Source: a virus
Taxonomy: Duplodnaviria > Caudoviricetes
DNA: 64,000 bases
Direction: 5' to 3' (one strand)
Virus record (IMG/VR): IMGVR_UViG_2836755666_000018
Location: 1 to 64,000 of that record
Shown one piece after another: positions 1 to 64,000 of the stretch. A program made the position numbers and the translations under genes. The number at the start of each line of letters is the position of its first letter. Positions within the stretch are counted from its first letter, which is position 1. Below the pieces are notes generated by a model. It made no database searches and had not been told where the DNA came from. It saw only the letters and a program-made list of their open reading frames with translations.

Positions 1-1359
1 CTATTCTTTTTGCGCGTGTTGCTGATTCCAGATTGAATCAACGGGCATTTCTACCCTCACATCTAGCCATGTTGAGGGTGGAATATCACACGGCTCACCA
101 TCGACATAATAAGTTGGTTTTCCATCAATAATTTCTTTAATCCGCCAGTTCTGAAAATCTTCTGGTAAATGCGAGTGTTGGCGATGAAATGTTTGAATCT
201 CGATGTTACCATTAGATAAAATTTTGTCTCTGACGTAGATAAGTTCTAAGCCATTAATATCTTTAGGTACTGAAACACCTCCATTCACACCCCATGCGCC
301 GTCTGAGTTATAGCCCAATACTCTGGAAATCAAATATTTTCCTGTATCGAGTCGTTGAACAATCGCACCTTCGGACTTATCATTTGTTTCAAAATGCCCA
401 TTAGGATAAATTTTAATAATCGGTGAGGCTTTTTTGATAAAACCATTACCATCAACCGTTGTGTTATTTTCACTCCATTGCTTTTTTAACTTAAAAGACT
501 GTTTATCCGCCAAATGGATAGCTGTCCATGTGTTCCCATAACCATCTAGAAAGAGAAAATAAAAACTATTCTTATCATACTGGAGTCTAATTCCTGAACC
601 CCATTTACCATCAAAGCGGTCATCATCATAACCAAGATTACTAAAAAAACCACAGCCTCCTGTTATCGATTCATTTCCTCTTTCATAAATAGTTGTACCG
701 CCTAATCCAAAATCACCCATCTGTATCAAGGTACCATCCTTATCCTGAAAGGTATGGGACACAACCTTATCCCCGTGCTTTGAATTTATTTTTCCCGCAT
801 TTAATTGCACATTACCGTTAATTTCACCGCCCGTTTTATCAAATTTTTTATCTAACTTTTCGCTTATTTCTACAACATCTTTAGCATCTGCTTTGCCTTT
901 TACTGTTTCCTTGATTTCATCGATAGCACTTGAGTCTGCTTTTCCTTCGACTAATTCTTGCAGTGCCTTGATTGACTCTAACTTAACCGTTTTGCCACTG
1001 GGTAGCGTAAGTTCAACGACACCGTTTTCCCCCATCCAGGTATCCATGTTTTGCAGAAAGTAGAGGATGTATGTGTTAGCAGCAACAAGTGCTCTTGCCG
1101 CATCAGAATTATTATTGGGTTCAGTGAGATTAATGCTGTAAGTGGTATCTGTTGCGCTAAAAGTCGGCTTATCTGCTAACGTTAATTCAGTATCACTGTT
1201 GACTGACAATATCATGTAAGGATAGTTAATATTACCATTTTTAATCAGCATTAACATGCCAGGTGATACCAACGGATTATTACTGTTCCATTTTGTGCCT
1301 GTGCCTTTGACAATAGAAGAGCCTGACACGACAGTTACGGTGCCATCTTTATAAATCAT
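1..1359 (-). CDS. Phage tail fibre protein
   Basis: N-terminal MIYKDGTVTV..GS..V.GTGT.W tail-fibre start; C-terminal NTTVDGNGFIKKASP...DIP..WLDVRVEMP domain; position after the tail tip genes; stop at 1-3. Confidence 0.8.
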   Translation of the reverse strand: MIYKDGTVTVVSGSSIVKGTGTKWNSNNPLVSPGMLMLIKNGNINYPYMILSVNSDTELTLADKPTFSATDTTYSINLTEPNNNSDAARALVAANTYILYFLQNMDTWMGENGVVELTLPSGKTVKLESIKALQELVEGKADSSAIDEIKETVKGKADAKDVVEISEKLDKKFDKTGGEINGNVQLNAGKINSKHGDKVVSHTFQDKDGTLIQMGDFGLGGTTIYERGNESITGGCGFFSNLGYDDDRFDGKWGSGIRLQYDKNSFYFLFLDGYGNTWTAIHLADKQSFKLKKQWSENNTTVDGNGFIKKASPIIKIYPNGHFETNDKSEGAIVQRLDTGKYLISRVLGYNSDGAWGVNGGVSVPKDINGLELIYVRDKILSNGNIEIQTFHRQHSHLPEDFQNWRIKEIIDGKPTYYVDGEPCDIPPSTWLDVRVEMPVDSIWNQQHAQKE

Positions 1360-1416
1360 GTTTTTTCCTGAAATTTTGATATAGAAAATCGCAATTAAAC
1401 GATCTCTATGAATTGG

Positions 1417-2058
1417 TTACTTCCATCTTGGATAAGCGTCAGGCGCATAAGCCATCACCGCACCAAAGTTATTATTGTACCCCCAACCTTTACAGCCAAA
1501 ACTAGGACCGGTCCATTCTGTGATTGCGATAATGCCATCTTTTGAAACACTATAACCATTAACGAATGCCAATGCTTGATTATCAGGCTCATAAACGGCA
1601 GTAATATAGACTAAAGTCATTTGACCGAAATAGCCTGGTTTTGGAAATGGGCCGAAAACGATATCATCTATTTTTAAGGGTAGATGACTGGACGAATAAA
1701 ATAATTCCTTTTTTTCGTTGTGAATTTTCAAAAAACCTTTGTCATTGCTGTCATTAGGTAGTTGGGGTCTATAAATATAAACATTTGTCGTATTGTGCGC
1801 GCGGATAGCAAATACATTTCCTTGCTTGATTGCCTCCGTATAGGTTGAATTTTCACCCTCCCTCCTCGCATTACGATGAAATACCAAATAGCTATTCAAA
1901 ATGTTTGGATGATTTACGCTATATCTTAAGTTTTTGAACCCTTGCACATTTTGATCTGGCGTACCTTCCCTGGAAAAATCGATTAATCTTTCCAAGACAT
2001 AAGTGACGGAAGTGAAAATCCCAAGTTCTGCACCATTTACTTTTATTACCGGTTTCAT
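1417..2058 (-). CDS. Hypothetical tail-associated protein
   Basis: 213-aa ORF between the tail tip and tail fibre genes, co-oriented; no motif recognised. Confidence 0.55.
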   Translation of the reverse strand: MKPVIKVNGAELGIFTSVTYVLERLIDFSREGTPDQNVQGFKNLRYSVNHPNILNSYLVFHRNARREGENSTYTEAIKQGNVFAIRAHNTTNVYIYRPQLPNDSNDKGFLKIHNEKKELFYSSSHLPLKIDDIVFGPFPKPGYFGQMTLVYITAVYEPDNQALAFVNGYSVSKDGIIAITEWTGPSFGCKGWGYNNNFGAVMAYAPDAYPRWK

Positions 2059-2067
2059 AAATTAACG

Positions 2068-2376
2068 TTAAATCAGTTTAAAAACATGAATGATAGGTAT
2101 CGTTGCACATCCAATACAAAAATTCGTATAATTCCAGCTAACGATATTTCCATATATATGGACGTTCTCAATTGCGGGATATTTATTACCGGTATGGGCA
2201 ATATCAATGCGAGGAACCGCAACTATTTTTCTGCCACCTTTAAGAAAACGCTGATCGAATTGAAAGCTGTTTTTTTTAAAATCAACTTCTTCTGAATGGA
2301 TAACAAAGCCGAATGATTGAAGAATATTATCTATTTCTCCGCCATCATGATAAATATTAAATTTGGGGATTAGCAT
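2068..2376 (-). CDS. Hypothetical tail-associated protein
   Basis: ORF directly after the tail tip gene; ATG at 2376 preferred over the track start. Confidence 0.5.
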   Translation of the reverse strand: MLIPKFNIYHDGGEIDNILQSFGFVIHSEEVDFKKNSFQFDQRFLKGGRKIVAVPRIDIAHTGNKYPAIENVHIYGNIVSWNYTNFCIGCATIPIIHVFKLI

Positions 2377-2380
2377 CTTA

Positions 2381-5086
2381 TCACTCCAACGCAATTTCTA
2401 TTCTAACCTGCCCCTTTTCGTCATAAAGACGTAATCCGGTGCCATCAAAGGTAAATCGACTATCTTTACTATTCGAGTTCATCTCAAAGCGATTGTTTTT
2501 AGCATCAAGGATGAATCCAGATTTTTCAGGTAGGTAGTTTTTGGATTGTATTTTGTCGATAACGACAACGCTATTGAGCCAAGCTTCATTAATGAACGCT
2601 TCATTAATAAAAACCTGTCCGTCTTGCAGATACATAAATAAATCCATTTTCCCGTTGCTAGGATTATAAAAAGCAAATTGTTGCGCATTAAACCCCATCA
2701 CAGTGGTTACTTTTTCGTTTTTTAATTCCGCACCTATCACCATTCCTGCATCGTAAGAAACGCCATCATAAACAATCTTAACCAAGTTAGTGAAAGTTGC
2801 AGAAGCCTCGCCTTTTTTCATGTCATACTTAGCTTGTAGCGAATTCTGAGCGGCTGCCCATGACTTATCCGCTGTCGCTCTGACTTGATGGATAGACTCG
2901 GCTAAGGCTTTAGTCTCGGTTACCACATAATTGTCAACCCTGACGATTTTCGCCTTCATCTTGCCGTTTTGACGCATGAAGTACTGCGTATTGCCGTTGA
3001 GTCCCTTCGCGTTTTCCAGTATGGCCTCTGTGCTGCTATCTATTCCTTTCTTTAGCTGTTTAATGGCTTCCGTATCGTTAATTTTTTTGTCTATTTCATC
3101 AAGAATATCGCTCGCTACGCTATTTGGAAAACCTGATGCTTCAACAAACGCCGATTTACCGTAACTGTTTATCGTGCGAATATAGAAAAAATATTCATGA
3201 CCAACTTTAAGATTTTCCTGTGTCCAACGTTGGCCCTGGCCGATTTTCTTTGCATTCGTGATAACTTCATTCTCAGACTTATCTTTCAGTTTTTTGTCGC
3301 TAAACCAGAATTCAAAGTTACTGCCATAGGCCGCTGAATCGGCAATTGTCGGCACGACCGTTAATGAAGACATACCCGGAGTAACAGACACGCTAACAGG
3401 GGAGGGCGGCGCTTCAATCGCAAAATCAAGAATAGTAGGCTGAGAAATTGCGCCAGCCGCGTCAACTGATCTGACTTCAGCACGGTAAGTGCCTCTCGGT
3501 AGCCCTGCAATATCAACCCGCTCTCCTGGAACCTGAATTGTCTGTATGACCTGACCATTTTCAATAACATTAACGGTGTTATACCGAACATCTGCTGCGG
3601 TGTTTTCCCAGCTCAAATAACCCTGTACAACATCGCCAATCGTCGTTGGCACAAAAGCCAGATTTATAGGTGGGGCGACTCCCCCTATGGGTAATTCAGT
3701 AAACGGCGGGGCTTTAGAAGGTTTACCGATAATATCTTCGTAAATATAAGCACCGTCTTCCTCTAACAGAATTTCTACGCCCTCTTGCGGGTGAAATTTC
3801 CACTCTGCTATACGAAATTCAGCATCCTTAATACCAAGACTGGGTAAGTTAAGCAAAACAACATCACCAGGCCGATAAGCATAACCATCCAGATTCATGG
3901 TAAGCTGAACCCTGCGACCCGCGCGCTTTTTGCGTAAATAAAGATTGGCTAAACGCTGTGCCTGATAAGGACTGGTGACAAAGCGATAATCGATATTTTC
4001 TTTAATTTCCAGCCCGTCTTCATCAACCCACTCCTGTACAATCACCGGCGGGAAATCTGTTTTGATATATTGTTGCTCAGCATCAATAAACGTACCGTAT
4101 ATCGCATTAGTCGCTTCGCGCAGGGACAATTCAGGGGTAATATTGACGGTATCAATGATTTGGTTGGCTTCAATACGCAAAGTAGCCGGTCCGTTATAAG
4201 ACTGCATTAAAATGCCGTGCTTACCCGCGATATAAGTGGGTTCTGCCGCAATGCATTTGTGCATATTATCTAGCACTGAGGCGGGTGACTCGGATAAATC
4301 ATAAGCACCGTTCAGGGTATAGCGGGGTTCAGTACCATCCGCCGTTTTAGTCGACTCATCACACAAGTCAGCCGCTACTTTAAACGCCGAAAAATCAATA
4401 TCGGTATCCGGTACCTTTAAGTAACGACGATAGTAATCAAGAATAACCAGTGCCCCATTATTGCTCCATGTCGTTTTATGGGTTCTTGGATCAAAAATCT
4501 CTTTGCCCCAAATTTCAACTTTTATATTAGGGATACCTTGTGGGTACTTCTCATCATCATGGTAAAGGGTAAATCTTAACCATGCCAGCCCCCTGCCAAT
4601 CATATCCTTTTTCCAGCTAGGAGCCTCTCTGAGTAAATAAGGATCGGCATCTTTCCTGTCGTTATGCAGTTCGTACTCAGCCGCTTTACCAAAAGAATCT
4701 ATCAGATCATCATTAAACCAGATGCGACCAACACGACTGATTTTATGTCCGGCCAGTGCAATGGCCATATAGAGTATGTAATTTATTCCGCCTATAACTG
4801 GAATTTTAACTTTTTTAGTTTCAGCAAAAAAGAGTAATCCTGAACAGACTGTTTTACCCATGATGACGACTTCTGATGCGGACGCCGAACGTAATATTTG
4901 CTTACGTTCGGCTTGATCGCGCGCAGGATCAGGCGGCTTTTGTTGGAACAACAATGATCCCGCCGTTTGAACGGCAAGACCCGCCGCAATTAACCCCAAC
5001 CCCAATCCACCGGTAGCAATTACGCCCGCTATCATTAATCCGGCACCAATAATACCGGTAATCGAGTTTCCAATGCTGCCTGGCAT
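2381..5086 (-). CDS. Tail tip / host-specificity protein (gpJ-like, with fibronectin-III-like and DUF1983-like C-terminal regions)
   Basis: About 900 aa; Tip-attachment-like core (NNGALVILDY, EATNAIYGTF, AQRLA) and J-type C-terminus (GQVFINEAFI..IQSKNY..GF.LD). Confidence 0.8.
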   Translation of the reverse strand: MPGSIGNSITGIIGAGLMIAGVIATGGLGLGLIAAGLAVQTAGSLLFQQKPPDPARDQAERKQILRSASASEVVIMGKTVCSGLLFFAETKKVKIPVIGGINYILYMAIALAGHKISRVGRIWFNDDLIDSFGKAAEYELHNDRKDADPYLLREAPSWKKDMIGRGLAWLRFTLYHDDEKYPQGIPNIKVEIWGKEIFDPRTHKTTWSNNGALVILDYYRRYLKVPDTDIDFSAFKVAADLCDESTKTADGTEPRYTLNGAYDLSESPASVLDNMHKCIAAEPTYIAGKHGILMQSYNGPATLRIEANQIIDTVNITPELSLREATNAIYGTFIDAEQQYIKTDFPPVIVQEWVDEDGLEIKENIDYRFVTSPYQAQRLANLYLRKKRAGRRVQLTMNLDGYAYRPGDVVLLNLPSLGIKDAEFRIAEWKFHPQEGVEILLEEDGAYIYEDIIGKPSKAPPFTELPIGGVAPPINLAFVPTTIGDVVQGYLSWENTAADVRYNTVNVIENGQVIQTIQVPGERVDIAGLPRGTYRAEVRSVDAAGAISQPTILDFAIEAPPSPVSVSVTPGMSSLTVVPTIADSAAYGSNFEFWFSDKKLKDKSENEVITNAKKIGQGQRWTQENLKVGHEYFFYIRTINSYGKSAFVEASGFPNSVASDILDEIDKKINDTEAIKQLKKGIDSSTEAILENAKGLNGNTQYFMRQNGKMKAKIVRVDNYVVTETKALAESIHQVRATADKSWAAAQNSLQAKYDMKKGEASATFTNLVKIVYDGVSYDAGMVIGAELKNEKVTTVMGFNAQQFAFYNPSNGKMDLFMYLQDGQVFINEAFINEAWLNSVVVIDKIQSKNYLPEKSGFILDAKNNRFEMNSNSKDSRFTFDGTGLRLYDEKGQVRIEIALE

Positions 5087-5484
5087 TACGTCACCCTCCA
5101 TGCCATCACGATTTTTTTATCAACCGGTCTTGCGCCATGGTCAGTAACTGCCCAGATTTTACCCGCCCAAATGACTCCCATGGTCAACCCCTCATCACCA
5201 TCAAACATCACAATGTCCCCCCGTCCTGCTTCCCCATCCTGGAGCACATTGAAAAACAGCCCCCAGAAATACTGAAGTGTGCCAAATTCATTTTTCAATA
5301 GCCGAAATGCACTCGCTTTGCTGTTATAACGCCCCCGAACGGATGAACACGGATCAAAGTCACAAATAGCTATTACGCAGTCAGCCGTAAATAAACAGCA
5401 GTCATGCTCACCCCATGAAAAAGGGCGACTCATCGCCGCCCTTAAAGTTTGGGGTAATCTGGTTACCCAATTTTTATGTCGCAT
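5086..5484 (-). CDS. NlpC/P60-like tail assembly protein (DUF6950-like)
   Basis: PFSWGEHDCCLF and GDIV motifs; lambda gpK-equivalent position. Confidence 0.75.
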   Translation of the reverse strand: MRHKNWVTRLPQTLRAAMSRPFSWGEHDCCLFTADCVIAICDFDPCSSVRGRYNSKASAFRLLKNEFGTLQYFWGLFFNVLQDGEAGRGDIVMFDGDEGLTMGVIWAGKIWAVTDHGARPVDKKIVMAWRVT

Positions 5485-5502
5485 TTTGATATCAATTAAA
5501 AT

Positions 5503-6039
5503 TTAGAACCGGAAACCTGCACCAAGCATCCAGGTGCCGACTTTAAAATCACCGAATCTGGTGTATTCATAAGAGGCATCAATGGCAATATTTTCCACTG
5601 GATTAAATTGCAAACCAACACCACCAACTAATCTGCTTTCAGAACCACTTTCGCTATCATTAAATGTTTTTACTTTCGCTTTACCATGTGCAATACCAAT
5701 TAAGCCATACGCACTCATATATTCATTAAAACGATAAGCGGGCCCGACACTGAGTGAGTAGTAATCGATATCGACGGTTGAATAATCAGAAAAATAATAA
5801 CCTTTATGCGTATAAGCAAATGAACCCATCACACCCCAGTTATCATTGAACTCATGACGGGCTTTAATATTGAAACCTTTTGCACTATCATTAAGGTCAA
5901 AATTTACATCACCAACACTGACCTTAATGTTACTTTGCGCATAACCCATTGATAGGGTATTATTTCCTTCCGCATTAGCGCTAAATGCGATAAATGTAAG
6001 AATAGAAGCTATCGATGATATCAATAATATTTTTTTCAT
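5503..6039 (-). CDS. Ail/Lom/OmpX-family outer-membrane beta-barrel (moron)
   Basis: Signal peptide; GFNIKARHE, GVMGSFAY, YYSLSVGPAYRFNEY, GLQFNP and terminal GTWMLGAGFRF motifs; AT-rich upstream spacer. Confidence 0.92.
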   Translation of the reverse strand: MKKILLISSIASILTFIAFSANAEGNNTLSMGYAQSNIKVSVGDVNFDLNDSAKGFNIKARHEFNDNWGVMGSFAYTHKGYYFSDYSTVDIDYYSLSVGPAYRFNEYMSAYGLIGIAHGKAKVKTFNDSESGSESRLVGGVGLQFNPVENIAIDASYEYTRFGDFKVGTWMLGAGFRF

Positions 6040-6173
6040 TTTTTTCCTGCTATTACTAAAAATAAATGATTAAAACAAAGCAACATAATTTGCATTGCGT
6101 ATCGCAAATTATCATATAAGTTTATTCGTATTACATTTAAAATCTATTTCAAAATAGATATATTTGAAATTAT

Positions 6174-6755
6174 TTACTTATAAACAAACCCCGGTGAATC
6201 CTTTTTACCACCCCAATAAATCGCCCGCTCAGCCATTTGCGCCACATATCTGAAGATACGGTCGTCACTTTTCCGTTTGCGCCATGACTCATCCGTGAAT
6301 CTGTCCGGTAGCCCCATCGACCAACGTTCAAAACGATTGGATACGGTCACCGCTACTGCATTTTCTTCACCGCTCGAAACGCCAATATGCGAAATCTGTC
6401 CGGCAAAAATCACCTCAGCAATCGCAGGCTTTCCTTCCAGATTGATGGCAATCAACATTAAACGAACATTTCTGCCGCGACTGCGTTCATTCATCACATC
6501 ACCGACCAGCATCGAGTCAAAGCCAGAAAGGGATAATATTAATTGCTGTGGACTGGTTGTATTTTCCTCTTTTACATTTTCAACTGCACCGAATTTTCCA
6601 ACACCCTCGTAAACTTCACCCGCAATAATGATATTGCCAACACCGGTATGATTTCTAGCTACCCCTGACTTAAAATCTAATCTTGCAGCCATGACTAATT
6701 CATATCCGTCATTAATCGCTTTAACCATGTTGTTAGAAAAAGGATGGTATAACAT
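6174..6755 (-). CDS. Minor tail protein (hub/gpL-equivalent position)
   Basis: GEVYEGVGKFG..V.E and RFTDESW..R..DD.IF.YV motifs typical of siphovirus tail proteins; synteny. Confidence 0.65.
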   Translation of the reverse strand: MLYHPFSNNMVKAINDGYELVMAARLDFKSGVARNHTGVGNIIIAGEVYEGVGKFGAVENVKEENTTSPQQLILSLSGFDSMLVGDVMNERSRGRNVRLMLIAINLEGKPAIAEVIFAGQISHIGVSSGEENAVAVTVSNRFERWSMGLPDRFTDESWRKRKSDDRIFRYVAQMAERAIYWGGKKDSPGFVYK

Positions 6756-7354
6756 CAGTAAAGCGCCTCCTCAAACTCCAAAGTAACATGAGTAAACACG
6801 CCTGGACGATACTGAAAACTACCCTGATCATTAGTCGTCAGTTTAAAAATGCCAAACGGTGACAGGGTTTCTAATTTATCATTAACTTTTGGCGCATATC
6901 GCAGCATCGGTGAAATGGGAATTGACGCATTACCGTTAGTATCACTGAAGACATTATCCGTAACTATTTTCAGCTCATCGCCAATCGTTAAATAATCCCC
7001 TTTTCTGATGACAATTAAATTTTTTTTCCAGCCTCGGGTAAGCAATATCCTGCCGGTTTGGTTTGCGGTACGAATTGCTGGAACACCTCTTTCCACCAAT
7101 CCTTGTCGTATCCAGTGACTAATTTTAACCCGACCACTTTCGCCGTCAAGTTCAGCAGTCAATGCTTCAAGTTCACGCGACTTAGTCTCAGTCAGGTTAT
7201 TGAAAGTTAAGCTACACCGCCAGCGGCTACCGGGATATCTGACCGTTTGTGCGCTGCCGGTAAAAGTTGAAACAAAGGTTTTACTATTACTAACTAGTTG
7301 CCAATTCATTGATGAAGGCACAACCTCTTTTGGCCATTCAATAACCGATGCCAT
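6755..7354 (-). CDS. Distal tail / minor tail protein
   Basis: Directly after the tape measure gene; WP..P, FTGS.QT, GSRW, L.FEEA motifs. Confidence 0.65.
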   Translation of the reverse strand: MASVIEWPKEVVPSSMNWQLVSNSKTFVSTFTGSAQTVRYPGSRWRCSLTFNNLTETKSRELEALTAELDGESGRVKISHWIRQGLVERGVPAIRTANQTGRILLTRGWKKNLIVIRKGDYLTIGDELKIVTDNVFSDTNGNASIPISPMLRYAPKVNDKLETLSPFGIFKLTTNDQGSFQYRPGVFTHVTLEFEEALY

Positions 7355-7357
7355 CAG

Positions 7358-10243
7358 TTAACTCCCTAAAAGTTTCCGTATACGTCCATTAGTCGCAAAA
7401 TCTCGCTGAATGCGTGCGAGGGCATCATCTGCTCCCTGTTTTGCTGCGCGTTGGGTTATTTCTCCAATGACTTTATCGCCATTACCGGTCACATTGATAA
7501 CCTGATGAATATGGATAGTGCTTACATCTTGGGTCTCTGATGAGCCACCGACTGCTTTGACACCCAGCGAACCATCACGCCCTCGAGTTAACGGCATAAT
7601 GGCTTCAGGCCCCGCTTCACCCATTAACCCGATTCCTTTGGCAAATGGGAATAACGTCGGCGAATCCACAACACGATTACTATAGGCACTTAACCCTGAC
7701 GAACGATAAACACCGCCCAGTGCATTGGCTCTTATGCCAAGAAAACTGCCAAGACCAGAACCACCCAAACTTGACTCCAACGCTTTAAATATCATCATTT
7801 TAACAATCATGCGCGTTATATCATTGACCACCGATTGCGCAAAATCAGAAAAATTAAATTTACCTGTGGTCACAAAGTCTGCCAGGGTATTTGACATACC
7901 ATCGAAAGCGTTTTTAGTGATATTACGCATGTTATCAAACACGTTTTCTGTTTCCGCACCGAAATCCTGCCAGCCTTTGGCTACGCCTTTCCCCCCATCT
8001 TGCGCCACCTTCGCCTTACTTAATGCAGCAGCTCTCACTATCTCAATCTGTTTTTGTTCTTCTTGCGCTAAAAACTGCGTCCGTTCTGCATAAAGTTGTG
8101 AGGTCTTATCTGAAACTTCCTTATCAAGCTGATATCGCCGATTACGAAAGTCATCCCTGACGCGTTGTTCTTCAAGCATCAAGTCATAATCCACTTTGGG
8201 CATCGTCATTTGCAGAATCTGATTTTGGGCTTCCTGCTGCATTTGAGTCGTACGTTTTGTGATTTCAAAATCCTGATCTGCAAATCGTTGCCTTAATGCT
8301 TTTAACTGTAATTCACGCTCTAATCCGGCATTGATTTGCAACTGTGTACGAATTTCATCCGCATGCGCTAACACACTCTTCTGTGATGCATTCAGCGTTC
8401 GCCCTTTTAATCGAGTGATTTCTTGCTCAAAGGCTGCCAATTTCCGTTCTGAATCGAGGAGTTTTTCATTTTCCATTAACTGCGCTTGTAAGGTCGCTGT
8501 TTGTTGTTGCAGTTGCTCAATTCGCTGACGCCCCGCATCAAGGGTTTCCCCGGACGTTTTTTGCGGGGAGGCGTACAGTTTGTCGAGTCCTTTAAGCGCT
8601 TGGGTGTACTCATTTAATGTTAAACTGCCCTCTTTATAGCGTTGGTTGATTTCCTGCTGAATTCTGGCTCTTTCTTTCAGCGGATCTTTACCCGCATTAA
8701 TGGCCGCATTAATTTGTGCAGCGGTTTCGATGGTATGAATGGCGAACTGACTTTCAGTTTTAATTTGTGCTTTGCGTTCTTCCAGTTGCCTAGCATAAAT
8801 CGCATTTTCCTTGTCCTTTTCTTTTTGCAACACCTGATTATACAGTGTCAGACTTTGCGTTGATGCCGCCATTAACACGTTAAAACTACCGGTCAGATCA
8901 TCGAGTGATCTTTTATGCGCCTGCGTTAAGCGCTCGCTTTCTTTAGTATTTTCCTGATTCTGTTTTTCGTAGGCATTTCTTGCAAGCGCTTTGGCTTCTT
9001 CAATTTGTCCCCGTCTTTCCAAGGCAGCAATTTGCTCGTAAATCGATTGCGTTAATACCACACCCTCAGCCGCGTAATTTCGCAAGGCTTTTAACGGTTG
9101 GTCACCGATTGCCGATAGCTTGCTGACCAACATATCGACGCTACCGCCCGACTCCTCAAGTTGAGCCCCAAACTCCGCCACGTCTTCCAGTAGCTTACCG
9201 CTAAACCCTGCACTTGCGGCAGAAGTCACCGCTTTATAGGCTTCGGCTGTCCCGCCTAGTCGATCTGCTAACAGATTCAATTCAACCGTTGTTGTCGATA
9301 AAAATAATCCGCCTTTTTGAATGGCTGCATAAAAAGACTTCTGCCTTTCTTCCGCTTCCTTAAACTGCGAATACAAATAAAATACTGACCCTGCGGTTGC
9401 CATCAAGCCAACATTGAGCGGCCCACCCATGAGATTAATAAGGTTACTGAAAGCGCCCGTTATTCCTCCGGTTACGCGCTGCAAAGCGGACAACTCAGTA
9501 TTTGCAACGGCAAGCTGCTGCTTGGCTAAAGCTAATTGTCGCGTGCCCGCCGTTTCCGCTGCTTGCGCTGTCGTTAATTGCGCAGAAGCGGCGGCAGCTT
9601 TTTGATTTGCGCTGACTTCAGCCAGATTTGCTTCGGCGATCGTTCTGGCGTTTGCCGCATTTTGCGCCGCATATGCCTTTTCAATTTCAGCCGTATTCAG
9701 TCCATTTTGGGCGTTGACCGCGCGCATTTTTTCAAGGTATTCATCAGAGGCAAACGCCTGTTCACGCTGCGCGATGGCCTGTGCTTTCATTACTTGCGCG
9801 GTTTTTAATCCCTGCTGTGCTCTGGTGGCATCTGCTTTGGCCGCTTCAATGCTAGACTGTGCATAATCTACCGCACTTTGCGCGGCTTCTTTCGCCATCT
9901 GCCGTTGAGTATCGAAAGTCGTGCCATGCGTAGCACCAAACAATCGTTCAAAAGCGGGTACTAACGCATTTGAAATCGTACTGGCGGCAACATTGCTGCC
10001 AGAAACCAGCTCCGTTAACACATGATGCAAATTTCCAAAGCCAACTGCTGCCTGTCCACTGGATTTTCTTATCTGATTTGACATCCTTGTCACTGCACGT
10101 TCACTTTGACTTGAGCCAGATTCAATCTGCTGAGCAAATTTTTTAGATTCATTAGCCGCAGAACTATAAGCATCATGAATTTGCGATTTAAAACTAGCAG
10201 AATTCAAGTGTAACGCTACGGCCAGACTTGCGACATCAGCCAT
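7358..10243 (-). CDS. Tail tape measure protein (lambda-type)
   Basis: 961 aa, Ala/Gln-rich coiled coil; C-terminal ANALGGVY...PTLFPFAKG.GLMGEAGPEAIMPL.RG.DG.LGV motif. Confidence 0.92.
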   Translation of the reverse strand: MADVASLAVALHLNSASFKSQIHDAYSSAANESKKFAQQIESGSSQSERAVTRMSNQIRKSSGQAAVGFGNLHHVLTELVSGSNVAASTISNALVPAFERLFGATHGTTFDTQRQMAKEAAQSAVDYAQSSIEAAKADATRAQQGLKTAQVMKAQAIAQREQAFASDEYLEKMRAVNAQNGLNTAEIEKAYAAQNAANARTIAEANLAEVSANQKAAAASAQLTTAQAAETAGTRQLALAKQQLAVANTELSALQRVTGGITGAFSNLINLMGGPLNVGLMATAGSVFYLYSQFKEAEERQKSFYAAIQKGGLFLSTTTVELNLLADRLGGTAEAYKAVTSAASAGFSGKLLEDVAEFGAQLEESGGSVDMLVSKLSAIGDQPLKALRNYAAEGVVLTQSIYEQIAALERRGQIEEAKALARNAYEKQNQENTKESERLTQAHKRSLDDLTGSFNVLMAASTQSLTLYNQVLQKEKDKENAIYARQLEERKAQIKTESQFAIHTIETAAQINAAINAGKDPLKERARIQQEINQRYKEGSLTLNEYTQALKGLDKLYASPQKTSGETLDAGRQRIEQLQQQTATLQAQLMENEKLLDSERKLAAFEQEITRLKGRTLNASQKSVLAHADEIRTQLQINAGLERELQLKALRQRFADQDFEITKRTTQMQQEAQNQILQMTMPKVDYDLMLEEQRVRDDFRNRRYQLDKEVSDKTSQLYAERTQFLAQEEQKQIEIVRAAALSKAKVAQDGGKGVAKGWQDFGAETENVFDNMRNITKNAFDGMSNTLADFVTTGKFNFSDFAQSVVNDITRMIVKMMIFKALESSLGGSGLGSFLGIRANALGGVYRSSGLSAYSNRVVDSPTLFPFAKGIGLMGEAGPEAIMPLTRGRDGSLGVKAVGGSSETQDVSTIHIHQVINVTGNGDKVIGEITQRAAKQGADDALARIQRDFATNGRIRKLLGS

Positions 10244-10463
10244 TTAAAACCCTCATAACGTTATTACATTGTTGATTAACATCATTATGTGCAATGACTT
10301 CATTTTCCGTAATATCTGCGCCTTTGAGTTCACTTTCCAGCAGAAAAAACGCTTGCCAGTGCGTCAATATTTCGTTCGGTAAAGCGGCGATTTTACGCGG
10401 GTCAGGTTGACCCCATCTATCAGCCAGTTGGAAAATAAAGCGTAAGCGAGCGGAGTCGGTTAG
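10236..10463 (-). CDS. Tail assembly chaperone T portion (gpGT, reached by -1 frameshift)
   Basis: Open -1 frame LTDSARLRFIFQLADRWGQPDPRKIAALP...VLNG* starts at the slippery A AAA AAC (10469-10463); its stop overlaps the tape measure start. Confidence 0.75.
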   Translation of the reverse strand, partial: LTDSARLRFIFQLADRWGQPDPRKIAALPNEILTHWQAFFLLESELKGADITENEVIAHNDVNQQCNNVMRVLNG

Positions 10464-10807
10464 TTTTTTTTAGCGCCATCCAGACTGCCACAGCTAAATT
10501 GCTGAACAAACTTGAGGGCTTCAATCAATGATTGCGTGGATTTGGTAGCAATTAATTCCTCTGCGGTGGGCAATTCTTCTGTGGGTAAGGGTTGCCCTGC
10601 TTTATCGCAAATCGTTTGCAAAATCAGGTTTGCTCCCGCAATACTTGCCTGTGTGTTAGAGCCACTGTCTTGCGCCTGTTTTAACGCTTGCTCATAGGTA
10701 TCTAGCTCTGCAATGGTTAAGCGGCGTAGATAAACATCAACATCAAAAATAGCGTGTTTTTCAACATAACTATCCGGTGCTAATAAACGTGATTTAAGTG
10801 ATGACAT
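10460..10807 (-). CDS. Tail assembly chaperone G
   Basis: 115 aa ending GAKKN*, between the tail tube and tape measure genes. Confidence 0.8.
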   Translation of the reverse strand: MSSLKSRLLAPDSYVEKHAIFDVDVYLRRLTIAELDTYEQALKQAQDSGSNTQASIAGANLILQTICDKAGQPLPTEELPTAEELIATKSTQSLIEALKFVQQFSCGSLDGAKKN

Positions 10808-10817
10808 GCTATTTACC

Positions 10818-11045
10818 TTATTCTTTTTCTTCTAATGCTCTGACACGTTTGGTGAGCGCATCAAGTTCTGATGACAAATCCTTACCGGGTTCGCCTTTTT
10901 CTCCTTTATCGCCCTTATCCCCTTTTTCGGGTAAGGTATTAAGTGCTTCAAAGTTGTCATTGGTTTTACTAAAAGCATCACGTAAAGTATCACCCGTTCC
11001 ATCATCCGGTTTTGTGCCAATATTGATTTTTTTGATTTCTGCCAT
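10818..11045 (-). CDS. Small collagen-repeat tail protein (possible decoration)
   Basis: INIGTKPDDGTGDTLRDAF.K.N.NF motif, (GXY)n GDKGDKGEKGEPG, C-terminal coiled coil. Confidence 0.7.
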   Translation of the reverse strand: MAEIKKINIGTKPDDGTGDTLRDAFSKTNDNFEALNTLPEKGDKGDKGEKGEPGKDLSSELDALTKRVRALEEKE

Positions 11046-11097
11046 CAGTTTACTTTCCTCTTGGTGCTATCCGCCGTGAATTTTGTCGCATCGGCGG

Positions 11098-11382
11098 TTA
11101 AGGCTTTGGGGGTACTGTTCCCCAGGTGAGATTATTCTGTTTCCCTTTTACCGTAATTTGAATGACTTCACTTGCTGGCGCACTAATCTCATTCATCTCC
11201 CAGCCTGACAGGGCCAAGATCATCGTGGCTGTCCGTTTATTGGGTAGCTCAATATAAAGCTGAACGGTTTCTCTATTTTGTGCCAAATTTAAAAATTCAG
11301 TAAAATCTTCATTTTCGGGGTCATCGATAAAACCTAGCGTCTTTTCCGGCCCTTCCGGTAAATCGGCTATATATTGTTTGTT
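11098..11382 (-). pseudogene. Major tail tube protein, 3' part (split by satellite A)
   Basis: Reads NKQYIADLPEGPEKTLGF...VIQITVKGKQN; joins in frame to 26583-26764 to give 152 aa. Confidence 0.9.
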
Positions 11383-11455
11383 TTTATTTCAAATTATTTA
11401 TATCTATTTGAATTATATATATTTATTTATATATACAGGCATAAAAATAGCTATC

Positions 11456-11479
11456 TGCAATACACATTGCAATACACAG
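11456..11479. repeat. Putative integrase arm-type sites (tandem GCAATACACA), left end of satellite A
   Basis: TGCAATACACATTGCAATACACAG; the same doublet occurs at 26433, 32303 and 47423. Confidence 0.75.
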
Positions 11480-11535
11480 GTTTTAATCAGAAGAGAAATT
11501 TGTTTAAGATTATCCGGGGCGCTAATAAAAACCCG

Positions 11536-13203
11536 CTACACACCATCAAATGAAGCTAATCGTTCTTTCTGCTCATCGGTCAGGCTAAAGGTAAAGTCCT
11601 CATGCTCTATCTGCCATGTACCAAAGCTCATCAAAAAGGCTAAGGCGGGGTCAATTTTGTTAGCCGATTTTTTCTTGTTCGGTTTGATATTGGCGTTTGC
11701 ATCGGTTTCCATTACCACATTTGCGATCGCCCACGCTAAAACGGGGTCACCGTTATGGTGGATATTCTGACGATTAACAAAGACTTCTGCTGACTTGGCG
11801 ACAGGGCTTAAACGCATATAGGTTTGTGGGAAGGGTTCAACATCTAAACCTGCACCCTGTAATTGCGTTCTGAGATGAGTGGCATTCCATGTATCAAAGC
11901 CAATGAGCTTAATTTCAAACTGCTCACTGTCTTTGAGAATATCATCTCTGATACGGTCATAATCAATACAATCGCCTTTAGTGGTTCTCAGCCAGCCTGA
12001 CCGTACCCATTGATGATAGATTGCTCTATTTTTATTCGCTGGACTCTGTAATTGCGCTTCGGGGATATAGTGACGGCTCAATAGCAAGAGCGCATTTTCT
12101 TGTGGGAAGGTATAACAGACGCTAGTAATATCGTTTGTTGAGGATAAATCCATCCCTGCATAACAGGTTTGTCCCTTTAAATCCGTTTCCTTGTAGTCCC
12201 GTTGACAGGCAGCCCAAGCCCCTTCACCCATCCACGGCGTTTGACCCTGACACCAGATATTAAATCGTTTGGTTAACATCTCTGTCCATTGTGAGGGAAT
12301 TCCCCTTGCTTTTTTAATCGTATCGTTCAGGGCATGACTTTCTACAGAGACATTAAGATTAGGATTGGCTTTAACCCAGTTATGCTCATCATCAAGCTCA
12401 CCGTCTTCGTCTAGTTCATAAATCAGGGCAAAGAGTGATTCATTCTGCGCTTCACCGTCCAATATCTGACAACAATAATCATAGTGCTGTTTACAGGCTG
12501 AAATAACATTGCTCCCTGCGGTGGTAATGGCAAAAAGTAGTGCTTCAGGGCGTGCCCCCATCCCTAACTCAAGCGCGGAATAAACCGCATTATCAGGGTG
12601 TAAATGATACTCATCGACAATCGCCAGACTCGGATTAGTCCCTTCGATTGTTGCCGCCTTAGCTGCCAGAGGTTTTAGCAAACTGTTATTTTTAGGATAA
12701 ATTATTTTATGTTGCTGGATAGTCAGCCGTTTCTTTAGGCTAGGGGATAGCAAACACATCTGACGGGCATCATCAAAAACAATGCGTGCCTGGTCTCGAC
12801 TCACGGCTGCTGTATAAATATCCTGTTGACCCCCTTCCATGATTAAAAACCAGTTAGCCAGTATTGCAGCTAATGTAGACTTAGCGTTCTTTCTTGGCAC
12901 TTGGATATACGCACTACGATATTTTCTTCTTCCCGTGCTAACTTCTTTGAATCCTAAAATATTCGCTATAGCAAATTGCTGCCAAGGTTCTAATTGAATA
13001 GGCTTGCCTCGAAGATGTCCTTTGACATGGGGGCAGAGACTGGAAAAAGCGATAAACCGTGCTACCGTTGGCGTATCGAAGGTATAAACAGGATTATTGA
13101 GGTCATTAAAATAACGATTAACCGCCTGTTTTAAGCGTTTACAGGCCGGAATATCGCTATTTCTGACGCGCTCAGCGTATTGATGCCAATCGGTCAAGTT
13201 CAT
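11536..13203 (-). CDS. terL: Satellite A terminase large subunit
   Basis: L.PWQ.F, Walker A PRKNAKS, Walker B VDEYH, ITTAG, G.DLS, KIDP motifs. Confidence 0.93.
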   Translation of the reverse strand: MNLTDWHQYAERVRNSDIPACKRLKQAVNRYFNDLNNPVYTFDTPTVARFIAFSSLCPHVKGHLRGKPIQLEPWQQFAIANILGFKEVSTGRRKYRSAYIQVPRKNAKSTLAAILANWFLIMEGGQQDIYTAAVSRDQARIVFDDARQMCLLSPSLKKRLTIQQHKIIYPKNNSLLKPLAAKAATIEGTNPSLAIVDEYHLHPDNAVYSALELGMGARPEALLFAITTAGSNVISACKQHYDYCCQILDGEAQNESLFALIYELDEDGELDDEHNWVKANPNLNVSVESHALNDTIKKARGIPSQWTEMLTKRFNIWCQGQTPWMGEGAWAACQRDYKETDLKGQTCYAGMDLSSTNDITSVCYTFPQENALLLLSRHYIPEAQLQSPANKNRAIYHQWVRSGWLRTTKGDCIDYDRIRDDILKDSEQFEIKLIGFDTWNATHLRTQLQGAGLDVEPFPQTYMRLSPVAKSAEVFVNRQNIHHNGDPVLAWAIANVVMETDANANIKPNKKKSANKIDPALAFLMSFGTWQIEHEDFTFSLTDEQKERLASFDGV

Positions 13204-13537
13204 CTTCTTCTTGCATTTCTACCGGATTACGGCGACGTGATACGGGGTCAAAACCTAATAGTGAGGCCATTTTTATCATGGTTTTTTCTGCCTCGGCTTT
13301 TGCGCTTAGTGCGGGGTTCCTACTTTCGCTTCCCTGACTGTTGGCGATACTAAATCCGCGTTCTGCGAGGTCTGCAACGGCTTTTCGGTAAATGGAATAG
13401 TTGACGCAATACAGCTCAAAGCTACTCCAATCAGTGGGGTTCAGGTCGTTACGCTCTGCAACGAATTTTGCCTTAGCTTTCCATTCTGTAGTAGCAATCT
13501 CATCAAGATAGCTAGGGGCTTTGGGTGCTCTTGCCAT
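13172..13537 (-). CDS. terS: Satellite A terminase small subunit (P27 family)
   Basis: P..P.YL..IA..EW, NPAL, LGFDPVSR motifs. Confidence 0.9.
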   Translation of the reverse strand: MARAPKAPSYLDEIATTEWKAKAKFVAERNDLNPTDWSSFELYCVNYSIYRKAVADLAERGFSIANSQGSESRNPALSAKAEAEKTMIKMASLLGFDPVSRRRNPVEMQEEDELDRLASIR

Positions 13538-13564
13538 AATCTATTGTTTTCCTTATTGTTTTAT

Positions 13565-13652
13565 TTTCAAAAAAATTACTGCGCATAAAAATTGGATTGA
13601 CGTGCGGTCCCAGCGCAATAGGGGGTTGTCATATTTAACTCCCCCACCCCCT
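13565..13652 (-). other. Putative cos packaging region of satellite A
   Basis: GGGGGTGGGGGAG...GGGACCGCACG...TTTTTATGCGC between HNH and terS, the HK97/cf-PICI cos position; near-identical copy at about 34405-34495. Confidence 0.55.
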
Positions 13653-13777
13653 ACTTCCAAGGCTGATTCCTAAAACATTCCATTAGCTCACGGTCACGCT
13701 GAGTCAATCGTTTAACGTAGGATTTATTCGCGCTTGGCTTAACGCGTCGATAACCTTGGCTATGTCTAAGTAATCCC

Positions 13778-14248
13778 TTAATCAATTGATTTATCTGATA
13801 TTCGTCCATTAAGGTTATACTCGTGTATCCAGTCATTACGATGAGCAGCTTTTTCTTCCTGCTCACGGAACATGCCAGCTTTACGCTGTGCTTTAGTTAT
13901 TGGATCTTGCTGAATAATTTTGCGGTTATGACATCCCTGACACAATGATTGATGGTTATCTTGCCACCAGAACAGTACATCGCTATCTCCATCGATTGGG
14001 ATGATATGGTCAACGATTTTAGCGGGTGTATATATCCCCTGACTTTCGCACTTCACGCAAAGAGGATGCTCCTTCAAATAAATCAGACGATATTTAGCCC
14101 ATTGGCTGGAGTAGCCACGCTGGGTATGCGTTCCTCGTTGTTTTTCTACTCTGCGTCTGGCTGCTCGTTTATGCGCCTCGCACTTACCCGATTTCACTCG
14201 GGTACTACAGCCTGGCTCTGTACATCTTTTTAATGGTTGATACGGCAT
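13778..14248 (-). CDS. Satellite A HNH endonuclease (terminase cofactor)
   Basis: C..PGC, HPLCVKC, VDHIIP, N.QSLC..CHN.K. Confidence 0.9.
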   Translation of the reverse strand: MPYQPLKRCTEPGCSTRVKSGKCEAHKRAARRRVEKQRGTHTQRGYSSQWAKYRLIYLKEHPLCVKCESQGIYTPAKIVDHIIPIDGDSDVLFWWQDNHQSLCQGCHNRKIIQQDPITKAQRKAGMFREQEEKAAHRNDWIHEYNLNGRISDKSID

Positions 14249-14551
14249 TTAATACACTCCAATATCTCGATACACTGACCATAACGATTTAATCGTAAAG
14301 GGGACTTCTTTAAGCTCAACATCTGTTGCCATTTCCCGATTCTCATAGAGCAATCCGATATAGAGCAAACACCCAACCTTAATTGCTGGCGTGAATGTCA
14401 ATCCTTCATCAAACCGTTTGCCGATATGTTGTTGACAGGCTTCAAGTGCTGCTTCGGCATACGTGGTTAATAATTTATCATCCAGCGTAAAACTCTCTTC
14501 TAATCGACAATGCTGTTTGATTTCATTTAAAGGGATTTTTACATTAATCAA
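14249..14551 (-). CDS. Satellite A head-tail connector (gp6-like)
   Basis: L.EIKQHCRL..DD.LL..Y..AA, LYENRE motifs. Confidence 0.88.
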   Translation of the reverse strand: MINVKIPLNEIKQHCRLEESFTLDDKLLTTYAEAALEACQQHIGKRFDEGLTFTPAIKVGCLLYIGLLYENREMATDVELKEVPFTIKSLWSVYRDIGVY

Positions 14552-14882
14552 ATCGTCCTCCTCCCTTGCAAATCAATTCTAATCTTGATTGGCGTGCATC
14601 GGATAAAACAACGGCTATCTCAAATCGAGAACCCAGTGTATTAGCACCTTTATACACAATGGCGTTGTCAATCGTGATATCAGGACGATAACGCATCCAA
14701 ATCTTGACGATGGCTTGAGGATAGCGAGTACCAAAGGTTAATAACTCCTGACCGCGTAGCGCTTTTACTTCTGCCCAGACATCTTCAACATCTACCCAGG
14801 TTACTCGCTGGTCACCTAGATTACCGTATGTAATCTCTTGTTTCTGAATCGTCACACGATGTCTTAATCGTCCTGCTCTCAT
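14544..14882 (-). CDS. Satellite A head closure / head-tail adaptor
   Basis: MRAGRLRHRVTIQ, VWAEV, MRYRPDI motifs. Confidence 0.88.
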   Translation of the reverse strand: MRAGRLRHRVTIQKQEITYGNLGDQRVTWVDVEDVWAEVKALRGQELLTFGTRYPQAIVKIWMRYRPDITIDNAIVYKGANTLGSRFEIAVVLSDARQSRLELICKGGGRFD

Positions 14883-16099
14883 GCGTTGTCCTCCGCATGT
14901 TTCTTAACCTCAATATGCTGTTTCCACGCCTGACTAAATTCATCACCGCCATCACGAGGCGGTAAGCCTTCCCGTTCACGGGCTTCATTGGGGCACATCA
15001 CACCGGATTTAATCGCCGTTTCATAACTTAAGAAACGCTCTCTTGGGTTGGCTCTGAGTAAATCGGCGGTGTCAAATTCCACTTGGTAACGCATACCGGA
15101 TTGCGGAACATTAAGTAGTAGTGCCGATTTGATTTGCTGTTCGAAATTCGCTAACCAAGGGCGCATGGTAATGGTTAAAAACGCGCGGCTGGCTTCACTA
15201 AAATTACTGTAGGTACTGTTGGAATATTCTTGCAGAAAAATAGGGCTGACATTAAACATGCGGGCGATATCTTCTATCGTAAAACGGCGGGAAGCTAACC
15301 ATTCTGCATCCTGATTACTCATGCCTAATTTTTCATATCCCATTCCACCTTCAAGGATTGGCACTTTACCCGCATTTTTTGCCCCTCGATAACGTTCAAG
15401 CGCGTCAAGGGCTTTTTGCCCTTTGGCATCATTCAGCCACTCATTGGATTTAATAATCCCTGCTGCCATCATGCCATCTTTCATCACACTCGCGCCGTGG
15501 CGCTGTTGGGCTAGTCCTAAACCTAATGTCTCCCGACAAATCGTAATCGGTGAACGTCCCATAAACCCATCATCCGTGGCGTAACGTAAATGTAAGATTT
15601 CTTCTTGCAGACAGATACGGACTTGACCACTGTAGGGCTCGGTTATCGTATAACGGTAACGGTGCTCACTTAATCGTTCAGGTACAACCGCACTCGGCGG
15701 ATAAGGATGTAATGAAGCGGGCTGTCCGTCTTTACCCCATGTGATAAGCGCATAGGCATTACCATTGAGTAAGCAATGGCGCATTAGGGTTCGTTTAAAC
15801 TGGAAAGGTGTTTGACAATCATTTGGTTTTTCATTGAGCAAATAATCTACCACGTGGTTACTTAGCCATTCCCGTGATTCCATACCTTTATCATTGTGTA
15901 CCCGATATAAAAAACAGGGCATCGTCGCCACCGCTTCACTAATCACCGTAACGGCATTGATAACAGCGGGTAAGCCTTCTGCGGTGATCGGTGAGACATA
16001 TTCGCCTGACCGACTGTTAGGAATGCCAGCCAGTGACAGGAACTCATCAATACTAAAGCTGCGTTCTTCTGCCTTTTTATGTCTGAATGGCCACATCAT
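14879..16099 (-). CDS. Satellite A portal protein (HK97 family)
   Basis: LLNGNAY, EILH, G.SPI, ILEGG, IARMFNV, PNEAREREGLPP motifs. Confidence 0.92.
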   Translation of the reverse strand: MMWPFRHKKAEERSFSIDEFLSLAGIPNSRSGEYVSPITAEGLPAVINAVTVISEAVATMPCFLYRVHNDKGMESREWLSNHVVDYLLNEKPNDCQTPFQFKRTLMRHCLLNGNAYALITWGKDGQPASLHPYPPSAVVPERLSEHRYRYTITEPYSGQVRICLQEEILHLRYATDDGFMGRSPITICRETLGLGLAQQRHGASVMKDGMMAAGIIKSNEWLNDAKGQKALDALERYRGAKNAGKVPILEGGMGYEKLGMSNQDAEWLASRRFTIEDIARMFNVSPIFLQEYSNSTYSNFSEASRAFLTITMRPWLANFEQQIKSALLLNVPQSGMRYQVEFDTADLLRANPRERFLSYETAIKSGVMCPNEAREREGLPPRDGGDEFSQAWKQHIEVKKHAEDNA

Positions 16100-16650
16100 T
16101 CCACCTCGGATAATTGGAGCCACCGATGATGTAAATACGTGGGTTTGGAGCGATTAACATTGAGTGAACGCTTGGCAATTTCGACACCACTTTCAGGGTA
16201 AGCGGGTAAACTGGTGATCGTAATTTCGAGCAATTCAGCCTCAATAACCGTTCTAAGATAAGGCTTTTCGCCAATTTCCCAATGGTCTTTTATCGTCCTA
16301 AACGCAAAGCTCATGCCGGAGATATCCCCCCGTTCAACCAGTGTCAGAACATCTCGGCCTAATTGCGTATCAGGCGGGGTAAGCGCAAACCGTAACCCCG
16401 TTTCATCTTCAGCCAGTTGTAACGTACTCGACGCGGTACGCCCTAACAGGTTGGTCACGTCATGTTCAAACAGACACCTTACATCTGTCTCTTTTCCCAG
16501 ACTGTTTTTAAACGCATACGGGGCGAAGGTTTCAATAAATTCACCCCATAACAGTTGTGAGCGGCTATTCCACTTAACCGCATAGCCTGTTAGCTTTTTT
16601 TCATCAGCAGACAGGCTTGCCGTACGTATTTCAAAATCGGTTGATTTCAT
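16096..16650 (-). CDS. Satellite A prohead protease (HK97 family)
   Basis: L.GYAVKW, FEHD..LLGRT, GMSFAF, EITITSLPAYP motifs. Confidence 0.92.
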   Translation of the reverse strand: MKSTDFEIRTASLSADEKKLTGYAVKWNSRSQLLWGEFIETFAPYAFKNSLGKETDVRCLFEHDVTNLLGRTASSTLQLAEDETGLRFALTPPDTQLGRDVLTLVERGDISGMSFAFRTIKDHWEIGEKPYLRTVIEAELLEITITSLPAYPESGVEIAKRSLNVNRSKPTYLHHRWLQLSEVE

Positions 16651-16655
16651 GGATA

Positions 16656-17810
16656 TTAGCCTCCGGCTCCTTTCGCCTTGACCTCAAGCACTTTAATTGC
16701 ATTGGAATCGACTAATCCACCGCCTAGATATTTATCAGTATGGATCTTGATAAAGCCAGGCTCAGTAATATTGTCAGGCCGTGTACGTGTGCCCGTCTGA
16801 TGGTCAACAATGGTGTAACCGCGTTTAAAGTCACCGAGGGCTATCACATCATCATTCATAAATTCAAGGTAATGAACCGATAAACCCAACAGACTATCAG
16901 GATCACCCACTTGTAACCGTTCACGCCAGATATAATCACCATTGCCATTTTTCAATTTTTGTACTTTGGCAGCCGTGTTTGAGTTCATCACCCAGACGGC
17001 ATTTTTACGGTATTTATTTTTTAGCGTGAATTTCAGGTCAATCAGACTATCCGCTTCCAGCTTGGTCACTTCCTGCTTTTGCAATGTGCCAAAGCTGCGG
17101 TCTTTATCTGCTTTCGTATCACGGGGATAGGATAGAAATCCTTTTGCTTTTTTTGTGCCGTTACCACTGACTAAATCGGTTTCTTCGGTATCAACAAAGG
17201 TGTCAGCAATTTCACGGGTCAACCAGCCTAAAATATCGACATCACTAAAATCGAGGATTTCCTGAGTGGTTTTAGGATAGGCATAGACAGGAAATAACTT
17301 GATACTGACTTCTTCCAGTTTAGGGGTAGCGGTTTCGGTGCGGGCTTTGCCTTCTTCACCGTGATTGATCACGGCACCACCAACAGACACCAGTTGCTTA
17401 TATTCGTTGCTGTGAGTGGTCTTGATAGTACAGATTTTACGCATGACGGACTCATCACTGAGACGTTGCATAATCTGTTTATTTAGTTCAGGAATAACGG
17501 TATAGCCACCATCAGCCGGAACCCCAGTCGAAAGTCCGCGCGTTTCCCCTGTCAAAACATAATGCCTTAATGCATCATTTCCCTGTTCTTTTTGTACAGG
17601 CTTTGCCGCTAATGTTCTTTCTTCATCAGCAAGGCTTTCATAACGGGCAATTTCAGTATTAAGGGTTTCCGACTGATGACGCAACGCATCAAAGTTTTTA
17701 GCTTCATCTTCGGTCAGTGTTCGTTTTTCGGTTTCTGCTAAGGTCAGCATTGATCGCATTTGTGCCGTTAAATCGGCTTTTTGCTGACGTAATTCAAGTA
17801 GTCTTTTCAA
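16656..17810 (-). CDS. Satellite A major capsid protein (HK97 fold)
   Basis: Coiled-coil delta domain, DGGYTVIP, G.G...KG, W.MN, GDF..GY; probable TTG start at 17810 after a GGAG RBS. Confidence 0.93.
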   Translation of the reverse strand: MKRLLELRQQKADLTAQMRSMLTLAETEKRTLTEDEAKNFDALRHQSETLNTEIARYESLADEERTLAAKPVQKEQGNDALRHYVLTGETRGLSTGVPADGGYTVIPELNKQIMQRLSDESVMRKICTIKTTHSNEYKQLVSVGGAVINHGEEGKARTETATPKLEEVSIKLFPVYAYPKTTQEILDFSDVDILGWLTREIADTFVDTEETDLVSGNGTKKAKGFLSYPRDTKADKDRSFGTLQKQEVTKLEADSLIDLKFTLKNKYRKNAVWVMNSNTAAKVQKLKNGNGDYIWRERLQVGDPDSLLGLSVHYLEFMNDDVIALGDFKRGYTIVDHQTGTRTRPDNITEPGFIKIHTDKYLGGGLVDSNAIKVLEVKAKGAGG

Positions 17811-18244
17811 GGTTGGCTCCTGCATGCAGTGATTGTCTTAACTGAACATGCAGAAAAAAAGCAGCTAAGGGAAGGTGATATAAACCTTAACCGCTTTTAG
17901 TAACCATGAATATTTCAAAATACACCTGCATGAATCAGGAACCTCAATTTAACATGATGAAAAATAACAGGAAACAACCTCACAGGAAGGCAAAAAAGAT
18001 GAGAAAACATGAGAACCAATAATTTACGCAACTTTACATTAGTTATTTATCAAATATCATCAGCTAAAAATTTAACAGATGTTCTTATCAATTTATCATT
18101 CTCCTAGGTCACTGTTGTGATGACCTCGAAATAACCCGCTAACCCTTTGATTTACTGCAAGTGGTCAAATTGACCCCTTGCTAGAATATTCAATTCATCA
18201 AGAAAATTTCTAATGACATAGTGAGTAATCTGTTATGACTATCT

Positions 18245-18754
18245 TTATTGATTTGAATTCTGAATAAAACGATGAGTCGCGTACCCTTGTGGCTCTTCTG
18301 ATGGTATTTCATCTAAATAAAAGATAGCGTTTTCATTGATATAAATATCAAAAAATTGACACCCCTCCTTACCGTAGATGAATTTTCCTGTTCTTCTCTC
18401 AAAATGGCAGCTACCGCATGCCCATAAAATATATTTGAAAAAAGGTCTATAAACTTGAGGCATTGAATACCGTGGTGGGAAGCTTTCCACAAATCTTTTG
18501 CTTTTGGCTGGTATCATTTCGGGCTGGTAGTTCCACCAAACACTAATACGTAATTCATCATAACCCAGATCAAACCAATTAATAATTGTTCGTCTGCCAG
18601 CAATAATCAATTCACGATATCCATGTCTATTTTTTGTTCTATCATCAGCTGATCGCCCGTTCAAATCAAAGTGTCCTGATTTAATAGCTTCATTTAACGC
18701 AATAACCATCAGCTTTAAAATACACACTTGCTTTTCTGTTTTTTTCATTCGCAT
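18245..18754 (-). CDS. Satellite A cargo protein of unknown function
   Basis: 169-aa AT-rich ORF between the origin and the capsid operon; absent from satellite B. Confidence 0.6.
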   Translation of the reverse strand: MRMKKTEKQVCILKLMVIALNEAIKSGHFDLNGRSADDRTKNRHGYRELIIAGRRTIINWFDLGYDELRISVWWNYQPEMIPAKSKRFVESFPPRYSMPQVYRPFFKYILWACGSCHFERRTGKFIYGKEGCQFFDIYINENAIFYLDEIPSEEPQGYATHRFIQNSNQ

Positions 18755-18865
18755 ACCTATTATTTATTCATGCTTGGTCACCGTCGTCATGACCTATTTA
18801 ATTTATCCGATTTCCAAAATCAGTAAATTTATACAGTCAAAATACGCCCTAGCTGAAAAATTCCA

Positions 18866-18972
18866 AAAAACCTATACTACCTGTACAAACAGAAATAAAT
18901 ATATTTAATTTCAATAAGTTAACTATGTACAGGTAGATGAAAATACCCCTAAATACCACTAAGAACCTGTAC
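18866..18972. other. Putative origin of satellite A (ACCTGTA-type iterons)
   Basis: Several ACCTGTAC/GTACAGGT-like repeats around an AT-rich, IHF-like stretch directly downstream of the primase gene; related inverted copy at 24486-24596. Confidence 0.6.
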
Positions 18973-19097
18973 ACATTGATTGAGCCTAGGAACTAAGCAC
19001 CGCGTTAGAGTAGATAACATCGATTTAAAATTTAATTATCGCTCTCCTTGGACAAGGAAGGTAACCCGGAAATTTTATTTTTAGGGGATCTTAGCTT

Positions 19098-21326
19098 TTA
19101 GAATACATCTTTTAACTCCATACCAATCATATCGGCAAATCTGATCCGTAATTCATCAACACTCGGTAGTTCATAAACAATTCCTATACCGCATCCCCTA
19201 CGTCCTAGTTTATTTAGCCCCATTCTGATCATCGTTTTCCCAACGCGACTACGGGCGGCGGCTTCGGTTTCCGGTTCACCATTACTTTTACACCAGAATA
19301 AATAGTTATCGATTAATTCAGTTACTGGAATTCGTACCTTTCGATCAAACGGTTCATCTTTTGATAATTCGGCATACAGGTAAGCATATAACCCCGTTAA
19401 ACCAAAGAGTATTTCTTCTTTAAGTGCCTCGGTTTTCGGTGCGCGGTGGCGATCAAAACCTGAAATATCATAATGCTGTAAATAATAAAGTAGCTTGGCT
19501 GCACCTTTATCATTCACCCATTGGTATAAGTTATCAAAATAGCTTTTATCTTGTGCTCTACTGCCGTCAGGCTCTAATACTAAATATCGCCTCTCTTTTA
19601 TTCCTGCCTTCAATGCCTGAGTACTATTACTTGCAAATATCAAACGTGAAAAATTAGCCATTGGCTCAGGATCAATTCCTTTCCGCTCAAGGTTAAACGT
19701 AGATTCACTAATAATGCCATTGAGTTTTTCGCCATCTTTAGCACTGGCTACTGTCGCTTCATCAGCAAATACCAACAATTTATTTGCTAACATGGCATTG
19801 AACTTTGCGGTAAGGTGCTCTGCACCGTTAACCTGTACGCCGTATTGCCCTAAAATTTGGAGTAATGGCTTTACAAAAGTTCCTTTTCCTGCCCCTCTGA
19901 CCGATTTCATAGCGATAGCCACGGACGGTTTTTCATCCGGTTTCTGGATTAAATGCGCCATCCATGCAATTACATATTGATACGCTATTTCATCACCTGA
20001 ACAAATTATGTGGCGGATATGATTTAAATAAAGGCTACAATCCCCCTCAACAGGTTTAACCGATAACCCCATATACAGGTTGTAGACAGTATCAGGACAT
20101 TTTGACGGTTCAGGGTAAAAACCGACTCCATTAGGTTTATAGTTCTTCCCTTTCCATTTTAACCAGGCATCACCTAATGATAGCTTTTTGGCAATGCGCC
20201 CTTCATGCAGGAAATAGTTTTTAAATTGCGCTAATTCCTCAAAGGTATGCATTAATCCATTAACTTGACAAGGTTTAAGGGTGACAACTCTGTGTTTTCC
20301 GCCGATCGTAACATGGGTATAAATGCCATTCATCTTTTGAAGTAAAGCGAGTTCGTTAGCCGTAATCACTTCTCCACTTCCTAGCTCGTAGGGATCAAAA
20401 TCGGTTACTTCATCAAATTCAACTTGATACGCCCCCTCTATAAACGCCTGTTTTGCTGCCTCAATCCCATGTTGCTGACGGTAATCATCCCAATCAGCTT
20501 TTTCTTTGGTTGGCGGTATGGTGACCCAACCATTAACCACTTTTGCGGTTTTCTCCGCTTTAATCTTGCCAATATTGGCTTCATCGGGCTTAACATCATT
20601 ATCCGCCGCAATAATGATTTTTGATTGGGGGTAATGCTTCCTGACCCATGTAGCAACGGGTAATAAATTACCTTCATCAAGCGCTGCCAGTACCACGCCT
20701 TCATGTAACTGGCTCACGGTTAAAGCGGTTGCATATCCTTCGGCAATTAACACCGTATCGGGCGTTCCAGTGAAATCAACGACGGGAATATAGCCGCCTT
20801 TTTTCTTTGTGCCTGAGATAAAGCGCTTTTCACCGTTAGCTCTGATAATCTGAGCACCCAGTAATTTATCACCCTGTTTTACGGGTAATATCATCGAGCC
20901 ATCTTTTAATAGCTTAACTGAACAGGTATGACCTTTGAGTATTAAGTACTGAGATTGACCTAATGTGGCTTCTTCTAATAACTTTGCGGATTTTTTAATA
21001 GCATCCGTTAAAGGCGGTTTATCTGATATAGTCGTTTCTTTTTGGACAGGTATTGAAATAACCTTAGCCACTTCCTTAGCCGCTTCCGTGACATCAACAT
21101 TAAATAACCGTCTCACTAAATCCAGTCCGTCACCACTACCACACTGATTACAGATAAATGTGCCGTTACCTTCCTTATCATCAAAGCGAAAGCGGTCTTT
21201 ACCCCCACAAGCTGGACAAGCGGTATGACGATTCAAGGGGACTTCTGCCCCCAGTGATGCTAATATACCTTGCCAACGTCCTGTGGCCTGCTGCTTAACC
21301 TGACGGATTAAATCAATATTTCTCAT
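19098..21326 (-). CDS. Satellite A primase-helicase (zinc-binding + TOPRIM + DUF5906/SF3-like helicase)
   Basis: CPACGGKDRF..C..CG.GDG, IAEGYAT, AADND, DWDD; helicase GAGKGTF, FADEA, IFASN. Confidence 0.9.
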   Translation of the reverse strand: MRNIDLIRQVKQQATGRWQGILASLGAEVPLNRHTACPACGGKDRFRFDDKEGNGTFICNQCGSGDGLDLVRRLFNVDVTEAAKEVAKVISIPVQKETTISDKPPLTDAIKKSAKLLEEATLGQSQYLILKGHTCSVKLLKDGSMILPVKQGDKLLGAQIIRANGEKRFISGTKKKGGYIPVVDFTGTPDTVLIAEGYATALTVSQLHEGVVLAALDEGNLLPVATWVRKHYPQSKIIIAADNDVKPDEANIGKIKAEKTAKVVNGWVTIPPTKEKADWDDYRQQHGIEAAKQAFIEGAYQVEFDEVTDFDPYELGSGEVITANELALLQKMNGIYTHVTIGGKHRVVTLKPCQVNGLMHTFEELAQFKNYFLHEGRIAKKLSLGDAWLKWKGKNYKPNGVGFYPEPSKCPDTVYNLYMGLSVKPVEGDCSLYLNHIRHIICSGDEIAYQYVIAWMAHLIQKPDEKPSVAIAMKSVRGAGKGTFVKPLLQILGQYGVQVNGAEHLTAKFNAMLANKLLVFADEATVASAKDGEKLNGIISESTFNLERKGIDPEPMANFSRLIFASNSTQALKAGIKERRYLVLEPDGSRAQDKSYFDNLYQWVNDKGAAKLLYYLQHYDISGFDRHRAPKTEALKEEILFGLTGLYAYLYAELSKDEPFDRKVRIPVTELIDNYLFWCKSNGEPETEAAARSRVGKTMIRMGLNKLGRRGCGIGIVYELPSVDELRIRFADMIGMELKDVF

Positions 21327-21673
21327 GATTTATCCTCCTGAGCAGCAGCGCTATCCGCCATGTCATTCATCATGTCAACCCACATATCAAGCCCCATCCC
21401 TGACAACTTGCCGTTCTCAACGCACAGGTCAAGTATTTGCTCAGCGACGGATTCCCAAGATTTGTATTCATCTTTCAACGGCGCTAACACATAAGTATCA
21501 ACCAGCTTCCTAATCCCTTTTACACCGTCGATAATATCAACATGAATAGCGTCATCTTCGGTGTATAAGGTAAACCAGTCTCCGCCGTATTCCTCTCTCA
21601 CATCCTGATAGATTGCCTTAGCAAATGCATTGATTCGTGCATTCAGGCGAAAGTTTAAAGTGATTAATGTCAT
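21323..21673 (-). CDS. Satellite hypothetical protein
   Basis: Coupled ORF in the operon; homologue at 41966-42317. Confidence 0.6.
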   Translation of the reverse strand: MTLITLNFRLNARINAFAKAIYQDVREEYGGDWFTLYTEDDAIHVDIIDGVKGIRKLVDTYVLAPLKDEYKSWESVAEQILDLCVENGKLSGMGLDMWVDMMNDMADSAAAQEDKS

Positions 21674-21682
21674 CTCTCCCCC

Positions 21683-22225
21683 TTAATGCACCACAGCGAC
21701 AGGCTGAACGCTGCCGTTAAGCACATCATCGATAAATAGGTTATGGAGTTGGGCTAAAATTTCTTGCCCCATAAAGGAAAGTTTTAAACACTTAGCATTA
21801 CTGACTTCTAGCATGTTTCGATAAAACGTCAGAATATATTGCTCTGCGTCTTCCTTGGTCTCCCTAGAATAAAAAGCGCCTTCAATATTATTCTCCATGC
21901 CCATGCGTTCAGTCGCCAGAAAAATAGGAAGGTGATAGTTTTTATGGGTGTAGTAAGGCTGACCATTTTTAACGTTGCATTGCATAACGAAAATAGCCGA
22001 AATAACACAGCGTACGGACGTGATCACATCGGCTTTGTTAAAATCGTCTTTTTTCCAGTATTCATCGATTAATTTCAGGATTAACTTAGGGTCATCATCC
22101 CAATGACCCTCATTAACACGATTAGGGATATCCGCCACAGGAATCGTTATTTTTTCAATATGCCCCTGTTCGTTTAAATGTGTAAGGCATACATTTTTGC
22201 CAATGGTTTTTATTTTATAGCTCAT
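21683..22225 (-). CDS. Satellite hypothetical protein
   Basis: Coupled ORF; homologue at 42327-42867. Confidence 0.6.
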   Translation of the reverse strand: MSYKIKTIGKNVCLTHLNEQGHIEKITIPVADIPNRVNEGHWDDDPKLILKLIDEYWKKDDFNKADVITSVRCVISAIFVMQCNVKNGQPYYTHKNYHLPIFLATERMGMENNIEGAFYSRETKEDAEQYILTFYRNMLEVSNAKCLKLSFMGQEILAQLHNLFIDDVLNGSVQPVAVVH

Positions 22226-22458
22226 CTTGACCCCTTCCTTTTTTTAGCCTGTTTGCGCTTACACTTTTTCGACTTAGTGCCTGTGTGCTTTGAGCCACTG
22301 ACATAAGTGTTAATCCCAGGATTTCTTATAAATTGGGGCTTCACTTTTCCCTTAAGAAAAGCCCGTGTATTCTTAGCGTTAAAGGTATTATCCCGCCCTG
22401 AGTTATAGCCATCGCTAAAAGTAATTAATGGTTGTTCGTCATATTGTGTCATGTTCAT
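22222..22458 (-). CDS. Satellite small basic protein
   Basis: ATGA-coupled ORF with Lys-rich C-terminus; homologue near 42864-43099. Confidence 0.55.
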   Translation of the reverse strand: MNMTQYDEQPLITFSDGYNSGRDNTFNAKNTRAFLKGKVKPQFIRNPGINTYVSGSKHTGTKSKKCKRKQAKKRKGSR

Positions 22459-22772
22459 CTCACGCCCTCCGATACAGGGAACCCTTCACGCTGATAGAGT
22501 GTGAACTGGGCGTTTTCTGCGTTGATAATGAGTGCCTGAGCAATTTTAGGTAAGCACATCAACGCCTCACTCATCCGGCATAAATCCGCTTTCGCCTGAC
22601 TATCGGCATAGTTTTCATTGCCACATGCCCAATATGCGCATTCACCAAAGGCTTTTAGCCCTGACATAATCCCGTCAAACGCGGCATCACAAGCGCCTTT
22701 CATTTCTCTTAGCTCTTTAGTGCTCATGGCTTGTAAATTATCCGGTATGAGGTAATGCTGAATATCAGCCAT
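22455..22772 (-). CDS. Satellite hypothetical protein
   Basis: Coupled ORF; homologue at 43096-43413. Confidence 0.6.
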   Translation of the reverse strand: MADIQHYLIPDNLQAMSTKELREMKGACDAAFDGIMSGLKAFGECAYWACGNENYADSQAKADLCRMSEALMCLPKIAQALIINAENAQFTLYQREGFPVSEGVR

Positions 22773-23367
22773 GCAGAGCCTCCTTAGCGAAATCGCCTAA
22801 ATCACAGATAGACAGTTGGGAAAGTTCAATAACGGCACGCGTTGCCGGACGAAGGCGCTTAAGCTCTCTACGGCGTAGGGTCATCGCTGCACTACCTGGC
22901 TTACCATGACCAAGATAAGAGTCTTTCTCAGCCTTGGCGACAAGGTGTTGTGCTTCTTCCGGTTTCATCTGGCTTAACTCTTCAATTGAAGGGATATCAA
23001 CATGACGGAGTTCACCTAAGGTGTTACGGCGGAAATAGCTATCTATCATCTCATTCTGTACATCCCACGATAGCGAATCGTTGAACGGTTTAACGATAAG
23101 TAAATAACCTCTTTCGGTGATAAGCAGTCCCCTAGCGGTACGTTTCGGGAAAACGTCTTTTAGCCACATCGTATGTTTAACAGACGATGTCACATCAAAG
23201 AAATCTTTACCTTCAACAAAACGAGAACGATGACGATTAAACGTCTGCCTTGCTGTTCCTTTAGGGCGATCATGTGCCTTATCAATCATGGCAAAGGTCA
23301 CAACACGCTTACCTTGGTACTCCACAACGGGCATCGCACGATTATGGATAGCGACAAAATTACGCAT
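22765..23367 (-). CDS. ORF6N (KilA-N-like) DNA-binding / antirepressor-type protein
   Basis: VVEYQGKRVVTFAMID..H.RP.GTA...FNR.R..F.EG.DF, TE.GYL..VK.F.D..SW.VQ motifs. Confidence 0.8.
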   Translation of the reverse strand: MRNFVAIHNRAMPVVEYQGKRVVTFAMIDKAHDRPKGTARQTFNRHRSRFVEGKDFFDVTSSVKHTMWLKDVFPKRTARGLLITERGYLLIVKPFNDSLSWDVQNEMIDSYFRRNTLGELRHVDIPSIEELSQMKPEEAQHLVAKAEKDSYLGHGKPGSAAMTLRRRELKRLRPATRAVIELSQLSICDLGDFAKEALHG

Positions 23368-23593
23368 GAGCCACCTCCTGACGTTGAGAAGCGGAGCACG
23401 CTATGATGCTTTGGGGTGTTATGGGCTTACGGCCTGACCAGACAAGCCGATCACCTTTGAACAGCACATGAAATAATCTGCGCTCACGACGGGTTAATGA
23501 CACTTTGCCGTAGGGAATGTTGGAATCTAGAGGGATAATCCAGTAAGTATCTGTAAATTTAGGGTGAGTTTGGGTAGACTTATACGAAGCCAT
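23360..23593 (-). CDS. Icd-like host cell-division inhibitor (putative)
   Basis: TQTHPKF start and LVWSGR end resemble PICI/P4 Icd-like proteins; GAGG RBS before ATG 23593. Confidence 0.55.
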   Translation of the reverse strand: MASYKSTQTHPKFTDTYWIIPLDSNIPYGKVSLTRRERRLFHVLFKGDRLVWSGRKPITPQSIIACSASQRQEVAHA

Positions 23594-23660
23594 AACTGTT
23601 ACCTCAGTTAACATTGTGGTTAGATGCTCTGCAAGTGTTTGCGCACTGCGGGGCATTGTC
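23588..23660 (+). ncRNA. Putative SymR-like cis-antisense RNA over the icd-like start codon
   Basis: Two hairpins (23593-23610, 23624-23656); G-U pairs form only on the + strand; TAGACT -10 at 23575; covarying copy at 44568-44640. Confidence 0.5.
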
Positions 23661-23726
23661 TTACTTATTGCTATGCAATAGTGTACATTGGTAATCTCAA
23701 TATCTAATATATACAGGAAAAAACCA

Positions 23727-23903
23727 ATGTCAACCAAAGAACACCAAAAAGAAAGAATCGTTGTACAATTGCGATTAGATTCTAGCTTATCTGAACGCCT
23801 TAACTTAGCAATGAAAGAGGACGGAGATGACAATAAAGCTGGTTGGATAAAACGCTTACTTCGCAGAGAACTAGACAAAAGAGGCATCCCCCCCAAAGGC
23901 TGA
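23727..23903 (+). CDS. Ribbon-helix-helix (CopG/Arc-like) regulator, divergent from the icd-like gene
   Basis: 58 aa; alternating beta-strand IVVQLRL followed by two helices (WIKRLLRREL); AGGA RBS. Confidence 0.65.
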   Translation: MSTKEHQKERIVVQLRLDSSLSERLNLAMKEDGDDNKAGWIKRLLRRELDKRGIPPKG

Positions 23904-24485
23904 GATTGCTTAGAGAAATATTCCGCTGGTTGCCCCTGAGCCAACCCAACCAACCCGATATTATCGGGTAGCCTCATCATCAGAGAAATATTTCCTTGAT
24001 GTTCTGAGTGACCATGAGCCACTCGCTTTGTTTGTTTATTAACCGTTCCTCTTAATGATGAATGGTTATTTTTTGCACTACTCAAATTTGAGTAGATGAA
24101 GTATTGTAAACTGCGATTAGCGGGTTGTTTCTCGTACTGCACAAATTGAATCAACCTATTGTTTTTAATGCTTTCTTTTGTGCGCACCTCTCTAACGGCT
24201 TGTACACCCATGTTGTTTAATTTCTGAACTACACTTTTTGTGTAGTGACCTACACTTTTTTTGTAGGTCGACTTGTTCAGGCGATTAAATATATCGCCCC
24301 CCTGATTTTTGGCATAAAGAAGCCCTTCACGGTTATTCACCGTGTTTTGAATGTTCATATTGAACCTTATTTAATTAATTGAGCGGTGAGTCATGCTGCT
24401 TGGTCAGAAAAAAGGGGACTTTCGGTAATCACTGCCTACCAGGGAAAGGAAGGAATTTTTTTCTAACCGACTTCCTCTTTAAGTT

Positions 24486-24596
24486 GTTACAGGTCTTTAT
24501 AGGTTTTTAGAGGTATTTTATCTACCTGTACCTAATTAACTAATTGATATTAAATAGATTAAATGTAATTGGTACAGGTGATACAGGTTTTTTAGG
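24486..24596. repeat. Second iteron cluster of satellite A, inverted relative to 18866-18972
   Basis: TACAGGT/ACCTGTA repeats with an IHF-consensus match; reverse complement aligns to 18866-18972 over about 110 bp. Confidence 0.65.
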
Positions 24597-24627
24597 TTTT
24601 CTGCCAAAAAGGGTATTTTTCCTCTAA

Positions 24628-24912
24628 TCAATGAGATTGACGGCTATAAGGATTATTCACGTTCTTCACCTCTGGCGGATTGCGTGCCCACCATAGAACA
24701 TCGCTTAATAGCCATGAGACGGAGTTCTTTCCCATAGGTATACGCTTAGGAAATTTTCCTTCTTCCTCTAACACCCATCGACGGGAACGGGATAAACCGG
24801 ATATCTGCTTACATTCGGCTTCCCTGATTCGTCGATCATACTTTTGACCGTATTCATCTAAAATAAATTGTCTTTCTTCTCTGGTAGGTTCAGTAAATTT
24901 AACGGTTATCAT
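24628..24912 (-). CDS. alpA: AlpA-family regulator (protein identical in both satellites)
   Basis: DRRIREAEC..ISGLSRS.RW.LE..GKFPKRI..G..SV.W..SDV..W. Confidence 0.88.
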   Translation of the reverse strand: MITVKFTEPTREERQFILDEYGQKYDRRIREAECKQISGLSRSRRWVLEEEGKFPKRIPMGKNSVSWLLSDVLWWARNPPEVKNVNNPYSRQSH

Positions 24913-24928
24913 TATTTTCTCTCCATAA

Positions 24929-24952
24929 TAAAAAACCCCGATTAACGGGGTT
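24929..24952 (-). terminator. Rho-independent terminator between the two alpA genes
   Basis: AACCCCG-TTAAT-CGGGGTT followed by a T run on the minus strand; copy at 45917-45941. Confidence 0.7.
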
Positions 24953-24984
24953 CAATTCATGACATTTAATTTTATACGTTTTAG

Positions 24985-25209
24985 TTATTCAGGTTTCCAT
25001 GTGCCGTTTACCCAAGCCTGAACCTCGGATAATCGGTATAGTTTTGTTTTGGGCCCATAAACGTATCTTTTAGGAAATCTGCCCATTTTTATCATATAGT
25101 GCCTTGTTGATGCTCCTATGCTGGTTAACCATTTACATTCACCTTCTTTTATCATTCTATCTATCTCAGGCTCTAACAATAATTCATCTTTACTCATTAT
25201 TTTTATCAT
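24985..25209 (-). CDS. AlpA/excisionase-like protein next to the integrase
   Basis: DRMIKE.EC.WLT, GRFPKR, YRLSEVQAW. Confidence 0.8.
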   Translation of the reverse strand: MIKIMSKDELLLEPEIDRMIKEGECKWLTSIGASTRHYMIKMGRFPKRYVYGPKTKLYRLSEVQAWVNGTWKPE

Positions 25210-26411
25210 TGGTTATCTGCCTCTATAAATGTATTCAGATAGCGTAACCAATCCTCTAATGCCTGAGTTTTTTCATTCATATATTGGCTACGGTTATATA
25301 TTCCCATCACCCCAGGCAATGTATGTCCTAACAATTGTTCAATAACATAAATGTTAACACCCTTGTCCGCCATATTTGTTGCTAATGTTCGTCTCATATC
25401 ATGTAAACACCATGATCTAGCATGTCCTAATTTCTTCCATAACCTACCCATCGTTGTACTGATAGGTACTTGATTGTAGAGTTTACCAAGGATTAAATTA
25501 GTATTATTTACCGCTTTTAAATTGACTAGCCACTGTCTTATGTCTTTTGGTATTGGGCGAATGATTTCTCTACCATTTTTGCTATTCTCTTTGGGTACTG
25601 TCCATATCCAGTTTTGAAAATCCCATTCATCCCATGTCGATTTTCTAATTTCAACCATGCGACAACCAAATAAAATAGCCAGCAATAAAATATGTCTATA
25701 ATGCGATTCAATGACGGTATTGTTGAGTTCTTTATTAGCCAAACGCCACACATCCCTTAACTCATTTTCTGTTAAGACTCTGTCTCTTTTCTTTGCATTT
25801 TTGCCCATATCAGACAACGTAAAATCGTCTAATTCATGATTAACGGCATAACGTCTTACCCGACAAAATCGCAAAGCTTGTTTTACATCGAGGAATGTCC
25901 CACCGGAAATAACGGGGGCTTTTCTTTTTAGTTTATCAAATAACGATAACCATATATCTGCTTTACATTCGCTTAATGGCATATCACCGATATGAAGATA
26001 AATATACCGTTTCAAATTGTTTTGAACTTTTAGCCAATCTTTCCTTTTATCCTTAACGTAGTGTTCAATCCAATATTCAAGCGCATCTTTCACCGTCACG
26101 GGTTTTAGTGTTGTTTCTTTTTGAATTTTAATATAAATACGAGGGTCTTTATTTTCTACTAGCCATTCTCTACACTGATTTCTTACCTTCCTTGCCTGTT
26201 TTAACGACATATCAGGATATTTACCTAATGTTAACCAAATAGGGGAACTATTGCGATCACCTAATCGATAAAAGAAGACAAAGCTGACCATCCCACTTTT
26301 AGATACCCTGATTGATAATCCCCTTCCATCAGCAACGAGTAATTGCTTTTCTCTTAGGCTACCGCTGAGTGCTTTTAATCGTTTTTCACTGAGCTTATTT
26401 TCTGCTGCCAT
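25206..26411 (-). CDS. int: Satellite A tyrosine integrase (P4-like arm-binding domain)
   Basis: ADGRGL..R, LGKYPDMSLKQAR, GCR..EI, HDMRRT, LGH, Y catalytic motifs. Confidence 0.95.
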   Translation of the reverse strand: MAAENKLSEKRLKALSGSLREKQLLVADGRGLSIRVSKSGMVSFVFFYRLGDRNSSPIWLTLGKYPDMSLKQARKVRNQCREWLVENKDPRIYIKIQKETTLKPVTVKDALEYWIEHYVKDKRKDWLKVQNNLKRYIYLHIGDMPLSECKADIWLSLFDKLKRKAPVISGGTFLDVKQALRFCRVRRYAVNHELDDFTLSDMGKNAKKRDRVLTENELRDVWRLANKELNNTVIESHYRHILLLAILFGCRMVEIRKSTWDEWDFQNWIWTVPKENSKNGREIIRPIPKDIRQWLVNLKAVNNTNLILGKLYNQVPISTTMGRLWKKLGHARSWCLHDMRRTLATNMADKGVNIYVIEQLLGHTLPGVMGIYNRSQYMNEKTQALEDWLRYLNTFIEADNQ

Positions 26412-26432
26412 AGCGTTAACTTCTCATTTCTA

Positions 26433-26455
26433 GCAATACACATTGCAATACACAG
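26433..26455. repeat. Putative integrase arm-type sites, right end of satellite A
   Basis: GCAATACACATTGCAATACACAG; IHF-consensus match AATCAATAAATTA near 26520. Confidence 0.75.
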
Positions 26456-26582
26456 AGTTCAGTACCAATGAATAAACATGAAATAACACCAGTACATAAA
26501 TTAATAACTAATTATTTAAAATCAATAAATTACTTAAAACATGGAAACGCGAATATGCGTAAATAATTACTATGTTACACAG

Positions 26583-26764
26583 TGTTTGTTGGTGTCAAGT
26601 AATGTGGTGCAGTCTATAAAGCTTCCTGTTAATCCTGTTGCGCCTATTGCTCTACAGGTATCCAGAAGTTTCATTGCAGTCACTGCATCCCCCACTTTGC
26701 CAAATTTCACTACGGTATTTTCGGGTAACTTAGCGTATTCCGGCGAACTTTTTCTTTTAGCCAT
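26583..26764 (-). pseudogene. Major tail tube protein, 5' part (split by satellite A)
   Basis: MAKRKSSPEYAKLPENTVVKFG...IDCTTLLDTNK; major-tail position after the HK97-gp10 gene. Confidence 0.9.
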
Positions 26765-26781
26765 AGTATTTTCCTGTTGTA

Positions 26782-27195
26782 TTAACGATGTTTTTCAATG
26801 CTGGCGCGAATTTCTGATGCTAAGGTATTAAGGATAAATTCACGGTGATAATCCAATGCGGGTCGGATAAAAGGGCGCGCTATCTGTTTAACCGTACCAA
26901 ACTCTTGGGCGCGTGCTTTTATCGCCTGTTGTTTTGAAGGGCCAACTCTCACTGTGACGACGGTTTGTGTTTTTTTGTCCTTTATTCTGCTGTTAGTGCG
27001 GATTTTAATGCTATCTCGCATATGTTCGCCTGAATGAATCGCATCAAATCCCGAATGGCCTTTCATATCGGCGAGCACCGGTTTCATTACTTCACTCCCT
27101 GCTTTGCGTAAAACCTCAACCGCAACTTCATCGCCCAATTTTTTTAATACCGATTCAAGATCGCTTAATCCCTTCACTTCTACTCGATTTCTCAT
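26782..27195 (-). CDS. HK97-gp10 family tail component
   Basis: GL..L...L..L, SG.H.RDSI, QEFGT....ARPFIRPA. Confidence 0.9.
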   Translation of the reverse strand: MRNRVEVKGLSDLESVLKKLGDEVAVEVLRKAGSEVMKPVLADMKGHSGFDAIHSGEHMRDSIKIRTNSRIKDKKTQTVVTVRVGPSKQQAIKARAQEFGTVKQIARPFIRPALDYHREFILNTLASEIRASIEKHR

Positions 27196-27579
27196 TTAGC
27201 ATCCTCCGCATAGGTCAAAATAAAATCCCGCGTGATCCGATAACATATACGGTTTTCTGTCAGTTCTTCCCTGTCCTGAATTAAGTTACCGCGTTCAATA
27301 TGTTGTACCGGATAGTCACCCAGATAACCGTGTTCAATTTTTTCCCATTCCTCCTTGATTTTTTCGCTTAGCCAGAGGGCTTTTTCATAATCATTGAGTA
27401 ACTGAACTGTTATCTGATATCGCGCCTGTACGAGCGTTGTTTTTGCTAACCCCGTAAATACTTTCGGATCACTGATACGCTGATAAATGACCCTTCAAGC
27501 TGTTTTGAAGGAAGTTGAAGGGGAAAGCATCTAATCCCGTAATACGGCTTAAGTCTTTTTTAATATCATTTTCTATCAT
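27196..27579 (-). pseudogene. Tail terminator-like protein (frameshifted as assembled)
   Basis: Starts MIENDIKK; YQRISDP..TGL and RITRDF motifs present after indels in homopolymer runs. Confidence 0.65.
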
Positions 27580-27892
27580 GGCGGATATTTGCTTCTGTGG
27601 TAATAATGAGTCGATCAGGTTGATTACGATCTAATGCTCTGACGGTAAAGCGACGTTGCCGATATTCAACCAGCCAATCAATATCAATATCGTTTCTTGG
27701 CCTTAACGTAAAACGCAAAGTTTCAATCACCTGTTCTTGATCAGCGGTGCGAATTTTCCGATTAGATATCGACTCCGCATGGGCCCAAACGGTGTTAACC
27801 GCTTCCATTTCAGTATACGGATCGCCTAAAGGACGATATTTTGTGATAGGCCGATACAAGGTAATGCGTTTAGTCAATTCGGCGGCTAACAT
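27566..27892 (-). CDS. Helper head closure / head-tail adaptor
   Basis: A.EL..RITL, VWAHAE, F.LR.R.DI motifs; synteny. Confidence 0.8.
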   Translation of the reverse strand: MLAAELTKRITLYRPITKYRPLGDPYTEMEAVNTVWAHAESISNRKIRTADQEQVIETLRFTLRPRNDIDIDWLVEYRQRRFTVRALDRNQPDRLIITTEANIRHDRK

Positions 27893-28193
27893 CCTTCCCT
27901 CTCATCGGGTATATCCGATAATCGTTTAATATTTCGTAAAATCCAGGGGGAATTCTTTTTAACTCCCGCGTGTCATACCAAAAGCCTACCGCCAATATCA
28001 ATGCCTGTTTAATCAACGGCGTTATCACTAATTGGGTTGCGTTTTGCGTCTTTTTCTCTGAATCAGATAATGAACGGTTAAGGTAGTTTTCTGCTTTTTC
28101 TTTGGCAGCGGCAAGGTACATCAATAAAAGCGCATCTTCCTCATCCGTATCAATACGACACTGAAGATGTAAATCATCAAGCGTAGGTAACAT
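27870..28193 (-). CDS. Helper head-tail connector (gp6-like)
   Basis: L..QCRID..EEDALL..YL.AA, YLNR, IKQA.L..VG.WY..RE. Confidence 0.85.
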   Translation of the reverse strand: MLPTLDDLHLQCRIDTDEEDALLLMYLAAAKEKAENYLNRSLSDSEKKTQNATQLVITPLIKQALILAVGFWYDTRELKRIPPGFYEILNDYRIYPMRGKDVSRRID

Positions 28194-28238
28194 GCCAAAC
28201 CTCAACTTTTGCAAAAGGGGCATATTGCCCCTCTTAAA

Positions 28239-29447
28239 TTAACCGCCTGCTCCACTGGCTTTGCCCTTCAATAATTTAATCGCATTACTATCCACTAACA
28301 TAGACCCCACTCTTTTTGTCGTATAAAAATGAACAAACGGTTTATTGGTATAGGGATCTCTCAATACCCTGACACCAATACGATCTAAAATGGTATAGCA
28401 ACGTTTAAAATTACCAAAAGCAACCGGAACATTGCCCGCGCCTAAATCCGCAAACTGTTCATTTTCTGCAATACCGTAACCTAATAAGGCGGAGGGTTGT
28501 CCTAACTGCAAACCAGGTTGCCACAAATAATTACCTTGTGAATCTTTTAATGTTCTTACCTGAAATAATGTCTTATTATTCATCATAAACCGGGCATTAG
28601 TACGATAAGGTTTACGCAAGGTATAAATGAGTTGCATGATTTCATCAGCGGTAATTTCTGATGGTTTTTTAAGCATCAGGTGTTGCAGCGTTCCCCATTC
28701 ACGCTCCTTATCCGCTTTTTCATCGCTCCCATAGGCTAACAATCCTTTTTTTTTTGACCATCACCGGATGTAAATGCCAACTCTTCCTGTTGAGCAAACT
28801 CCTGCGTCAATTCTGACACGATAAATTGTTCAACAAAAAACTATCATCAAGCATTCTTTGGGTGGCAGCTGGATTACCATAAATTTCACCCCAGACAGGC
28901 TCAATAACCCCTAATTTCGATGTCGATGTCTCCGGACGCTTATCCGTTTCACCGACCCAACCACTTGTCGTTCCGCCTTTATTAATTAGCTTTTTATAAT
29001 CGGGGGTACCAACCGTTAATACCTGACATTCCTGGCGCATCACAATTTCATCCCCCAACGCCTTGATGATATTGCGGTCTAATTCCTCAGGTACTGCATA
29101 CCCCCCGTCAGGGTCTGTGGTCGTTTGCATGGCTTTTTTTTCAAGTTCAGCGAGTCCCTCTTCTTTGCCTTTGCGGATGAACAGCGAAAAAGCCAATTTA
29201 TGATCATTTATACTCTGGCTGCTTTTCATTGCCGCAGGGCGTTTTAACGCCACTAATTCTTCTTCAAGCGAGGATTTTAACGCATCGAGTTCACTGAGTT
29301 TAGCATTCAGTGTTTCAACATTTTCCGATAGCTTACCCTTCTGCGCTTCAATGGCTTCAATACGTTTATCATTTTTTCTTTAAATTCGTTAAATCGGTTT
29401 TGTAGCTCTTGTGCTACCAGTTCAACATCTTTCTTGTCTATTGGCAT
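28239..29447 (-). pseudogene. Helper major capsid protein (HK97 fold), frameshifted as assembled
   Basis: Fragments with DGGYAVPEE, WVGE, LKDSQGNYLWQP, FGNF, YTTKRVG; start MPIDKK at 29447. Confidence 0.88.
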
Positions 29448-29463
29448 AATTTACCCTTATCTT

Positions 29464-30108
29464 TTAAAATATAATGGATTTCAAGGCTGCTAACAGATCG
29501 GTTTCAACGTCTCGCTGAGACAAAGCAAGGTAGCCTTCCGCCATGAAATTTTTTGCTTGTGTTCGAGAAAGTCCAACATCACGCAGGACTCGTTCAATCT
29601 CTTTTGGTGCGGGAATTTGACCTTGCGCAAATACTGATTTGATCGTATTAATCCTCGCTTCATCATTCGCTGGAAAGGTCACTAAACTCACCTCCCATAA
29701 ATCTATCTCTTTAATCAAAAGACCCTTTAGTGCGTTCGTATTCGCCATCTTTAAGCACATACCCAATAGAAAGGCCGGATAGTGATCCGGCCTTCATGTG
29801 CGCATGGGCTCGCTTGGCTAAAGGGTCATCTTCAATGAGCAATTTTCCTTTGACAAATAACCCTCTTTCATCCTCCCACATTTCGGTATAGACCCTATCG
29901 GTTCATCCATGCGGTGCTGCCAAAGAAGGGCAGGAAAACTATTTTACATCGCCAATGCGTTAGTGATGTTTCAAATGCGCCTCGCATTACGATGTCATCA
30001 AAACTGTCTTTACCCCAAAACAGAACCATAGCCGGAAAACTCACCCGATTCAGTCACTGATTTTAGACTCAGCGGCATATCAAACCGCTGTTTTATCATT
30101 ATTGTCAT
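29464..30108 (-). pseudogene. Helper prohead protease, frameshifted as assembled
   Basis: FSGYGS, LLWQH, GLSIGY, LWEVSLVTFPAN motifs spread over several frames. Confidence 0.85.
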
Positions 30109-31308
30109 TCGATTTATCCTCGCTAAACTCGGTAAGACTGGGTTTTGTTGTCATATTCATCGGCGTTAAATAAATATCACCGCCTTCACGAGGGTTAAGC
30201 TCCTCCAGTTCGCGGCATTCATTTGGGGAATAAATTCCCAATTAATTCCCGTTGCGTAAGCTGCAAACCGTGATTTCATATCACCACGTAATAACGCCCC
30301 AGTATTGAACTTAGCATAAAAATTTTTCTGCTTTTTTTCAGCGATTAACCCGATATTGATTCGCTGTTCAATGCGCGTTAGATAAGGAACCAGCGAATAG
30401 TTGATAAAACCAATGCCCAGATTCTCAATATTATTAAACGTGGCTCTATCTGTATTTTGCACCATGTGCAACGGAACGCGAAAAATACGGCAGATTTCTT
30501 CCAGTTGAAACTTGCGTGTTTCCAAAAACTGAGCATCTTCCGCTGACAAACTAATTTGTTGCCACTTCAATCCCATTTCAAGGATCATCGGTTTATGGGC
30601 ATTCTCAAGGCCTTGATGGCGGACTTCAAAGTCATTTTTTAATCGCTCATAAGCGTCATCTGTCAAATATTGTTCCGTTTGTAAAACCCCACTTGTCACT
30701 GCCCCATTTCCAAATAGACGTGAGCCATGCTCTTCTGTTGCTAGTCCAAGACCGATGGCTTGACGTGCATACGCAATTGGACTCAACCCTATTAATCCAT
30801 CCAATGTAAAAATGCGAACATGCCATATTTCATCCTGACTCAGAATACGGCTTGTTCCATCTGGCAACGTGACTTGATATTCAATACCCCATTGAGGATT
30901 TAGCGTTGGTGCGACACTGTCAGGACTTAATGGAAGTAATTCAACCACTTCGCCTAAGGCCTTAACCTTATAGGCATAAAAATTGCCCCTCAGACACAAA
31001 CTCGTTATTAATAATTCCCAAAACTCTTGTGAAGTCATATACCCATTTGGTTTGGCTGATAATAGCTGATGAAGCCTTTCTTTCGTGGCGCGTTGATTGC
31101 ATTGTGCCGTTCGTTCATACAGGGCACAAGGCAGCATGCCGACAGATTCTGCTAATACTCTGACACAGCTAAATACCGCGGTTAGCTGCATAGCCAACCT
31201 AGGACTGACTCTACGACCGGCGTAAGTATCGTAAGAAAGCCCCATCAGATGACCAAGTTCCTGTGAAGTTATGTCACTTTTTTTGCTAAAAAGTCCTGGA
31301 AAAAACAT
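30080..31308 (-). pseudogene. Helper portal protein (one frameshift near the 3' end as assembled)
   Basis: AVFSCVRVLAESV, LRGNFY, ICRIFRVP; the SPNECRELE C-terminus is in another frame. Confidence 0.88.
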
Positions 31309-31316
31309 AATGCCTC

Positions 31317-31484
31317 TTATTGTTTGATTTTTCGACTCATCATGTACGAAACCAAAAATGACCACAGCAAACAAAGAATACCGCCAACAATAAAACCAGC
31401 GGCGGGCAGCAATAACCAGGCACCGAAAGCCAATAAAATGGCACCAATAATGCCTGTGATAAATGAAAGCAGTGTTAATATCAT
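31317..31484 (-). CDS. Small two-TM protein between terL and portal
   Basis: 55-aa hydrophobic ORF MILTLLSFITGIIGAILLAFGAW..., read manually (below the track cutoff). Confidence 0.65.
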   Translation of the reverse strand: MILTLLSFITGIIGAILLAFGAWLLLPAAGFIVGGILCLLWSFLVSYMMSRKIKQ

Positions 31485-31494
31485 TGTGTGATCC

Positions 31495-32235
31495 TTAAAG
31501 CGATCTCAGTCCGTGGGAACTAATAATTTCAGAAAGCGAAGGTTGATGGTTCCCCCCATTGACTAATAATCGACTCATTGCGGTAAAAAGCGCACAAGGG
31601 CCATCAATCTTAGCTTCCGCCGTTGACTTATTTGGGAAGATGTTGTCATTTTTGTCAGGTCTTACCGTCACATTAGACATCATCCAGTTCATTACTGGGT
31701 GTTGGTTGTGGTGCAGTTTCCCGGCGTATACCAATGCTTCCACTGCTTTCATTGCTTCTGACAGATTTCTGACTGTTTGAGAAACTTCAACCAGTGGTAG
31801 GCCTTCTTCTGCGAGTGATAAGCCAAATTGCGTTGCACTCCAGGGATCAAATCCTATTTCTTTTAATGTTTGTCCTGAGACCCACGTAATGATTTCCTCT
31901 TTGATTTGATTGTGATCAACCACTTCACCATCAGTCAGGGTTAATACCCCCATCGCTGACCATTTCCGATAGAGTTCTGCAATTTGTCGAGAACAACGCG
32001 CTAGCCTGTCCTCTGGCAGCCAGAACCTGGCATCAGTATGAACATGACCATTGTTTGCCTGCCAGACTTTGACGGCCGCACAAATATCAATTTTGTTAGC
32101 CAAATCAACACCGACCCACATCGGATAGGTTTTAGCTCGTGCATTGGGGCGACAGCAGAGATCTGTCCATTTGAGCATATCCATCCAGGCTGACTCTGCA
32201 CTCACCCAAACGTTGGCGTGCTTTGTTATAAAATT
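31495..32235 (-). pseudogene. terL: Helper terminase large subunit, 3' (nuclease) part, split by satellite B
   Basis: NFITKHANVWV..WMD, GVDLA, FDPW.A, KIDG motifs; joins 47574-48581 in frame. Confidence 0.92.
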
Positions 32236-32302
32236 ACAAACAATTATAATTTAACTATATATCAATAAGTTAATGAATATTTATTATTTATTTATAGCTA
32301 TC

Positions 32303-32326
32303 TGCAATACACATTGCAATACACAG
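32303..32326. repeat. Putative integrase arm-type sites, left end of satellite B
   Basis: TGCAATACACATTGCAATACACAG; IHF-consensus match TATCAATAAGTTA near 32260. Confidence 0.75.
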
Positions 32327-32382
32327 GTTTTAATCAGAAGAGAAATTTGTTTAAGATTATCCGGGGCGCTAATAAAAACCCG

Positions 32383-34043
32383 CTACACCCCATCAAATGA
32401 AGCTAATCGTTGTTTCTGCTCATCGGTCAAACTAAAGGTAAAGTCCTCATGCTCTATCTGCCATGTGCCAAAACTCATCAGAAACGCTAAGGCCGGGTCG
32501 ATTTTATTAGCCGATTTCTTCTTGTTCGGTTTAATATTGGCGTTTGCATCGGTTTCCATCACTACATTTGCGATCGCCCATGTTAAAACAGGGTCGCCGT
32601 TATGGTGGATATTCTGACGATTAACAAACACTTCTGCTGACTTGGCGACAGGGCTTAAACGCATATAGGTTTGTGGGAAGGGTTCAACATCTAAACCTGC
32701 ACCCTGTAATTGCGTTCTAAGATGAGTCGCATTCCACGTATCAAAGCCAATGAGCTTAATCTCAAACTGCTCACTGTCTTTGAGAATATCATCTCTGATA
32801 CGGTCATAATCAATACAATCGCCTTTGGTGGTTCTCAGCCAGCCTAACCGCACCCATTGATGATAGATTGCTCTATTTTTATTCGCTGGACTCTGTAATT
32901 GCGCTTCGGGGATATAGTGACGGCTCAATAGCAAGAGCGCATTCTCTTGTGGGAAGGTATAACAGACGCTAGTAATATCGTTTGTTGAGGATAAATCCAT
33001 CCCTGCATAACAGGTTTGTCCCTTTAAATCCGTTTCCTTGTAGTCCCGTTGACAGGCAGCCCAAGCCCCTTCACCCATCCACGGCGTTTGACCCTGACAC
33101 CAGATATTAAATCGTTTGGTTAACATCTCTGTCCATTGTGAGGGAATTCCCCTTGCTTTTTTAATCGTATCGTTCAGGGCATGACTTTCTACAGAGACAT
33201 TAAGATTAGGATTGGCTTTAACCCAGTTATGCTCATCATCAAGCTCACCGTCTTCGTCTAGTTCATAAATCAGGGCAAAGAGTGATTCATTCTGCGCTTC
33301 ACCGTCCAATATCTGACAACAATAATCATAGTGCTGTTTACAGGCTGAAATAACATTGCTCCCTGCGGTGGTAATGGCAAAAGTAGTGCTTCAGGGCGTG
33401 CCCCATCCCTAACTCAAGCGCGGAATAAACCGCATTATCAGGGTGTAGATGGTACTCATCGACGATCGCCAGACTCGGATTAGTGCCCTCAATGGTGGCA
33501 GCTTTGGCAGCAAGCGGCTTTAGCAAACTGTTATTTTAGGATAAATTATTTTATGTTGCTGGATAGTCAGCCGTTTCTTTAGGCTAGGGATAGCAAACAC
33601 ATCTGACGGGCATCATCAAAACAATGCGTGCCTGGTCTCGACTCACGGCTGCCGTATAAATATCCTGTTGCCCCTTCCATGATTAAAAACCAATTAGCCA
33701 GTATTGCAGCCAATGTAGACTTAGCGTTCTTTCTTGGCACTTGGATATACGCACTACGATATTTTCTTCTTCCCGTGCTAACTTCTTTGAATCCTAAAAT
33801 ATTCGCTATAGCAAATTGCTGCCAAGGTTCTAATTGAATGGGCTTACCTCGAAGATGTCCTTTTACATGGGGGCAGAGACGGGAAAAAGCGATAAAACGT
33901 GCTACCGTTGGCGTATCGAAGGTATAAACGGGATTATTGCGGTCATTAAAATAACGATTAACCGCCTGTTTTAAGCGCTTACAGGCCGGAATATCGCTAT
34001 TTCTGACGCGCTCAGCGTATTGATGCCAATCGGTCAAGTTCAT
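32383..34043 (-). pseudogene. terL: Satellite B terminase large subunit (homopolymer frameshifts)
   Basis: Near-identical to 11536-13203 except for 1-nt indels, mostly in A/T runs. Confidence 0.88.
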
Positions 34044-34377
34044 CTTCTTCTTGCATTTCTACCGGATTACGGCGACGTGATACGGGGTCAAAACCTAATA
34101 GGGAGGCCATTTTTATCATGGTTTTTTCTGCCTCAGCTTTGGCGCTTAATGCGGGGTTCCTACTTTCGCTTCCCTGACTGTTGGCGATACTAAATCCGCG
34201 TTCTGCGAGGTCTGCAACGGCTTTTCGGTAAATGGAATAGTTGACGCAATACAGCTCAAAGCTACTCCAATCAGTGGGGTTCAGGTCGTTACGCTCTGCA
34301 ACGAATTTTGCCTTAGCTTTCCATTCTGTAGTAGCAATCTCATCAAGATAGCTAGGTGCTTTGGGTGCTCTTGCCAT
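34012..34377 (-). CDS. terS: Satellite B terminase small subunit
   Basis: Protein identical to 13172-13537. Confidence 0.9.
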   Translation of the reverse strand: MARAPKAPSYLDEIATTEWKAKAKFVAERNDLNPTDWSSFELYCVNYSIYRKAVADLAERGFSIANSQGSESRNPALSAKAEAEKTMIKMASLLGFDPVSRRRNPVEMQEEDELDRLASIR

Positions 34378-34619
34378 AATCTACTGTTTTCCTTATTGTT
34401 TTATTTTCAAAAAAATGACCGCGCATAAAAAATTCGATTGACGTGCGGTCCCAGCGCAATAGGGGGTTGTCATATTTAACTCCCCCACCCCCTACTTCCC
34501 AAGGCTGATTCCTAAAACATTCCATTAGCTCACGGTCACGCTGAGCCAATCGTTTAACGTAGGATTTATTCGCGCTTGGCTTAACGCGTCGATAACCTTG
34601 GCTATGTCTAAGTAATCCC

Positions 34620-35088
34620 TTAATCAATTGATTTATCTGATATTCGTCCATTAAGGTTATACTCGTGTATCCAGTCATTACGATGAGCAGCTTTTTCTTC
34701 CTGCTCACGGAACATGCCAGCTTTACGCTGTGCTTTAGTTATTGGATCTTGCTGAATAATTTTGCGGTTATGACATCCCTGACACAATGATTGATGGTTA
34801 TCTTGCCACCAGAACAGTACATCGCTATCTCCATCGATTGGGATGATATGGTCAACGATTTTAGCGGGTGTATATATCCCCTGACTTTCGCACTTCACGC
34901 AAAGAGGATGCTCCTTCAAATAAATCAGACGATATTTAGCCCATTGGCTGGAGTAGCCACGCTGGGTATGCGTTCCACGTTGTTTTCTACTCTGCGTCTG
35001 GCTGCTCGTTTATGCGCCTCGCACTTACCCGATTTCACTCGGGTACTACAGCCTGGCTCTGTACATCTTTTAATGGTTGATACGGCAT
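34620..35088 (-). pseudogene. Satellite B HNH endonuclease (frameshifted)
   Basis: Near-identical to 13778-14248. Confidence 0.85.
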
Positions 35089-35390
35089 TTAATACACTCC
35101 AATATCTCGATACACTGACCATAACGATTTAATCGTAAAGGGACTTCTTTAAGCTCAACATCTGTTGCCATTTCCCGATTCTCATAGAGCAATCCGATAT
35201 AGAGCAAACACCCAACCTTAATTGCTGGCGTGAATGTCAATCCTTCATCAAACCGTTTGCCGATATGTTGTTGACAGGCTTCAAGTGCTGCTTCGGCATA
35301 CGTGGTTAATAATTTATCATCCAGCGTAAAACTCTCTTCTAATCGACAATGCTGTTTGATTTCATTTAAAGGGATTTTTACATTAATCAA
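35089..35390 (-). pseudogene. Satellite B head-tail connector (frameshift near the 3' end)
   Basis: Matches 14249-14551 apart from one G missing in a G run. Confidence 0.85.
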
Positions 35391-35721
35391 ATCGTCCTCC
35401 TCCCTTGCAAATCAATTCTAATCTTGATTGGCGTGCATCGGATAAAACAACGGCTATCTCAAATCGAGAACCCAGTGTATTAGCACCTTTATACACAATG
35501 GCGTTGTCAATCGTGATATCAGGACGATAACGCATCCAAATCTTGACGATGGCTTGAGGATAGCGAGTACCAAAGGTTAATAACTCCTGACCGCGTAGCG
35601 CTTTTACTTCTGCCCAGACATCTTCAACATCTACCCAGGTTACTCGCTGGTCACCTAGATTACCGTATGTAATCTCTTGTTTCTGAATCGTCACACGATG
35701 TCTTAATCGTCCTGCTCTCAT
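35383..35721 (-). CDS. Satellite B head closure / adaptor
   Basis: Protein identical to 14544-14882. Confidence 0.88.
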   Translation of the reverse strand: MRAGRLRHRVTIQKQEITYGNLGDQRVTWVDVEDVWAEVKALRGQELLTFGTRYPQAIVKIWMRYRPDITIDNAIVYKGANTLGSRFEIAVVLSDARQSRLELICKGGGRFD

Positions 35722-36935
35722 GCGTTGTCCTCCGCATGTTTCTTAACCTCAATATGCTGTTTCCACGCCTGACTAAATTCATCACCGCCATCACGAGGCG
35801 GTAAGCCTTCCCGTTCACGGGCTTCATTGGGGCACATCACACCGGATTTAATCGCCGTTTCATAACTTAAGAAACGCTCTCTTGGGTTGGCTCTGAGTAA
35901 ATCGGCGGTGTCAAATTCCACTTGGTAACGCATACCGGATTGCGGAACATTAAGTAGTAGTGCCGATTTGATTTGCTGTTCGAAATTCGCTAACCAAGGG
36001 CGCATGGTAATGGTTAAAAACGCGCGGCTGGCTTCACTAAAATTACTGTAGGTACTGTTGGAATATTCTTGCAGAAAAATAGGGCTGACATTGAACATGC
36101 GGGCGATATCTTCTATCGTAAAACGGCGGGAAGCTAACCATTCTGCATCCTGATTACTCATGCCTAATTTTTCATATCCCATTCCACCTTCAAGGATTGG
36201 CACTTTACCCGCATTTTTTGCGCCTCGATAACGTTCAAGCGCGTCAAGGGCTTTTTGCCCTTTGGCATCATTCAGCCACTCATTGGATTTAATAATCCCT
36301 GCTGCCATCATGCCATCTTTCATCACACTCGCGCCGTGGCGCTGTTGGGCTAGTCCTAAACCTAATGTCTCCCGACAAATCGTAATCGGTGAACGTCCCA
36401 TAAACCCATCATCCGTGGCGTAACGTAAATGTAAGATTTCTTCTTGCAGACAGATACGGACTTGACCACTGTATGGCTCGGTTATCGTATAACGGTAACG
36501 GTGCTCACTTAATCGTTCAGGTACAACCGCACTCGGCGGATAAGGATGTAATGAAGCGGGCTGTCCGTCTTTACCCCATGTGATAAGCGCATAGGCATTA
36601 CCATTGAGTAAGCAATGGCGCATTAGGGTTCGTTTAAACTGGAAAGGTGTTTGACAATCATTTGGTTTTTCATTGAGCAAATAATCTACCACGTGGTTAC
36701 TTAGCCATTCCCGTGATTCCATACCTTTATCATTGTGTACCCGATATAAAAAACAGGGCATCGTCGCCACCGCTTCACTAATCACCGTAACGGCATTGAT
36801 AACAGCGGGTAAGCCTTCTGCGGTTATCGGTGAGACATATTCGCCTGACCGACTGTTAGGAATGCCAGCCAGTGACAGGAACTCATCAATACTAAGGCTG
36901 CGTTCTTCTGCCTTTTTATGTCTGAATGGCCACAT
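35718..36935 (-). CDS. Satellite B portal protein
   Basis: Near-identical to the satellite A portal. Confidence 0.92.
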   Translation of the reverse strand: MWPFRHKKAEERSLSIDEFLSLAGIPNSRSGEYVSPITAEGLPAVINAVTVISEAVATMPCFLYRVHNDKGMESREWLSNHVVDYLLNEKPNDCQTPFQFKRTLMRHCLLNGNAYALITWGKDGQPASLHPYPPSAVVPERLSEHRYRYTITEPYSGQVRICLQEEILHLRYATDDGFMGRSPITICRETLGLGLAQQRHGASVMKDGMMAAGIIKSNEWLNDAKGQKALDALERYRGAKNAGKVPILEGGMGYEKLGMSNQDAEWLASRRFTIEDIARMFNVSPIFLQEYSNSTYSNFSEASRAFLTITMRPWLANFEQQIKSALLLNVPQSGMRYQVEFDTADLLRANPRERFLSYETAIKSGVMCPNEAREREGLPPRDGGDEFSQAWKQHIEVKKHAEDNA

Positions 36936-37491
36936 TATTCCACCTCAGATAATTGTAGCCACCGATTGTACAAATGCGTGGGTTTGGAGCGATTAGCATT
37001 GAGTGAACGCTTGGCAATTTCGACACCACTTTCAGGGTAAGCGGGTAAACTGGTGATCGTGATTTCTAGCAATTCAGCCTCAATAACCGTTCTGAGATAA
37101 GGCTTTTCACCAATTTCCCAATGGTCTTTTATCGTCCTAAACGCAAAGCTCATACCGGATATATCCCCCCCGTTCAACCAGTGTTAGAACATCTCGGCCT
37201 AATTGGGTATCAGGCGGGGTAAGCGCAAACCGTAACCCCGTTTCATCTTCAGCCAGTTGTAACGTACTCGACGCGGTACGCCCTAATAGATTAGTTACGT
37301 CATGTTCAAACAGACACCTTACATCTGTTCCTTTTCCCAGACTGTTTTTAAACGCATAGGGGGGCAAAGGTTTCAATAAATTCACCCCACAACAGTTGTG
37401 AACGGCTATTCCATTTAACCGCATAGCCCATTAGTTTTTTTTCATCAGCGGTGATGCCTGCCGTGCGTATTTCAAAATCGGTTGATTTCAT
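36935..37491 (-). pseudogene. Satellite B prohead protease (frameshifted)
   Basis: Homologous to 16096-16650; indels in C/G/T runs. Confidence 0.85.
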
Positions 37492-37495
37492 GGCG

Positions 37496-38630
37496 TTATG
37501 CCTTAACCTCAAGCACTTTAATCGCATTGGAATCGACTAATCCACCACCGAGATATTTATCAGTATGAATTTTGATAAAGCCAGGCTCAGTAATATTGTC
37601 AGGTCGTGTACGGGTGCCTGTCTGATGGTCAACAATGGTGTAGCCACGTTTAAAGTCACCCAGCGCTATCACATCATCATTCATAAATTCAAGGTAATGA
37701 ACCGATAAACCCAACAGACTATCAGGATCACCCACTTGTAACCGTTCACGCCAGATATAATCACCATTGCCATTTTCAATTTTGTACTTTGGCAGCGGTG
37801 TTTGAGTTCATCACCCAGACAGCATTTTACGGTATTTATTTTTTAGCGTGAATTTCAGGTCAATCAGGCTATCGGCTTCCAGTTTGGTCACTTCCTGCTT
37901 TTGCAATGTGCCAAAACTACGCGCTTTATCGGCTTTCGTATCACGGGGATAGGATAGAAATCCTTTTGCTTTCTTTGTACCGTTACCACTGACTAAATCG
38001 GTTTCTTCGGTATCAACAAAGGTGTCAGCGATTTCACGGGTCAACCAGCCTAAAATATCGACATCACTAAAATCCAGAATTTCCTGTGTTGTCTTGGGAT
38101 AGGCATAGACAGGAAATAACTTGATACTCACTTCTTCCAGTTTAGGGGTAGCGGTTTCGGTTCTGGCTTTGCCTTCTTCACCGTGATTGATCACGGCACC
38201 ACCAACAGACACCAGTTGCTTATATTCGTTGCTGTGAGTGGTCTTGATAGTACAGATTTTACGCATGACGGACTCATCACTGAGACGTTGCATAATCTGT
38301 TTATTCAGTTCAGGGATAACGGTATAGCCACCATCAGCCGGAACCCCAGTCGAAAGCCCGCGTGTTTCCCCTGTCAAAACATAATGCCTTAATGCATCAT
38401 TTCCCTGTTCTTTTTGTACAGGCTTTGCCGCTAATGTTCTTTCTTCATCAGCGAGACTTTCATAACGGGCGATTTCAGTATTGAGGGTTTCCGACTGATG
38501 ACGCAACGCATCAAAGTTTTAGCTTCATCTTCGGTCAGTGTTCGTTTTCTGTTTCTGCTAATGTCAGCATTGATCGCATTTGTGCCGTTAAATCGGCTTT
38601 TTGCTGACGTAATTCAAGTAGTCTTTTCAA
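37496..38630 (-). pseudogene. Satellite B major capsid protein (frameshifted)
   Basis: Homologous to 16656-17810; indels in T runs. Confidence 0.88.
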
Positions 38631-39079
38631 GGTTGGCTCCTGCATGCAGTGATTGTCTTGACTGAACATGCAGAAAAAAAGCAGCTAAGGGAAGGTGATA
38701 TAAACCTTAACCGCTTTTAGTAACCATGAATATTTCAAAATACACCTGCATGAATCAGGAACCTCAATTTAACATGATGAAAAATAACAGGAAACAACCT
38801 CACAGGAAGGCAAAAGATGAGAAAACATGAGAACCAATAATTTACATAACTTTACATTAATTATTTATTAAAACATTAATAAGGGTTGCACCCGTTTTAG
38901 TGAAAACATCATGAGCTATTTTGGACAATCGGTAATCACTGCCTACCAGGAAAAGAAAGAATTTTTATGATGATCCTTGTTCTCTTTCGAAAAGATAAAA
39001 TTTATTTAATAATATTTCTCATGTCAGAGAAAAAATAAAAATATTTTAGCGTGCGTTTTATATAATTAAAAAAAACTGG

Positions 39080-39539
39080 AAAACTGTTCATACTGTTCAC
39101 CAATTCAATAAAAGATATATATATCAATAAATTATGTGGTGAATAGTTTTGTGTTAAGTGTTCACCACTGTTCACCCTTTCAATAAAGTGTTCACCTTTT
39201 TATGGATTGCTTTAGTTCAGGCAATAATAGTATAACGTATTGATATATAATATATTTATTTGCAATCATTAACAATCAAAACACTTTTATTAAATATTAA
39301 TAAACACTTCCATCTTTTATTTTTCTTACAAGATTAAAAAATTATTTTATTAACCAACTTAAATAAATATTAATTTTATTTATAAATAAATTGAAGTTAG
39401 AAAACTTTTGTTCATTACCCCTCCCATAAAAGGTGAACAGTGGTGAACACTTGGTGAATAGTTTTAAGTTAAGTGTTCACCCTTTAATTTATTGATATAT
39501 ATATCTTTTATTGAATTGGTGAACAGTATGAACAGTTTT
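39080..39539. other. P4-type origin of satellite B (TGTTCACC iterons, 55-bp inverted repeat)
   Basis: Eight TGTTCACC/GGTGAACA octamers (39094, 39159, 39169, 39189, 39432, 39442, 39474, 39518); perfect IR 39080-39134 / 39485-39539 around an AT-rich core. Confidence 0.8.
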
Positions 39540-39704
39540 TACCAAAAAGTTTTATACGCATCTATTTTTTGTCTAACGCGACTTAAATAAAAAATTCTTT
39601 CCTTTCCCTGGTAGGCAGATAAAAAAGCCAGCCTTTTACTGGCTGGCGTTGTTTGTTTAGTATTGGCTGATGCTGGTTTGATATTACGGTGTCTATAATT
39701 TATG

Positions 39705-41969
39705 TTAAGGTACACTTGGCAACCAATCTTCGGCCTCCACTTCATTTAATTCCAGATTTGTTCTATATCCATGTTTTGTTCTTTCTCTAATATACCTTTT
39801 ACCCAGTTCTTTAAGCGCATTATTAATCGAGCGTCCAAAGGCGGTTAAACTCAAGGCGTTTTTATTACCGTTCCCTTGCATATAAGCCGTGTAAGCATGG
39901 TATAAATATTTCCTTGGCACTGGCGGGTAAATATTGGCGTTCCCCATCATCATACCGCTAGCAGCTTCTAATGTAATGAGATAGGCGCAAAAATCGATGA
40001 GGGGTCACTTTCCCGTTTGATTTCTATCGCTTCCCCTGATCCCCTTTGTTCAAGTAATAACGCTTTTGCGTCTTCTGGATCATCAAAGTTGCCAACAATC
40101 GACGTACAATGACAGCGATCTCACTTGAAATCTTTTCCGCTAACCTAGAATCTTTATCTTCGTCTTTTACCTTGTTATTGAACTGGAATATCACTCGCCT
40201 ACGGGCTACACCGTCTGCACGTTCAGTGAATATCATAGGGGTATTATTTGTTGCAATAACAACGGCTCTTATTACAGTGCTATACTGATGTTCATATTTA
40301 GGGTCAATTTCAATTAAATCACCGCCTGTTATGGCTTTTGCTCCCGTGGCTTCTCCTATGTACTTCGGTTGATCGGGGATGGTGATCAATCGTTTACTAA
40401 CGAATTGTGCTCGCCCTCTCGCGGTATCTAAAGCGGCCATATTGCTACTTCCGGTATTATCTTCACCTACGAGTAAAGTGGCTATTTGGGCAAAACACTT
40501 TACCGCTTCCGCCTATTCCTGTAATTTCTAAAACAGTTCCCAGTCATAGCGGTTAGCTAAAATCATATATAACCCTGCAAAATCCGTTTCATTTTATACG
40601 GGTCACGATTAGCAGCATGATCTAACCATTTATGAAAATGTGGGCATGATCCGTAAATTTTCATCGGGTGGGGCGGGTCTATATTCAATCCCATTGTGAT
40701 TTAATAACCAGTTATCGGGCTGGTGTGGTGAAAATACTTTAGTTTTAATATTAAAGACACCATTAGCAAAAGGAATAACATCGTTACAAGGCTTACCCAA
40801 CTTAGGGACAATAATTTTCAATGCCTCCACCGCATTATTAACCGCTCGGTTGCTAAAGTTGGTGTTATGTTGACAATAGATATTGCCCATTTCACGAGCC
40901 AGATCAAGGTGGGAAATTTTTTCCCATATCCCTGATACGTAGCGATAAAATACCTTACTATCACTGTGTACAGCGATCCCCTCATAACGTTCAGCCAGCA
41001 ACAAGGCTTTTTCATTGTCTGCCATTTGAGAAAGATTGTTACCCGTCTTTTGCTTGTCAGGCTCAACTTGATACGCCCCCTCTATAAACGCCTGTTTTGC
41101 TGCCTCAATCCCATGTTGCTGACGGTAATCATCCCAATCAGCTTTTCTTTGGTTGGCGGTATGGTGACCCAACCATTAACCACTTTTGCGGTTTTCTCCG
41201 CTTTAATCTTGCCAATATTGGCTTCATCGGGCTTAACATCATTATCCGCCGCAATAATGATTTTGATTGAGGTAATGCTTCCTGACCCATGTAGCAACGG
41301 GTAATAAATTACCTTCATCAAGCGCTGCCAGTACCACGCCTTCATGCAACTGGCTCACGGTTAAAGCGGTTGCATATCCTTCGGCAATTAACACCGTATC
41401 GGGCGTTCCAGTGAAATCAACGACGGGAATATAGCCACCTTTTTTCTTTGTGCCTGAGATAAAGCGCTTTTCACCGTTAGCTCTGATAATCTGAGCACCC
41501 AGTAATTTATCACCCTGTTTTACGGGTAATATCATCGAGCCATCTTTTAATAGCTTAACTGAACAGGTATGACCTTTGAGTATTAAGTACTGAGATTGAC
41601 CTAATGTGGCTTCTTCTAATAACTTTGCGGATTTTTTAATAGCATCCGTTAAAGGCGGTTTATCTGATATAGTCGTTTCTTTTTTGGACAGGTATTGAAA
41701 TAACCTTAGCCACTTCCTTAGCCGCTTCCGTGACATCAACATTAAATAACCGTCTCACTAAATCCAGTCCGTCACCACTACCACACTGATTACAGATAAA
41801 TGTGCCGTTACCTTCCTTATCATCAAAGCGAAAGCGGTCTTTACCCCCACAAGCTGGACAAGCGGTATGACGATTCAAGGGGACTTCTGCCCCCCAGTGA
41901 TGCTAATATACCTTGCCAACGTCCTGTGGCCTGCTGCTTAACCTGACGGATTAAATCAATATTTCTCAT
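39705..41969 (-). pseudogene. Satellite B P4 gp-alpha-like primase-helicase (frameshifted as assembled)
   Basis: Same N-terminal primase as A; D5-type region (IPFANGV, KAITGGD.IEIDPKY, TNN, RRRVIF) and P4 origin-binding domain (RKYLYHAY.AYM..NG..N.LSLTAFG..TNL.L..DWLP). Confidence 0.88.
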
Positions 41970-43405
41970 GATTTATCCTCCTGAGCAGCAGCGCTATCCG
42001 CCATGTCATTCATCATGTCAACCCACATATCAAGCCCCATCCCTGACAACTTGCCGTTCTCAACGCACAGGTCAAGTATTTGTTCAGCGACAGATTCCCA
42101 AGATTTGTATTCATCTTTCAACGGTTTTAATGCATAAGTATCAACCAGCTTCCGAATCCCTTTTACGCCGTCGATAATATCAACATGAATAGCGTCATCT
42201 TCGGTGTATAAGGTAAACCAGTCTCCGCCGTTTTCTGCTCTTACATCCTGATAGATTGCCTTAGCAAAAAGCGTTAGCCCGTGCATTCAGGCGAAAGTTT
42301 AAAGTGATTAATGTCATCTTTCCCCCTTAATGCACCACAGCAACGGGCTGAACATTGCCGTTAAGCACATCATCGATAAATAGGTTATGGAGTTGGGCTA
42401 AAATTTCTTGCCCCATAAAGGAAAGTTTTAAACACTTAGCATTACTGACTTCTAGCATGTTTCGATAAAACGTCAGAATATATTGCTCTGCGTCTTCCTT
42501 GGTCTCCCTAGAATAAAAAGCGCCTTCAATATTATTCTCCATGCCCATGCGTTCAGTCGCCAGAAAAATAGGAAGGTGATAGTTTTTATGGGTGTAGTAA
42601 GGCTGACCATTTTTAACGTTGCATTGCATAACGAAAATAGCCGAAATAACACAGCGTACGGACGTGATCACATCGGCTTTGTTAAAATCGTCTTTTTTTC
42701 CAGTATTCATCGATTAATTTCAGGATTAACTTAGGGTCATCATCCCAATGACCCTCATTAACACGATTAGGGATATCCGCCACAGGAATCGTTATTTTTC
42801 AATATGCCCCTGTTCGTTTAAATGTGTAAGGCATACATTTTGCCAATGGTTTTATTTTATAGCTCATCTTGACCCCTTCCTTTTTTTAGCCTGTTTGCGC
42901 TTACACTTTTCGACTTAGTGCCTGTGTGCTTTGAGCCACTGACATAAGTGTTAATCCCAGGATTTCTTATAAATTGGGGCTTCACTTTTCCCTTAAGAAA
43001 AGCCCGTGTATTCTTAGCGTTAAAGGTATTATCCCGCCCTGAGTTATAGCCATCGCTAAAAGTAATTAATGGTTGTTCGTCATATTGTGTCATGTTCATC
43101 TCACGCCCTCCGATACAGGGAATCCTTCACGCTGATAGAGTGTGAACTGGGCGTTTTCTGCGTTGATAATGAGTGCCTGAGCAATTTTAGGTAAGCACAT
43201 CAACGCCTCACTCATCCGGCATAAATCCGCTTTCGCCTGACTATCGGCATAGTTTTCATTGCTACATGCCCAATATGCGCATTCACCAAAGGCTTTTAGC
43301 CCTGACATAATCCCATCAAACCCTGCCTCACAAGCACCTTTCATTTCTCTTAGATCTTTAGTGCTCATCGCCTGTAAATTATCCGCTATGAGGTAATGCT
43401 GAATA

Positions 43406-44005
43406 TCAGCCATGATGTACCCCCTTGGTGAAATCACCTAAATCACAGATAGACAGTTGGGAAAGTTCAATAACGGTTTTGATGGCTGGACGAAGGCGCT
43501 TAAGCTCTCTACGGCGTAGGGTCATCGCTGCACTGCCTGGCTTACCATGACCAAGATAAGAGTCCTTCTCTGCCTTAACGACAAGATGTTGCGCTTCCTC
43601 CGGTTTCATCTGGCTTAACTCTTCAAGCGAAGGAATATCAACATGACGGAGTTCACCTAAGGTGTTACGGCGGAAATAAACATTGACTAGCTCTTTTTGT
43701 ATTTTCCAAGAAAGCTCATCACGAAATGACTTAACGATTAACAAATAACCTGATTCAGTTAGAACCGTTAGCCCCCTGTTTGGCACAGAAATTCCTAAAG
43801 TATCTAATTGATACTTTAGAGATACTGGAATCGATAAATAATCTTCCTCATAGACAAAATGTTCTCTATGGCGGTTAAATGCGACTCGTGTAGTTCCTTT
43901 AGGGCGATCATGTGCCTTATCAATCATGGCAAAAGTAACAACACGCTTACCTTGGTACTCCACAACAGGCATCGCCCGATTATGGATAGCGACAAAATTA
44001 GACAT
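43406..44005 (-). CDS. Satellite B ORF6N-domain protein
   Basis: Paralogue of 22765-23367 with a divergent centre. Confidence 0.8.
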   Translation of the reverse strand: MSNFVAIHNRAMPVVEYQGKRVVTFAMIDKAHDRPKGTTRVAFNRHREHFVYEEDYLSIPVSLKYQLDTLGISVPNRGLTVLTESGYLLIVKSFRDELSWKIQKELVNVYFRRNTLGELRHVDIPSLEELSQMKPEEAQHLVVKAEKDSYLGHGKPGSAAMTLRRRELKRLRPAIKTVIELSQLSICDLGDFTKGVHHG

Positions 44006-44201
44006 GTTGTCCCTCCTTACCCATGTCTAGCATGGTCACGAGGGTATTAGCCCTTTCAGACGCCAAAAACACTAAATCAGATAGATAAAAGGCTAGGCTA
44101 TTATCCTTTTCTACTGCTATCTGATTGATACAATTAAGCAAAGATGCCGTTATGGTTGCATAGTGAAGAAGATTGTCATTATTGACATAAGCGCTATTCA
44201 T
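43998..44201 (-). CDS. Small hypothetical protein (satellite B only)
   Basis: Coupled 67-aa ORF, absent from A. Confidence 0.5.
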   Translation of the reverse strand: MNSAYVNNDNLLHYATITASLLNCINQIAVEKDNSLAFYLSDLVFLASERANTLVTMLDMGKEGQHV

Positions 44202-44386
44202 AATGTCACCTCCTCTAAATCCTGACGAGATTTAGCCAAGTCCCTGGCATATTCGAGTAGGGCGAAAGCAATGTCTTGTGACTTCGGATCGCTAAATAAA
44301 TATTCCATCGTCTCAAGCAATGTCGCTATGACATTTAATTTGTCTTGAGGGTGAATATAAGCCGCTGGAAGTGAGCTATTACACAT
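44198..44386 (-). CDS. Small hypothetical protein (satellite B only)
   Basis: ATG at 44386 after a GGAGG RBS; absent from A. Confidence 0.5.
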   Translation of the reverse strand: MCNSSLPAAYIHPQDKLNVIATLLETMEYLFSDPKSQDIAFALLEYARDLAKSRQDLEEVTL

Positions 44387-44573
44387 AAGCCACCTCCTGT
44401 ACAGGCTTAAGGCCTGACAAGACAAGCCGATCACCTTTGACCAGCACATGAAATAATCTGCGCTCACGACGGGTTAATGACACTTTGCCGTAGGGAATGT
44501 TGGAATCTAGAGGGATAATCCAGTAAGTATCTGTAAAATTAGGGCGAGTTTAGGTAGACTTATACGAAGCCAT
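44379..44573 (-). pseudogene. Satellite B icd-like gene with a nonsense codon at position 8
   Basis: Homologous to 23360-23593; CAA in A is TAA here. Confidence 0.6.
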
Positions 44574-44703
44574 AACTGTTACTCCAGTTATCGTTGTGGT
44601 TAGGCGCCCTGCTAGTGTGGTACGACTGTAGGGCGTTGTCTTTTATACAATGCCATAGTCACTTGTAGTTACAAATAAACACAGTATAATAGGAGTAAAC
44701 CAA

Positions 44704-44885
44704 GTGTCAATACAGGAAAAGGATAAACGAAATAACGCAGTTTTCTAATTTCGAGTTGAACCGCCACTTGGAGCTGCTAAGGAATAAAACAGCATTATTA
44801 GAAGACGGCGATGCTTCTGTTTCAGGATGGATGAAACGCATTATCCGTAAAGAACTAGACAAAAGAGGCATCCCCTAAAGGCTGA
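44704..44885 (+). pseudogene. Satellite B ribbon-helix-helix regulator (disrupted as assembled)
   Basis: GTG start; EDGDASVSGWMKRIIRKELDKRGIP is homologous to 23727-23903; internal stop and frameshift. Confidence 0.6.
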
Positions 44886-45615
44886 AATCGCTTAGATACA
44901 TATTCCGCTGATTGCTTCTGAGCCAATCCAGCCAACCCAACCAACCCGATATTATCGGGTAGCCTCATCATCAGAGAAAAATTTCCTTGATGTTCTGAGT
45001 GACCATGAGCCACTCGCTTTGTTTGTTTATTAACCGTTCCTCTTAATGATGAATGGTTATTTTTTGCACTACTCAAATTTGAGTAGATGAGGTATTTTAA
45101 GCTGCGGTTAGATGGTTGTTTTGTATACTGCACAAATTGAATCAACCTATTGTTTTTAATGCTTTCTTTTGTTCGCACCTCTCTAATGGCTTGTACACCC
45201 ATGTTGTTTAATTTCTGAACTACACTTTTTGTGTAGTGACCTACACTTTTTTTGTAGGTCGACTTGTTCAGGCGATTAAATATATCGCCCCCCTGATTTT
45301 TGGCATAAAGAAGCCCTTCACGGTTATTCACCGTGTTTTGAATGTTCATATTGAACCTTATTTAATTAATTGAGCGGTGAGTCATGCTGCTTGGTCAGAA
45401 AAAGGGGACTTTCGGTAATCACTGCCTGCCAGGGAAAGGAAAGAATTTTTTTAATCTACTTCCTCTTTAAGTTGTTACAGGTCTTTATAGGTTTTTAGAG
45501 GTATTTTATCTACCTATACCTAATTAACTAATTGATATTAAACGGATTAAATGTAATTGGTACAGGTGATACAGGTTTTTTAGGTTTTCTGCCAAAAAGG
45601 GGACTTTTCCCCTCA

Positions 45616-45900
45616 TCAGTGAGATTGACGGCTGTAAGGATTATTCACGTTCTTCACCTCTGGCGGATTGCGTGCCCACCATAGAACATCGCTTAATAGC
45701 CATGAGACGGAGTTCTTTCCCATAGGTATACGCTTAGGAAATTTTCCTTCTTCCTCTAACACCCATCGACGGGAACGGGATAAACCAGATATCTGCTTAC
45801 ATTCGGCTTCCCTGATTCGGCGATCATACTTTTGACCATATTCATCTAAAATAAATTGTCTTTCTTCTCTGGTAGGTTCAGTAAATTTAACCGTTATCAT
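45616..45900 (-). CDS. alpA: AlpA-family regulator
   Basis: Protein identical to 24628-24912. Confidence 0.88.
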   Translation of the reverse strand: MITVKFTEPTREERQFILDEYGQKYDRRIREAECKQISGLSRSRRWVLEEEGKFPKRIPMGKNSVSWLLSDVLWWARNPPEVKNVNNPYSRQSH

Positions 45901-45974
45901 TATTTCTTCTCCATAATAAAAAAACCCCGATTAACGGGGTTCAATTCATGACATTTAATTTTTATACGTTCTAG

Positions 45975-46199
45975 TTATTCAGGTTTCCATGTGCCTTTTA
46001 TCCAAGCCTGAACTTCGGATAATCGGTATAATCTGGTTTGTAGTCCTATATTTATTTTTAAAGGAAATCTGCCCCTTTTTTCTAAATAATATCTATGATT
46101 TCTACCTAGCGAAGTTAACCATTCACATTCTTCTTCTTTAATTAATCGGTCAATTTCATCCATATTTTCTATCTCAGCACGAGTTAATATTAGTATCAT
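45975..46199 (-). CDS. AlpA/excisionase-like protein next to the integrase
   Basis: Diverged homologue of 24985-25209. Confidence 0.8.
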   Translation of the reverse strand: MILILTRAEIENMDEIDRLIKEEECEWLTSLGRNHRYYLEKRGRFPLKINIGLQTRLYRLSEVQAWIKGTWKPE

Positions 46200-46214
46200 A
46201 AAACCATCTTCTTT

Positions 46215-47402
46215 TTATAATGCGTTTAAATAATCTACCCACCAAACAAGCGCTTCTCTTTTCCTATTCATATATTTACTTCGATTGTATATTCCCGCTA
46301 CACCAGTTAATGTGTGACCAAGTAATTGTTCAATAACATTATGTTCAAATCCGTTATCACTAAGATTTGTAGCGATTACTCTTCGCATATCATGTGGAGT
46401 CCATTTTTCTAAATGATTAAGCCTTTTCCATATTTTTATCATGCTGATACTGGCTGCACTCTGACGCATGTTAAAACCAATTACCCTCTCTCTATTACAA
46501 GTTGCTTTGTTTAATAGTGATAGCCATTGTTTAAAATTATAGGGAATGGGTCTAATAATTTCTCTACCATTTTTACTATGATGAGGGGGGACTCGCCATA
46601 TATCATTTTCTAAGTCCCATTCATCCCATGTTGATAATATTATTTCAGAAAGACGACAACCAAAGACAATAAGAAATTTTAAAATAATTCTATTTTCATA
46701 TGAGATAATATGATTATCATATTCTTTATTCACATAATGCCACAGCGCTTTTAATTCATCCTTTGTTAACACTCTCTCTCTTTTATTTGATTTTTTTCCT
46801 ACATCACTTACATCTAAATCGTCAATTTCATGGCTGATTGCATATTTTCTAACCCTACAAAATTTTAAAGCCTGTTTTGTTGTTTTTAACATTGCGCCTG
46901 CTTGTACCGGAGCAACTTTTTTTATTCTATCGAAACAGTTAACCCACATAGACAACGAACAATCATTCAATGGAATATCTCCAATATCGGAATAAATATG
47001 TTTCATGAAACAACTTTGAATATATTTTGCGCCTTTTCTTTTATCTTGAGCATAATTATTAATCCAGTATTCTAAGCTATCTTTGACTGTAACAGGTTTC
47101 AGTAAATCATCTTTGGTTATTTTGATTTGTATTCTCGGATCTTTACCCCCAGCTAACCATATTCGACAATTATCTCTCTGCTCCCTTGCGGCTTTTAAAC
47201 TTAAATCTGGGTACTTGCCTAATGTTAACCATATAGGCGCGCTCTTTCTCCCGTAAAGGCGAAAGAAAAAAACAAAACTTATCGTACCTGTTTTACTTAT
47301 TCTTATAGCTAACCCATTACCATCAGCAATAGTTTGTTGTTTTTCGCTTAATTTACCATGTAAGGATCTTAACTTTTTATCACTGAGCTTGTTGACTGCC
47401 AT
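46215..47402 (-). CDS. int: Satellite B tyrosine integrase
   Basis: Start MAVNKLS at 47402 by alignment with int A; GCRLSE, HDMRR, LGH, Y motifs. Confidence 0.95.
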   Translation of the reverse strand: MAVNKLSDKKLRSLHGKLSEKQQTIADGNGLAIRISKTGTISFVFFFRLYGRKSAPIWLTLGKYPDLSLKAAREQRDNCRIWLAGGKDPRIQIKITKDDLLKPVTVKDSLEYWINNYAQDKRKGAKYIQSCFMKHIYSDIGDIPLNDCSLSMWVNCFDRIKKVAPVQAGAMLKTTKQALKFCRVRKYAISHEIDDLDVSDVGKKSNKRERVLTKDELKALWHYVNKEYDNHIISYENRIILKFLIVFGCRLSEIILSTWDEWDLENDIWRVPPHHSKNGREIIRPIPYNFKQWLSLLNKATCNRERVIGFNMRQSAASISMIKIWKRLNHLEKWTPHDMRRVIATNLSDNGFEHNVIEQLLGHTLTGVAGIYNRSKYMNRKREALVWWVDYLNAL

Positions 47403-47422
47403 GTAGCGCCCTTTTTTCAATT

Positions 47423-47446
47423 TGCAATACACATTGCAATACACAG
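47423..47446. repeat. Putative integrase arm-type sites, right end of satellite B
   Basis: TGCAATACACATTGCAATACACAG. Confidence 0.75.
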
Positions 47447-47573
47447 AGTTGTGTAAAAACCAGAAAACACGAAAAAACACGAGAACAATAAAAAATGAAT
47501 AATCTATTTTATATCAGTATCTTACAAACAACACGAGGACGGCTAATCCATTATAATTAGCAGATATTACATT

Positions 47574-48581
47574 CTTTGTTATAAAATTCGTCCTAGCTGA
47601 AACCTGCTCCTGTGCTTTTTTTGCAAGGCGGCGCATATCATCCCATCGCTTGCAAATACCTAATCCAGGATTGGCTTTTTGCCACATCTTCTCGTCAAAC
47701 GGATCATCTTTCTTGTCTAGGGTATAAATAATGCCAAAGAAGGAATCGTCTTCAACCTGCCCCTGTAAAACCTTGATGGCATAATCGCGTAATTCGTAGC
47801 ATATGCCTTCTTTATTAAATCCAGCGGTGGTAATACCGAAGAGCAAGGATTGTAATCTTGCACCTGTTGCCGTCTCTAATACGTCCCAAACATCACGCGT
47901 TTTGTGTGCGTGCAGTTCATCGACAATACCGCAATGGATATTTAACCCGTCCAAATTATTTGCATCGCTGGATAGTGGTTCGAATTTTGAAGCGGTGACT
48001 TCTTGATAAATCGCTAATTTATTGAACTCAAAACATTGACCAAGGGTATGTTTAGCCTTCCTTATCATGTTTTTTGCATCTTCAAAGACAATGCGAGCCT
48101 GATCACGAGTCGTGGCGGCTGAATAAACCTCTGCGCCACCTTCGCCGTCTGATCCGGTCATATAAAGTGCAATACCTGAAGAAAGCGTTGATTTGGCATT
48201 CTTACGGGCAACTTCGTTATAGGCGGTACGAAAACGTCTGACCATCACGACTCGTCCACTGCCATCATTACGGATTACCCTTTCCCCCGTTTGTTCATCG
48301 ACTAAAGGGATAACAAATCCAAAAATATTGATCAGGATAAAAATATGCCAATCCATCAATTTTATAGTTTGACCGGCAAGATTACCTTTTACATGGGGCA
48401 CAAACTGATAGAAATTAAGGATATGTTGTGCGCGGGGGAAGCTAAAATAGATACCCCGTTCTTCACCATGCTCAAGGTCATTCAAAAAGCGTTGACACGC
48501 CAATCGTACATATTCACACGCGATGATATCACCCGACACAGCGCGTTGTGCATAGCTAATGCCTTCCGCTACTTTTGCCAT
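47574..48581 (-). pseudogene. terL: Helper terminase large subunit, 5' (ATPase) part, split by satellite B
   Basis: ARKNAKST, VDELHAH, ITTAG, W.KANP motifs; 336 codons up to ...ARTNFITK. Confidence 0.93.
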
Positions 48582-49057
48582 TAGTCTATCCTGCTTTTCA
48601 AAAATTCGACAAACGGATCTATTTCGTTTGAAGCCTTACCGTTTACTTTTGACCTGCTAGCGGGGGTCATGCCGAATTCAGCTTGCATTCTGCAAATGCG
48701 CTTCCACGCATCGGCCATCATGGCAACTTGCGGATGTGGACGGATCATGACGTTGCCGTCAGTGGATGTTGTCTTGTAGGTCTCGCCTTCTTTGTCAATA
48801 ACATCTCGATGTTTTCGCCATTCGACATACGCCCCAACCAGCAATTCCAGAGCCATACCATCGATAGCAGTAATAACGCCTATCGCATCTAGCCGTTCGC
48901 AAAGAACCTTAAACCAGTAGCGTTCTTGCTTGTTAAAGTGTTTTGGTGTTGGGGGAACCCCTTTTTCGGGTTTTGGCTCATTTTTATTAATTGCCCTTTT
49001 TGAAGGATTACCCCTTATCAAACGTAGATGTGTCGGTGTTTTTGGGGGTCCAGACAT
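48581..49057 (-). CDS. terS: Helper terminase small subunit (P27 family)
   Basis: GPPKTPTHL..RGNPSKR, HPQV, EFGMTPASR. Confidence 0.92.
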   Translation of the reverse strand: MSGPPKTPTHLRLIRGNPSKRAINKNEPKPEKGVPPTPKHFNKQERYWFKVLCERLDAIGVITAIDGMALELLVGAYVEWRKHRDVIDKEGETYKTTSTDGNVMIRPHPQVAMMADAWKRICRMQAEFGMTPASRSKVNGKASNEIDPFVEFLKSRID

Positions 49058-49104
49058 AATTTAAAATTCCTATTAATCGCGCAATTGGGATACCTATAAA
49101 AAGG

Positions 49105-49190
49105 TTTTCTAACCTGCGGTGGTGTAAAAAAAGGCAAATCGGCGGTTCCCAAAGGTAAAAGAGGGAGCGATTTTACCCGCCCCTCCCTCG
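49105..49190 (-). other. Putative helper cos region
   Basis: GGGAGGGGCGGGT...GGGAACCGCCG...CCGCAGGTTAGAAAA between HNH and terS; differs from the satellite cos. Confidence 0.55.
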
Positions 49191-49532
49191 CTTTTCTCTT
49201 GCGGTCTTCGTGCGATGGCATGGCCAACATAACGCTTGCAAGTTACTTTCTGCATCATTGCCGCCTGTTGCTTTTGCGAGAATATGGTCAACGGTGGTTG
49301 CGGTTATCAATCGCCCTTCAACTAAACATCCCTGACACAAAAATTTATCACGTTTTAATATTTTTTTACGGAGATGATCCCACTTTGTACCATAGCCACG
49401 CTGATGACGGCTTTTACCTTGTTGATAATCTTTCCAACTTTGGTTTCGATGTGCGTCACAGTACCCACTGCATTCAGTTGTTGTCTTGGCACAACCGGGT
49501 TTGCGACAGGCACGAGGAATACGTGGCGGCAT
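49173..49532 (-). CDS. Helper HNH endonuclease (gp74-like)
   Basis: RGYG..W, RD..LCQ.C, VDHI, NLQALCWPCH..KT. Confidence 0.9.
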   Translation of the reverse strand: MPPRIPRACRKPGCAKTTTECSGYCDAHRNQSWKDYQQGKSRHQRGYGTKWDHLRKKILKRDKFLCQGCLVEGRLITATTVDHILAKATGGNDAESNLQALCWPCHRTKTAREKRGRGG

Positions 49533-49540
49533 AGTCCTCC

Positions 49541-49993
49541 TTAAGCATTCACTTCTTCTGCTGATTTTAAATATATATCAGGCGCATCAACTATTATCTC
49601 ATCAGTCACAATGAAAGAGGCCTTAACACGTGGAATTTCCTGCGGTTTACTCTCTATAACCGTCGATTCCTGATTAGAGAGTATCTTGCCATTAACGGTA
49701 AGTGCATAGCCTTTAAACACACCCCTAATAAACAGTTTTGATAATTTTATCGATGTCTCTTTTTCATCATTGATTTGTTTATCTCTTGCTTTTTTCGCGC
49801 CTTCTCGAGCACCTATATTACAAGCCTCTTGTACTGCCATTTGCAAACTGGCTGGATATGTTTTCTCTTCGTTAATTGACCCCATTTGTTGCATCAAATT
49901 AGCAATACGTTGCAAGCGATCTTCTAATTTAATGAGATCACTATCATCAGCCTTTATTCTTACTCTAATTTCTGGTGCATTTTTTTCAGACAT
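49541..49993 (-). CDS. Phage hypothetical protein
   Basis: 150-aa ORF between the lysis genes and HNH. Confidence 0.55.
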   Translation of the reverse strand: MSEKNAPEIRVRIKADDSDLIKLEDRLQRIANLMQQMGSINEEKTYPASLQMAVQEACNIGAREGAKKARDKQINDEKETSIKLSKLFIRGVFKGYALTVNGKILSNQESTVIESKPQEIPRVKASFIVTDEIIVDAPDIYLKSAEEVNA

Positions 49994-50123
49994 AGCTCAC
50001 CTATTTCAAATTAATGGTAATCTTTAATAATTATTTCCAACTGAATGGTGGCCAACCTGTTAAACCCCCACATAGCAAGCCAAAAATAAACGTAATTATT
50101 GGATAAAGGAGCCACCAATATTC

Positions 50124-50519
50124 ATGAATGATTTGATAAAAATCCTGCAACTTTACTCACCTCTGATTAGTTTATTAACATTCTTTTTGGGCTTATATAT
50201 TGGTAACAAACACGCCATAGGTAGAGATAAAAGACAAGAGTTTAATGAACGTGCTGAACCCATAATTGACTATTTTGATTATATGCAGTCATGGTTTGAA
50301 CAACGGGGTTTTACTACTGCATTCCTCTTACCAGAATCTGCCATAACATGCTTAATGCGACGGTTATCTAAAAGACAACAGAAACGCTTCGAAGCTTTAA
50401 TTTGTCAATATCAATCGACTTTTAATCAGCTCAAGCATGAAAAATCCAGAACGGATGAGGCATACAATTTATTATTAAAACAGGTGGCAGATATAAAACT
50501 ATTTTTACGCTTAAAATAA
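50124..50519 (+). CDS. Counter-oriented moron with an N-terminal membrane anchor
   Basis: AT-rich, AGGAG RBS, hydrophobic N-terminus; Bor-equivalent position after Rz. Confidence 0.65.
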   Translation: MNDLIKILQLYSPLISLLTFFLGLYIGNKHAIGRDKRQEFNERAEPIIDYFDYMQSWFEQRGFTTAFLLPESAITCLMRRLSKRQQKRFEALICQYQSTFNQLKHEKSRTDEAYNLLLKQVADIKLFLRLK

Positions 50520-50526
50520 ATCAAAA

Positions 50527-50979
50527 TTAACCACTACACTGTGTCTTGATGTACTGCTGTAAATATTCCGTCTGTTTTTCGTTCTCAATCATCATCTTTC
50601 TGAGACGGAAATAATCTTGTCGAGCTGCTTCGCTAAATTGTGAGGTGGCTTCATCATATCGGCTCTTGGTGGTAACGATTTTGGATGTACGACACACGGC
50701 GTTGACGCGCAACCGCTGAGTGCCAGCGCGAACAGCATCATGCAGCTTATCCAGTTCAGCGTTGGCATTGTTCAGTTCCTCGGTGTGTTGAATATCGAGT
50801 TGGTGTAAAGCATCGATTTTTTGCTGTTGTAATTTCACCGCTTCAATTTGTGCGTGATATTGCTGTTTTAGTGTGTGGTATTGTGTTTTCAGATTTTTGT
50901 AGTTTGATAAGACAACGCTGAGATAAATCATCAATCCAACAATGATTATCAAGATGGGTGTGACAGGTCTCCATAACAT
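50527..50979 (-). CDS. Rz-like inner-membrane spanin
   Basis: N-terminal TM segment, coiled coil, RLRVNA.C, YF.LR, LQQYI..QC. Confidence 0.88.
   Translation of the reverse strand: MLWRPVTPILIIIVGLMIYLSVVLSNYKNLKTQYHTLKQQYHAQIEAVKLQQQKIDALHQLDIQHTEELNNANAELDKLHDAVRAGTQRLRVNAVCRTSKIVTTKSRYDEATSQFSEAARQDYFRLRKMMIENEKQTEYLQQYIKTQCSG
50592..50768 (-). CDS. Rz1-like outer-membrane spanin lipoprotein nested in Rz
   Basis: Alternative frame reads MPTLNWISCMMLFALALSG-CASTPCVVHPKSLPPRADMMKPP...SER* (lipobox LSGC, Pro-rich). Confidence 0.8.
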   Translation of the reverse strand: MPTLNWISCMMLFALALSGCASTPCVVHPKSLPPRADMMKPPHNLAKQLDKIISVSER

Positions 50980-51431
50980 ATTACGCTCTCAATTTCCCGC
51001 CGGGTCATTAACCCTTTCCATTTTCTACCATCAACATGAACCCATCGTCTCATTTCATCACAAGCGCCTTTTCGGTCATCAGCGTTGAGCTTTTTGAGTA
51101 ACGTGGATTTAGCGAAATTCCCCACGCCCACGTTGTATGCAAATGAGTAAAGGGCTGCCTGAGTGAGTGTATTGATACTGACCTTAATCAGTGGGTCAAC
51201 GTAACGTTTTACCGCTTTTAAATCGTCATCAAGCCATTTATCGCAGTCTTTTTGCGTGTACGTCCGGTTACGCTCAATATCGTTGCCGGTATGCCCGTAG
51301 CAAACAGAAAGCACACCGCCACCGTCAAAATAGGGATTAAGTCTTAATCCTTCGAAATGCGTTATCATGCTTGAGGCCAGAAACAACGCACTACCGCCCG
51401 TTGCCATCACTATTTTTTTCGGTATCTTCAT
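50949..51431 (-). CDS. Lysozyme, SAR-type endolysin (GH24)
   Basis: N-terminal Gly/Ala-rich SAR segment, FEGLR..PY.D, YGHT, FAYNVG, GL..RR..E. Confidence 0.92.
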   Translation of the reverse strand: MKIPKKIVMATGGSALFLASSMITHFEGLRLNPYFDGGGVLSVCYGHTGNDIERNRTYTQKDCDKWLDDDLKAVKRYVDPLIKVSINTLTQAALYSFAYNVGVGNFAKSTLLKKLNADDRKGACDEMRRWVHVDGRKWKGLMTRREIESVICYGDLSHPS

Positions 51432-51633
51432 ACTGACGCTCTTTGAGTTTGTACTCCCTTCGGCGGTAGTACACGTTGATTAAAAATGTCCCTATCGTGC
51501 AGCCGATACCCATCACTGCAACCCACTGGTCAAGGGTTAAAAAATCAAAAATCGTTGTTGTAACGCCACCGATGGTGGTCATAATGCCCCACAGATAGGC
51601 AGCAGGTGTTGAATATTTTTCAGACATGCGCAT
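51391..51633 (-). CDS. Class II holin / pinholin with a dual-start motif (Met-Arg-Met)
   Basis: Two hydrophobic segments, basic C-terminus, ATGs at 51633 and 51627; directly upstream of the SAR endolysin. Confidence 0.8.
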   Translation of the reverse strand: MRMSEKYSTPAAYLWGIMTTIGGVTTTIFDFLTLDQWVAVMGIGCTIGTFLINVYYRRREYKLKERQYEDTEKNSDGNGR

Positions 51634-51695
51634 ATACCCTCCCACTGAGGGTTCCATTGCTTTAAGTGATTGGTTGGATGACTTAAAAAGTTTAA

Positions 51696-51893
51696 TTAAT
51701 CCATGAGTTTTCTTGCCAATGCTCTACACTGTATTTCCGTTAGTGGAAACTCAATAATGTTATTTCCGCTATGCGATATTCGTACTAACTTCCCTGACTG
51801 CTTATCGTCTATAATGCTCAGTGCATAGATTGAGGGTTTGCATATGGTTAAACCCTCTTCGATTAAAATTGTCTTATTAATGAGGTCACTCAT
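51696..51893 (-). CDS. Small hypothetical protein
   Basis: AGGAG RBS, 65 aa, in the late leader. Confidence 0.5.
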   Translation of the reverse strand: MSDLINKTILIEEGLTICKPSIYALSIIDDKQSGKLVRISHSGNNIIEFPLTEIQCRALARKLMD

Positions 51894-52005
51894 GGGAATA
51901 TTCTCCTTGTGAGGGTTCTATTGCTTTGTTTTGAACAGGGAGCCAGCCGCCTTACTCGTTTTAATGATTGTTTGTGTGAGTATTGCGGTGGCTTATTTTT
52001 AAAGC

Positions 52006-52242
52006 TTATTCAGGTTTTTTGGCAGGTAACACCGCCCAATAAGCATAATCTCTTGGTTTAAAGGTGACATACTCACCGTTATCCCAGCCTTGGAAATAGA
52101 GGAACTTGCCGGCTGAGTCAAAAGTCCCGACTACCTGGTTATAGTAATCTGCACTGTTAACGATAAGATATTGACGGGGGTATTCTTTTGTACCAGGTTT
52201 GACGCTAGAGGGATGTAATTCAAGGTTTAATGTTTTAGTCAT
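52006..52242 (-). CDS. Small hypothetical phage protein
   Basis: 78 aa in the late leader; ends YAYWAVLP. Confidence 0.55.
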   Translation of the reverse strand: MTKTLNLELHPSSVKPGTKEYPRQYLIVNSADYYNQVVGTFDSAGKFLYFQGWDNGEYVTFKPRDYAYWAVLPAKKPE

Positions 52243-52382
52243 AAAATTTCTCTTTTTTGCTATTGTTATAAATTATCCAGTTCCTGGATATTGTTAATGA
52301 CTCATCCCTAAAACAAAAAAAAACACCTCAATGGGTGCTATTTTTGCGTATTCAATTTGTGAGTATTGCGGTGGCGTAAAAC

Positions 52383-52404
52383 AAAAAACCTCGCAAAAGC
52401 GAGG
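52383..52404 (-). terminator. Late-leader terminator (tR'-like)
   Basis: CCTCGC-TTTT-GCGAGG-TTTTTT just downstream of Q; a second terminator at 52315-52338. Confidence 0.75.
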
Positions 52405-52484
52405 TGAGCAAAAAAAAATAATTAATCGAGGTTTTATTTATCAGCGTACATTTCTGCTGGACGCAAAAATTCATCATGGGCACT

Positions 52485-52916
52485 TTAGCATACCTTTTGC
52501 GGCCGCACTAGTGTTTGATAACCGTTTGTATGATATTTGTACAATATGTCGATATCTAATTGAATATCAAGGGTTTCTAGGCATCCTAGAACAAATCCTT
52601 CCGCAATTTGCATTCTTTTTCGCACCTCATCCTCGCGTACCGCAAACTTTCGCGCAATAGCACGCTTCGATATCCCCCTGATGTAATAATCCTCGATATA
52701 ATTCAACTCTCTCGCCATCCCCACCGTGTTAAGGCGACTGACGCACACATCAATCACCAGCCCATCCGCATCACTGCACGATAAGCGATTTGCGCCTGTA
52801 AACGGCATGAGGCGACTAAAGCCGGAAGCCACTGACAGCCAGCTCACCGAGGCATACGGATTACCCGCACACCACCCGCCCCAGTGGAGTAGTATTTTCT
52901 CAATGTCTCTGCTCAT
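52485..52916 (-). CDS. Late antiterminator Q family
   Basis: RDI...L..WG.W, C.D.DGL.ID.CV..L, G.SKR.IA, MQ.AEGF..GCL. Confidence 0.9.
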   Translation of the reverse strand: MSRDIEKILLHWGGWCAGNPYASVSWLSVASGFSRLMPFTGANRLSCSDADGLVIDVCVSRLNTVGMARELNYIEDYYIRGISKRAIARKFAVREDEVRKRMQIAEGFVLGCLETLDIQLDIDILYKYHTNGYQTLVRPQKVC

Positions 52917-52962
52917 GATCTTTTCGCTCCTGTTGTGAACGGCAATGTTTTTGGCACTCGTA

Positions 52963-53157
52963 GGTGTAACAACCGTAACGACCGTAACAACCTTTTTGTA
53001 TTAATATCTTTAGGGACATATATTACTAACGCGCGTATTGATTTCAAAAAAGGTTGTTACGGTTGTTACACTAACTTTAACCTATTGATATTAAATAGAT
53101 TAATAGTGTAACAACCTGACGGATTTTAGGTCGTTACAGGTCGTTGCAGGTTGTTAC
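52963..53157. other. Putative helper replication origin (GTAACAACC/GGTTGTTAC iterons)
   Basis: Multiple direct and inverted GTAAC(A/G)ACC repeats around AT-rich DNA with an IHF-consensus match, at the 3' end of the primase-helicase gene. Confidence 0.65.
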
Positions 53158-54982
53158 TCAGCTCCCAAACCCTGCAAACTTTTCCATCAACGCGACGCAA
53201 AATTTGTTTATACCCACAATTTAATAAAACATTGCCAATTCGCATTTGTTCCCTTCGCGATATATTTTTCGGTTCAAGGTTCAATGCTTCACGCAAAATA
53301 TCCGCAGAACGTAAAAATTCCCGTGCCCGTGGTTTTTGGCCTGTCATTAAATCCGGTTCATCTAACCAACGCTCGATAATTTCCTGCCATGCATCTTTGA
53401 TAAAATATTTTTCATGTACCTGATTAGCCAATTGCTCTGCTTCTTTAAATTGAATCCCTGTTTTGGTAAATAGCTCTCGCGCTTCCGCCCAAAACTGAAT
53501 CACATCCTTTTTGATACCTTCTACATCCATTTTTCCAACTTCAACAGGCAGCCAACGACGATTACCGGTTTTATCGCCTAAAAATTCATCTTCATTTGTC
53601 GTACCAATACTCAATGAGCGTCTAGGAAACTGGGTGGCGAATTCTTTGAACTTGGGTATCCACTTTTCATGTGTCCGCGTGACAAAGGCTTTGATGGATT
53701 CCAGTTCTTTCGTATTCAGTCCGCGTAATTCGCTAATTTCTGCCACCAGACAACCGCGCATCTTACGCGCCAGATCATCATCTTTTTCAGCAAAGGAAAT
53801 TTCAGTGAAAAAAGCCGGATCAGGGGATAACGCTGCCACGACAGAAGATTTTCCAGCACCTTGAGCACCTACTAGGATCGGCACCATATCCGCTTTGATA
53901 CCGGGCTTTAACACGCGTCCCGCAAGGGCTGTCCACATATAGCGCGATACCGCACGCGTATAAGCACTATCCTCAGTGCCAAAATGGGTATGATAAAACT
54001 TTTCGATACGCGGTATACCGTCCCATTCGAGGCTTTTAAGCCATTCCATGGCGGAATCAAAAGGATTTTCATCCGCAGCCAGTAATACCACATCACGGAT
54101 TAACTCACGTCCAACCGCTTTGAAGCCTCGTTTTTCCATTGTGATACGCAATCGGGAATAATCAGCATCAGTAAAGGTTTGCCATGCTTTAGTGCCAACA
54201 GGCGCAAACATGATCTCATCACGGAAAGTATCAAACCGAATTTCTACACCGACAAAATCAGGGCACATAACCGCTTTAGCCGCATTGTCAATGGTCGCTT
54301 CTATTTGGCCTGACGTTTTATTGCGTTTAAACGTAGGCCAGTTTGAATTTTCAGTAGGGTCTGTTAGATCTTCGAACTCATCAATTGTAGCAACCGCTGT
54401 TTTCAATCGCTCGGCACCGGGATTTACCCATCCTGCTTTTTGCGCTAAACTGAATATCGCTTGATAGCCTGTTCTTTCAGCACGTAGTTCAGGCCATTTG
54501 GCTTCGGCAGCGGATATGTCTCCTTTATCGACGGCAGAAGACCAATCAAGCCACATCTTTTTAGCTTCATCTTCAAAGTGTGTGTCTTTAAACCAGGCGA
54601 GGCGATTGCCCATATCCACCCATGAAGGGTAGTTCTCAGCCTGGTTTAACATTTTCGGATACCATAGTGCGGATCGTAAATCTTCAAACGTCTGGTCATT
54701 AATATTTTGCAAATCGACTAGACGGGTTAAATCGTCATTATCAGGCTTAGGGAGATCAACCCGCTCAATAACAGGCGTATTATCGGAGGCTAAAAGCGTA
54801 TCAACATCAACCACTGTGCCTTCGAAACTTTCATACTTTGCCCCTTCATGCGGTGCAAAAACCATATGCGAAGGCTCATAGACAGAGCGATCCCACTTAA
54901 TCGCCAAATCGCTGAGCAATTCGAAACAATCCATCAACTCCTGCTCAATCCGTGGTCCTAGTTGTGCATACTCTAATGCAGT
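53126..54982 (-). pseudogene. Helper primase-helicase, 3' part (PriCT-2-like + VapE), split by IS
   Basis: W..MG..L, W.DWS, L.G.QG.GKS, EISEL, GTTN..EFL.D.TGNRRW. Confidence 0.88.
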
Positions 54983-55070
54983 TGTCACCGATCATGCAAA
55001 ACTGATCCACTAACGATCATCTAAAACTGATCCACTTGGTATTATTCGCACATTTTTGTACGGATAATTT

Positions 55071-56859
<1,789 letters not shown>

Positions 56860-56927
56860 AACAGTGGATCAATTTTGATTGATCGGATTTAGATAAAAAG
56901 TGGATCAGTTTTCGGTGATCGTTGACA

Positions 56928-57335
56928 TGCAGTCACCTCACGGGATAACAAAAAACCAATACGCCAGCGTTGTTCACCCTGCGCAACAGGATGTTCATGG
57001 CTTGCGGTGGTATAGGCAAAACATTGATAAAATCCGAGAATGCCTGTAAGCATTTCCCACGCATCCAGGGTACACCCATCCATGTCAAGCCATAACACGC
57101 TGCGGTTACCCGCATTAAGTGCGTTACGCCCTTTCTTGGCATTTTTCATTGCACCCCAGATATAATTAAGGGCTTTTTTCTTTTTGTCGAAAATGGCTTT
57201 TGTATCAAAGGGACTAATATTAATACGTTTGGTTAATTTTTTGATCGCCTGCTGATACTCGGCAAAAGAGCCCGCAACAGCAGGACTCGGGCGCTGATCA
57301 CTCACACTACGCCCGACAGAATAATTGATTTGCAT
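56928..57335 (-). pseudogene. Helper primase-helicase, 5' part (AEP/primpol-like), split by IS
   Basis: LDMD and YTTASH motifs; rejoins in frame as SREVTA/LEYAQLG to give 752 aa. Confidence 0.85.
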
Positions 57336-57350
57336 GGGTTATTTGGCCTT

Positions 57351-57557
57351 TCATCGAACAATAGCTGTATATAAAAGTTTCTCAAGAGATCTTACTGTTG
57401 ATATACGTGGATTTGTGTGTATCCCCGCTAATAAACGACTAATTGTTGATTGTGGTACACCTGTAAGTTTAGCTATTTGATTTTGGGTATATCCCAAATC
57501 GAGCAAGTATTTCACTATATCTTTGGGAGTTAATTCGTGCATAGATTTCGGCTCCAT
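57351..57557 (-). CDS. Cro-like XRE regulator
   Basis: TQ.QIA..TGVPQSTISR HTH; divergent from cI. Confidence 0.85.
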   Translation of the reverse strand: MEPKSMHELTPKDIVKYLLDLGYTQNQIAKLTGVPQSTISRLLAGIHTNPRISTVRSLEKLLYTAIVR

Positions 57558-57680
57558 TGGTATATTATGAACTTAAATTATCCGAAAAAGCATTGACAAT
57601 CAACCCGAATTTGGTTTCTTGTAGAAACCTCAAATATGCAATAACGCATAATAATTCGATGAATAAGAAGGAAAAGAAAA

Positions 57681-58361
57681 ATGGCACTTGACTACGATAT
57701 TTTAAAAAAAAACATAAAATATTTAATGCAAAATACAGGTATTAGTAGCGTTACAGAACTTTCAAAACGTGTGAAAATGCAACAATCGACACTGCAACGA
57801 ATGTTAGTAGGGGAAGTAAAAGATCCTAAGTACGTTACTCTAAAACAAATAGCTGAATTTTTTAAAATATCTCCAGTAGATTTAATTGAGTGCGACCTGC
57901 AGGAAAACCCACCACGCACTTTAGTAGAAGTGGATGGCGACCCGTATGATTATTTAATATTTAAAGAAGTGCCAGTATTGGGTAATACTCAAGTTGGGCA
58001 CGGTAGCTATTGGCCAAACATGAAGCATCCCGTAGAAAATAGAGGTGGTTACATACGTTGGCCTTCTTATGATGAAAATGCTTACGCATTAAAAAGTGTC
58101 GATGATTCTATGATACCTAGAATTAAAGAAGGTGAATTTATAATTGTAGAGCCAAATCATATCTATCACCCAGGTGATGAAGTTTTAGTTGTTACGGAAG
58201 AAGGTCAGGTAATGGTAAAAACATTTTTATTTGAACGAGATGCTCTTTACCATTTGTTACCTGTAAATGAAAATGTTGCTCCAATAAAAATACCTAAAAA
58301 GAAGGTTACGATAATTCAATATATTGCGGGTATCGCAAAGTCATCTCTTTGGCACACCTAA
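57681..58361 (+). CDS. CI-like repressor (XRE HTH + S24 peptidase)
   Basis: N-terminal HTH; DSM.P.I.EG and VK motifs. Confidence 0.92.
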   Translation: MALDYDILKKNIKYLMQNTGISSVTELSKRVKMQQSTLQRMLVGEVKDPKYVTLKQIAEFFKISPVDLIECDLQENPPRTLVEVDGDPYDYLIFKEVPVLGNTQVGHGSYWPNMKHPVENRGGYIRWPSYDENAYALKSVDDSMIPRIKEGEFIIVEPNHIYHPGDEVLVVTEEGQVMVKTFLFERDALYHLLPVNENVAPIKIPKKKVTIIQYIAGIAKSSLWHT

Positions 58362-58409
58362 TAAATTTAAAAAAAAATTAAAGTCTCATATAGCGAAACT
58401 TTTTAAGAT

Positions 58410-58481
58410 AATGCAATTATGGGTTGACAGCTAATGCAGTTTGGCATATAAATATCACATAAGGTAATGCGTTTATGGGTT
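58410..58481 (+). promoter_or_regulatory. PL-like promoter with three operator-like repeats
   Basis: TTGACA (58424)-N17-TATAAA; AATGC-N6-G(G/C)(T/A)T-type 16-mers at 58410, 58433 and 58466; related sites between cro and cI at 57579-57650. Confidence 0.7.
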
Positions 58482-58778
58482 ACTTCTTAGCTCTTTAACA
58501 ATTTAGAAAGTCGAAATGTACAGCGCGTTATGTCTGTAGTAGTGCAGTGGTGCACGTTGCATAGAGTGCGATCCGCTCTTTGCAGGACAGCAATGTCAAG
58601 GGACAGGCAGCCATAACAGAGTGTACAAACGCAAAAAACACTAATTATAGGTCATTTTGCGAAGTGGCCTATGGTGAGTGACGACAGTAATTCAAAAGGA
58701 TTTAAGATATGACGAATGTAAAAAGCACCTATGAAATTAGGCGCTTTGAACAAAAAGCGGTTAGTACTGTGTTTTTAG

Positions 58779-59031
58779 TTAGTGGGTATCTCCTTGAGGA
58801 GATTGAATGGCAGACTTTTCCAAGGTGTCAATATGTTTGGTTAGATCAGCAATGAGTGTTCGAGCCATCTGTGGATTAATAATAAAGAACTGAGTTTCCT
58901 GAGCTTCATTAATTGACTGCATAGGCGACGAAAGAAATTGAAATTTCAACGCCAGCGCATCGTAACCTGGTAAAGGACCGATTTTCCAACCAGCAATAGG
59001 AAACGTGGGAATATCATTTTTTTTTAGACAT
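58779..59031 (-). CDS. BssS-family protein (A9 tract shifts the natural ATG out of frame as assembled)
   Basis: FP..GW.I.P..YDAL.L.FQ, AR.LI..L motifs; ATG TCT A9 TGA at the start. Confidence 0.6.
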
Positions 59032-59132
59032 AATTTTTTCTTCTTTGTTGTTGTAGAGAACAGCAAGGATACCACCGAGCCTGATGTGGTGAAAAGACAG
59101 GCGCAATAAATTTAAATGCAATTAAGCAGTAC

Positions 59133-59163
59133 CGCTCTTTAACACCCTTTCGCTGAAAAAGCG
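59133..59163 (+). promoter_or_regulatory. nut-like antitermination site (boxA + boxB)
   Basis: Consensus boxA CGCTCTTTAACA followed by hairpin CGCT-GAAAA-AGCG; a second boxA at 58490. Confidence 0.75.
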
Positions 59164-59323
59164 TAACCACAAAACACCCAAACAGTCGGTTTTGGGGTGT
59201 GTGAAATAACCAAAATACAGCCATTAAGTTAAAAGCCAACACCAGGGAACTACCAAGATGACTGTAAATATAATCCGGACACCTCCGGCACACACCACCA
59301 AAACCGATTTGTATTTAGGAGAA

Positions 59324-59557
59324 ATGATGAAATTTGAAGAATTGAGTGAAAAATCTCAAGAGAAAGCCAGCGAAGCGTTACGGTATGCATTACAGGCAGA
59401 AATGGATTCAAATCGCGCTATCGATAAGGTCAGGGCGAAAGCACTTGCATCGGCCATCAGAGATGGTTTTATTGCGCTGGAAAGAGAAGCATCAGAAAAA
59501 GATGCTGGTAAAGATTGTGGCAAAGATAATATGAATTTTGGTTTTGCTAATTCATGA
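59324..59557 (+). CDS. Early hypothetical protein
   Basis: AGGAG RBS before ATG 59324. Confidence 0.55.
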   Translation: MMKFEELSEKSQEKASEALRYALQAEMDSNRAIDKVRAKALASAIRDGFIALEREASEKDAGKDCGKDNMNFGFANS

Positions 59558-59839
59558 TGTGTACGGTAACCAGGCTTCCCAATCGTCAACCATGCTACAA
59601 ACTATTATAGATGGACTACCATAAGATAGAGGATGGGCAATACGATTAACTTGATTGCATATATCTTTTGCGGTGTTAGATGTATCACCTTGATATGTGG
59701 CATCTGGTAATTTTAGCAGTCTGTTATTATCGCTCATGAGTGTTCGATAAAATCCAAGTGATTTCATCCTTTCATGAAGAATTTCATATTGCTTTGAATC
59801 AGCATCATGCAGTTCAACTCGCGCCATATATTTAGCCAT
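59552..59839 (-). CDS. GhoS/DUF2622-like (Cas2-fold) protein
   Basis: Y..RVELH.A....Y..LH..M...GF.R.......LP.A.Y motif. Confidence 0.7.
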   Translation of the reverse strand: MAKYMARVELHDADSKQYEILHERMKSLGFYRTLMSDNNRLLKLPDATYQGDTSNTAKDICNQVNRIAHPLSYGSPSIIVCSMVDDWEAWLPYTS

Positions 59840-60132
59840 TGTTAATATCGTCTCTCTTTTATGTGTTGTGGGAAACACATAGTAACCTGTTTTGTGTGTT
59901 GTGGGAATACACAAAAGGGGGCGAGCCTGACGCGCCAGAAATATCAGGCATACCCTATCTAGTCCATCCCATCGGAAAAACCACCATGCAAAAAGCAAAA
60001 ATCCTGTCATCGGAGCGATTTCCGATGAACAACAACGTCCGGCGCATACGCTATGTACAAAAATTAGAAGCGCTAAAACGCAATGGCAATCACCAGTTCC
60101 CTGTCACTATATACCGTTGAGGTCAACGCATA

Positions 60133-61089
60133 ATGCTTACCACAAATACTCCCCTGCTGGCAAGACTGGCAGAAAACCACACGCAAATGATCATGGCGCA
60201 CAATCAACTAGCCGAAGCCCATAAAATGTTAATCAGTCAGTTGGTCGCACATACTGAAAATGACCCCAGTGACCCAAACGAACCAACAGGGGCGAACAAA
60301 CCAAAACCCTTCACACCGGACGTTAAGCCTCAACCTGTCGTGCCATCAGCTATGGTTGAGCCTCAAGAAGTGATTGAGCCTAAAATTACTATCGAAGTGC
60401 CCGCTAGCGCTGAAGACAAACCAACACCGGTTGTCGCCGAGAAAAAGGTTAAAACCCTTCGGGCAGAAACCAAACCTGCTAAAGCCGTTAAACCGATTGT
60501 TGAAACCCCTAAAGTAGCGCCTAAAGAAGAGCCTAAAGTAGAACTTAAGCCCGAACCGGTTGATATTGAATCGCTTGATTTGCGTCACGTCGTCGCCCTA
60601 TCCGTCTTGTTTGGTGACAAAGCGCTTAAACCTGACAGTACGCAAGTCGCTAAAGCCACCGCAACGCTTGCATCTGAGAAAGCAAATAGTGTTACCGGAC
60701 AAATTGATGCACTTTATTGCGCCTTAAATGGATTACCTAAGGTGACATTTCTTCCCAAAGTTAAAATTTTTACGATATGCCTAAAAACGTTGGCTAATTG
60801 GGATAATCTCTTTGGCATTACCGATCGTCGCGAATTTGCCTTGTCATTAGTGCGTGAATTGCCTACACCGGCGGAAGTGAAATTGGTAGAAGCTGAAGAC
60901 CCACGAACTAAGTCTTCAAAACTGATCACTGAATTGGCAAAAAAAGGCTATCGGAATGAAGTCGTTAAAATACTCGATGAATTCAACGCTAAAAGGCTAG
61001 GTGATATTCCTGATGACAATCTGGTTCAGTTTATCGAGAAAGCCCAACGCGTTTTAGCCAATGATAACGCCGAGGGTAGCGATGGCTGA
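60133..61089 (+). CDS. APSE-like hypothetical protein with a Pro/Glu/Lys-rich linker
   Basis: C-terminal L..F.AK.L.D motif typical of genes upstream of DUF2800. Confidence 0.65.
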
Positions 61090-62380
61090 ACATGCAAAAC
61101 TTTCCCCCTCCTCAGCACATAGATGGATGAGATGTAGCGCCAGTCTCGCAGTAGAAGCCACCTTACCCGATAAAACATCGCCATTTGCGGAAGAAGGCAG
61201 CGCGGCGCATGCGTTAGCGGAAAGTATCCTAACAATGCGTCAAAACCCGTTTAGCGAAGGGTGTAGACGAACCTACGGTTTTGATGCAAAGGATTATATC
61301 GGCACATATCCCTTGTTGAAAGCTAATTCGCCACAAGTGGATGAAGAGATGATTGAACACGTCCAGACCTATGTTGATACCGTCTGGCAACTAGCGGACG
61401 GGAAAATCCTACAGGTTGAAGAACGGGTGGATTTTTCAGCGGTCATTGGCGTAGAGAATTCTTTTGGTACCGCCGATGCGATTATTATCAGCGAGGATGA
61501 GCTACAAATCCATGACCTAAAATACGGTAAAGGCGTTAAAGTGGATGCCCCGAACAACGAGCAGCTCATGCTTTATGCGCTGGGCGCTTTATATCAGTTT
61601 GACCTTGTTTATGATTTCAAAACGGTTCGGCTTTTCATCCATCAACCCAGGCTTAACCATCTGTCTGAATGGGCGCTATCGGTTGAGGATTTAAAAGAAT
61701 TTGGCGAACAGGCTAAATCAGGCGCGAAAAAAGCCATGGAGATGGTAACCCTCGCCGAGCGCAACGGGCTTGATGCGCTACCGGATAGTGCGTTTTCACC
61801 GGGTATCAAGCAATGCCAGTTCTGCAAAGCAAAAGGCGGATTGTGTTTTGCTCAGGCGCAATTTATCCATAATGAAGTCAGAGGCGATTTTGTCGATTTA
61901 ACTCAACCTTTGAACCCCCAACTAAGTGATGCTATCAAACGCATTACGCTGCTAACCCCTGCACAAATGGCAAAACTCTACCAGCATGTCGATCTGGTAG
62001 AGAACTTTTGTAAAGCCCTACGAAATCGGGTCGCCGAAACATTACACAACGGGCAATCAGTACCGGGCTTTAAACTGGTGACTGGCAAACAGGGTAATCG
62101 CACCTGGGGTGATGAGCGTGAAGCCGAAGCGCTGTTAAAAGGCGCCAAACTTAAACAGGAACAAATCTACCACAAGAAAATTATCAGTCCACCACAGGCT
62201 GAAAAATTGCTTAAAAAAGACAAACCGAGTCGCTGGGCAAAACTGGAAGCACTTATTGAACGAGCAGACGGTAAACCCGTCATCGCACCGGAATCTGACC
62301 CAAGACCTGCCATTATTACTAACCCCTTAAACGACTTTGACGATGTGACCGAAGCATCACTTGTTGATAAATCCATCTAA
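61082..62380 (+). CDS. DUF2800 PD-(D/E)XK nuclease-like protein
   Basis: [39 protein letters not shown]. Confidence 0.88.
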
Positions 62381-62395
62381 TTAAAAGGTAACGTG

Positions 62396-62950
62396 ATGAA
62401 AATCAAATTAAACAACGTACGTCTGGCTTTTCCTGATTTGTTTGAACCCTCTCAATTTAGTGGTCAGAGTGAATTTAAATACCGCGCCACTTTCCTTATC
62501 GCTAAAAGTCGTACTGACCTGATTGAGGAAATTAAAACCGGTATCAAACGTGTGATTGGGGAAAAATGGGGCGCCAAGGATATCGAAAAAATCTATAATA
62601 ACATCTGCAATAATCCTAACCATTTTTGCTTACGCGATGGCGACAATAAAGAATACGACGGCTACGCCGGAAACCTGTATATCAGCGCCAGTAATAAATC
62701 CCGCCCATTAGTCATTGACCGCAATACCTCACCGTTAACCGCACAGGATGGTCGCCCCTACTCAGGCTGCTACGTTAACGCCACCATTGAGTTTTATGCC
62801 TATGACAATAATGGTAAAGGCGTTTCAGCGTCATTAAGAGGCGTTCAGTTTTTCCGGGATGGTGATGCATTTAGCGGTGGAAGTGTGGCCTCCGTTGACG
62901 AATTTGACGACCTGAGCATGGCTGAGGAAGAAGAGTTATTGGCAAGTTAA
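62396..62950 (+). CDS. DUF2815 single-stranded DNA-binding protein
   Basis: VRL.FP.LFEP, LRDGD, YSGCY.N, GV...L.GVQF..DG..F.G, acidic tail. Confidence 0.9.
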   Translation: MKIKLNNVRLAFPDLFEPSQFSGQSEFKYRATFLIAKSRTDLIEEIKTGIKRVIGEKWGAKDIEKIYNNICNNPNHFCLRDGDNKEYDGYAGNLYISASNKSRPLVIDRNTSPLTAQDGRPYSGCYVNATIEFYAYDNNGKGVSASLRGVQFFRDGDAFSGGSVASVDEFDDLSMAEEEELLAS

Positions 62951-63025
62951 CACCAGGGAAACTACCGCCGCCTGAGGTGGTGAAATAATCAGGCATCGCG
63001 CTATATTCCTTGAGGAGAGTTAAAC

Positions 63026-63220
63026 ATGAAATTAGATAATATGAGTGAAACCATTGCACTTACTAATCCCAGTAACAACCACCATTATCTGCTTAACCTG
63101 GAACAACCCGTTTACGCTGATGAGGAAACCAGAACATTAATCAATATGATCCAACTACTGGCAGAAGAAAACCAGTACCTGAGAAAAGAGAATAAACGAT
63201 TGGCAAAAAGCCATCGGTAA
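63026..63220 (+). CDS. Small coiled-coil hypothetical protein
   Basis: GAGGAG RBS, 64 aa. Confidence 0.5.
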   Translation: MKLDNMSETIALTNPSNNHHYLLNLEQPVYADEETRTLINMIQLLAEENQYLRKENKRLAKSHR

Positions 63221-63222
63221 AA

Positions 63223-63298
63223 TGGTGGGCTATGCAGGACTCGAACCTGCGACCGATGGATTAAGAGTCCACTGCTCTACCCACTGAGCTAATAACCC
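63223..63298 (-). tRNA. tRNA-Lys (anticodon CTT)
   Basis: 76-nt cloverleaf GGGTTAT...GTGGA-CT-CTT-AA-TCCAT...GGTTCGAGTCC...ATAGCCC-ACCA with encoded CCA. Confidence 0.93.
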
Positions 63299-63308
63299 AT
63301 GATAGTAA

Positions 63309-63653
63309 CTATAGTGCTGGCATCAAAAACGCTTTTACCACCAGAGAGAGGATACCTAAAATACCCGCGCCTAACATCCAGCGCATTAACTTTTGCTCAG
63401 CGCGAATGCCTGACATTTCCAGTTGTAAGTCTTTGCGAACTAGTGATATCTGTGAGTCTATTTTGGCATCAAGCTTATCGAATCTTGTATCTATTTCTTT
63501 ACGAACATCCTCTAAATCTCTTTTGGTCGCTACATCAGCAACCTCATGTGACTTACGTACAGCAATAGAAATTGCTTTTGCTTGCTCTTTTGGCAAACCT
63601 GCATTCTCTAGTGTTTCGACAAACTCTTGTGTATCAAATGCAACTTGACCCAT
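63309..63653 (-). CDS. DUF1640 / CCDC90-like coiled-coil membrane-anchored protein
   Basis: FDT..FV..LE.AG...EQA.AI, ATKRDL, C-terminal TM segment. Confidence 0.85.
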   Translation of the reverse strand: MGQVAFDTQEFVETLENAGLPKEQAKAISIAVRKSHEVADVATKRDLEDVRKEIDTRFDKLDAKIDSQISLVRKDLQLEMSGIRAEQKLMRWMLGAGILGILSLVVKAFLMPAL

Positions 63654-63810
63654 AGGGAATCCTCCTTTTTGGTAAGTATAACCTAACGATATCCATTGAC
63701 GAAAGAAGAAATCATGCGCTATATTCTATATCAGGTGCTGAACACACCTTTTGATATAGCGGATACCGCTCCCGAAAGTAATGCGGTTTTTTTACGTCCA
63801 TAGATTGTTA

Positions 63811-63893
63811 TGGTCGGGTAGCGAACAGTATATACAACACCCTATTGGGGAAAACTGTTGGCCGTCTATATCCGGTGTTCAAGTACCCGACCG
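63811..63893 (+). ncRNA. c4-like antisense immunity RNA
   Basis: Closing stem GGTCGGGTA/TACCCGACC; internal CTATATC and TGTTCAA are complementary to upstream (63739-63759) and downstream (63916-63932) target pairs. Confidence 0.7.
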
Positions 63894-63941
63894 CCCATCC
63901 GAACAATGGGTGATATTGAACAATTGATATAGGATGTAAAA

Positions 63942-64000
63942 ATGAATACTCAACTCAGATCATTTTATTTTAACAATATCTACGATGTGCGTGTTCAGAT
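63942..64000 (+). CDS. Probable Bro-N antirepressor, 5' end (truncated by the window)
   Basis: MNTQLRSFYFNNIYDVRVQ matches the Bro-N start pattern F.F....VR; follows the c4-like RNA. Confidence 0.55.
   Translation, partial: MNTQLRSFYFNNIYDVRVQ

Follow-up and report, generated by a model that had tools for sequence, protein, structure and literature searches.

Genomic context and gene content

The window, by which we mean the whole 64,000-nucleotide stretch of viral DNA analysed (IMGVR_UViG_2836755666_000018:1-64000), contains a helper prophage whose late operon is interrupted by two satellites, with all relevant satellite and helper late genes on the minus strand (Table 1). Q, the lysis cassette, HNH and TerS lie upstream in this same-strand layout, and the TAC, tape measure and tail-tip genes downstream. 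Element A (15,208 bp including one core) splits the helper tail tube gene, and Element B (15,353 bp including one core) splits the helper TerL gene. The helper TerS and HNH share 59–63% identity with their CharmingMan and mEp235 counterparts.

Table 1 Features of the helper prophage and its two satellites (window coordinates).
Feature	Position	Strand	Basis
Helper tail genes, downstream of both satellites	1..10807	-	Pfam; PHROGs
Helper fibre	1-1359	-	Pfam; PHROGs
Helper J-like tip	2381-5101	-	Pfam; PHROGs
Helper DUF6950	5086-5484	-	Pfam; PHROGs
Helper Lom/Ail-like	5503-6039	-	Pfam; PHROGs
Helper tail protein	6174-6755	-	Pfam; PHROGs
Helper distal tail	6755-7354	-	Pfam; PHROGs
Helper tape measure	7358-10243	-	Pfam; PHROGs
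Helper TAC	10460-10807	-	Pfam; PHROGs
Helper tail tube, C-terminal part	11098..11374	-	CharmingMan residues 56-147, 76%; Phage_TTP_13 81-137
attR core of A	11375..11382	-	Exact-repeat search
Element A	11383..26582	-	Every frame intact; Pfam, PHROGs
Doubled TGTGTATTGCA motif, terL end of A	11456..11478	-	Exact half-site search
A TerL	11536-13203	-	Pfam/PHROGs
A TerS	13172-13537	-	Pfam/PHROGs
A HNH	13778-14248	-	Pfam/PHROGs
A connector	14249-14551	-	Pfam/PHROGs
A head completion	14544-14882	-	Pfam/PHROGs
A portal	14879-16123	-	Pfam/PHROGs
A protease	16096-16650	-	Pfam/PHROGs
A capsid	16656-17825	-	Pfam/PHROGs
A primase	19098-21326	-	Pfam/PHROGs
A ORF6N/anti-repressor-like	22765-23367	-	Pfam/PHROGs
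A alpA (two)	24985-25209 and 24628-24912	-	Pfam/PHROGs
A int	25206-26411	-	Pfam/PHROGs
Motif equivalent, int end of A	26432-26454	-	Second half-site ends in T
attL core of A (AACAAACA on minus strand)	26583..26590	-	Repeat search; same core in PMC10111431 supplement
Helper tail tube, N-terminal part	26591..26764	-	Pfam Phage_TTP_13 positions 2-52; CharmingMan residues 4-63
Helper head and neck genes, incl. small membrane protein	26782..31484	-	tblastn with phiP27 and CharmingMan proteins; Pfam
Helper gp10-like	26782-27195	-	tblastn; Pfam
Helper tail terminator	27195-27491	-	tblastn; Pfam
Helper head completion	27566-27892	-	tblastn; Pfam
Helper connector	27870-28223	-	tblastn; Pfam
Helper capsid	28266-29438	-	tblastn; Pfam
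Helper protease	29473-30093	-	tblastn; Pfam
Helper portal	30086-31308	-	tblastn; Pfam
Helper TerL, C-terminal part	31495..32220	-	mEp235 TerL residues 332-567, 74%; Pfam TerL_nuclease 70-283
attR core of B	32221..32235	-	Exact-repeat search
Element B	32236..47573	-	Pfam; DNA alignment to A
Motif equivalents, B	32303-32325 and 47423-47445	-	Exact half-site search
B TerL pieces	32383-34043	-	Pfam; alignment to A
B TerS	34012-34377	-	Pfam; alignment to A
B HNH pieces	34620-35122	-	Pfam; alignment to A
B connector	35070-35390	-	Pfam; alignment to A
B head completion	35383-35721	-	Pfam; alignment to A
B portal	35718-36935	-	Pfam; alignment to A
B protease pieces	36935-37424	-	Pfam; alignment to A
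B capsid pieces	37496-38506	-	Pfam; alignment to A
B primase pieces	39705-41878	-	Pfam; alignment to A
B ORF6N/Bro	43406-44005	-	Pfam; alignment to A
B alpA (two)	45975-46199 and 45616-45900	-	Pfam; alignment to A
B int	46215-47402	-	Pfam; alignment to A
attL core of B (AATTTTATAACAAAG on minus strand)	47574..47588	-	15-nt repeat, only at 32221 and 47574
Helper TerL, N-terminal part	47589..48581	-	mEp235 TerL residues 1-338, 86% identity; Pfam TerL_ATPase
Helper TerS	48581-49057	-	Pfam Terminase_4
Helper HNH endonuclease	49173-49532	-	Pfam HNH
Helper lysis cassette (holin, lysozyme, Rz)	50527..51657	-	Pfam Phage_holin_2_3, Phage_lysozyme, Phage_lysis
Helper late antiterminator Q	52485..52916	-	Pfam Phage_antitermQ, E 5.5e-41; upstream of late operon
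IS21-family element (IstA/IstB)	54983..56927	+	Pfam rve and IstB_IS21

Both elements share one gene order, int, two alpA genes, ORF6N (Bro-N type, PF10543), primase, and then head and packaging genes, and both have int at the upstream end and are co-oriented with the Q-dependent late operon, as a preliminary description of this DNA had it. Its view of them as two related int-to-terL elements of about 15.2–15.4 kb agrees with the measured lengths and with DNA alignments of A to B (97.1% in a 6.6-kb and a 2.6-kb stretch, 88.8% in one of 1.8 kb), with the integrases 55% identical. Eleven components define capsid-forming PICIs (cf-PICIs), reportedly described originally by Alqurainy et al. in 2023: int, AlpA regulator, primase, capsid, protease, portal, head-tail adaptor, head-tail connector, HNH, TerS and TerL. 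Each of the 11 is an intact ORF in Element A (Pfam), which matches an independent draft contig at 99.2% identity with zero single-base indels over 4,650 nt; all 11 are likewise represented in Element B by DNA or protein homologues, five of them (TerL, HNH, protease, capsid and primase) split in the record. This full gene set makes both elements putatively capsid-forming, as had been proposed. ORF scans of 11383-26582 and 39539-47480 (Pfam, with PHROGs for part) yielded no tail or lysis family, and the same absence is expected for the late module of B (32236-38872) from its alignment at 97% to that of A. Identity is only 34% between the satellite TerL and that of mEp235, the close relative of the helper's TerL, and 27–33% between satellite and helper connectors.

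Element ends and the genes they interrupt

The sole exact direct repeats at the element ends are TGTTTGTT (plus strand; minus-strand core AACAAACA) at 11375 and 26583 for A, and CTTTGTTATAAAATT (plus strand; minus-strand core AATTTTATAACAAAG) at 32221 and 47574 for B. On either side of A, the 150-aa major tail protein of CharmingMan aligns with residues 4-63 on 26752-26573 and residues 56-147 on 11388-11113; on either side of B, the 578-aa TerL of mEp235 and CharmingMan aligns with residues 1-338 on 48581-47568 (86% identity) and residues 332-567 on 32235-31531 (73–74%). The N-terminal TerL part, which also holds Pfam TerL nuclease positions 2-64, belongs to an ORF (47514-48581) that continues into Element B, and the C-terminal parts of tube and TerL have frames open upstream as far as the core. 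By arithmetic, excision would join 174+285 nt into a 152-aa tube protein and 993+741 nt into a 577-aa TerL, which, with the open frames, agrees with the in-frame restoration claimed in the preliminary description. Uninterrupted homologues, on which that description had made its reading depend, do match, since CharmingMan, mEp235 (for TerL) and L006 (for the tube) tile both halves; in L006, a paralogous prophage from the draft genome of A. nasoniae DSM 15247, the tube gene is unbroken, with both halves in one frame. Neither satellite carries a replacement for the essential late gene it cuts, and in comparison with the homologues the halves share only the core. Short-read contigs bridge one of the four junctions by at least 31 letters on each side, namely the attL of A. 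No excision product or joint skipping B was seen in the contigs covering B; in two sets of contigs (X1 and X2), 15 loose letters run from the C-terminal to the N-terminal part of TerL, which hints weakly at a TerL site free of satellite; the stretch falls below the 31-letter bridging rule and has a paralogue as a possible source.

Assignment to HE-PICIs and comparison with known systems

Helper-embedded PICIs (HE-PICIs) are virus parasites that steer their host virus in cis by keeping an essential late gene hostage. According to section 19 of the survey by Tommasini, Mageeney and Williams (2023, PMC10111431), two co-oriented copies of tgTGTATTGCantgTGTATTGCa are specific to HE-PICI attP sites, and the motifs lie 81 and 132 bp (each ±2) from the attP centre. 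A doubled TGTATTGC motif marks each end of A and of B and is absent from the rest of the 74-kb record, with the seven exact half-sites of the whole record all in these four places (starts at 11456/11468, 26444 plus a variant half, 32303/32315 and 47423/47435). Measured between the middle of the identity block and the closer motif edge, the distances are 77.5 and 132.5 nt in A and 75 and 136 nt in B, giving sums of 210–211 against the published 213. Elements A and B thus both show the doubled motif, the disruption of a late gene, and the co-orientation and gene order by which HE-PICIs are recognised. Relatives of IntA in the searched genome contigs were located in prophage late genes (2/2); the one in Erwinia endophytica (49% identity) comes immediately after a lambda-type portal gene, itself cut at Pfam position 239, and alpA follows.

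The double-satellite arrangement in one helper prophage is real, and we count it as confirmed rather than new because it had already been described in 2023: the relevant parts of PMC10111431 (section 17, the Fig. 5C legend and Supplementary File 1) report a helper, Ana29.79.guaB, with two HE-PICIs (A:Terminase_1 and V:Phage_TTP_13), a double occupancy given for 1 of 209 mapped helpers. The satellites are named there Ana29.15.A_Terminase_1_246.2 and Ana29.15.V_Phage_TTP_13_49, and elements bearing the cores of A and B are included in the survey. The published cores, aacaaaca and aattttataacaaag in the supplement, are those of A and B, and the lengths (15,208 and 15,353) and the start-to-start spacing of 20,991 bp are also identical; the preliminary description had left open whether double occupancy was known, and the answer is yes, apparently for this very arrangement. 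Species, both target sites, doubled TGTATTGC motif, co-orientation and int-alpA-Bro-primase-late order are shared too, and we find no structural differences from the pair as presented in those parts. The discussion of that paper gives the site B:Phage_portal_2:241 for four Arsenophonus satellites, where its supplement gives A_Terminase_1_246. Its abstract, sections 17, 19 and 20, discussion passages and rows of supplement file 1 do not use the terms cf-PICI, cfPICI or capsid-forming, and are silent on both the frameshifts and the IS insertion in the helper primase-helicase that are discussed below.

Like cf-PICIs as presented in the SatelliteFinder model (de Sousa et al. 2023, PMC10085698) and a preprint on tail piracy (10.1101/2025.02.11.637232), A and B measure about 15 kb and have an HK97-type capsid, an S78 protease and the other core components, with tail and holin genes absent. 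The cf-PICIs described in those sources are integrated in the chromosome and encounter their helper in trans, whereas A and B lie inside helper late genes. A helper with two such locks is an extreme case of HE-PICI control, and what we add is that both locks are predicted cf-PICIs, which joins two literatures; no paper treating HE-PICI together with cf-PICI or cfPICI, and no statement of that link, was found in the literature searched. Also comparable is vB_KppS-Ant (LR881103.1), a 16.5-kb entry submitted as an induced prophage, with an integrase 46% identical to IntA and annotated int, transcriptional regulator, primase, major capsid protein, portal, head-tail connector, TerS and TerL. It differs from A and B as a free element record without helper context and with an extra gene annotated as tape measure protein, and it suggests that relatives are packaged as satellite-sized genomes. 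As with the sporulation skin element and mutator-gene islands cited in PMC10111431, the gene is restored only on excision of the element, but the genes under control here are part of another mobile element, and both locks lie in a single operon.

Proposed working of the double lock

Taken together, it is highly likely that an Arsenophonus nasoniae lambdoid prophage (HK97-type head, siphovirus tail) hosts two capsid-forming HE-PICIs that follow the cycle outlined here, and that the frameshifts in the record are artefacts. The structural part of the preliminary description (two related satellites, split late genes, orientation, gene content and in-frame restoration) stands; its functional layer, a two-key gate with excision ordered by a late transcript that would meet int B first and with B gaining by staying integrated, is conjectural. 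Extending the published HE-PICI model with cf-PICI biology, we propose that on induction the composite of helper and satellites would excise and replicate, after which Q-modified late transcription would enter the co-oriented satellites and raise int and alpA expression. Each satellite could then leave at its core, restoring the TerL or tail tube gene, replicate by its own primase, and pack about 15 kb into its own small capsids with its own terminase, taking, to judge from gene content, helper tails. In the published work, delayed satellite excision following composite excision and replication has been demonstrated only for a single HE-PICI, one of E. coli (PMC10111431, abstract). Helper virions would need both excisions in trans, for TerL and tube protein, and probably in cis as well, because a helper genome that retains 15 or 31 kb of satellite DNA would be too large for a cos-packaging head holding about 45–50 kb.

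Functionally, the helper does have one real defect: an IS21-family element splits its primase-helicase into an N-terminal part at 56889-57335 and a C-terminal part at 53126-54988. The helper may therefore not be inducible or replicate on its own, an insertion relevant to any induction experiment. It is accordingly a possibility to be taken seriously, though a somewhat unlikely one, that the double insertion is real but the gate idle, the IS blocking the lytic cycle and the satellites being mobilised, if at all, by sibling prophages in trans. The IS parts phrog_256 positions 5-134 from 239-778, a paralogue in the DSM 15247 draft (contig C197) joins the two flanks without any IS, and the PMC10111431 list includes three further helpers in one genome with the same TerL-site satellite. 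Against a dead helper stand a second replication set on the other arm, with a DUF2800 nuclease and ssDNA-binding protein within the window (Pfam) and a DNA polymerase and helicase beyond it (ORF translations judged by eye only), and Q, lysis, packaging and tail genes that seem usable once artefacts are discounted.

Rather doubtful is a more elaborate version of the double lock, in which the two locks would form an ordered, hierarchical gate serving the satellites, with the IS-crippled helper surviving mainly as their tail factory. Late transcription would meet int and alpA of B earlier than those of A, tails would appear only after A leaves, and helper DNA would be packaged only once both satellites have left the same molecule, restoring both the genes and a cos-packageable size. 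Since helper packaging would need both exits and tails only that of A, both satellites would always be ahead of the helper, and, if so, late excision of B would suppress helper virions at no cost to the satellites.

Frame breaks and assembly

Broken frames in the record are concentrated in B and in three helper head genes (capsid, protease and portal), whereas A (15 kb) and the helper tail genes (11 kb) have clean frames. To judge from sequence comparisons, these breaks are very probably uncorrected homopolymer assembly errors and not decay, so that what looks like decay in one satellite and in the helper head genes warrants no biological reading. Indels between A and B are mostly single-base (24 of 29), nearly all in homopolymers, and at 21 the base is missing from B. 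Against window 38753-40494, one contig of the DSM 15247 draft shows 2 mismatches and 9 gap openings, a ratio that fits base-calling error and not paralogue divergence, and this contig keeps a 263-aa reading frame uninterrupted at a place of frame breakage in the window. Contigs from four runs of four studies have a single extra base at 10 of 12 listed indel sites (61 places in all), in every run covering the place, and these bases fall exactly at the frame breaks of helper capsid, protease, portal and B TerL. One capsid break lies at a T10 run near 28747; among the listed sites only run X8 restores the frame there, and its contig is a diverged copy.

Contigs drop minority variants, and intact sibling copies elsewhere could thus mask a truly frameshifted B or helper head. 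We nevertheless consider it very unlikely that B and the helper head module are true pseudogenes, with a decayed helper as tail donor for A as the one live capsid-forming satellite. Such selective decay would suit the confinement of the breaks, the similar homopolymer counts across these regions, the inability of contigs to show that a minority variant is absent, and the organism, a host-restricted symbiont with many IS copies; it fits poorly with errors that are mostly deletions in single-base runs, with the scarcity of mismatches in the DSM 15247 draft, and with X1 contigs over B and the head genes that differ from the window by gaps alone (0 other letters and 4–7 gap letters per 0.8–1.4 kb, in four pieces). 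Multi-copy satellite and helper DNA would, moreover, account for failed short-read polishing in B and not in the more distinct A.

That an assembler joined A and B from different, similar prophages into a chimeric helper is extremely improbable: the genome is extremely repeat-rich, with more than 50 phage-derived regions according to PMC7157526, and short-read contigs stop at three of the four junctions, but the 5.6 kb separating the elements has an ordinary contiguous head-to-neck gene order, the attL of A is bridged by L004 in an independent draft, the published assembly, as described in PMC7157526, has 26 of 27 chromosomal phage regions with both flanks in single long reads and all 27 supported by tiled long reads, and a separate group, working by inspection, arrived at the same double arrangement (PMC10111431, in the parts cited).

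Two satellites interrupt late genes of one helper prophage

Two satellites were proposed in the preliminary description to split one late gene each of a helper prophage, here a lambdoid prophage of Arsenophonus nasoniae, and tiling of uninterrupted homologues, together with the repeat cores at the element ends, confirmed this. The 578-aa TerL of mEp235 and CharmingMan aligned to both sides of element B, with residues 1–338 matching 48581–47568 (86% identity) and residues 332–567 matching 32235–31531 (73–74% identity), while the 150-aa major tail protein of CharmingMan bracketed element A, with residues 4–63 at 26752–26573 and residues 56–147 at 11388–11113. A paralogous prophage in the A. nasoniae DSM 15247 draft (contig L006) likewise carried the two tube halves contiguously, in one frame and with the same neighbours. 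The only exact repeats found at the element ends were an 8-nt core for A (AACAAACA, coding strand; at 11375 and 26583) and a 15-nt core for B (AATTTTATAACAAAG; at 32221 and 47574). Upstream of the C-terminal parts of TerL and the tube gene, the frames were open as far as the core, and the restored lengths previously proposed (152 aa for the tail tube and 577 aa for TerL) agree by arithmetic. On these alignments, the interruptions of both genes are real and precise.

Layout of the helper late operon and its two satellites, in order of transcription (every gene shown is encoded by the minus strand; annotation based on Pfam and PHROGs)
Feature	Coordinates	Strand	Place in order
Q antiterminator	52485-52916	minus	first
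Holin, lysozyme, Rz	50527-51657	minus	after Q
Helper HNH	49173-49532	minus	after lysis genes
Helper TerS	48581-49057	minus	after HNH
Helper TerL, first ~331 codons	to 47589	minus	directly before B
Element B, 15.35 kb		minus	between the two TerL parts
Helper TerL, remainder	32220-31495	minus	after B
Portal, protease, capsid, connector, head completion, tail terminator, gp10-like		minus	between TerL remainder and tube gene
Tail tube gene, first 58 codons	26764-26591	minus	directly before A
Element A, 15.2 kb		minus	between the two tube gene parts
Tail tube gene, remainder	11374-11098	minus	after A
Tail assembly chaperone, tape measure, distal tail, J-like tip, fibre		minus	past tube gene, end of order

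Both ends of A and of B carried a doubled TGTATTGC motif, and the seven exact half-sites in the full 74-kb record all lay at these four element ends. The same doubled motif has been described in the attP sites of helper-embedded PICIs (HE-PICIs), where its distances from the centre of attP are ~81 and 132 bp, and is absent from other PICIs (PMC10111431, section 19); here, the motif edges stood 77.5 and 132.5 nt away in A, and 75 and 136 nt in B.

The preliminary description left it undecided whether double occupancy had been reported before. It has: the legend to Fig. 5C of PMC10111431 describes the double arrangement, and supplement file 1 of that paper lists identity blocks aattttataacaaag and aacaaaca for the two elements, with spans of 15,353 and 15,208 bp and starts 20,991 bp apart, exactly the three values measured in the window. 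By every measure this is the same arrangement, which is thus already known and not new. That supplement also lists three more TerL-site HE-PICIs in other helpers of the genome, and a later paper notes some Arsenophonus elements as helper prophages with satellites (PMC12090721). On the insertion site, the published discussion gives four Arsenophonus helpers each a B:Phage_portal_2:241 HE-PICI, whereas the supplement rows for those four read A_Terminase_1_246; the window sides with the supplement (TerL) and not with the discussion (portal). The terms capsid-forming, cf-PICI and cfPICI occur nowhere in PMC10111431, and no paper in the literature searched used HE-PICI together with cf-PICI or cfPICI, so that the capsid-forming nature of both locks may be unstated in print. 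What we add to the published account is this classification of both satellites, a warning about assembly artefacts in the record, and an insertion sequence that cuts a helper gene.

Gene content and relatives of the satellites

Functionally, each element encoded an integrase, two AlpA proteins, an ORF6N/Bro-N type protein and a primase, followed by an HK97-type capsid, S78 protease, portal, head completion protein, gp6-like connector, HNH, TerS and TerL, with no tail or lysis genes detected in either by Pfam or PHROGs. This is the set of the 11-component cf-PICI model (PMC10085698). The satellite TerL was only 34% identical to that of mEp235, a close relative of the helper's, and the satellite and helper connectors shared 27–33% identity; such low identities to the helper side argue that the satellites have a packaging specificity of their own.

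By blastn, A and B were 97% identical in the modules for head formation and packaging and in a portion of the replication zone, and 89% identical in the alpA region, with no similarity in the integrase gene or in the primase C-terminal half and adjoining accessory region; one Bro-zone stretch (about 23037–23424 of A) was also unrelated save for a 108-nt match. The two integrases, IntA and IntB, shared 55% identity, which fits the different target sites of A and B. The primases had a Zn-ribbon/Toprim N-terminus in common and unrelated C-terminal halves (18054–20419 versus 38872–41063), with DUF5906 alone in A and D5_N, DUF5906 and Pox_D5 in B, and the DNA adjoining the primase differed as well. 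Judged from these shared and unshared parts, a module has been swapped between two satellites whose remaining sequence is 97% identical.

Evolutionarily, a gene 100% identical to that of IntA was found on an A. nasoniae DSM 15247 scaffold, in a contig of 4,650 nt that spans attL of A at 99.2% identity to the window with no single-base indel. Clustered substitutions and a 9-nt indel in this copy of A, whose int is identical to the window's, were confined to a Bro-zone patch (23890–24650) that looks like a recombination tract. The only other IntA relative found was in Erwinia endophytica (49% identity), where a contig end (L005, 8984–11479) carried a lambda-type portal cut at Pfam position 239 with an IntA-like integrase immediately behind it, and then alpA; read from this gene order, the locus is a further satellite embedded in a helper, and its site is the portal site already published. 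The integrase of vB_KppS-Ant (LR881103.1, 16,548 bp), deposited as a phage from an induced prophage, was 46% identical to IntA, and its annotated features (int, regulator, primase, capsid, portal, head-tail connector, TerS and TerL) are cf-PICI-like; LR881103.1 is probably a packaged satellite rather than a phage. No IntA relative was matched among viral contigs in a search sensitive to close relatives only, and element A, compared with the phage collection by megablast, gave a single, chance-like match of 48 nt.

Frame breaks in element B and the helper head

Five B genes (TerL, HNH, protease, capsid and primase) were split in the record. Against phiP27 proteins, the helper portal showed one frame break and the capsid three, and the protease aligned in a single frame over 29473–30093 yet had a longest listed ORF of only 100 aa. 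Frames in element A and the tail genes were intact. This pattern was first read as selective decay affecting B and the helper head, a reading that was rejected since independent contigs carry the missing bases.

Between A and B, 24 of 29 indels were single-base, nearly all in homopolymers, and in 21 of the 29 cases the base was absent from B. Relative to window 38753–40494, a contig of the DSM 15247 draft had 2 mismatches and 9 gap openings, and its 263-aa D5-type frame stayed open across the break seen in the window; over the helper head region, the high-identity match of that draft was limited to 26500–27300. We also compared short-read contigs of four sequencing runs from four studies (X1, X2, X4 and X8) over window 28001–48000, a stretch outside both junctions of A. 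They differed from the window at 61 indel places; the 12 that were listed are mostly single bases missing from homopolymers in the record. At ten of the 12 listed places every covering run had one extra base, and these sites, in the helper capsid, protease and portal (29371, 29716, 29722, 29892, 29941 and 30236) and in B TerL (33378, 33400, 33533 and 33586), are exactly the frame breaks. Four X1 contigs showed 4–7 gap letters and zero substitutions, unlike paralogue divergence. As for the other two listed places, a 4-nt difference at 28834 was seen in X4 and X8, and the loose ends of X1 and X2 do not conflict with it, and the break at 28747, in a run of ten T, was repaired among the listed sites by X8 only, a diverged contig. 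Since contigs drop minority variants, intact sibling copies could mask a truly broken B; we consider this very unlikely.

The frameshifts in B and the helper head are thus very probably an assembly artefact, and gene calls in these regions from this record are unreliable. The published assembly of one A. nasoniae strain is described as a PacBio/Nanopore hybrid with Illumina polishing, and the genome as holding over 50 phage-derived regions (PMC7157526); if the window came from such an assembly, unpolished homopolymer errors would be expected in multi-copy prophage DNA. Past the window, at 65480–67544 and 69413–70298 of the full record, a phage DNA polymerase (332-aa and 382-aa ORFs) and a DprA-like protein (186-aa and 122-aa ORFs), both assigned by eye from translations alone, are split, possibly through homopolymer errors of this kind too; 67633–68792 holds an IS3-type element.

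An IS21-family element of 1.95 kb (54983–56927; IstA 55071–56111, IstB 56038–56859) splits the helper primase-helicase gene into an N-terminal part of 148 codons and a C-terminal part of 620 codons, which match phrog_256 positions 5–134 and 239–778. These flanks are joined, with no IS, in the DSM 15247 paralogue, and the element matches dozens of contig ends in that draft. The insertion is a real defect, and the helper may therefore depend on replication functions from elsewhere.

A proposed course of excision

The E. coli experiment in PMC10111431 ran from composite excision through composite replication to satellite excision, and from it and from cf-PICI work we infer the following course. 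Late transcription modified by Q would enter the co-oriented satellites, and int and alpA would drive excision at the cores, restoring TerL and the tube gene. After replication, the satellites would fill small capsids of their own by means of their own terminase and acquire tails from the helper. Packaging by cos has known size limits. A helper genome that kept one satellite or the pair would be longer by about 15 or 31 kb and should not fit, so that both satellites would have to leave in cis as well. The interpretation first offered, a two-key gate in which excision could be ordered, is partly supported: the two locks and their restorable frames stand, and the further ideas that excision may be ordered, with the int of B reached first, and that B could gain by staying, are geometrically reasonable.

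Among contigs of the four runs (window 28001–48000), no joint skipping B was found. In X1 and X2, 15 loose letters, under the 31-letter rule, run from the C-terminal TerL part over the core into the N-terminal part; these hint at an unoccupied TerL site in those DNA preparations, and could also derive from a paralogous prophage.

Between the two alpA genes of A lies a strong terminator-like hairpin (8 pairs, then a T run; 24933–24953, minus strand), which, except where RNA polymerase is antiterminated, could restrict transcripts of int-alpA. Scans of 10800–27600 for promoters (27 sites versus 43.7 expected from shuffles) and terminators (15 versus 14.3) were uninformative. No C4/isrK-type immunity RNA was detected in A or B by Rfam at gathering thresholds, where the only matches were in the helper: a tRNA-Lys (CTT) at 63223–63298 and sRNA-Xcc1 at 63812–63900 (77 bits).

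Amid the helper tail genes, a Lom/Ail-type outer membrane beta-barrel gene (5503–6039, minus strand) resembles a lambda lom-type moron. A 75-aa ORF between the tube gene and the tail assembly chaperone (10818–11045, minus strand) contains a collagen-like GDKGDKGEKGEPG stretch and weakly matches the T4 gp9/10 N-terminus, an odd location for a fibre-like fragment.

Follow-up and report, generated by a model that had tools for sequence, protein, structure and literature searches.

An integrative element can interrupt a gene and, at a defined moment, give it back intact by excising precisely. This arrangement, regulated gene integrity, is exemplified by the skin element in Bacillus sigK and the comK prophage of Listeria. 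The term has been applied to helper-embedded PICIs (HE-PICIs), for which Tommasini, Mageeney and Williams (2023, NAR Genom Bioinform 5:lqad036; PMC10111431) proposed that a late gene is restored by excision to the satellite's benefit; here, unlike in those two examples, the gene that is split is part of another mobile element, and it is the satellite that would benefit. The model HE-PICI, Eco567.11capE, lies within a lambda-like capsid gene, and its precise excision after composite replication was measured in E. coli (PMC10111431). According to the same paper, 97% of HE-PICI cases are located in terminase, portal, protease, and capsid genes. Capsid-forming PICIs (cf-PICIs), described by Alqurainy et al. 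in 2023 (preprint 10.1101/2022.09.08.507074) with EcCIEDL933 as the model, are islands of 10-15 kb that carry an integrase, an AlpA-type regulator, and a replication module. They encode their own capsid, protease, portal, head-tail connectors, HNH, TerS, and TerL, lack tail and lysis genes, and form small capsids of their own to which helper tails are joined. The att sites by which they were defined are chromosomal and are never used by prophages. The terms 'cf-PICI' and 'capsid-forming' do not occur in the main text of PMC10111431, nor does that text discuss dependence on tails alone in combination with a site in a tail gene.

In the 64,000-nucleotide stretch analysed here (the window), a 15,208-bp element at 11375-26582 interrupts the minus-strand Phage_TTP_13 tail tube gene of a prophage of Arsenophonus nasoniae, a symbiont of insects. 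The element is not new: it is the HE-PICI Ana29.15.V_Phage_TTP_13_49 listed by Tommasini and colleagues (PMC10111431), with equal length, an equal core (aacaaaca), and a junction sequence that is alike by eye. Element, coordinates, 8-nt core, junction sequence, and concept are thus all to be found in the 2023 paper, and our analysis is a rediscovery. To that account we add an unoccupied site that occurs naturally in a near-identical helper, evidence that the occupied helper copy coexists with several whose tube genes are intact, which makes the block a local one, and the finding that, across 85 tube-gene loci and 401 genomes, the site is still confined to this species. We also caution that the helper and a second satellite look decayed largely on account of homopolymer length differences, which short-read contigs contradict. 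The split gene and the attachment features are as follows.

11098-11382, minus strand: C-terminal portion of the tube gene, in which 91 codons and a stop follow the core
11375-11382: core copy at the TerL-side junction, by repeat match
11383-26582, minus strand: satellite body, 15,208 bp including one core copy
11457-11476, minus strand: TerL-side arm copy of the doubled TGTATTGC motif, 74 nt away from the core edge
26433-26452, minus strand: integrase-side arm copy of the doubled TGTATTGC motif, 130 nt away from the core edge and co-oriented with the other copy
26583-26590: integrase-side core copy, reading TGTTTGTT on the plus strand and AACAAACA in the direction of the tube gene
26583-26764, minus strand: N-terminal portion of the tube gene (60 codons and a further 2 nt), its last letters being the core

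The direct repeat TGTTTGTT is present at both edges of the element, and the sequence-only reading, which placed it in the N-K-Q codons of the tube gene and the satellite within that gene, is borne out by the protein comparisons. Pfam PF16463 (Phage_TTP_13) matches the N-terminal half (26570-26764, minus) over profile positions 2-52 with an E value of 3.6e-14 and the C-terminal half (11101-11373, minus) over positions 52-137 with an E value of 1e-40. Both halves are colinear with the tube proteins of CharmingMan, PY54, phiKO2, and Providencia PSTRCR_117lys, which align straight across the junction and meet at T-N-K-Q. When the halves were joined in a script, 182 and 277 nt gave 459 nt in frame, encoding 152 amino acids with no internal stop, and this rebuilt protein shares 137 identical residues, with one gap column, with the intact 153-aa copies in loci L087 and L093. 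The reading frame of the N-terminal half continues for only four codons into the island (HCVT) before a stop at 26570, and the C-terminal half has no start codon of its own; therefore, as had been claimed, the island supplies no replacement tube fragment. Taken by itself the core 8-mer does not reach significance (8 occurrences in the window where 4.78 are expected, and at least 8 in 11 of 100 shuffles); its support comes from its position.

The sequence-only reading had also supposed that so short a core would hide the island from finders that require longer repeats. This is not supported in that form: among the rows of the PMC10111431 table considered here, the on-target identity blocks measure 7-10 nt (for example ttaccaa, cttcccgt, and agccgaagca), so that an 8-base core is ordinary for the HE-PICI clade among these blocks, and according to the same paper its mapper failed in Arsenophonus for want of reference genomes rather than because of repeat shortness. 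The doubled TGTATTGC motif has four matches in the window, against none expected, with two co-oriented copies in each of two satellites, and both copies in this element are perfect. In the rebuilt attP the two would be separated by 212 nt (213 nt in the second satellite), in keeping with the HE-PICI signature, in which co-oriented motifs flank the attP centre at approximately 81 nt on its upstream and 132 nt on its downstream side, 213 nt in all (PMC10111431); the 81/132 split agrees only to within a few nt, the published centre being unspecified. The annotated genes of the satellite, all of which share the minus strand with the tube gene, are listed below.

11536-17825, minus strand: head and packaging block (Pfam, PHROGs), comprising the next eight entries
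11536-13203: TerL
13172-13537: TerS
13778-14248: HNH
14249-14551: head-tail adaptor
14544-14882: head closure
14879-16123: portal
16096-16650: prohead protease
16656-17825: capsid
19098-21326, minus strand: primase-helicase with zinc ribbon, Toprim, and DUF5906 (Pfam)
22765-23367, minus strand: Bro/ORF6N anti-repressor-like gene (Pfam, PHROGs)
23360-24358, minus strand: repressor-like gene (Pfam, PHROGs)
24985-25209 and 24628-24912 (spanning 24628-25209), minus strand: two AlpA-type excisionase/regulator genes (Pfam PF05930; PHROG 2790)
25206-26408, minus strand: tyrosine integrase with arm-binding domain (Pfam PF00589, PF13356)

The region 21323-24358 (minus) also contains small genes of unknown function. 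Two satellite ORFs (18245-18754 and 22222-22458) had no Pfam or PHROG match, and three others matched only families of unknown function. The set from capsid to TerL is present and no tail or lysis family was detected by Pfam or PHROGs in the satellite ORFs scanned; tails must therefore come from a helper. This gene content supports the sequence-only reading of the element as a capsid-forming satellite of the PICI type, its own capsids being predicted from its genes, and at 15,208 bp it shares the described cf-PICI features of integrase, AlpA-type regulator, replication module, and head and packaging genes. It differs from the described cf-PICIs in its site, which is in a helper tail gene rather than in the chromosome. 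Like the HE-PICIs, the element lies inside a prophage late gene with no replacement sequence in attP, its integrase, AlpA, and primase genes are co-oriented with the interrupted gene (all minus), its zones run in the order integration (Int, AlpA), Bro, replication, and late, and it combines a short identity block with the doubled TGTATTGC arm motif at a fixed spacing. Unlike the typical HE-PICI, it has inserted into the tail tube gene (site V:Phage_TTP_13:49, a single row among those considered from PMC10111431), and its late zone holds a complete head and packaging set.

An empty site occurs naturally. A 2,324-nt contig from public run X8 joins position 11374 directly to 26583, skipping exactly 15,208 nt, with eight letters at the joint compatible with both sides; its flanks differ from the window by 10 other letters over approximately 2,270 nt. 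Excision of the element would be expected to rebuild the tube gene. The joint of a circular satellite (attP) was not seen among the contig joints listed, a blank that says little given that contigs drop rare forms.

Empty sites and intact tube genes also bear on whether tails depend on excision. The A. nasoniae draft G001 contains the intact, diverged tube paralog L087, whose homology to the window begins exactly at 11382, so that a second intact tube gene, which the sequence-only reading had named as something that would refute it, exists at the level of the cell. Furthermore, in three isolate runs the depth of the empty-site joint (90.9 in X1, 198.3 in X2, and 511.6 in X5) is 3-5 times that of single-copy satellite contigs (21, 58-67, and 106-112, respectively), and the joint is therefore attributed to other prophage copies rather than to excision. 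Together, the paralog and the 3-5-fold depth make it probable that tube protein is available in trans. The claim that tails appear only after excision consequently stands in cis, where excision is needed for the occupied helper copy's own tube gene, and is weakened for the cell as a whole. Given that tube genes are intact in other helper copies of the same bacterium, the block is probably confined to the occupied prophage copy and does not extend to the cell's tail supply.

The surrounding prophage carries further insertions, and the features that bear on its condition are these.

7358-10243, minus strand: helper tape measure protein, downstream of the tube gene (Pfam)
10460-10807, minus strand: helper tail assembly chaperone, downstream of the tube gene (Pfam)
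26782-27195, minus strand: gp10-like gene (HK97 gp10-like, tail completion/Neck1), directly upstream of the tube gene (Pfam, PHROGs)
32221-47588, minus strand: second, related satellite splitting the helper TerL, 15,353 bp including one copy of a 15-nt core
32304-32323 and 47424-47443: doubled motifs of the second satellite
55071-56856: IS21 element in the helper early region
L173:3633-4792: IS3-family element in the helper early region

The order of gp10-like gene and tube gene matches that in phages PY54, phiKO2, and CharmingMan. The second satellite is itself a listed HE-PICI, Ana29.15.A_Terminase_1_246.2 (PMC10111431), and the integrases of the two satellites share 55% identity. Because of the two insertion sequences in the early region and the satellite in TerL the helper may not be inducible, and one could suppose that the composite is a decaying remnant in which a dead tube gene sits stranded in a dead prophage without excision. 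In the record as written, many genes of the second satellite do read as broken, as do three helper genes (capsid, prohead protease, and tail terminator), and many HE-PICI helpers appear truncated (PMC10111431). We nevertheless consider this unlikely, since all scanned satellite genes, including integrase and AlpA, are open and full-length against their profiles, the arm motifs are perfect, and most of the apparent helper frameshifts are probably errors of the record. Contigs from four runs add single letters at nine or more places, each in or beside a run of the same letter, and with nine letters added in a script the frames of the protease (230 aa) and tail terminator (146 aa) reopen; the helper capsid still occupies two frames after these nine letters and an ATTA insertion after 28834. 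Similarly, the two satellites are separated by 31 indel events, of which 24 involve a single letter, nearly always next to a same-letter run. The idea that helper and second satellite are decayed was for these reasons mostly dropped. In the DSM 15247 draft, window positions 27300-30200 have no match and 26591-32300 matches at its ends only.

The several near-identical helper and satellite copies in the genome, together with the homopolymer errors, might instead suggest that repeated copies were misjoined in a long-read assembly, but this we regard as very improbable. The independent draft of A. nasoniae DSM 15247 carries the gp10 gene, tube N-terminal half, core, and integrase at 100% identity on one contig (L007/L089), contigs from X1 and X2 span the same junction (24944/24959-26612), and on the other side draft contig L088 ends exactly at the core. 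Breakpoints that share one tube codon and an 8-nt core would not be expected of a misjoin. At the TerL-side core (11375-11382) no bridging from the island side was found among the contig pieces listed, where reads seem cut at 11408-11442. A chance landing of the integrase on an 8-nt look-alike of some other normal site is a further alternative, and the distribution of the site could be read that way: the tube gene is split at none of 85 other tube-gene loci and split matches occur in only 1 of 401 genomes of the family, so that within this sample the site is unique to A. nasoniae. The 8-mer is common, with eight copies in the window, the site group has a single supplement row among those listed, and 28 off-target HE-PICIs are recorded (PMC10111431). 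However, the element was published as a separate on-target site group, the off-target rows listed share only 3 nt (cga, gaa) as against 8 here (PMC10111431), and its core-to-arm-motif distances are the fixed ones of the family. Nor is another home site known. The integrase is 100% identical in L007, its next relatives are 95% (same species) and then 59-60% identical, and a search of 32 genomes of the genus at E <= 1e-100 revealed no further close copy. A scan of genome contigs by integrase alignment (27 sequences) kept 80 loci, among which only L007 has the tube N-terminal half beside the integrase; the integrases of the Xenorhabdus loci are nearer to that of the second satellite. Among viral contigs, the integrase of the element gave no pattern match and that of a Salmonella relative (P0005, 59% identical) gave eight, none of them confirmed. 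We judge such an off-target event improbable, less so than a misjoin and more so than a stranded remnant.

We therefore favour, at roughly 85%, the reading of this locus as a catalogued HE-PICI with capsid-forming gene content that splits the tube gene and whose excision would restore the frame of this helper copy. The sequence shows that a tyrosine integrase recombined the attP core AACAAACA and the identical 8 nt at tube codons 59-61, and that integration divided the major tail (tube) gene of a siphovirus-type prophage with neither part replaced. By analogy with the family, induction would lead the integrase and AlpA to cut the element out precisely and restore the tube frame, and the occupied helper copy would lack tube expression of its own until the satellite is gone. 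Co-oriented with the late operon, the satellite would be replicated passively along with the helper and might be transcribed in the same way, after which it would fill its own capsids by means of its own terminase and take tails from a helper.

A tentative and rather doubtful extension is that a satellite dependent on tails alone in the tube gene and its sister in the terminase gene form a double checkpoint on the helper copy. If this were true, the helper copy would have neither tails nor DNA packaging until both satellites leave, which would put the satellites ahead of their helper, and the site would be the one tail gene whose product every tail requires in many copies.

The gene for the major tail (tube) protein of the Arsenophonus nasoniae helper prophage is split by a 15,208-bp satellite, satellite A (Ana29.15.V_Phage_TTP_13_49), and the 8-mer TGTTTGTT lies at both ends of the insert:

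26764-26583, minus strand: tube N-part, the first 60 residues of the Phage_TTP_13 major tail (tube) protein (Pfam profile positions 2-52, E 3.6e-14)
26583-26590 and 11375-11382: the two copies of the core TGTTTGTT
11382-11098, minus strand: tube C-part, the remainder of the Phage_TTP_13 protein (Pfam profile positions 52-137, E 1e-40)

By count the 8-mer is unremarkable (eight in the window versus 4.78 expected, with 11 of 100 shuffles reaching 8), so the meaning of these two copies rests on their positions. Both tube parts aligned colinearly with the tube proteins of phages CharmingMan, PY54, phiKO2 and Providencia PSTRCR_117lys, joining at T-N-K-Q where the four phage proteins have D-T-N/S-K-Q. 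Indeed, when the parts were joined by script, 182 plus 277 nt gave 459 nt in frame at N-K-Q and 152 residues without a stop, as the sequence-only reading had proposed, and the rebuilt protein matched two intact 153-residue copies (L087 and L093) at 137 positions with one gap column. The same reading held that no replacement fragment is supplied, and this was borne out: inspection of both junction sequences revealed no replacement for the lost tube halves, the frame of the N-part continues four codons into the insert (HCVT) before a stop, and the C-part lacks a start codon.

Genes of the insert all share the strand of the tube gene:

minus strand: integration and regulation genes (tyrosine integrase with an arm-binding domain, two AlpA genes, an ORF6N/Bro-type anti-repressor and a repressor-like gene)
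minus strand: replication gene (primase-helicase)
minus strand: head and packaging genes (capsid, prohead protease, portal, head closure, adaptor proteins, HNH, TerS and TerL)

No tail or lysis families were found among the satellite A ORFs scanned, two of which had no match at all. Satellite A also contains a 107-nt inverted repeat, 79% identical, at 18865-18971 (downstream of the primase gene) and 24488-24593 (upstream of an AlpA gene), to which a 45-nt stretch of a second satellite in the same helper is related. Surrounding the insert is an HK97-like late operon comprising TerS, TerL, portal, protease, capsid, adaptor, head closure, terminator, gp10-like, tube, chaperone, tape measure, tip and fibre genes, with the helper lysis, Q, replication and cI/cro modules further up. 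A 75-residue ORF (10818-11045) separates the tube gene from the tail chaperone; it weakly matches the N-terminus of T4 gp9/gp10-like proteins and occupies the place of small gene 13 in phage PY54. An Ail/Lom-type outer-membrane beta-barrel gene (5503-6039) sits amid the helper tail tip genes, comparable to lom in lambda.

Satellite A and its interpretation, which is supported in part, are already in print. PMC10111431, which defines helper-embedded PICIs (HE-PICIs), lists satellite A at the same length and with the same 8-nt core. It describes one helper prophage, Ana29.79.guaB, with two such elements, A:Terminase_1:245 and V:Phage_TTP_13:49, and the junction printed in its supplement agrees by eye with window 26650-26480. 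The second satellite, which splits the helper TerL, corresponds to its Ana29.15.A_Terminase_1_246.2, both being 15,353 nt long with the same 15-nt block, and the 5,639 nt that separate the two elements in the coordinates of that paper fit the window:

32221-32235 and 47574-47588: the two copies of the 15-nt core of the second satellite
47514-48578: N-part of the helper TerL
31495-32202: C-part of the helper TerL

The two satellites are 97% identical across the head and packaging genes, 94% from primase to Bro and 77% at the integrase end. With respect to the A. nasoniae HE-PICIs, the Discussion of PMC10111431 places all four at B:Phage_portal_2:241, whereas its Results and supplement, like the window, assign them to the large terminase gene (A_Terminase_1_245/246).

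According to PMC10111431, the doubled motif tgTGTATTGCantgTGTATTGCa is exclusive to HE-PICIs, its copies lying 81 +/- 2 nt upstream and 132 +/- 2 nt downstream of the attP centre. The window contains exactly four copies where shuffling predicts 0, two per satellite and all in one orientation. In the rebuilt attP sites the copies are 212 nt apart for satellite A and 213 nt for the second satellite, compared with 213 in the published HE-PICIs, and in both satellites 130 nt separate the integrase-side copy from the end of the identity block. An 8-nt core is typical, the on-target blocks examined from the table of PMC10111431 spanning 7-10 nt. The suggestion that so short a core makes island finders miss the element is not supported as worded; according to the paper, its automatic mapping failed in Arsenophonus because reference genomes were few. 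The paper already proposes that satellite excision restores the interrupted late gene, as a case of regulated gene integrity. In its E. coli model, excision of the composite was measured to precede replication and then satellite excision, and by analogy the Arsenophonus element would follow the same sequence.

Among the loci and genomes searched, a tube gene split at this site occurs in this species only. No split was seen at 85 other tube-gene loci, which comprised L087, the four phages and the 80 best of 365 relatives from viral contigs; at nine of these loci the 8-nt core is present in exact form. Phage_TTP_13 was matched in 22 of 401 genomes from the taxonomic family, with two half-matches in the A. 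nasoniae draft only; in one further genome the match begins at profile position 22. A close integrase (E <= 1e-100) was confined to that draft among 32 genomes of the genus, the nearest others being 95% identical (same species) and then 59-60%, chiefly from Salmonella. Searching viral contigs with a relative did not reveal the target site of these nearest integrases. In a Xenorhabdus kozodoii contig, an integrase (6795-8003) 75% identical to that of the second satellite is found some 2.8 kb downstream of a helper-like TerL-portal-capsid block, with AlpA and primase genes after it. The arrangement probably marks a further helper-embedded satellite that occupies a different late gene.

Taken as written, the window sequence has broken genes for the helper capsid, protease and tail terminator, and many second-satellite genes are broken too. 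Contigs from four public sequencing runs (X1, X2, X5 and X8) all insert single letters at 27490, 27519, 29371, 29716, 29722, 29892, 29941, 30008 and 30012, every one of them in or next to a same-letter run in the helper tail terminator, capsid or prohead protease gene. Adding these nine letters by script, together with a four-letter insertion (ATTA) after 28834, reopened the protease (230 residues) and the terminator (146 residues); the capsid was still in two frames. Differences between the satellites are likewise mostly single letters in homopolymers, with 24 of 31 indel events involving one letter and nearly all adjoining a same-letter run. Given the reopened frames and the single-letter indels at same-letter runs, most of the apparent decay of the helper and the second satellite is probably homopolymer error of the underlying record, resembling long-read errors; real slippage mutations in one copy may account for some of it, as contigs drop minor variants. 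Two insertion sequences in the helper early region are not of this type and may impair the helper:

55071-56856: IS21 element (istA/istB)
record 67633-68792 (L173:3633-4792): IS3-family element, adjoining a DNA polymerase A-like gene read as separate pieces

Independent sequence supports the junctions. In the A. nasoniae DSM 15247 draft, one contig (L007/L089) is 100% identical across gp10, the tube N-part, the core and the integrase, and another (L088) ends exactly at the other core copy. When contigs of the public runs were compared over window 10300-30200, a 2,324-nt contig of X8 joined 11374 directly to 26583, skipping 15,208 nt with 8 letters that fit both sides and just 10 other differences over the flanks; the integrase region has almost zero depth in this run. 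This contig shows a near-identical helper whose site is naturally empty, and it sets the boundaries and the 8-nt core. X1, X2 and X5 contain that empty joint too, at depths of 90.9, 198.3 and 511.6, respectively, compared with 21, 58-67 and 106-112 for satellite-specific contigs (18132-20448; 24944/24959-26612 or -26508), making the empty form 3-5 times commoner than the occupied form. Most simply, several paralogous copies of the helper would have intact tube genes. The draft also holds one diverged intact paralog, L087, with 86% and 93% identity to the two flanks and AACAAGCA as its core.

A second intact tube gene, a finding that the sequence-only reading had named as refuting its proposal, is thus present in the same species. 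The proposal that tails require prior excision of the satellite holds for the tube gene of this helper copy and probably fails for the cell. These intact paralogs weaken the sole angle that we can see beyond the published account, namely the idea of a satellite that has all its own head genes, would need tails only, and interrupts a tail gene of its helper.
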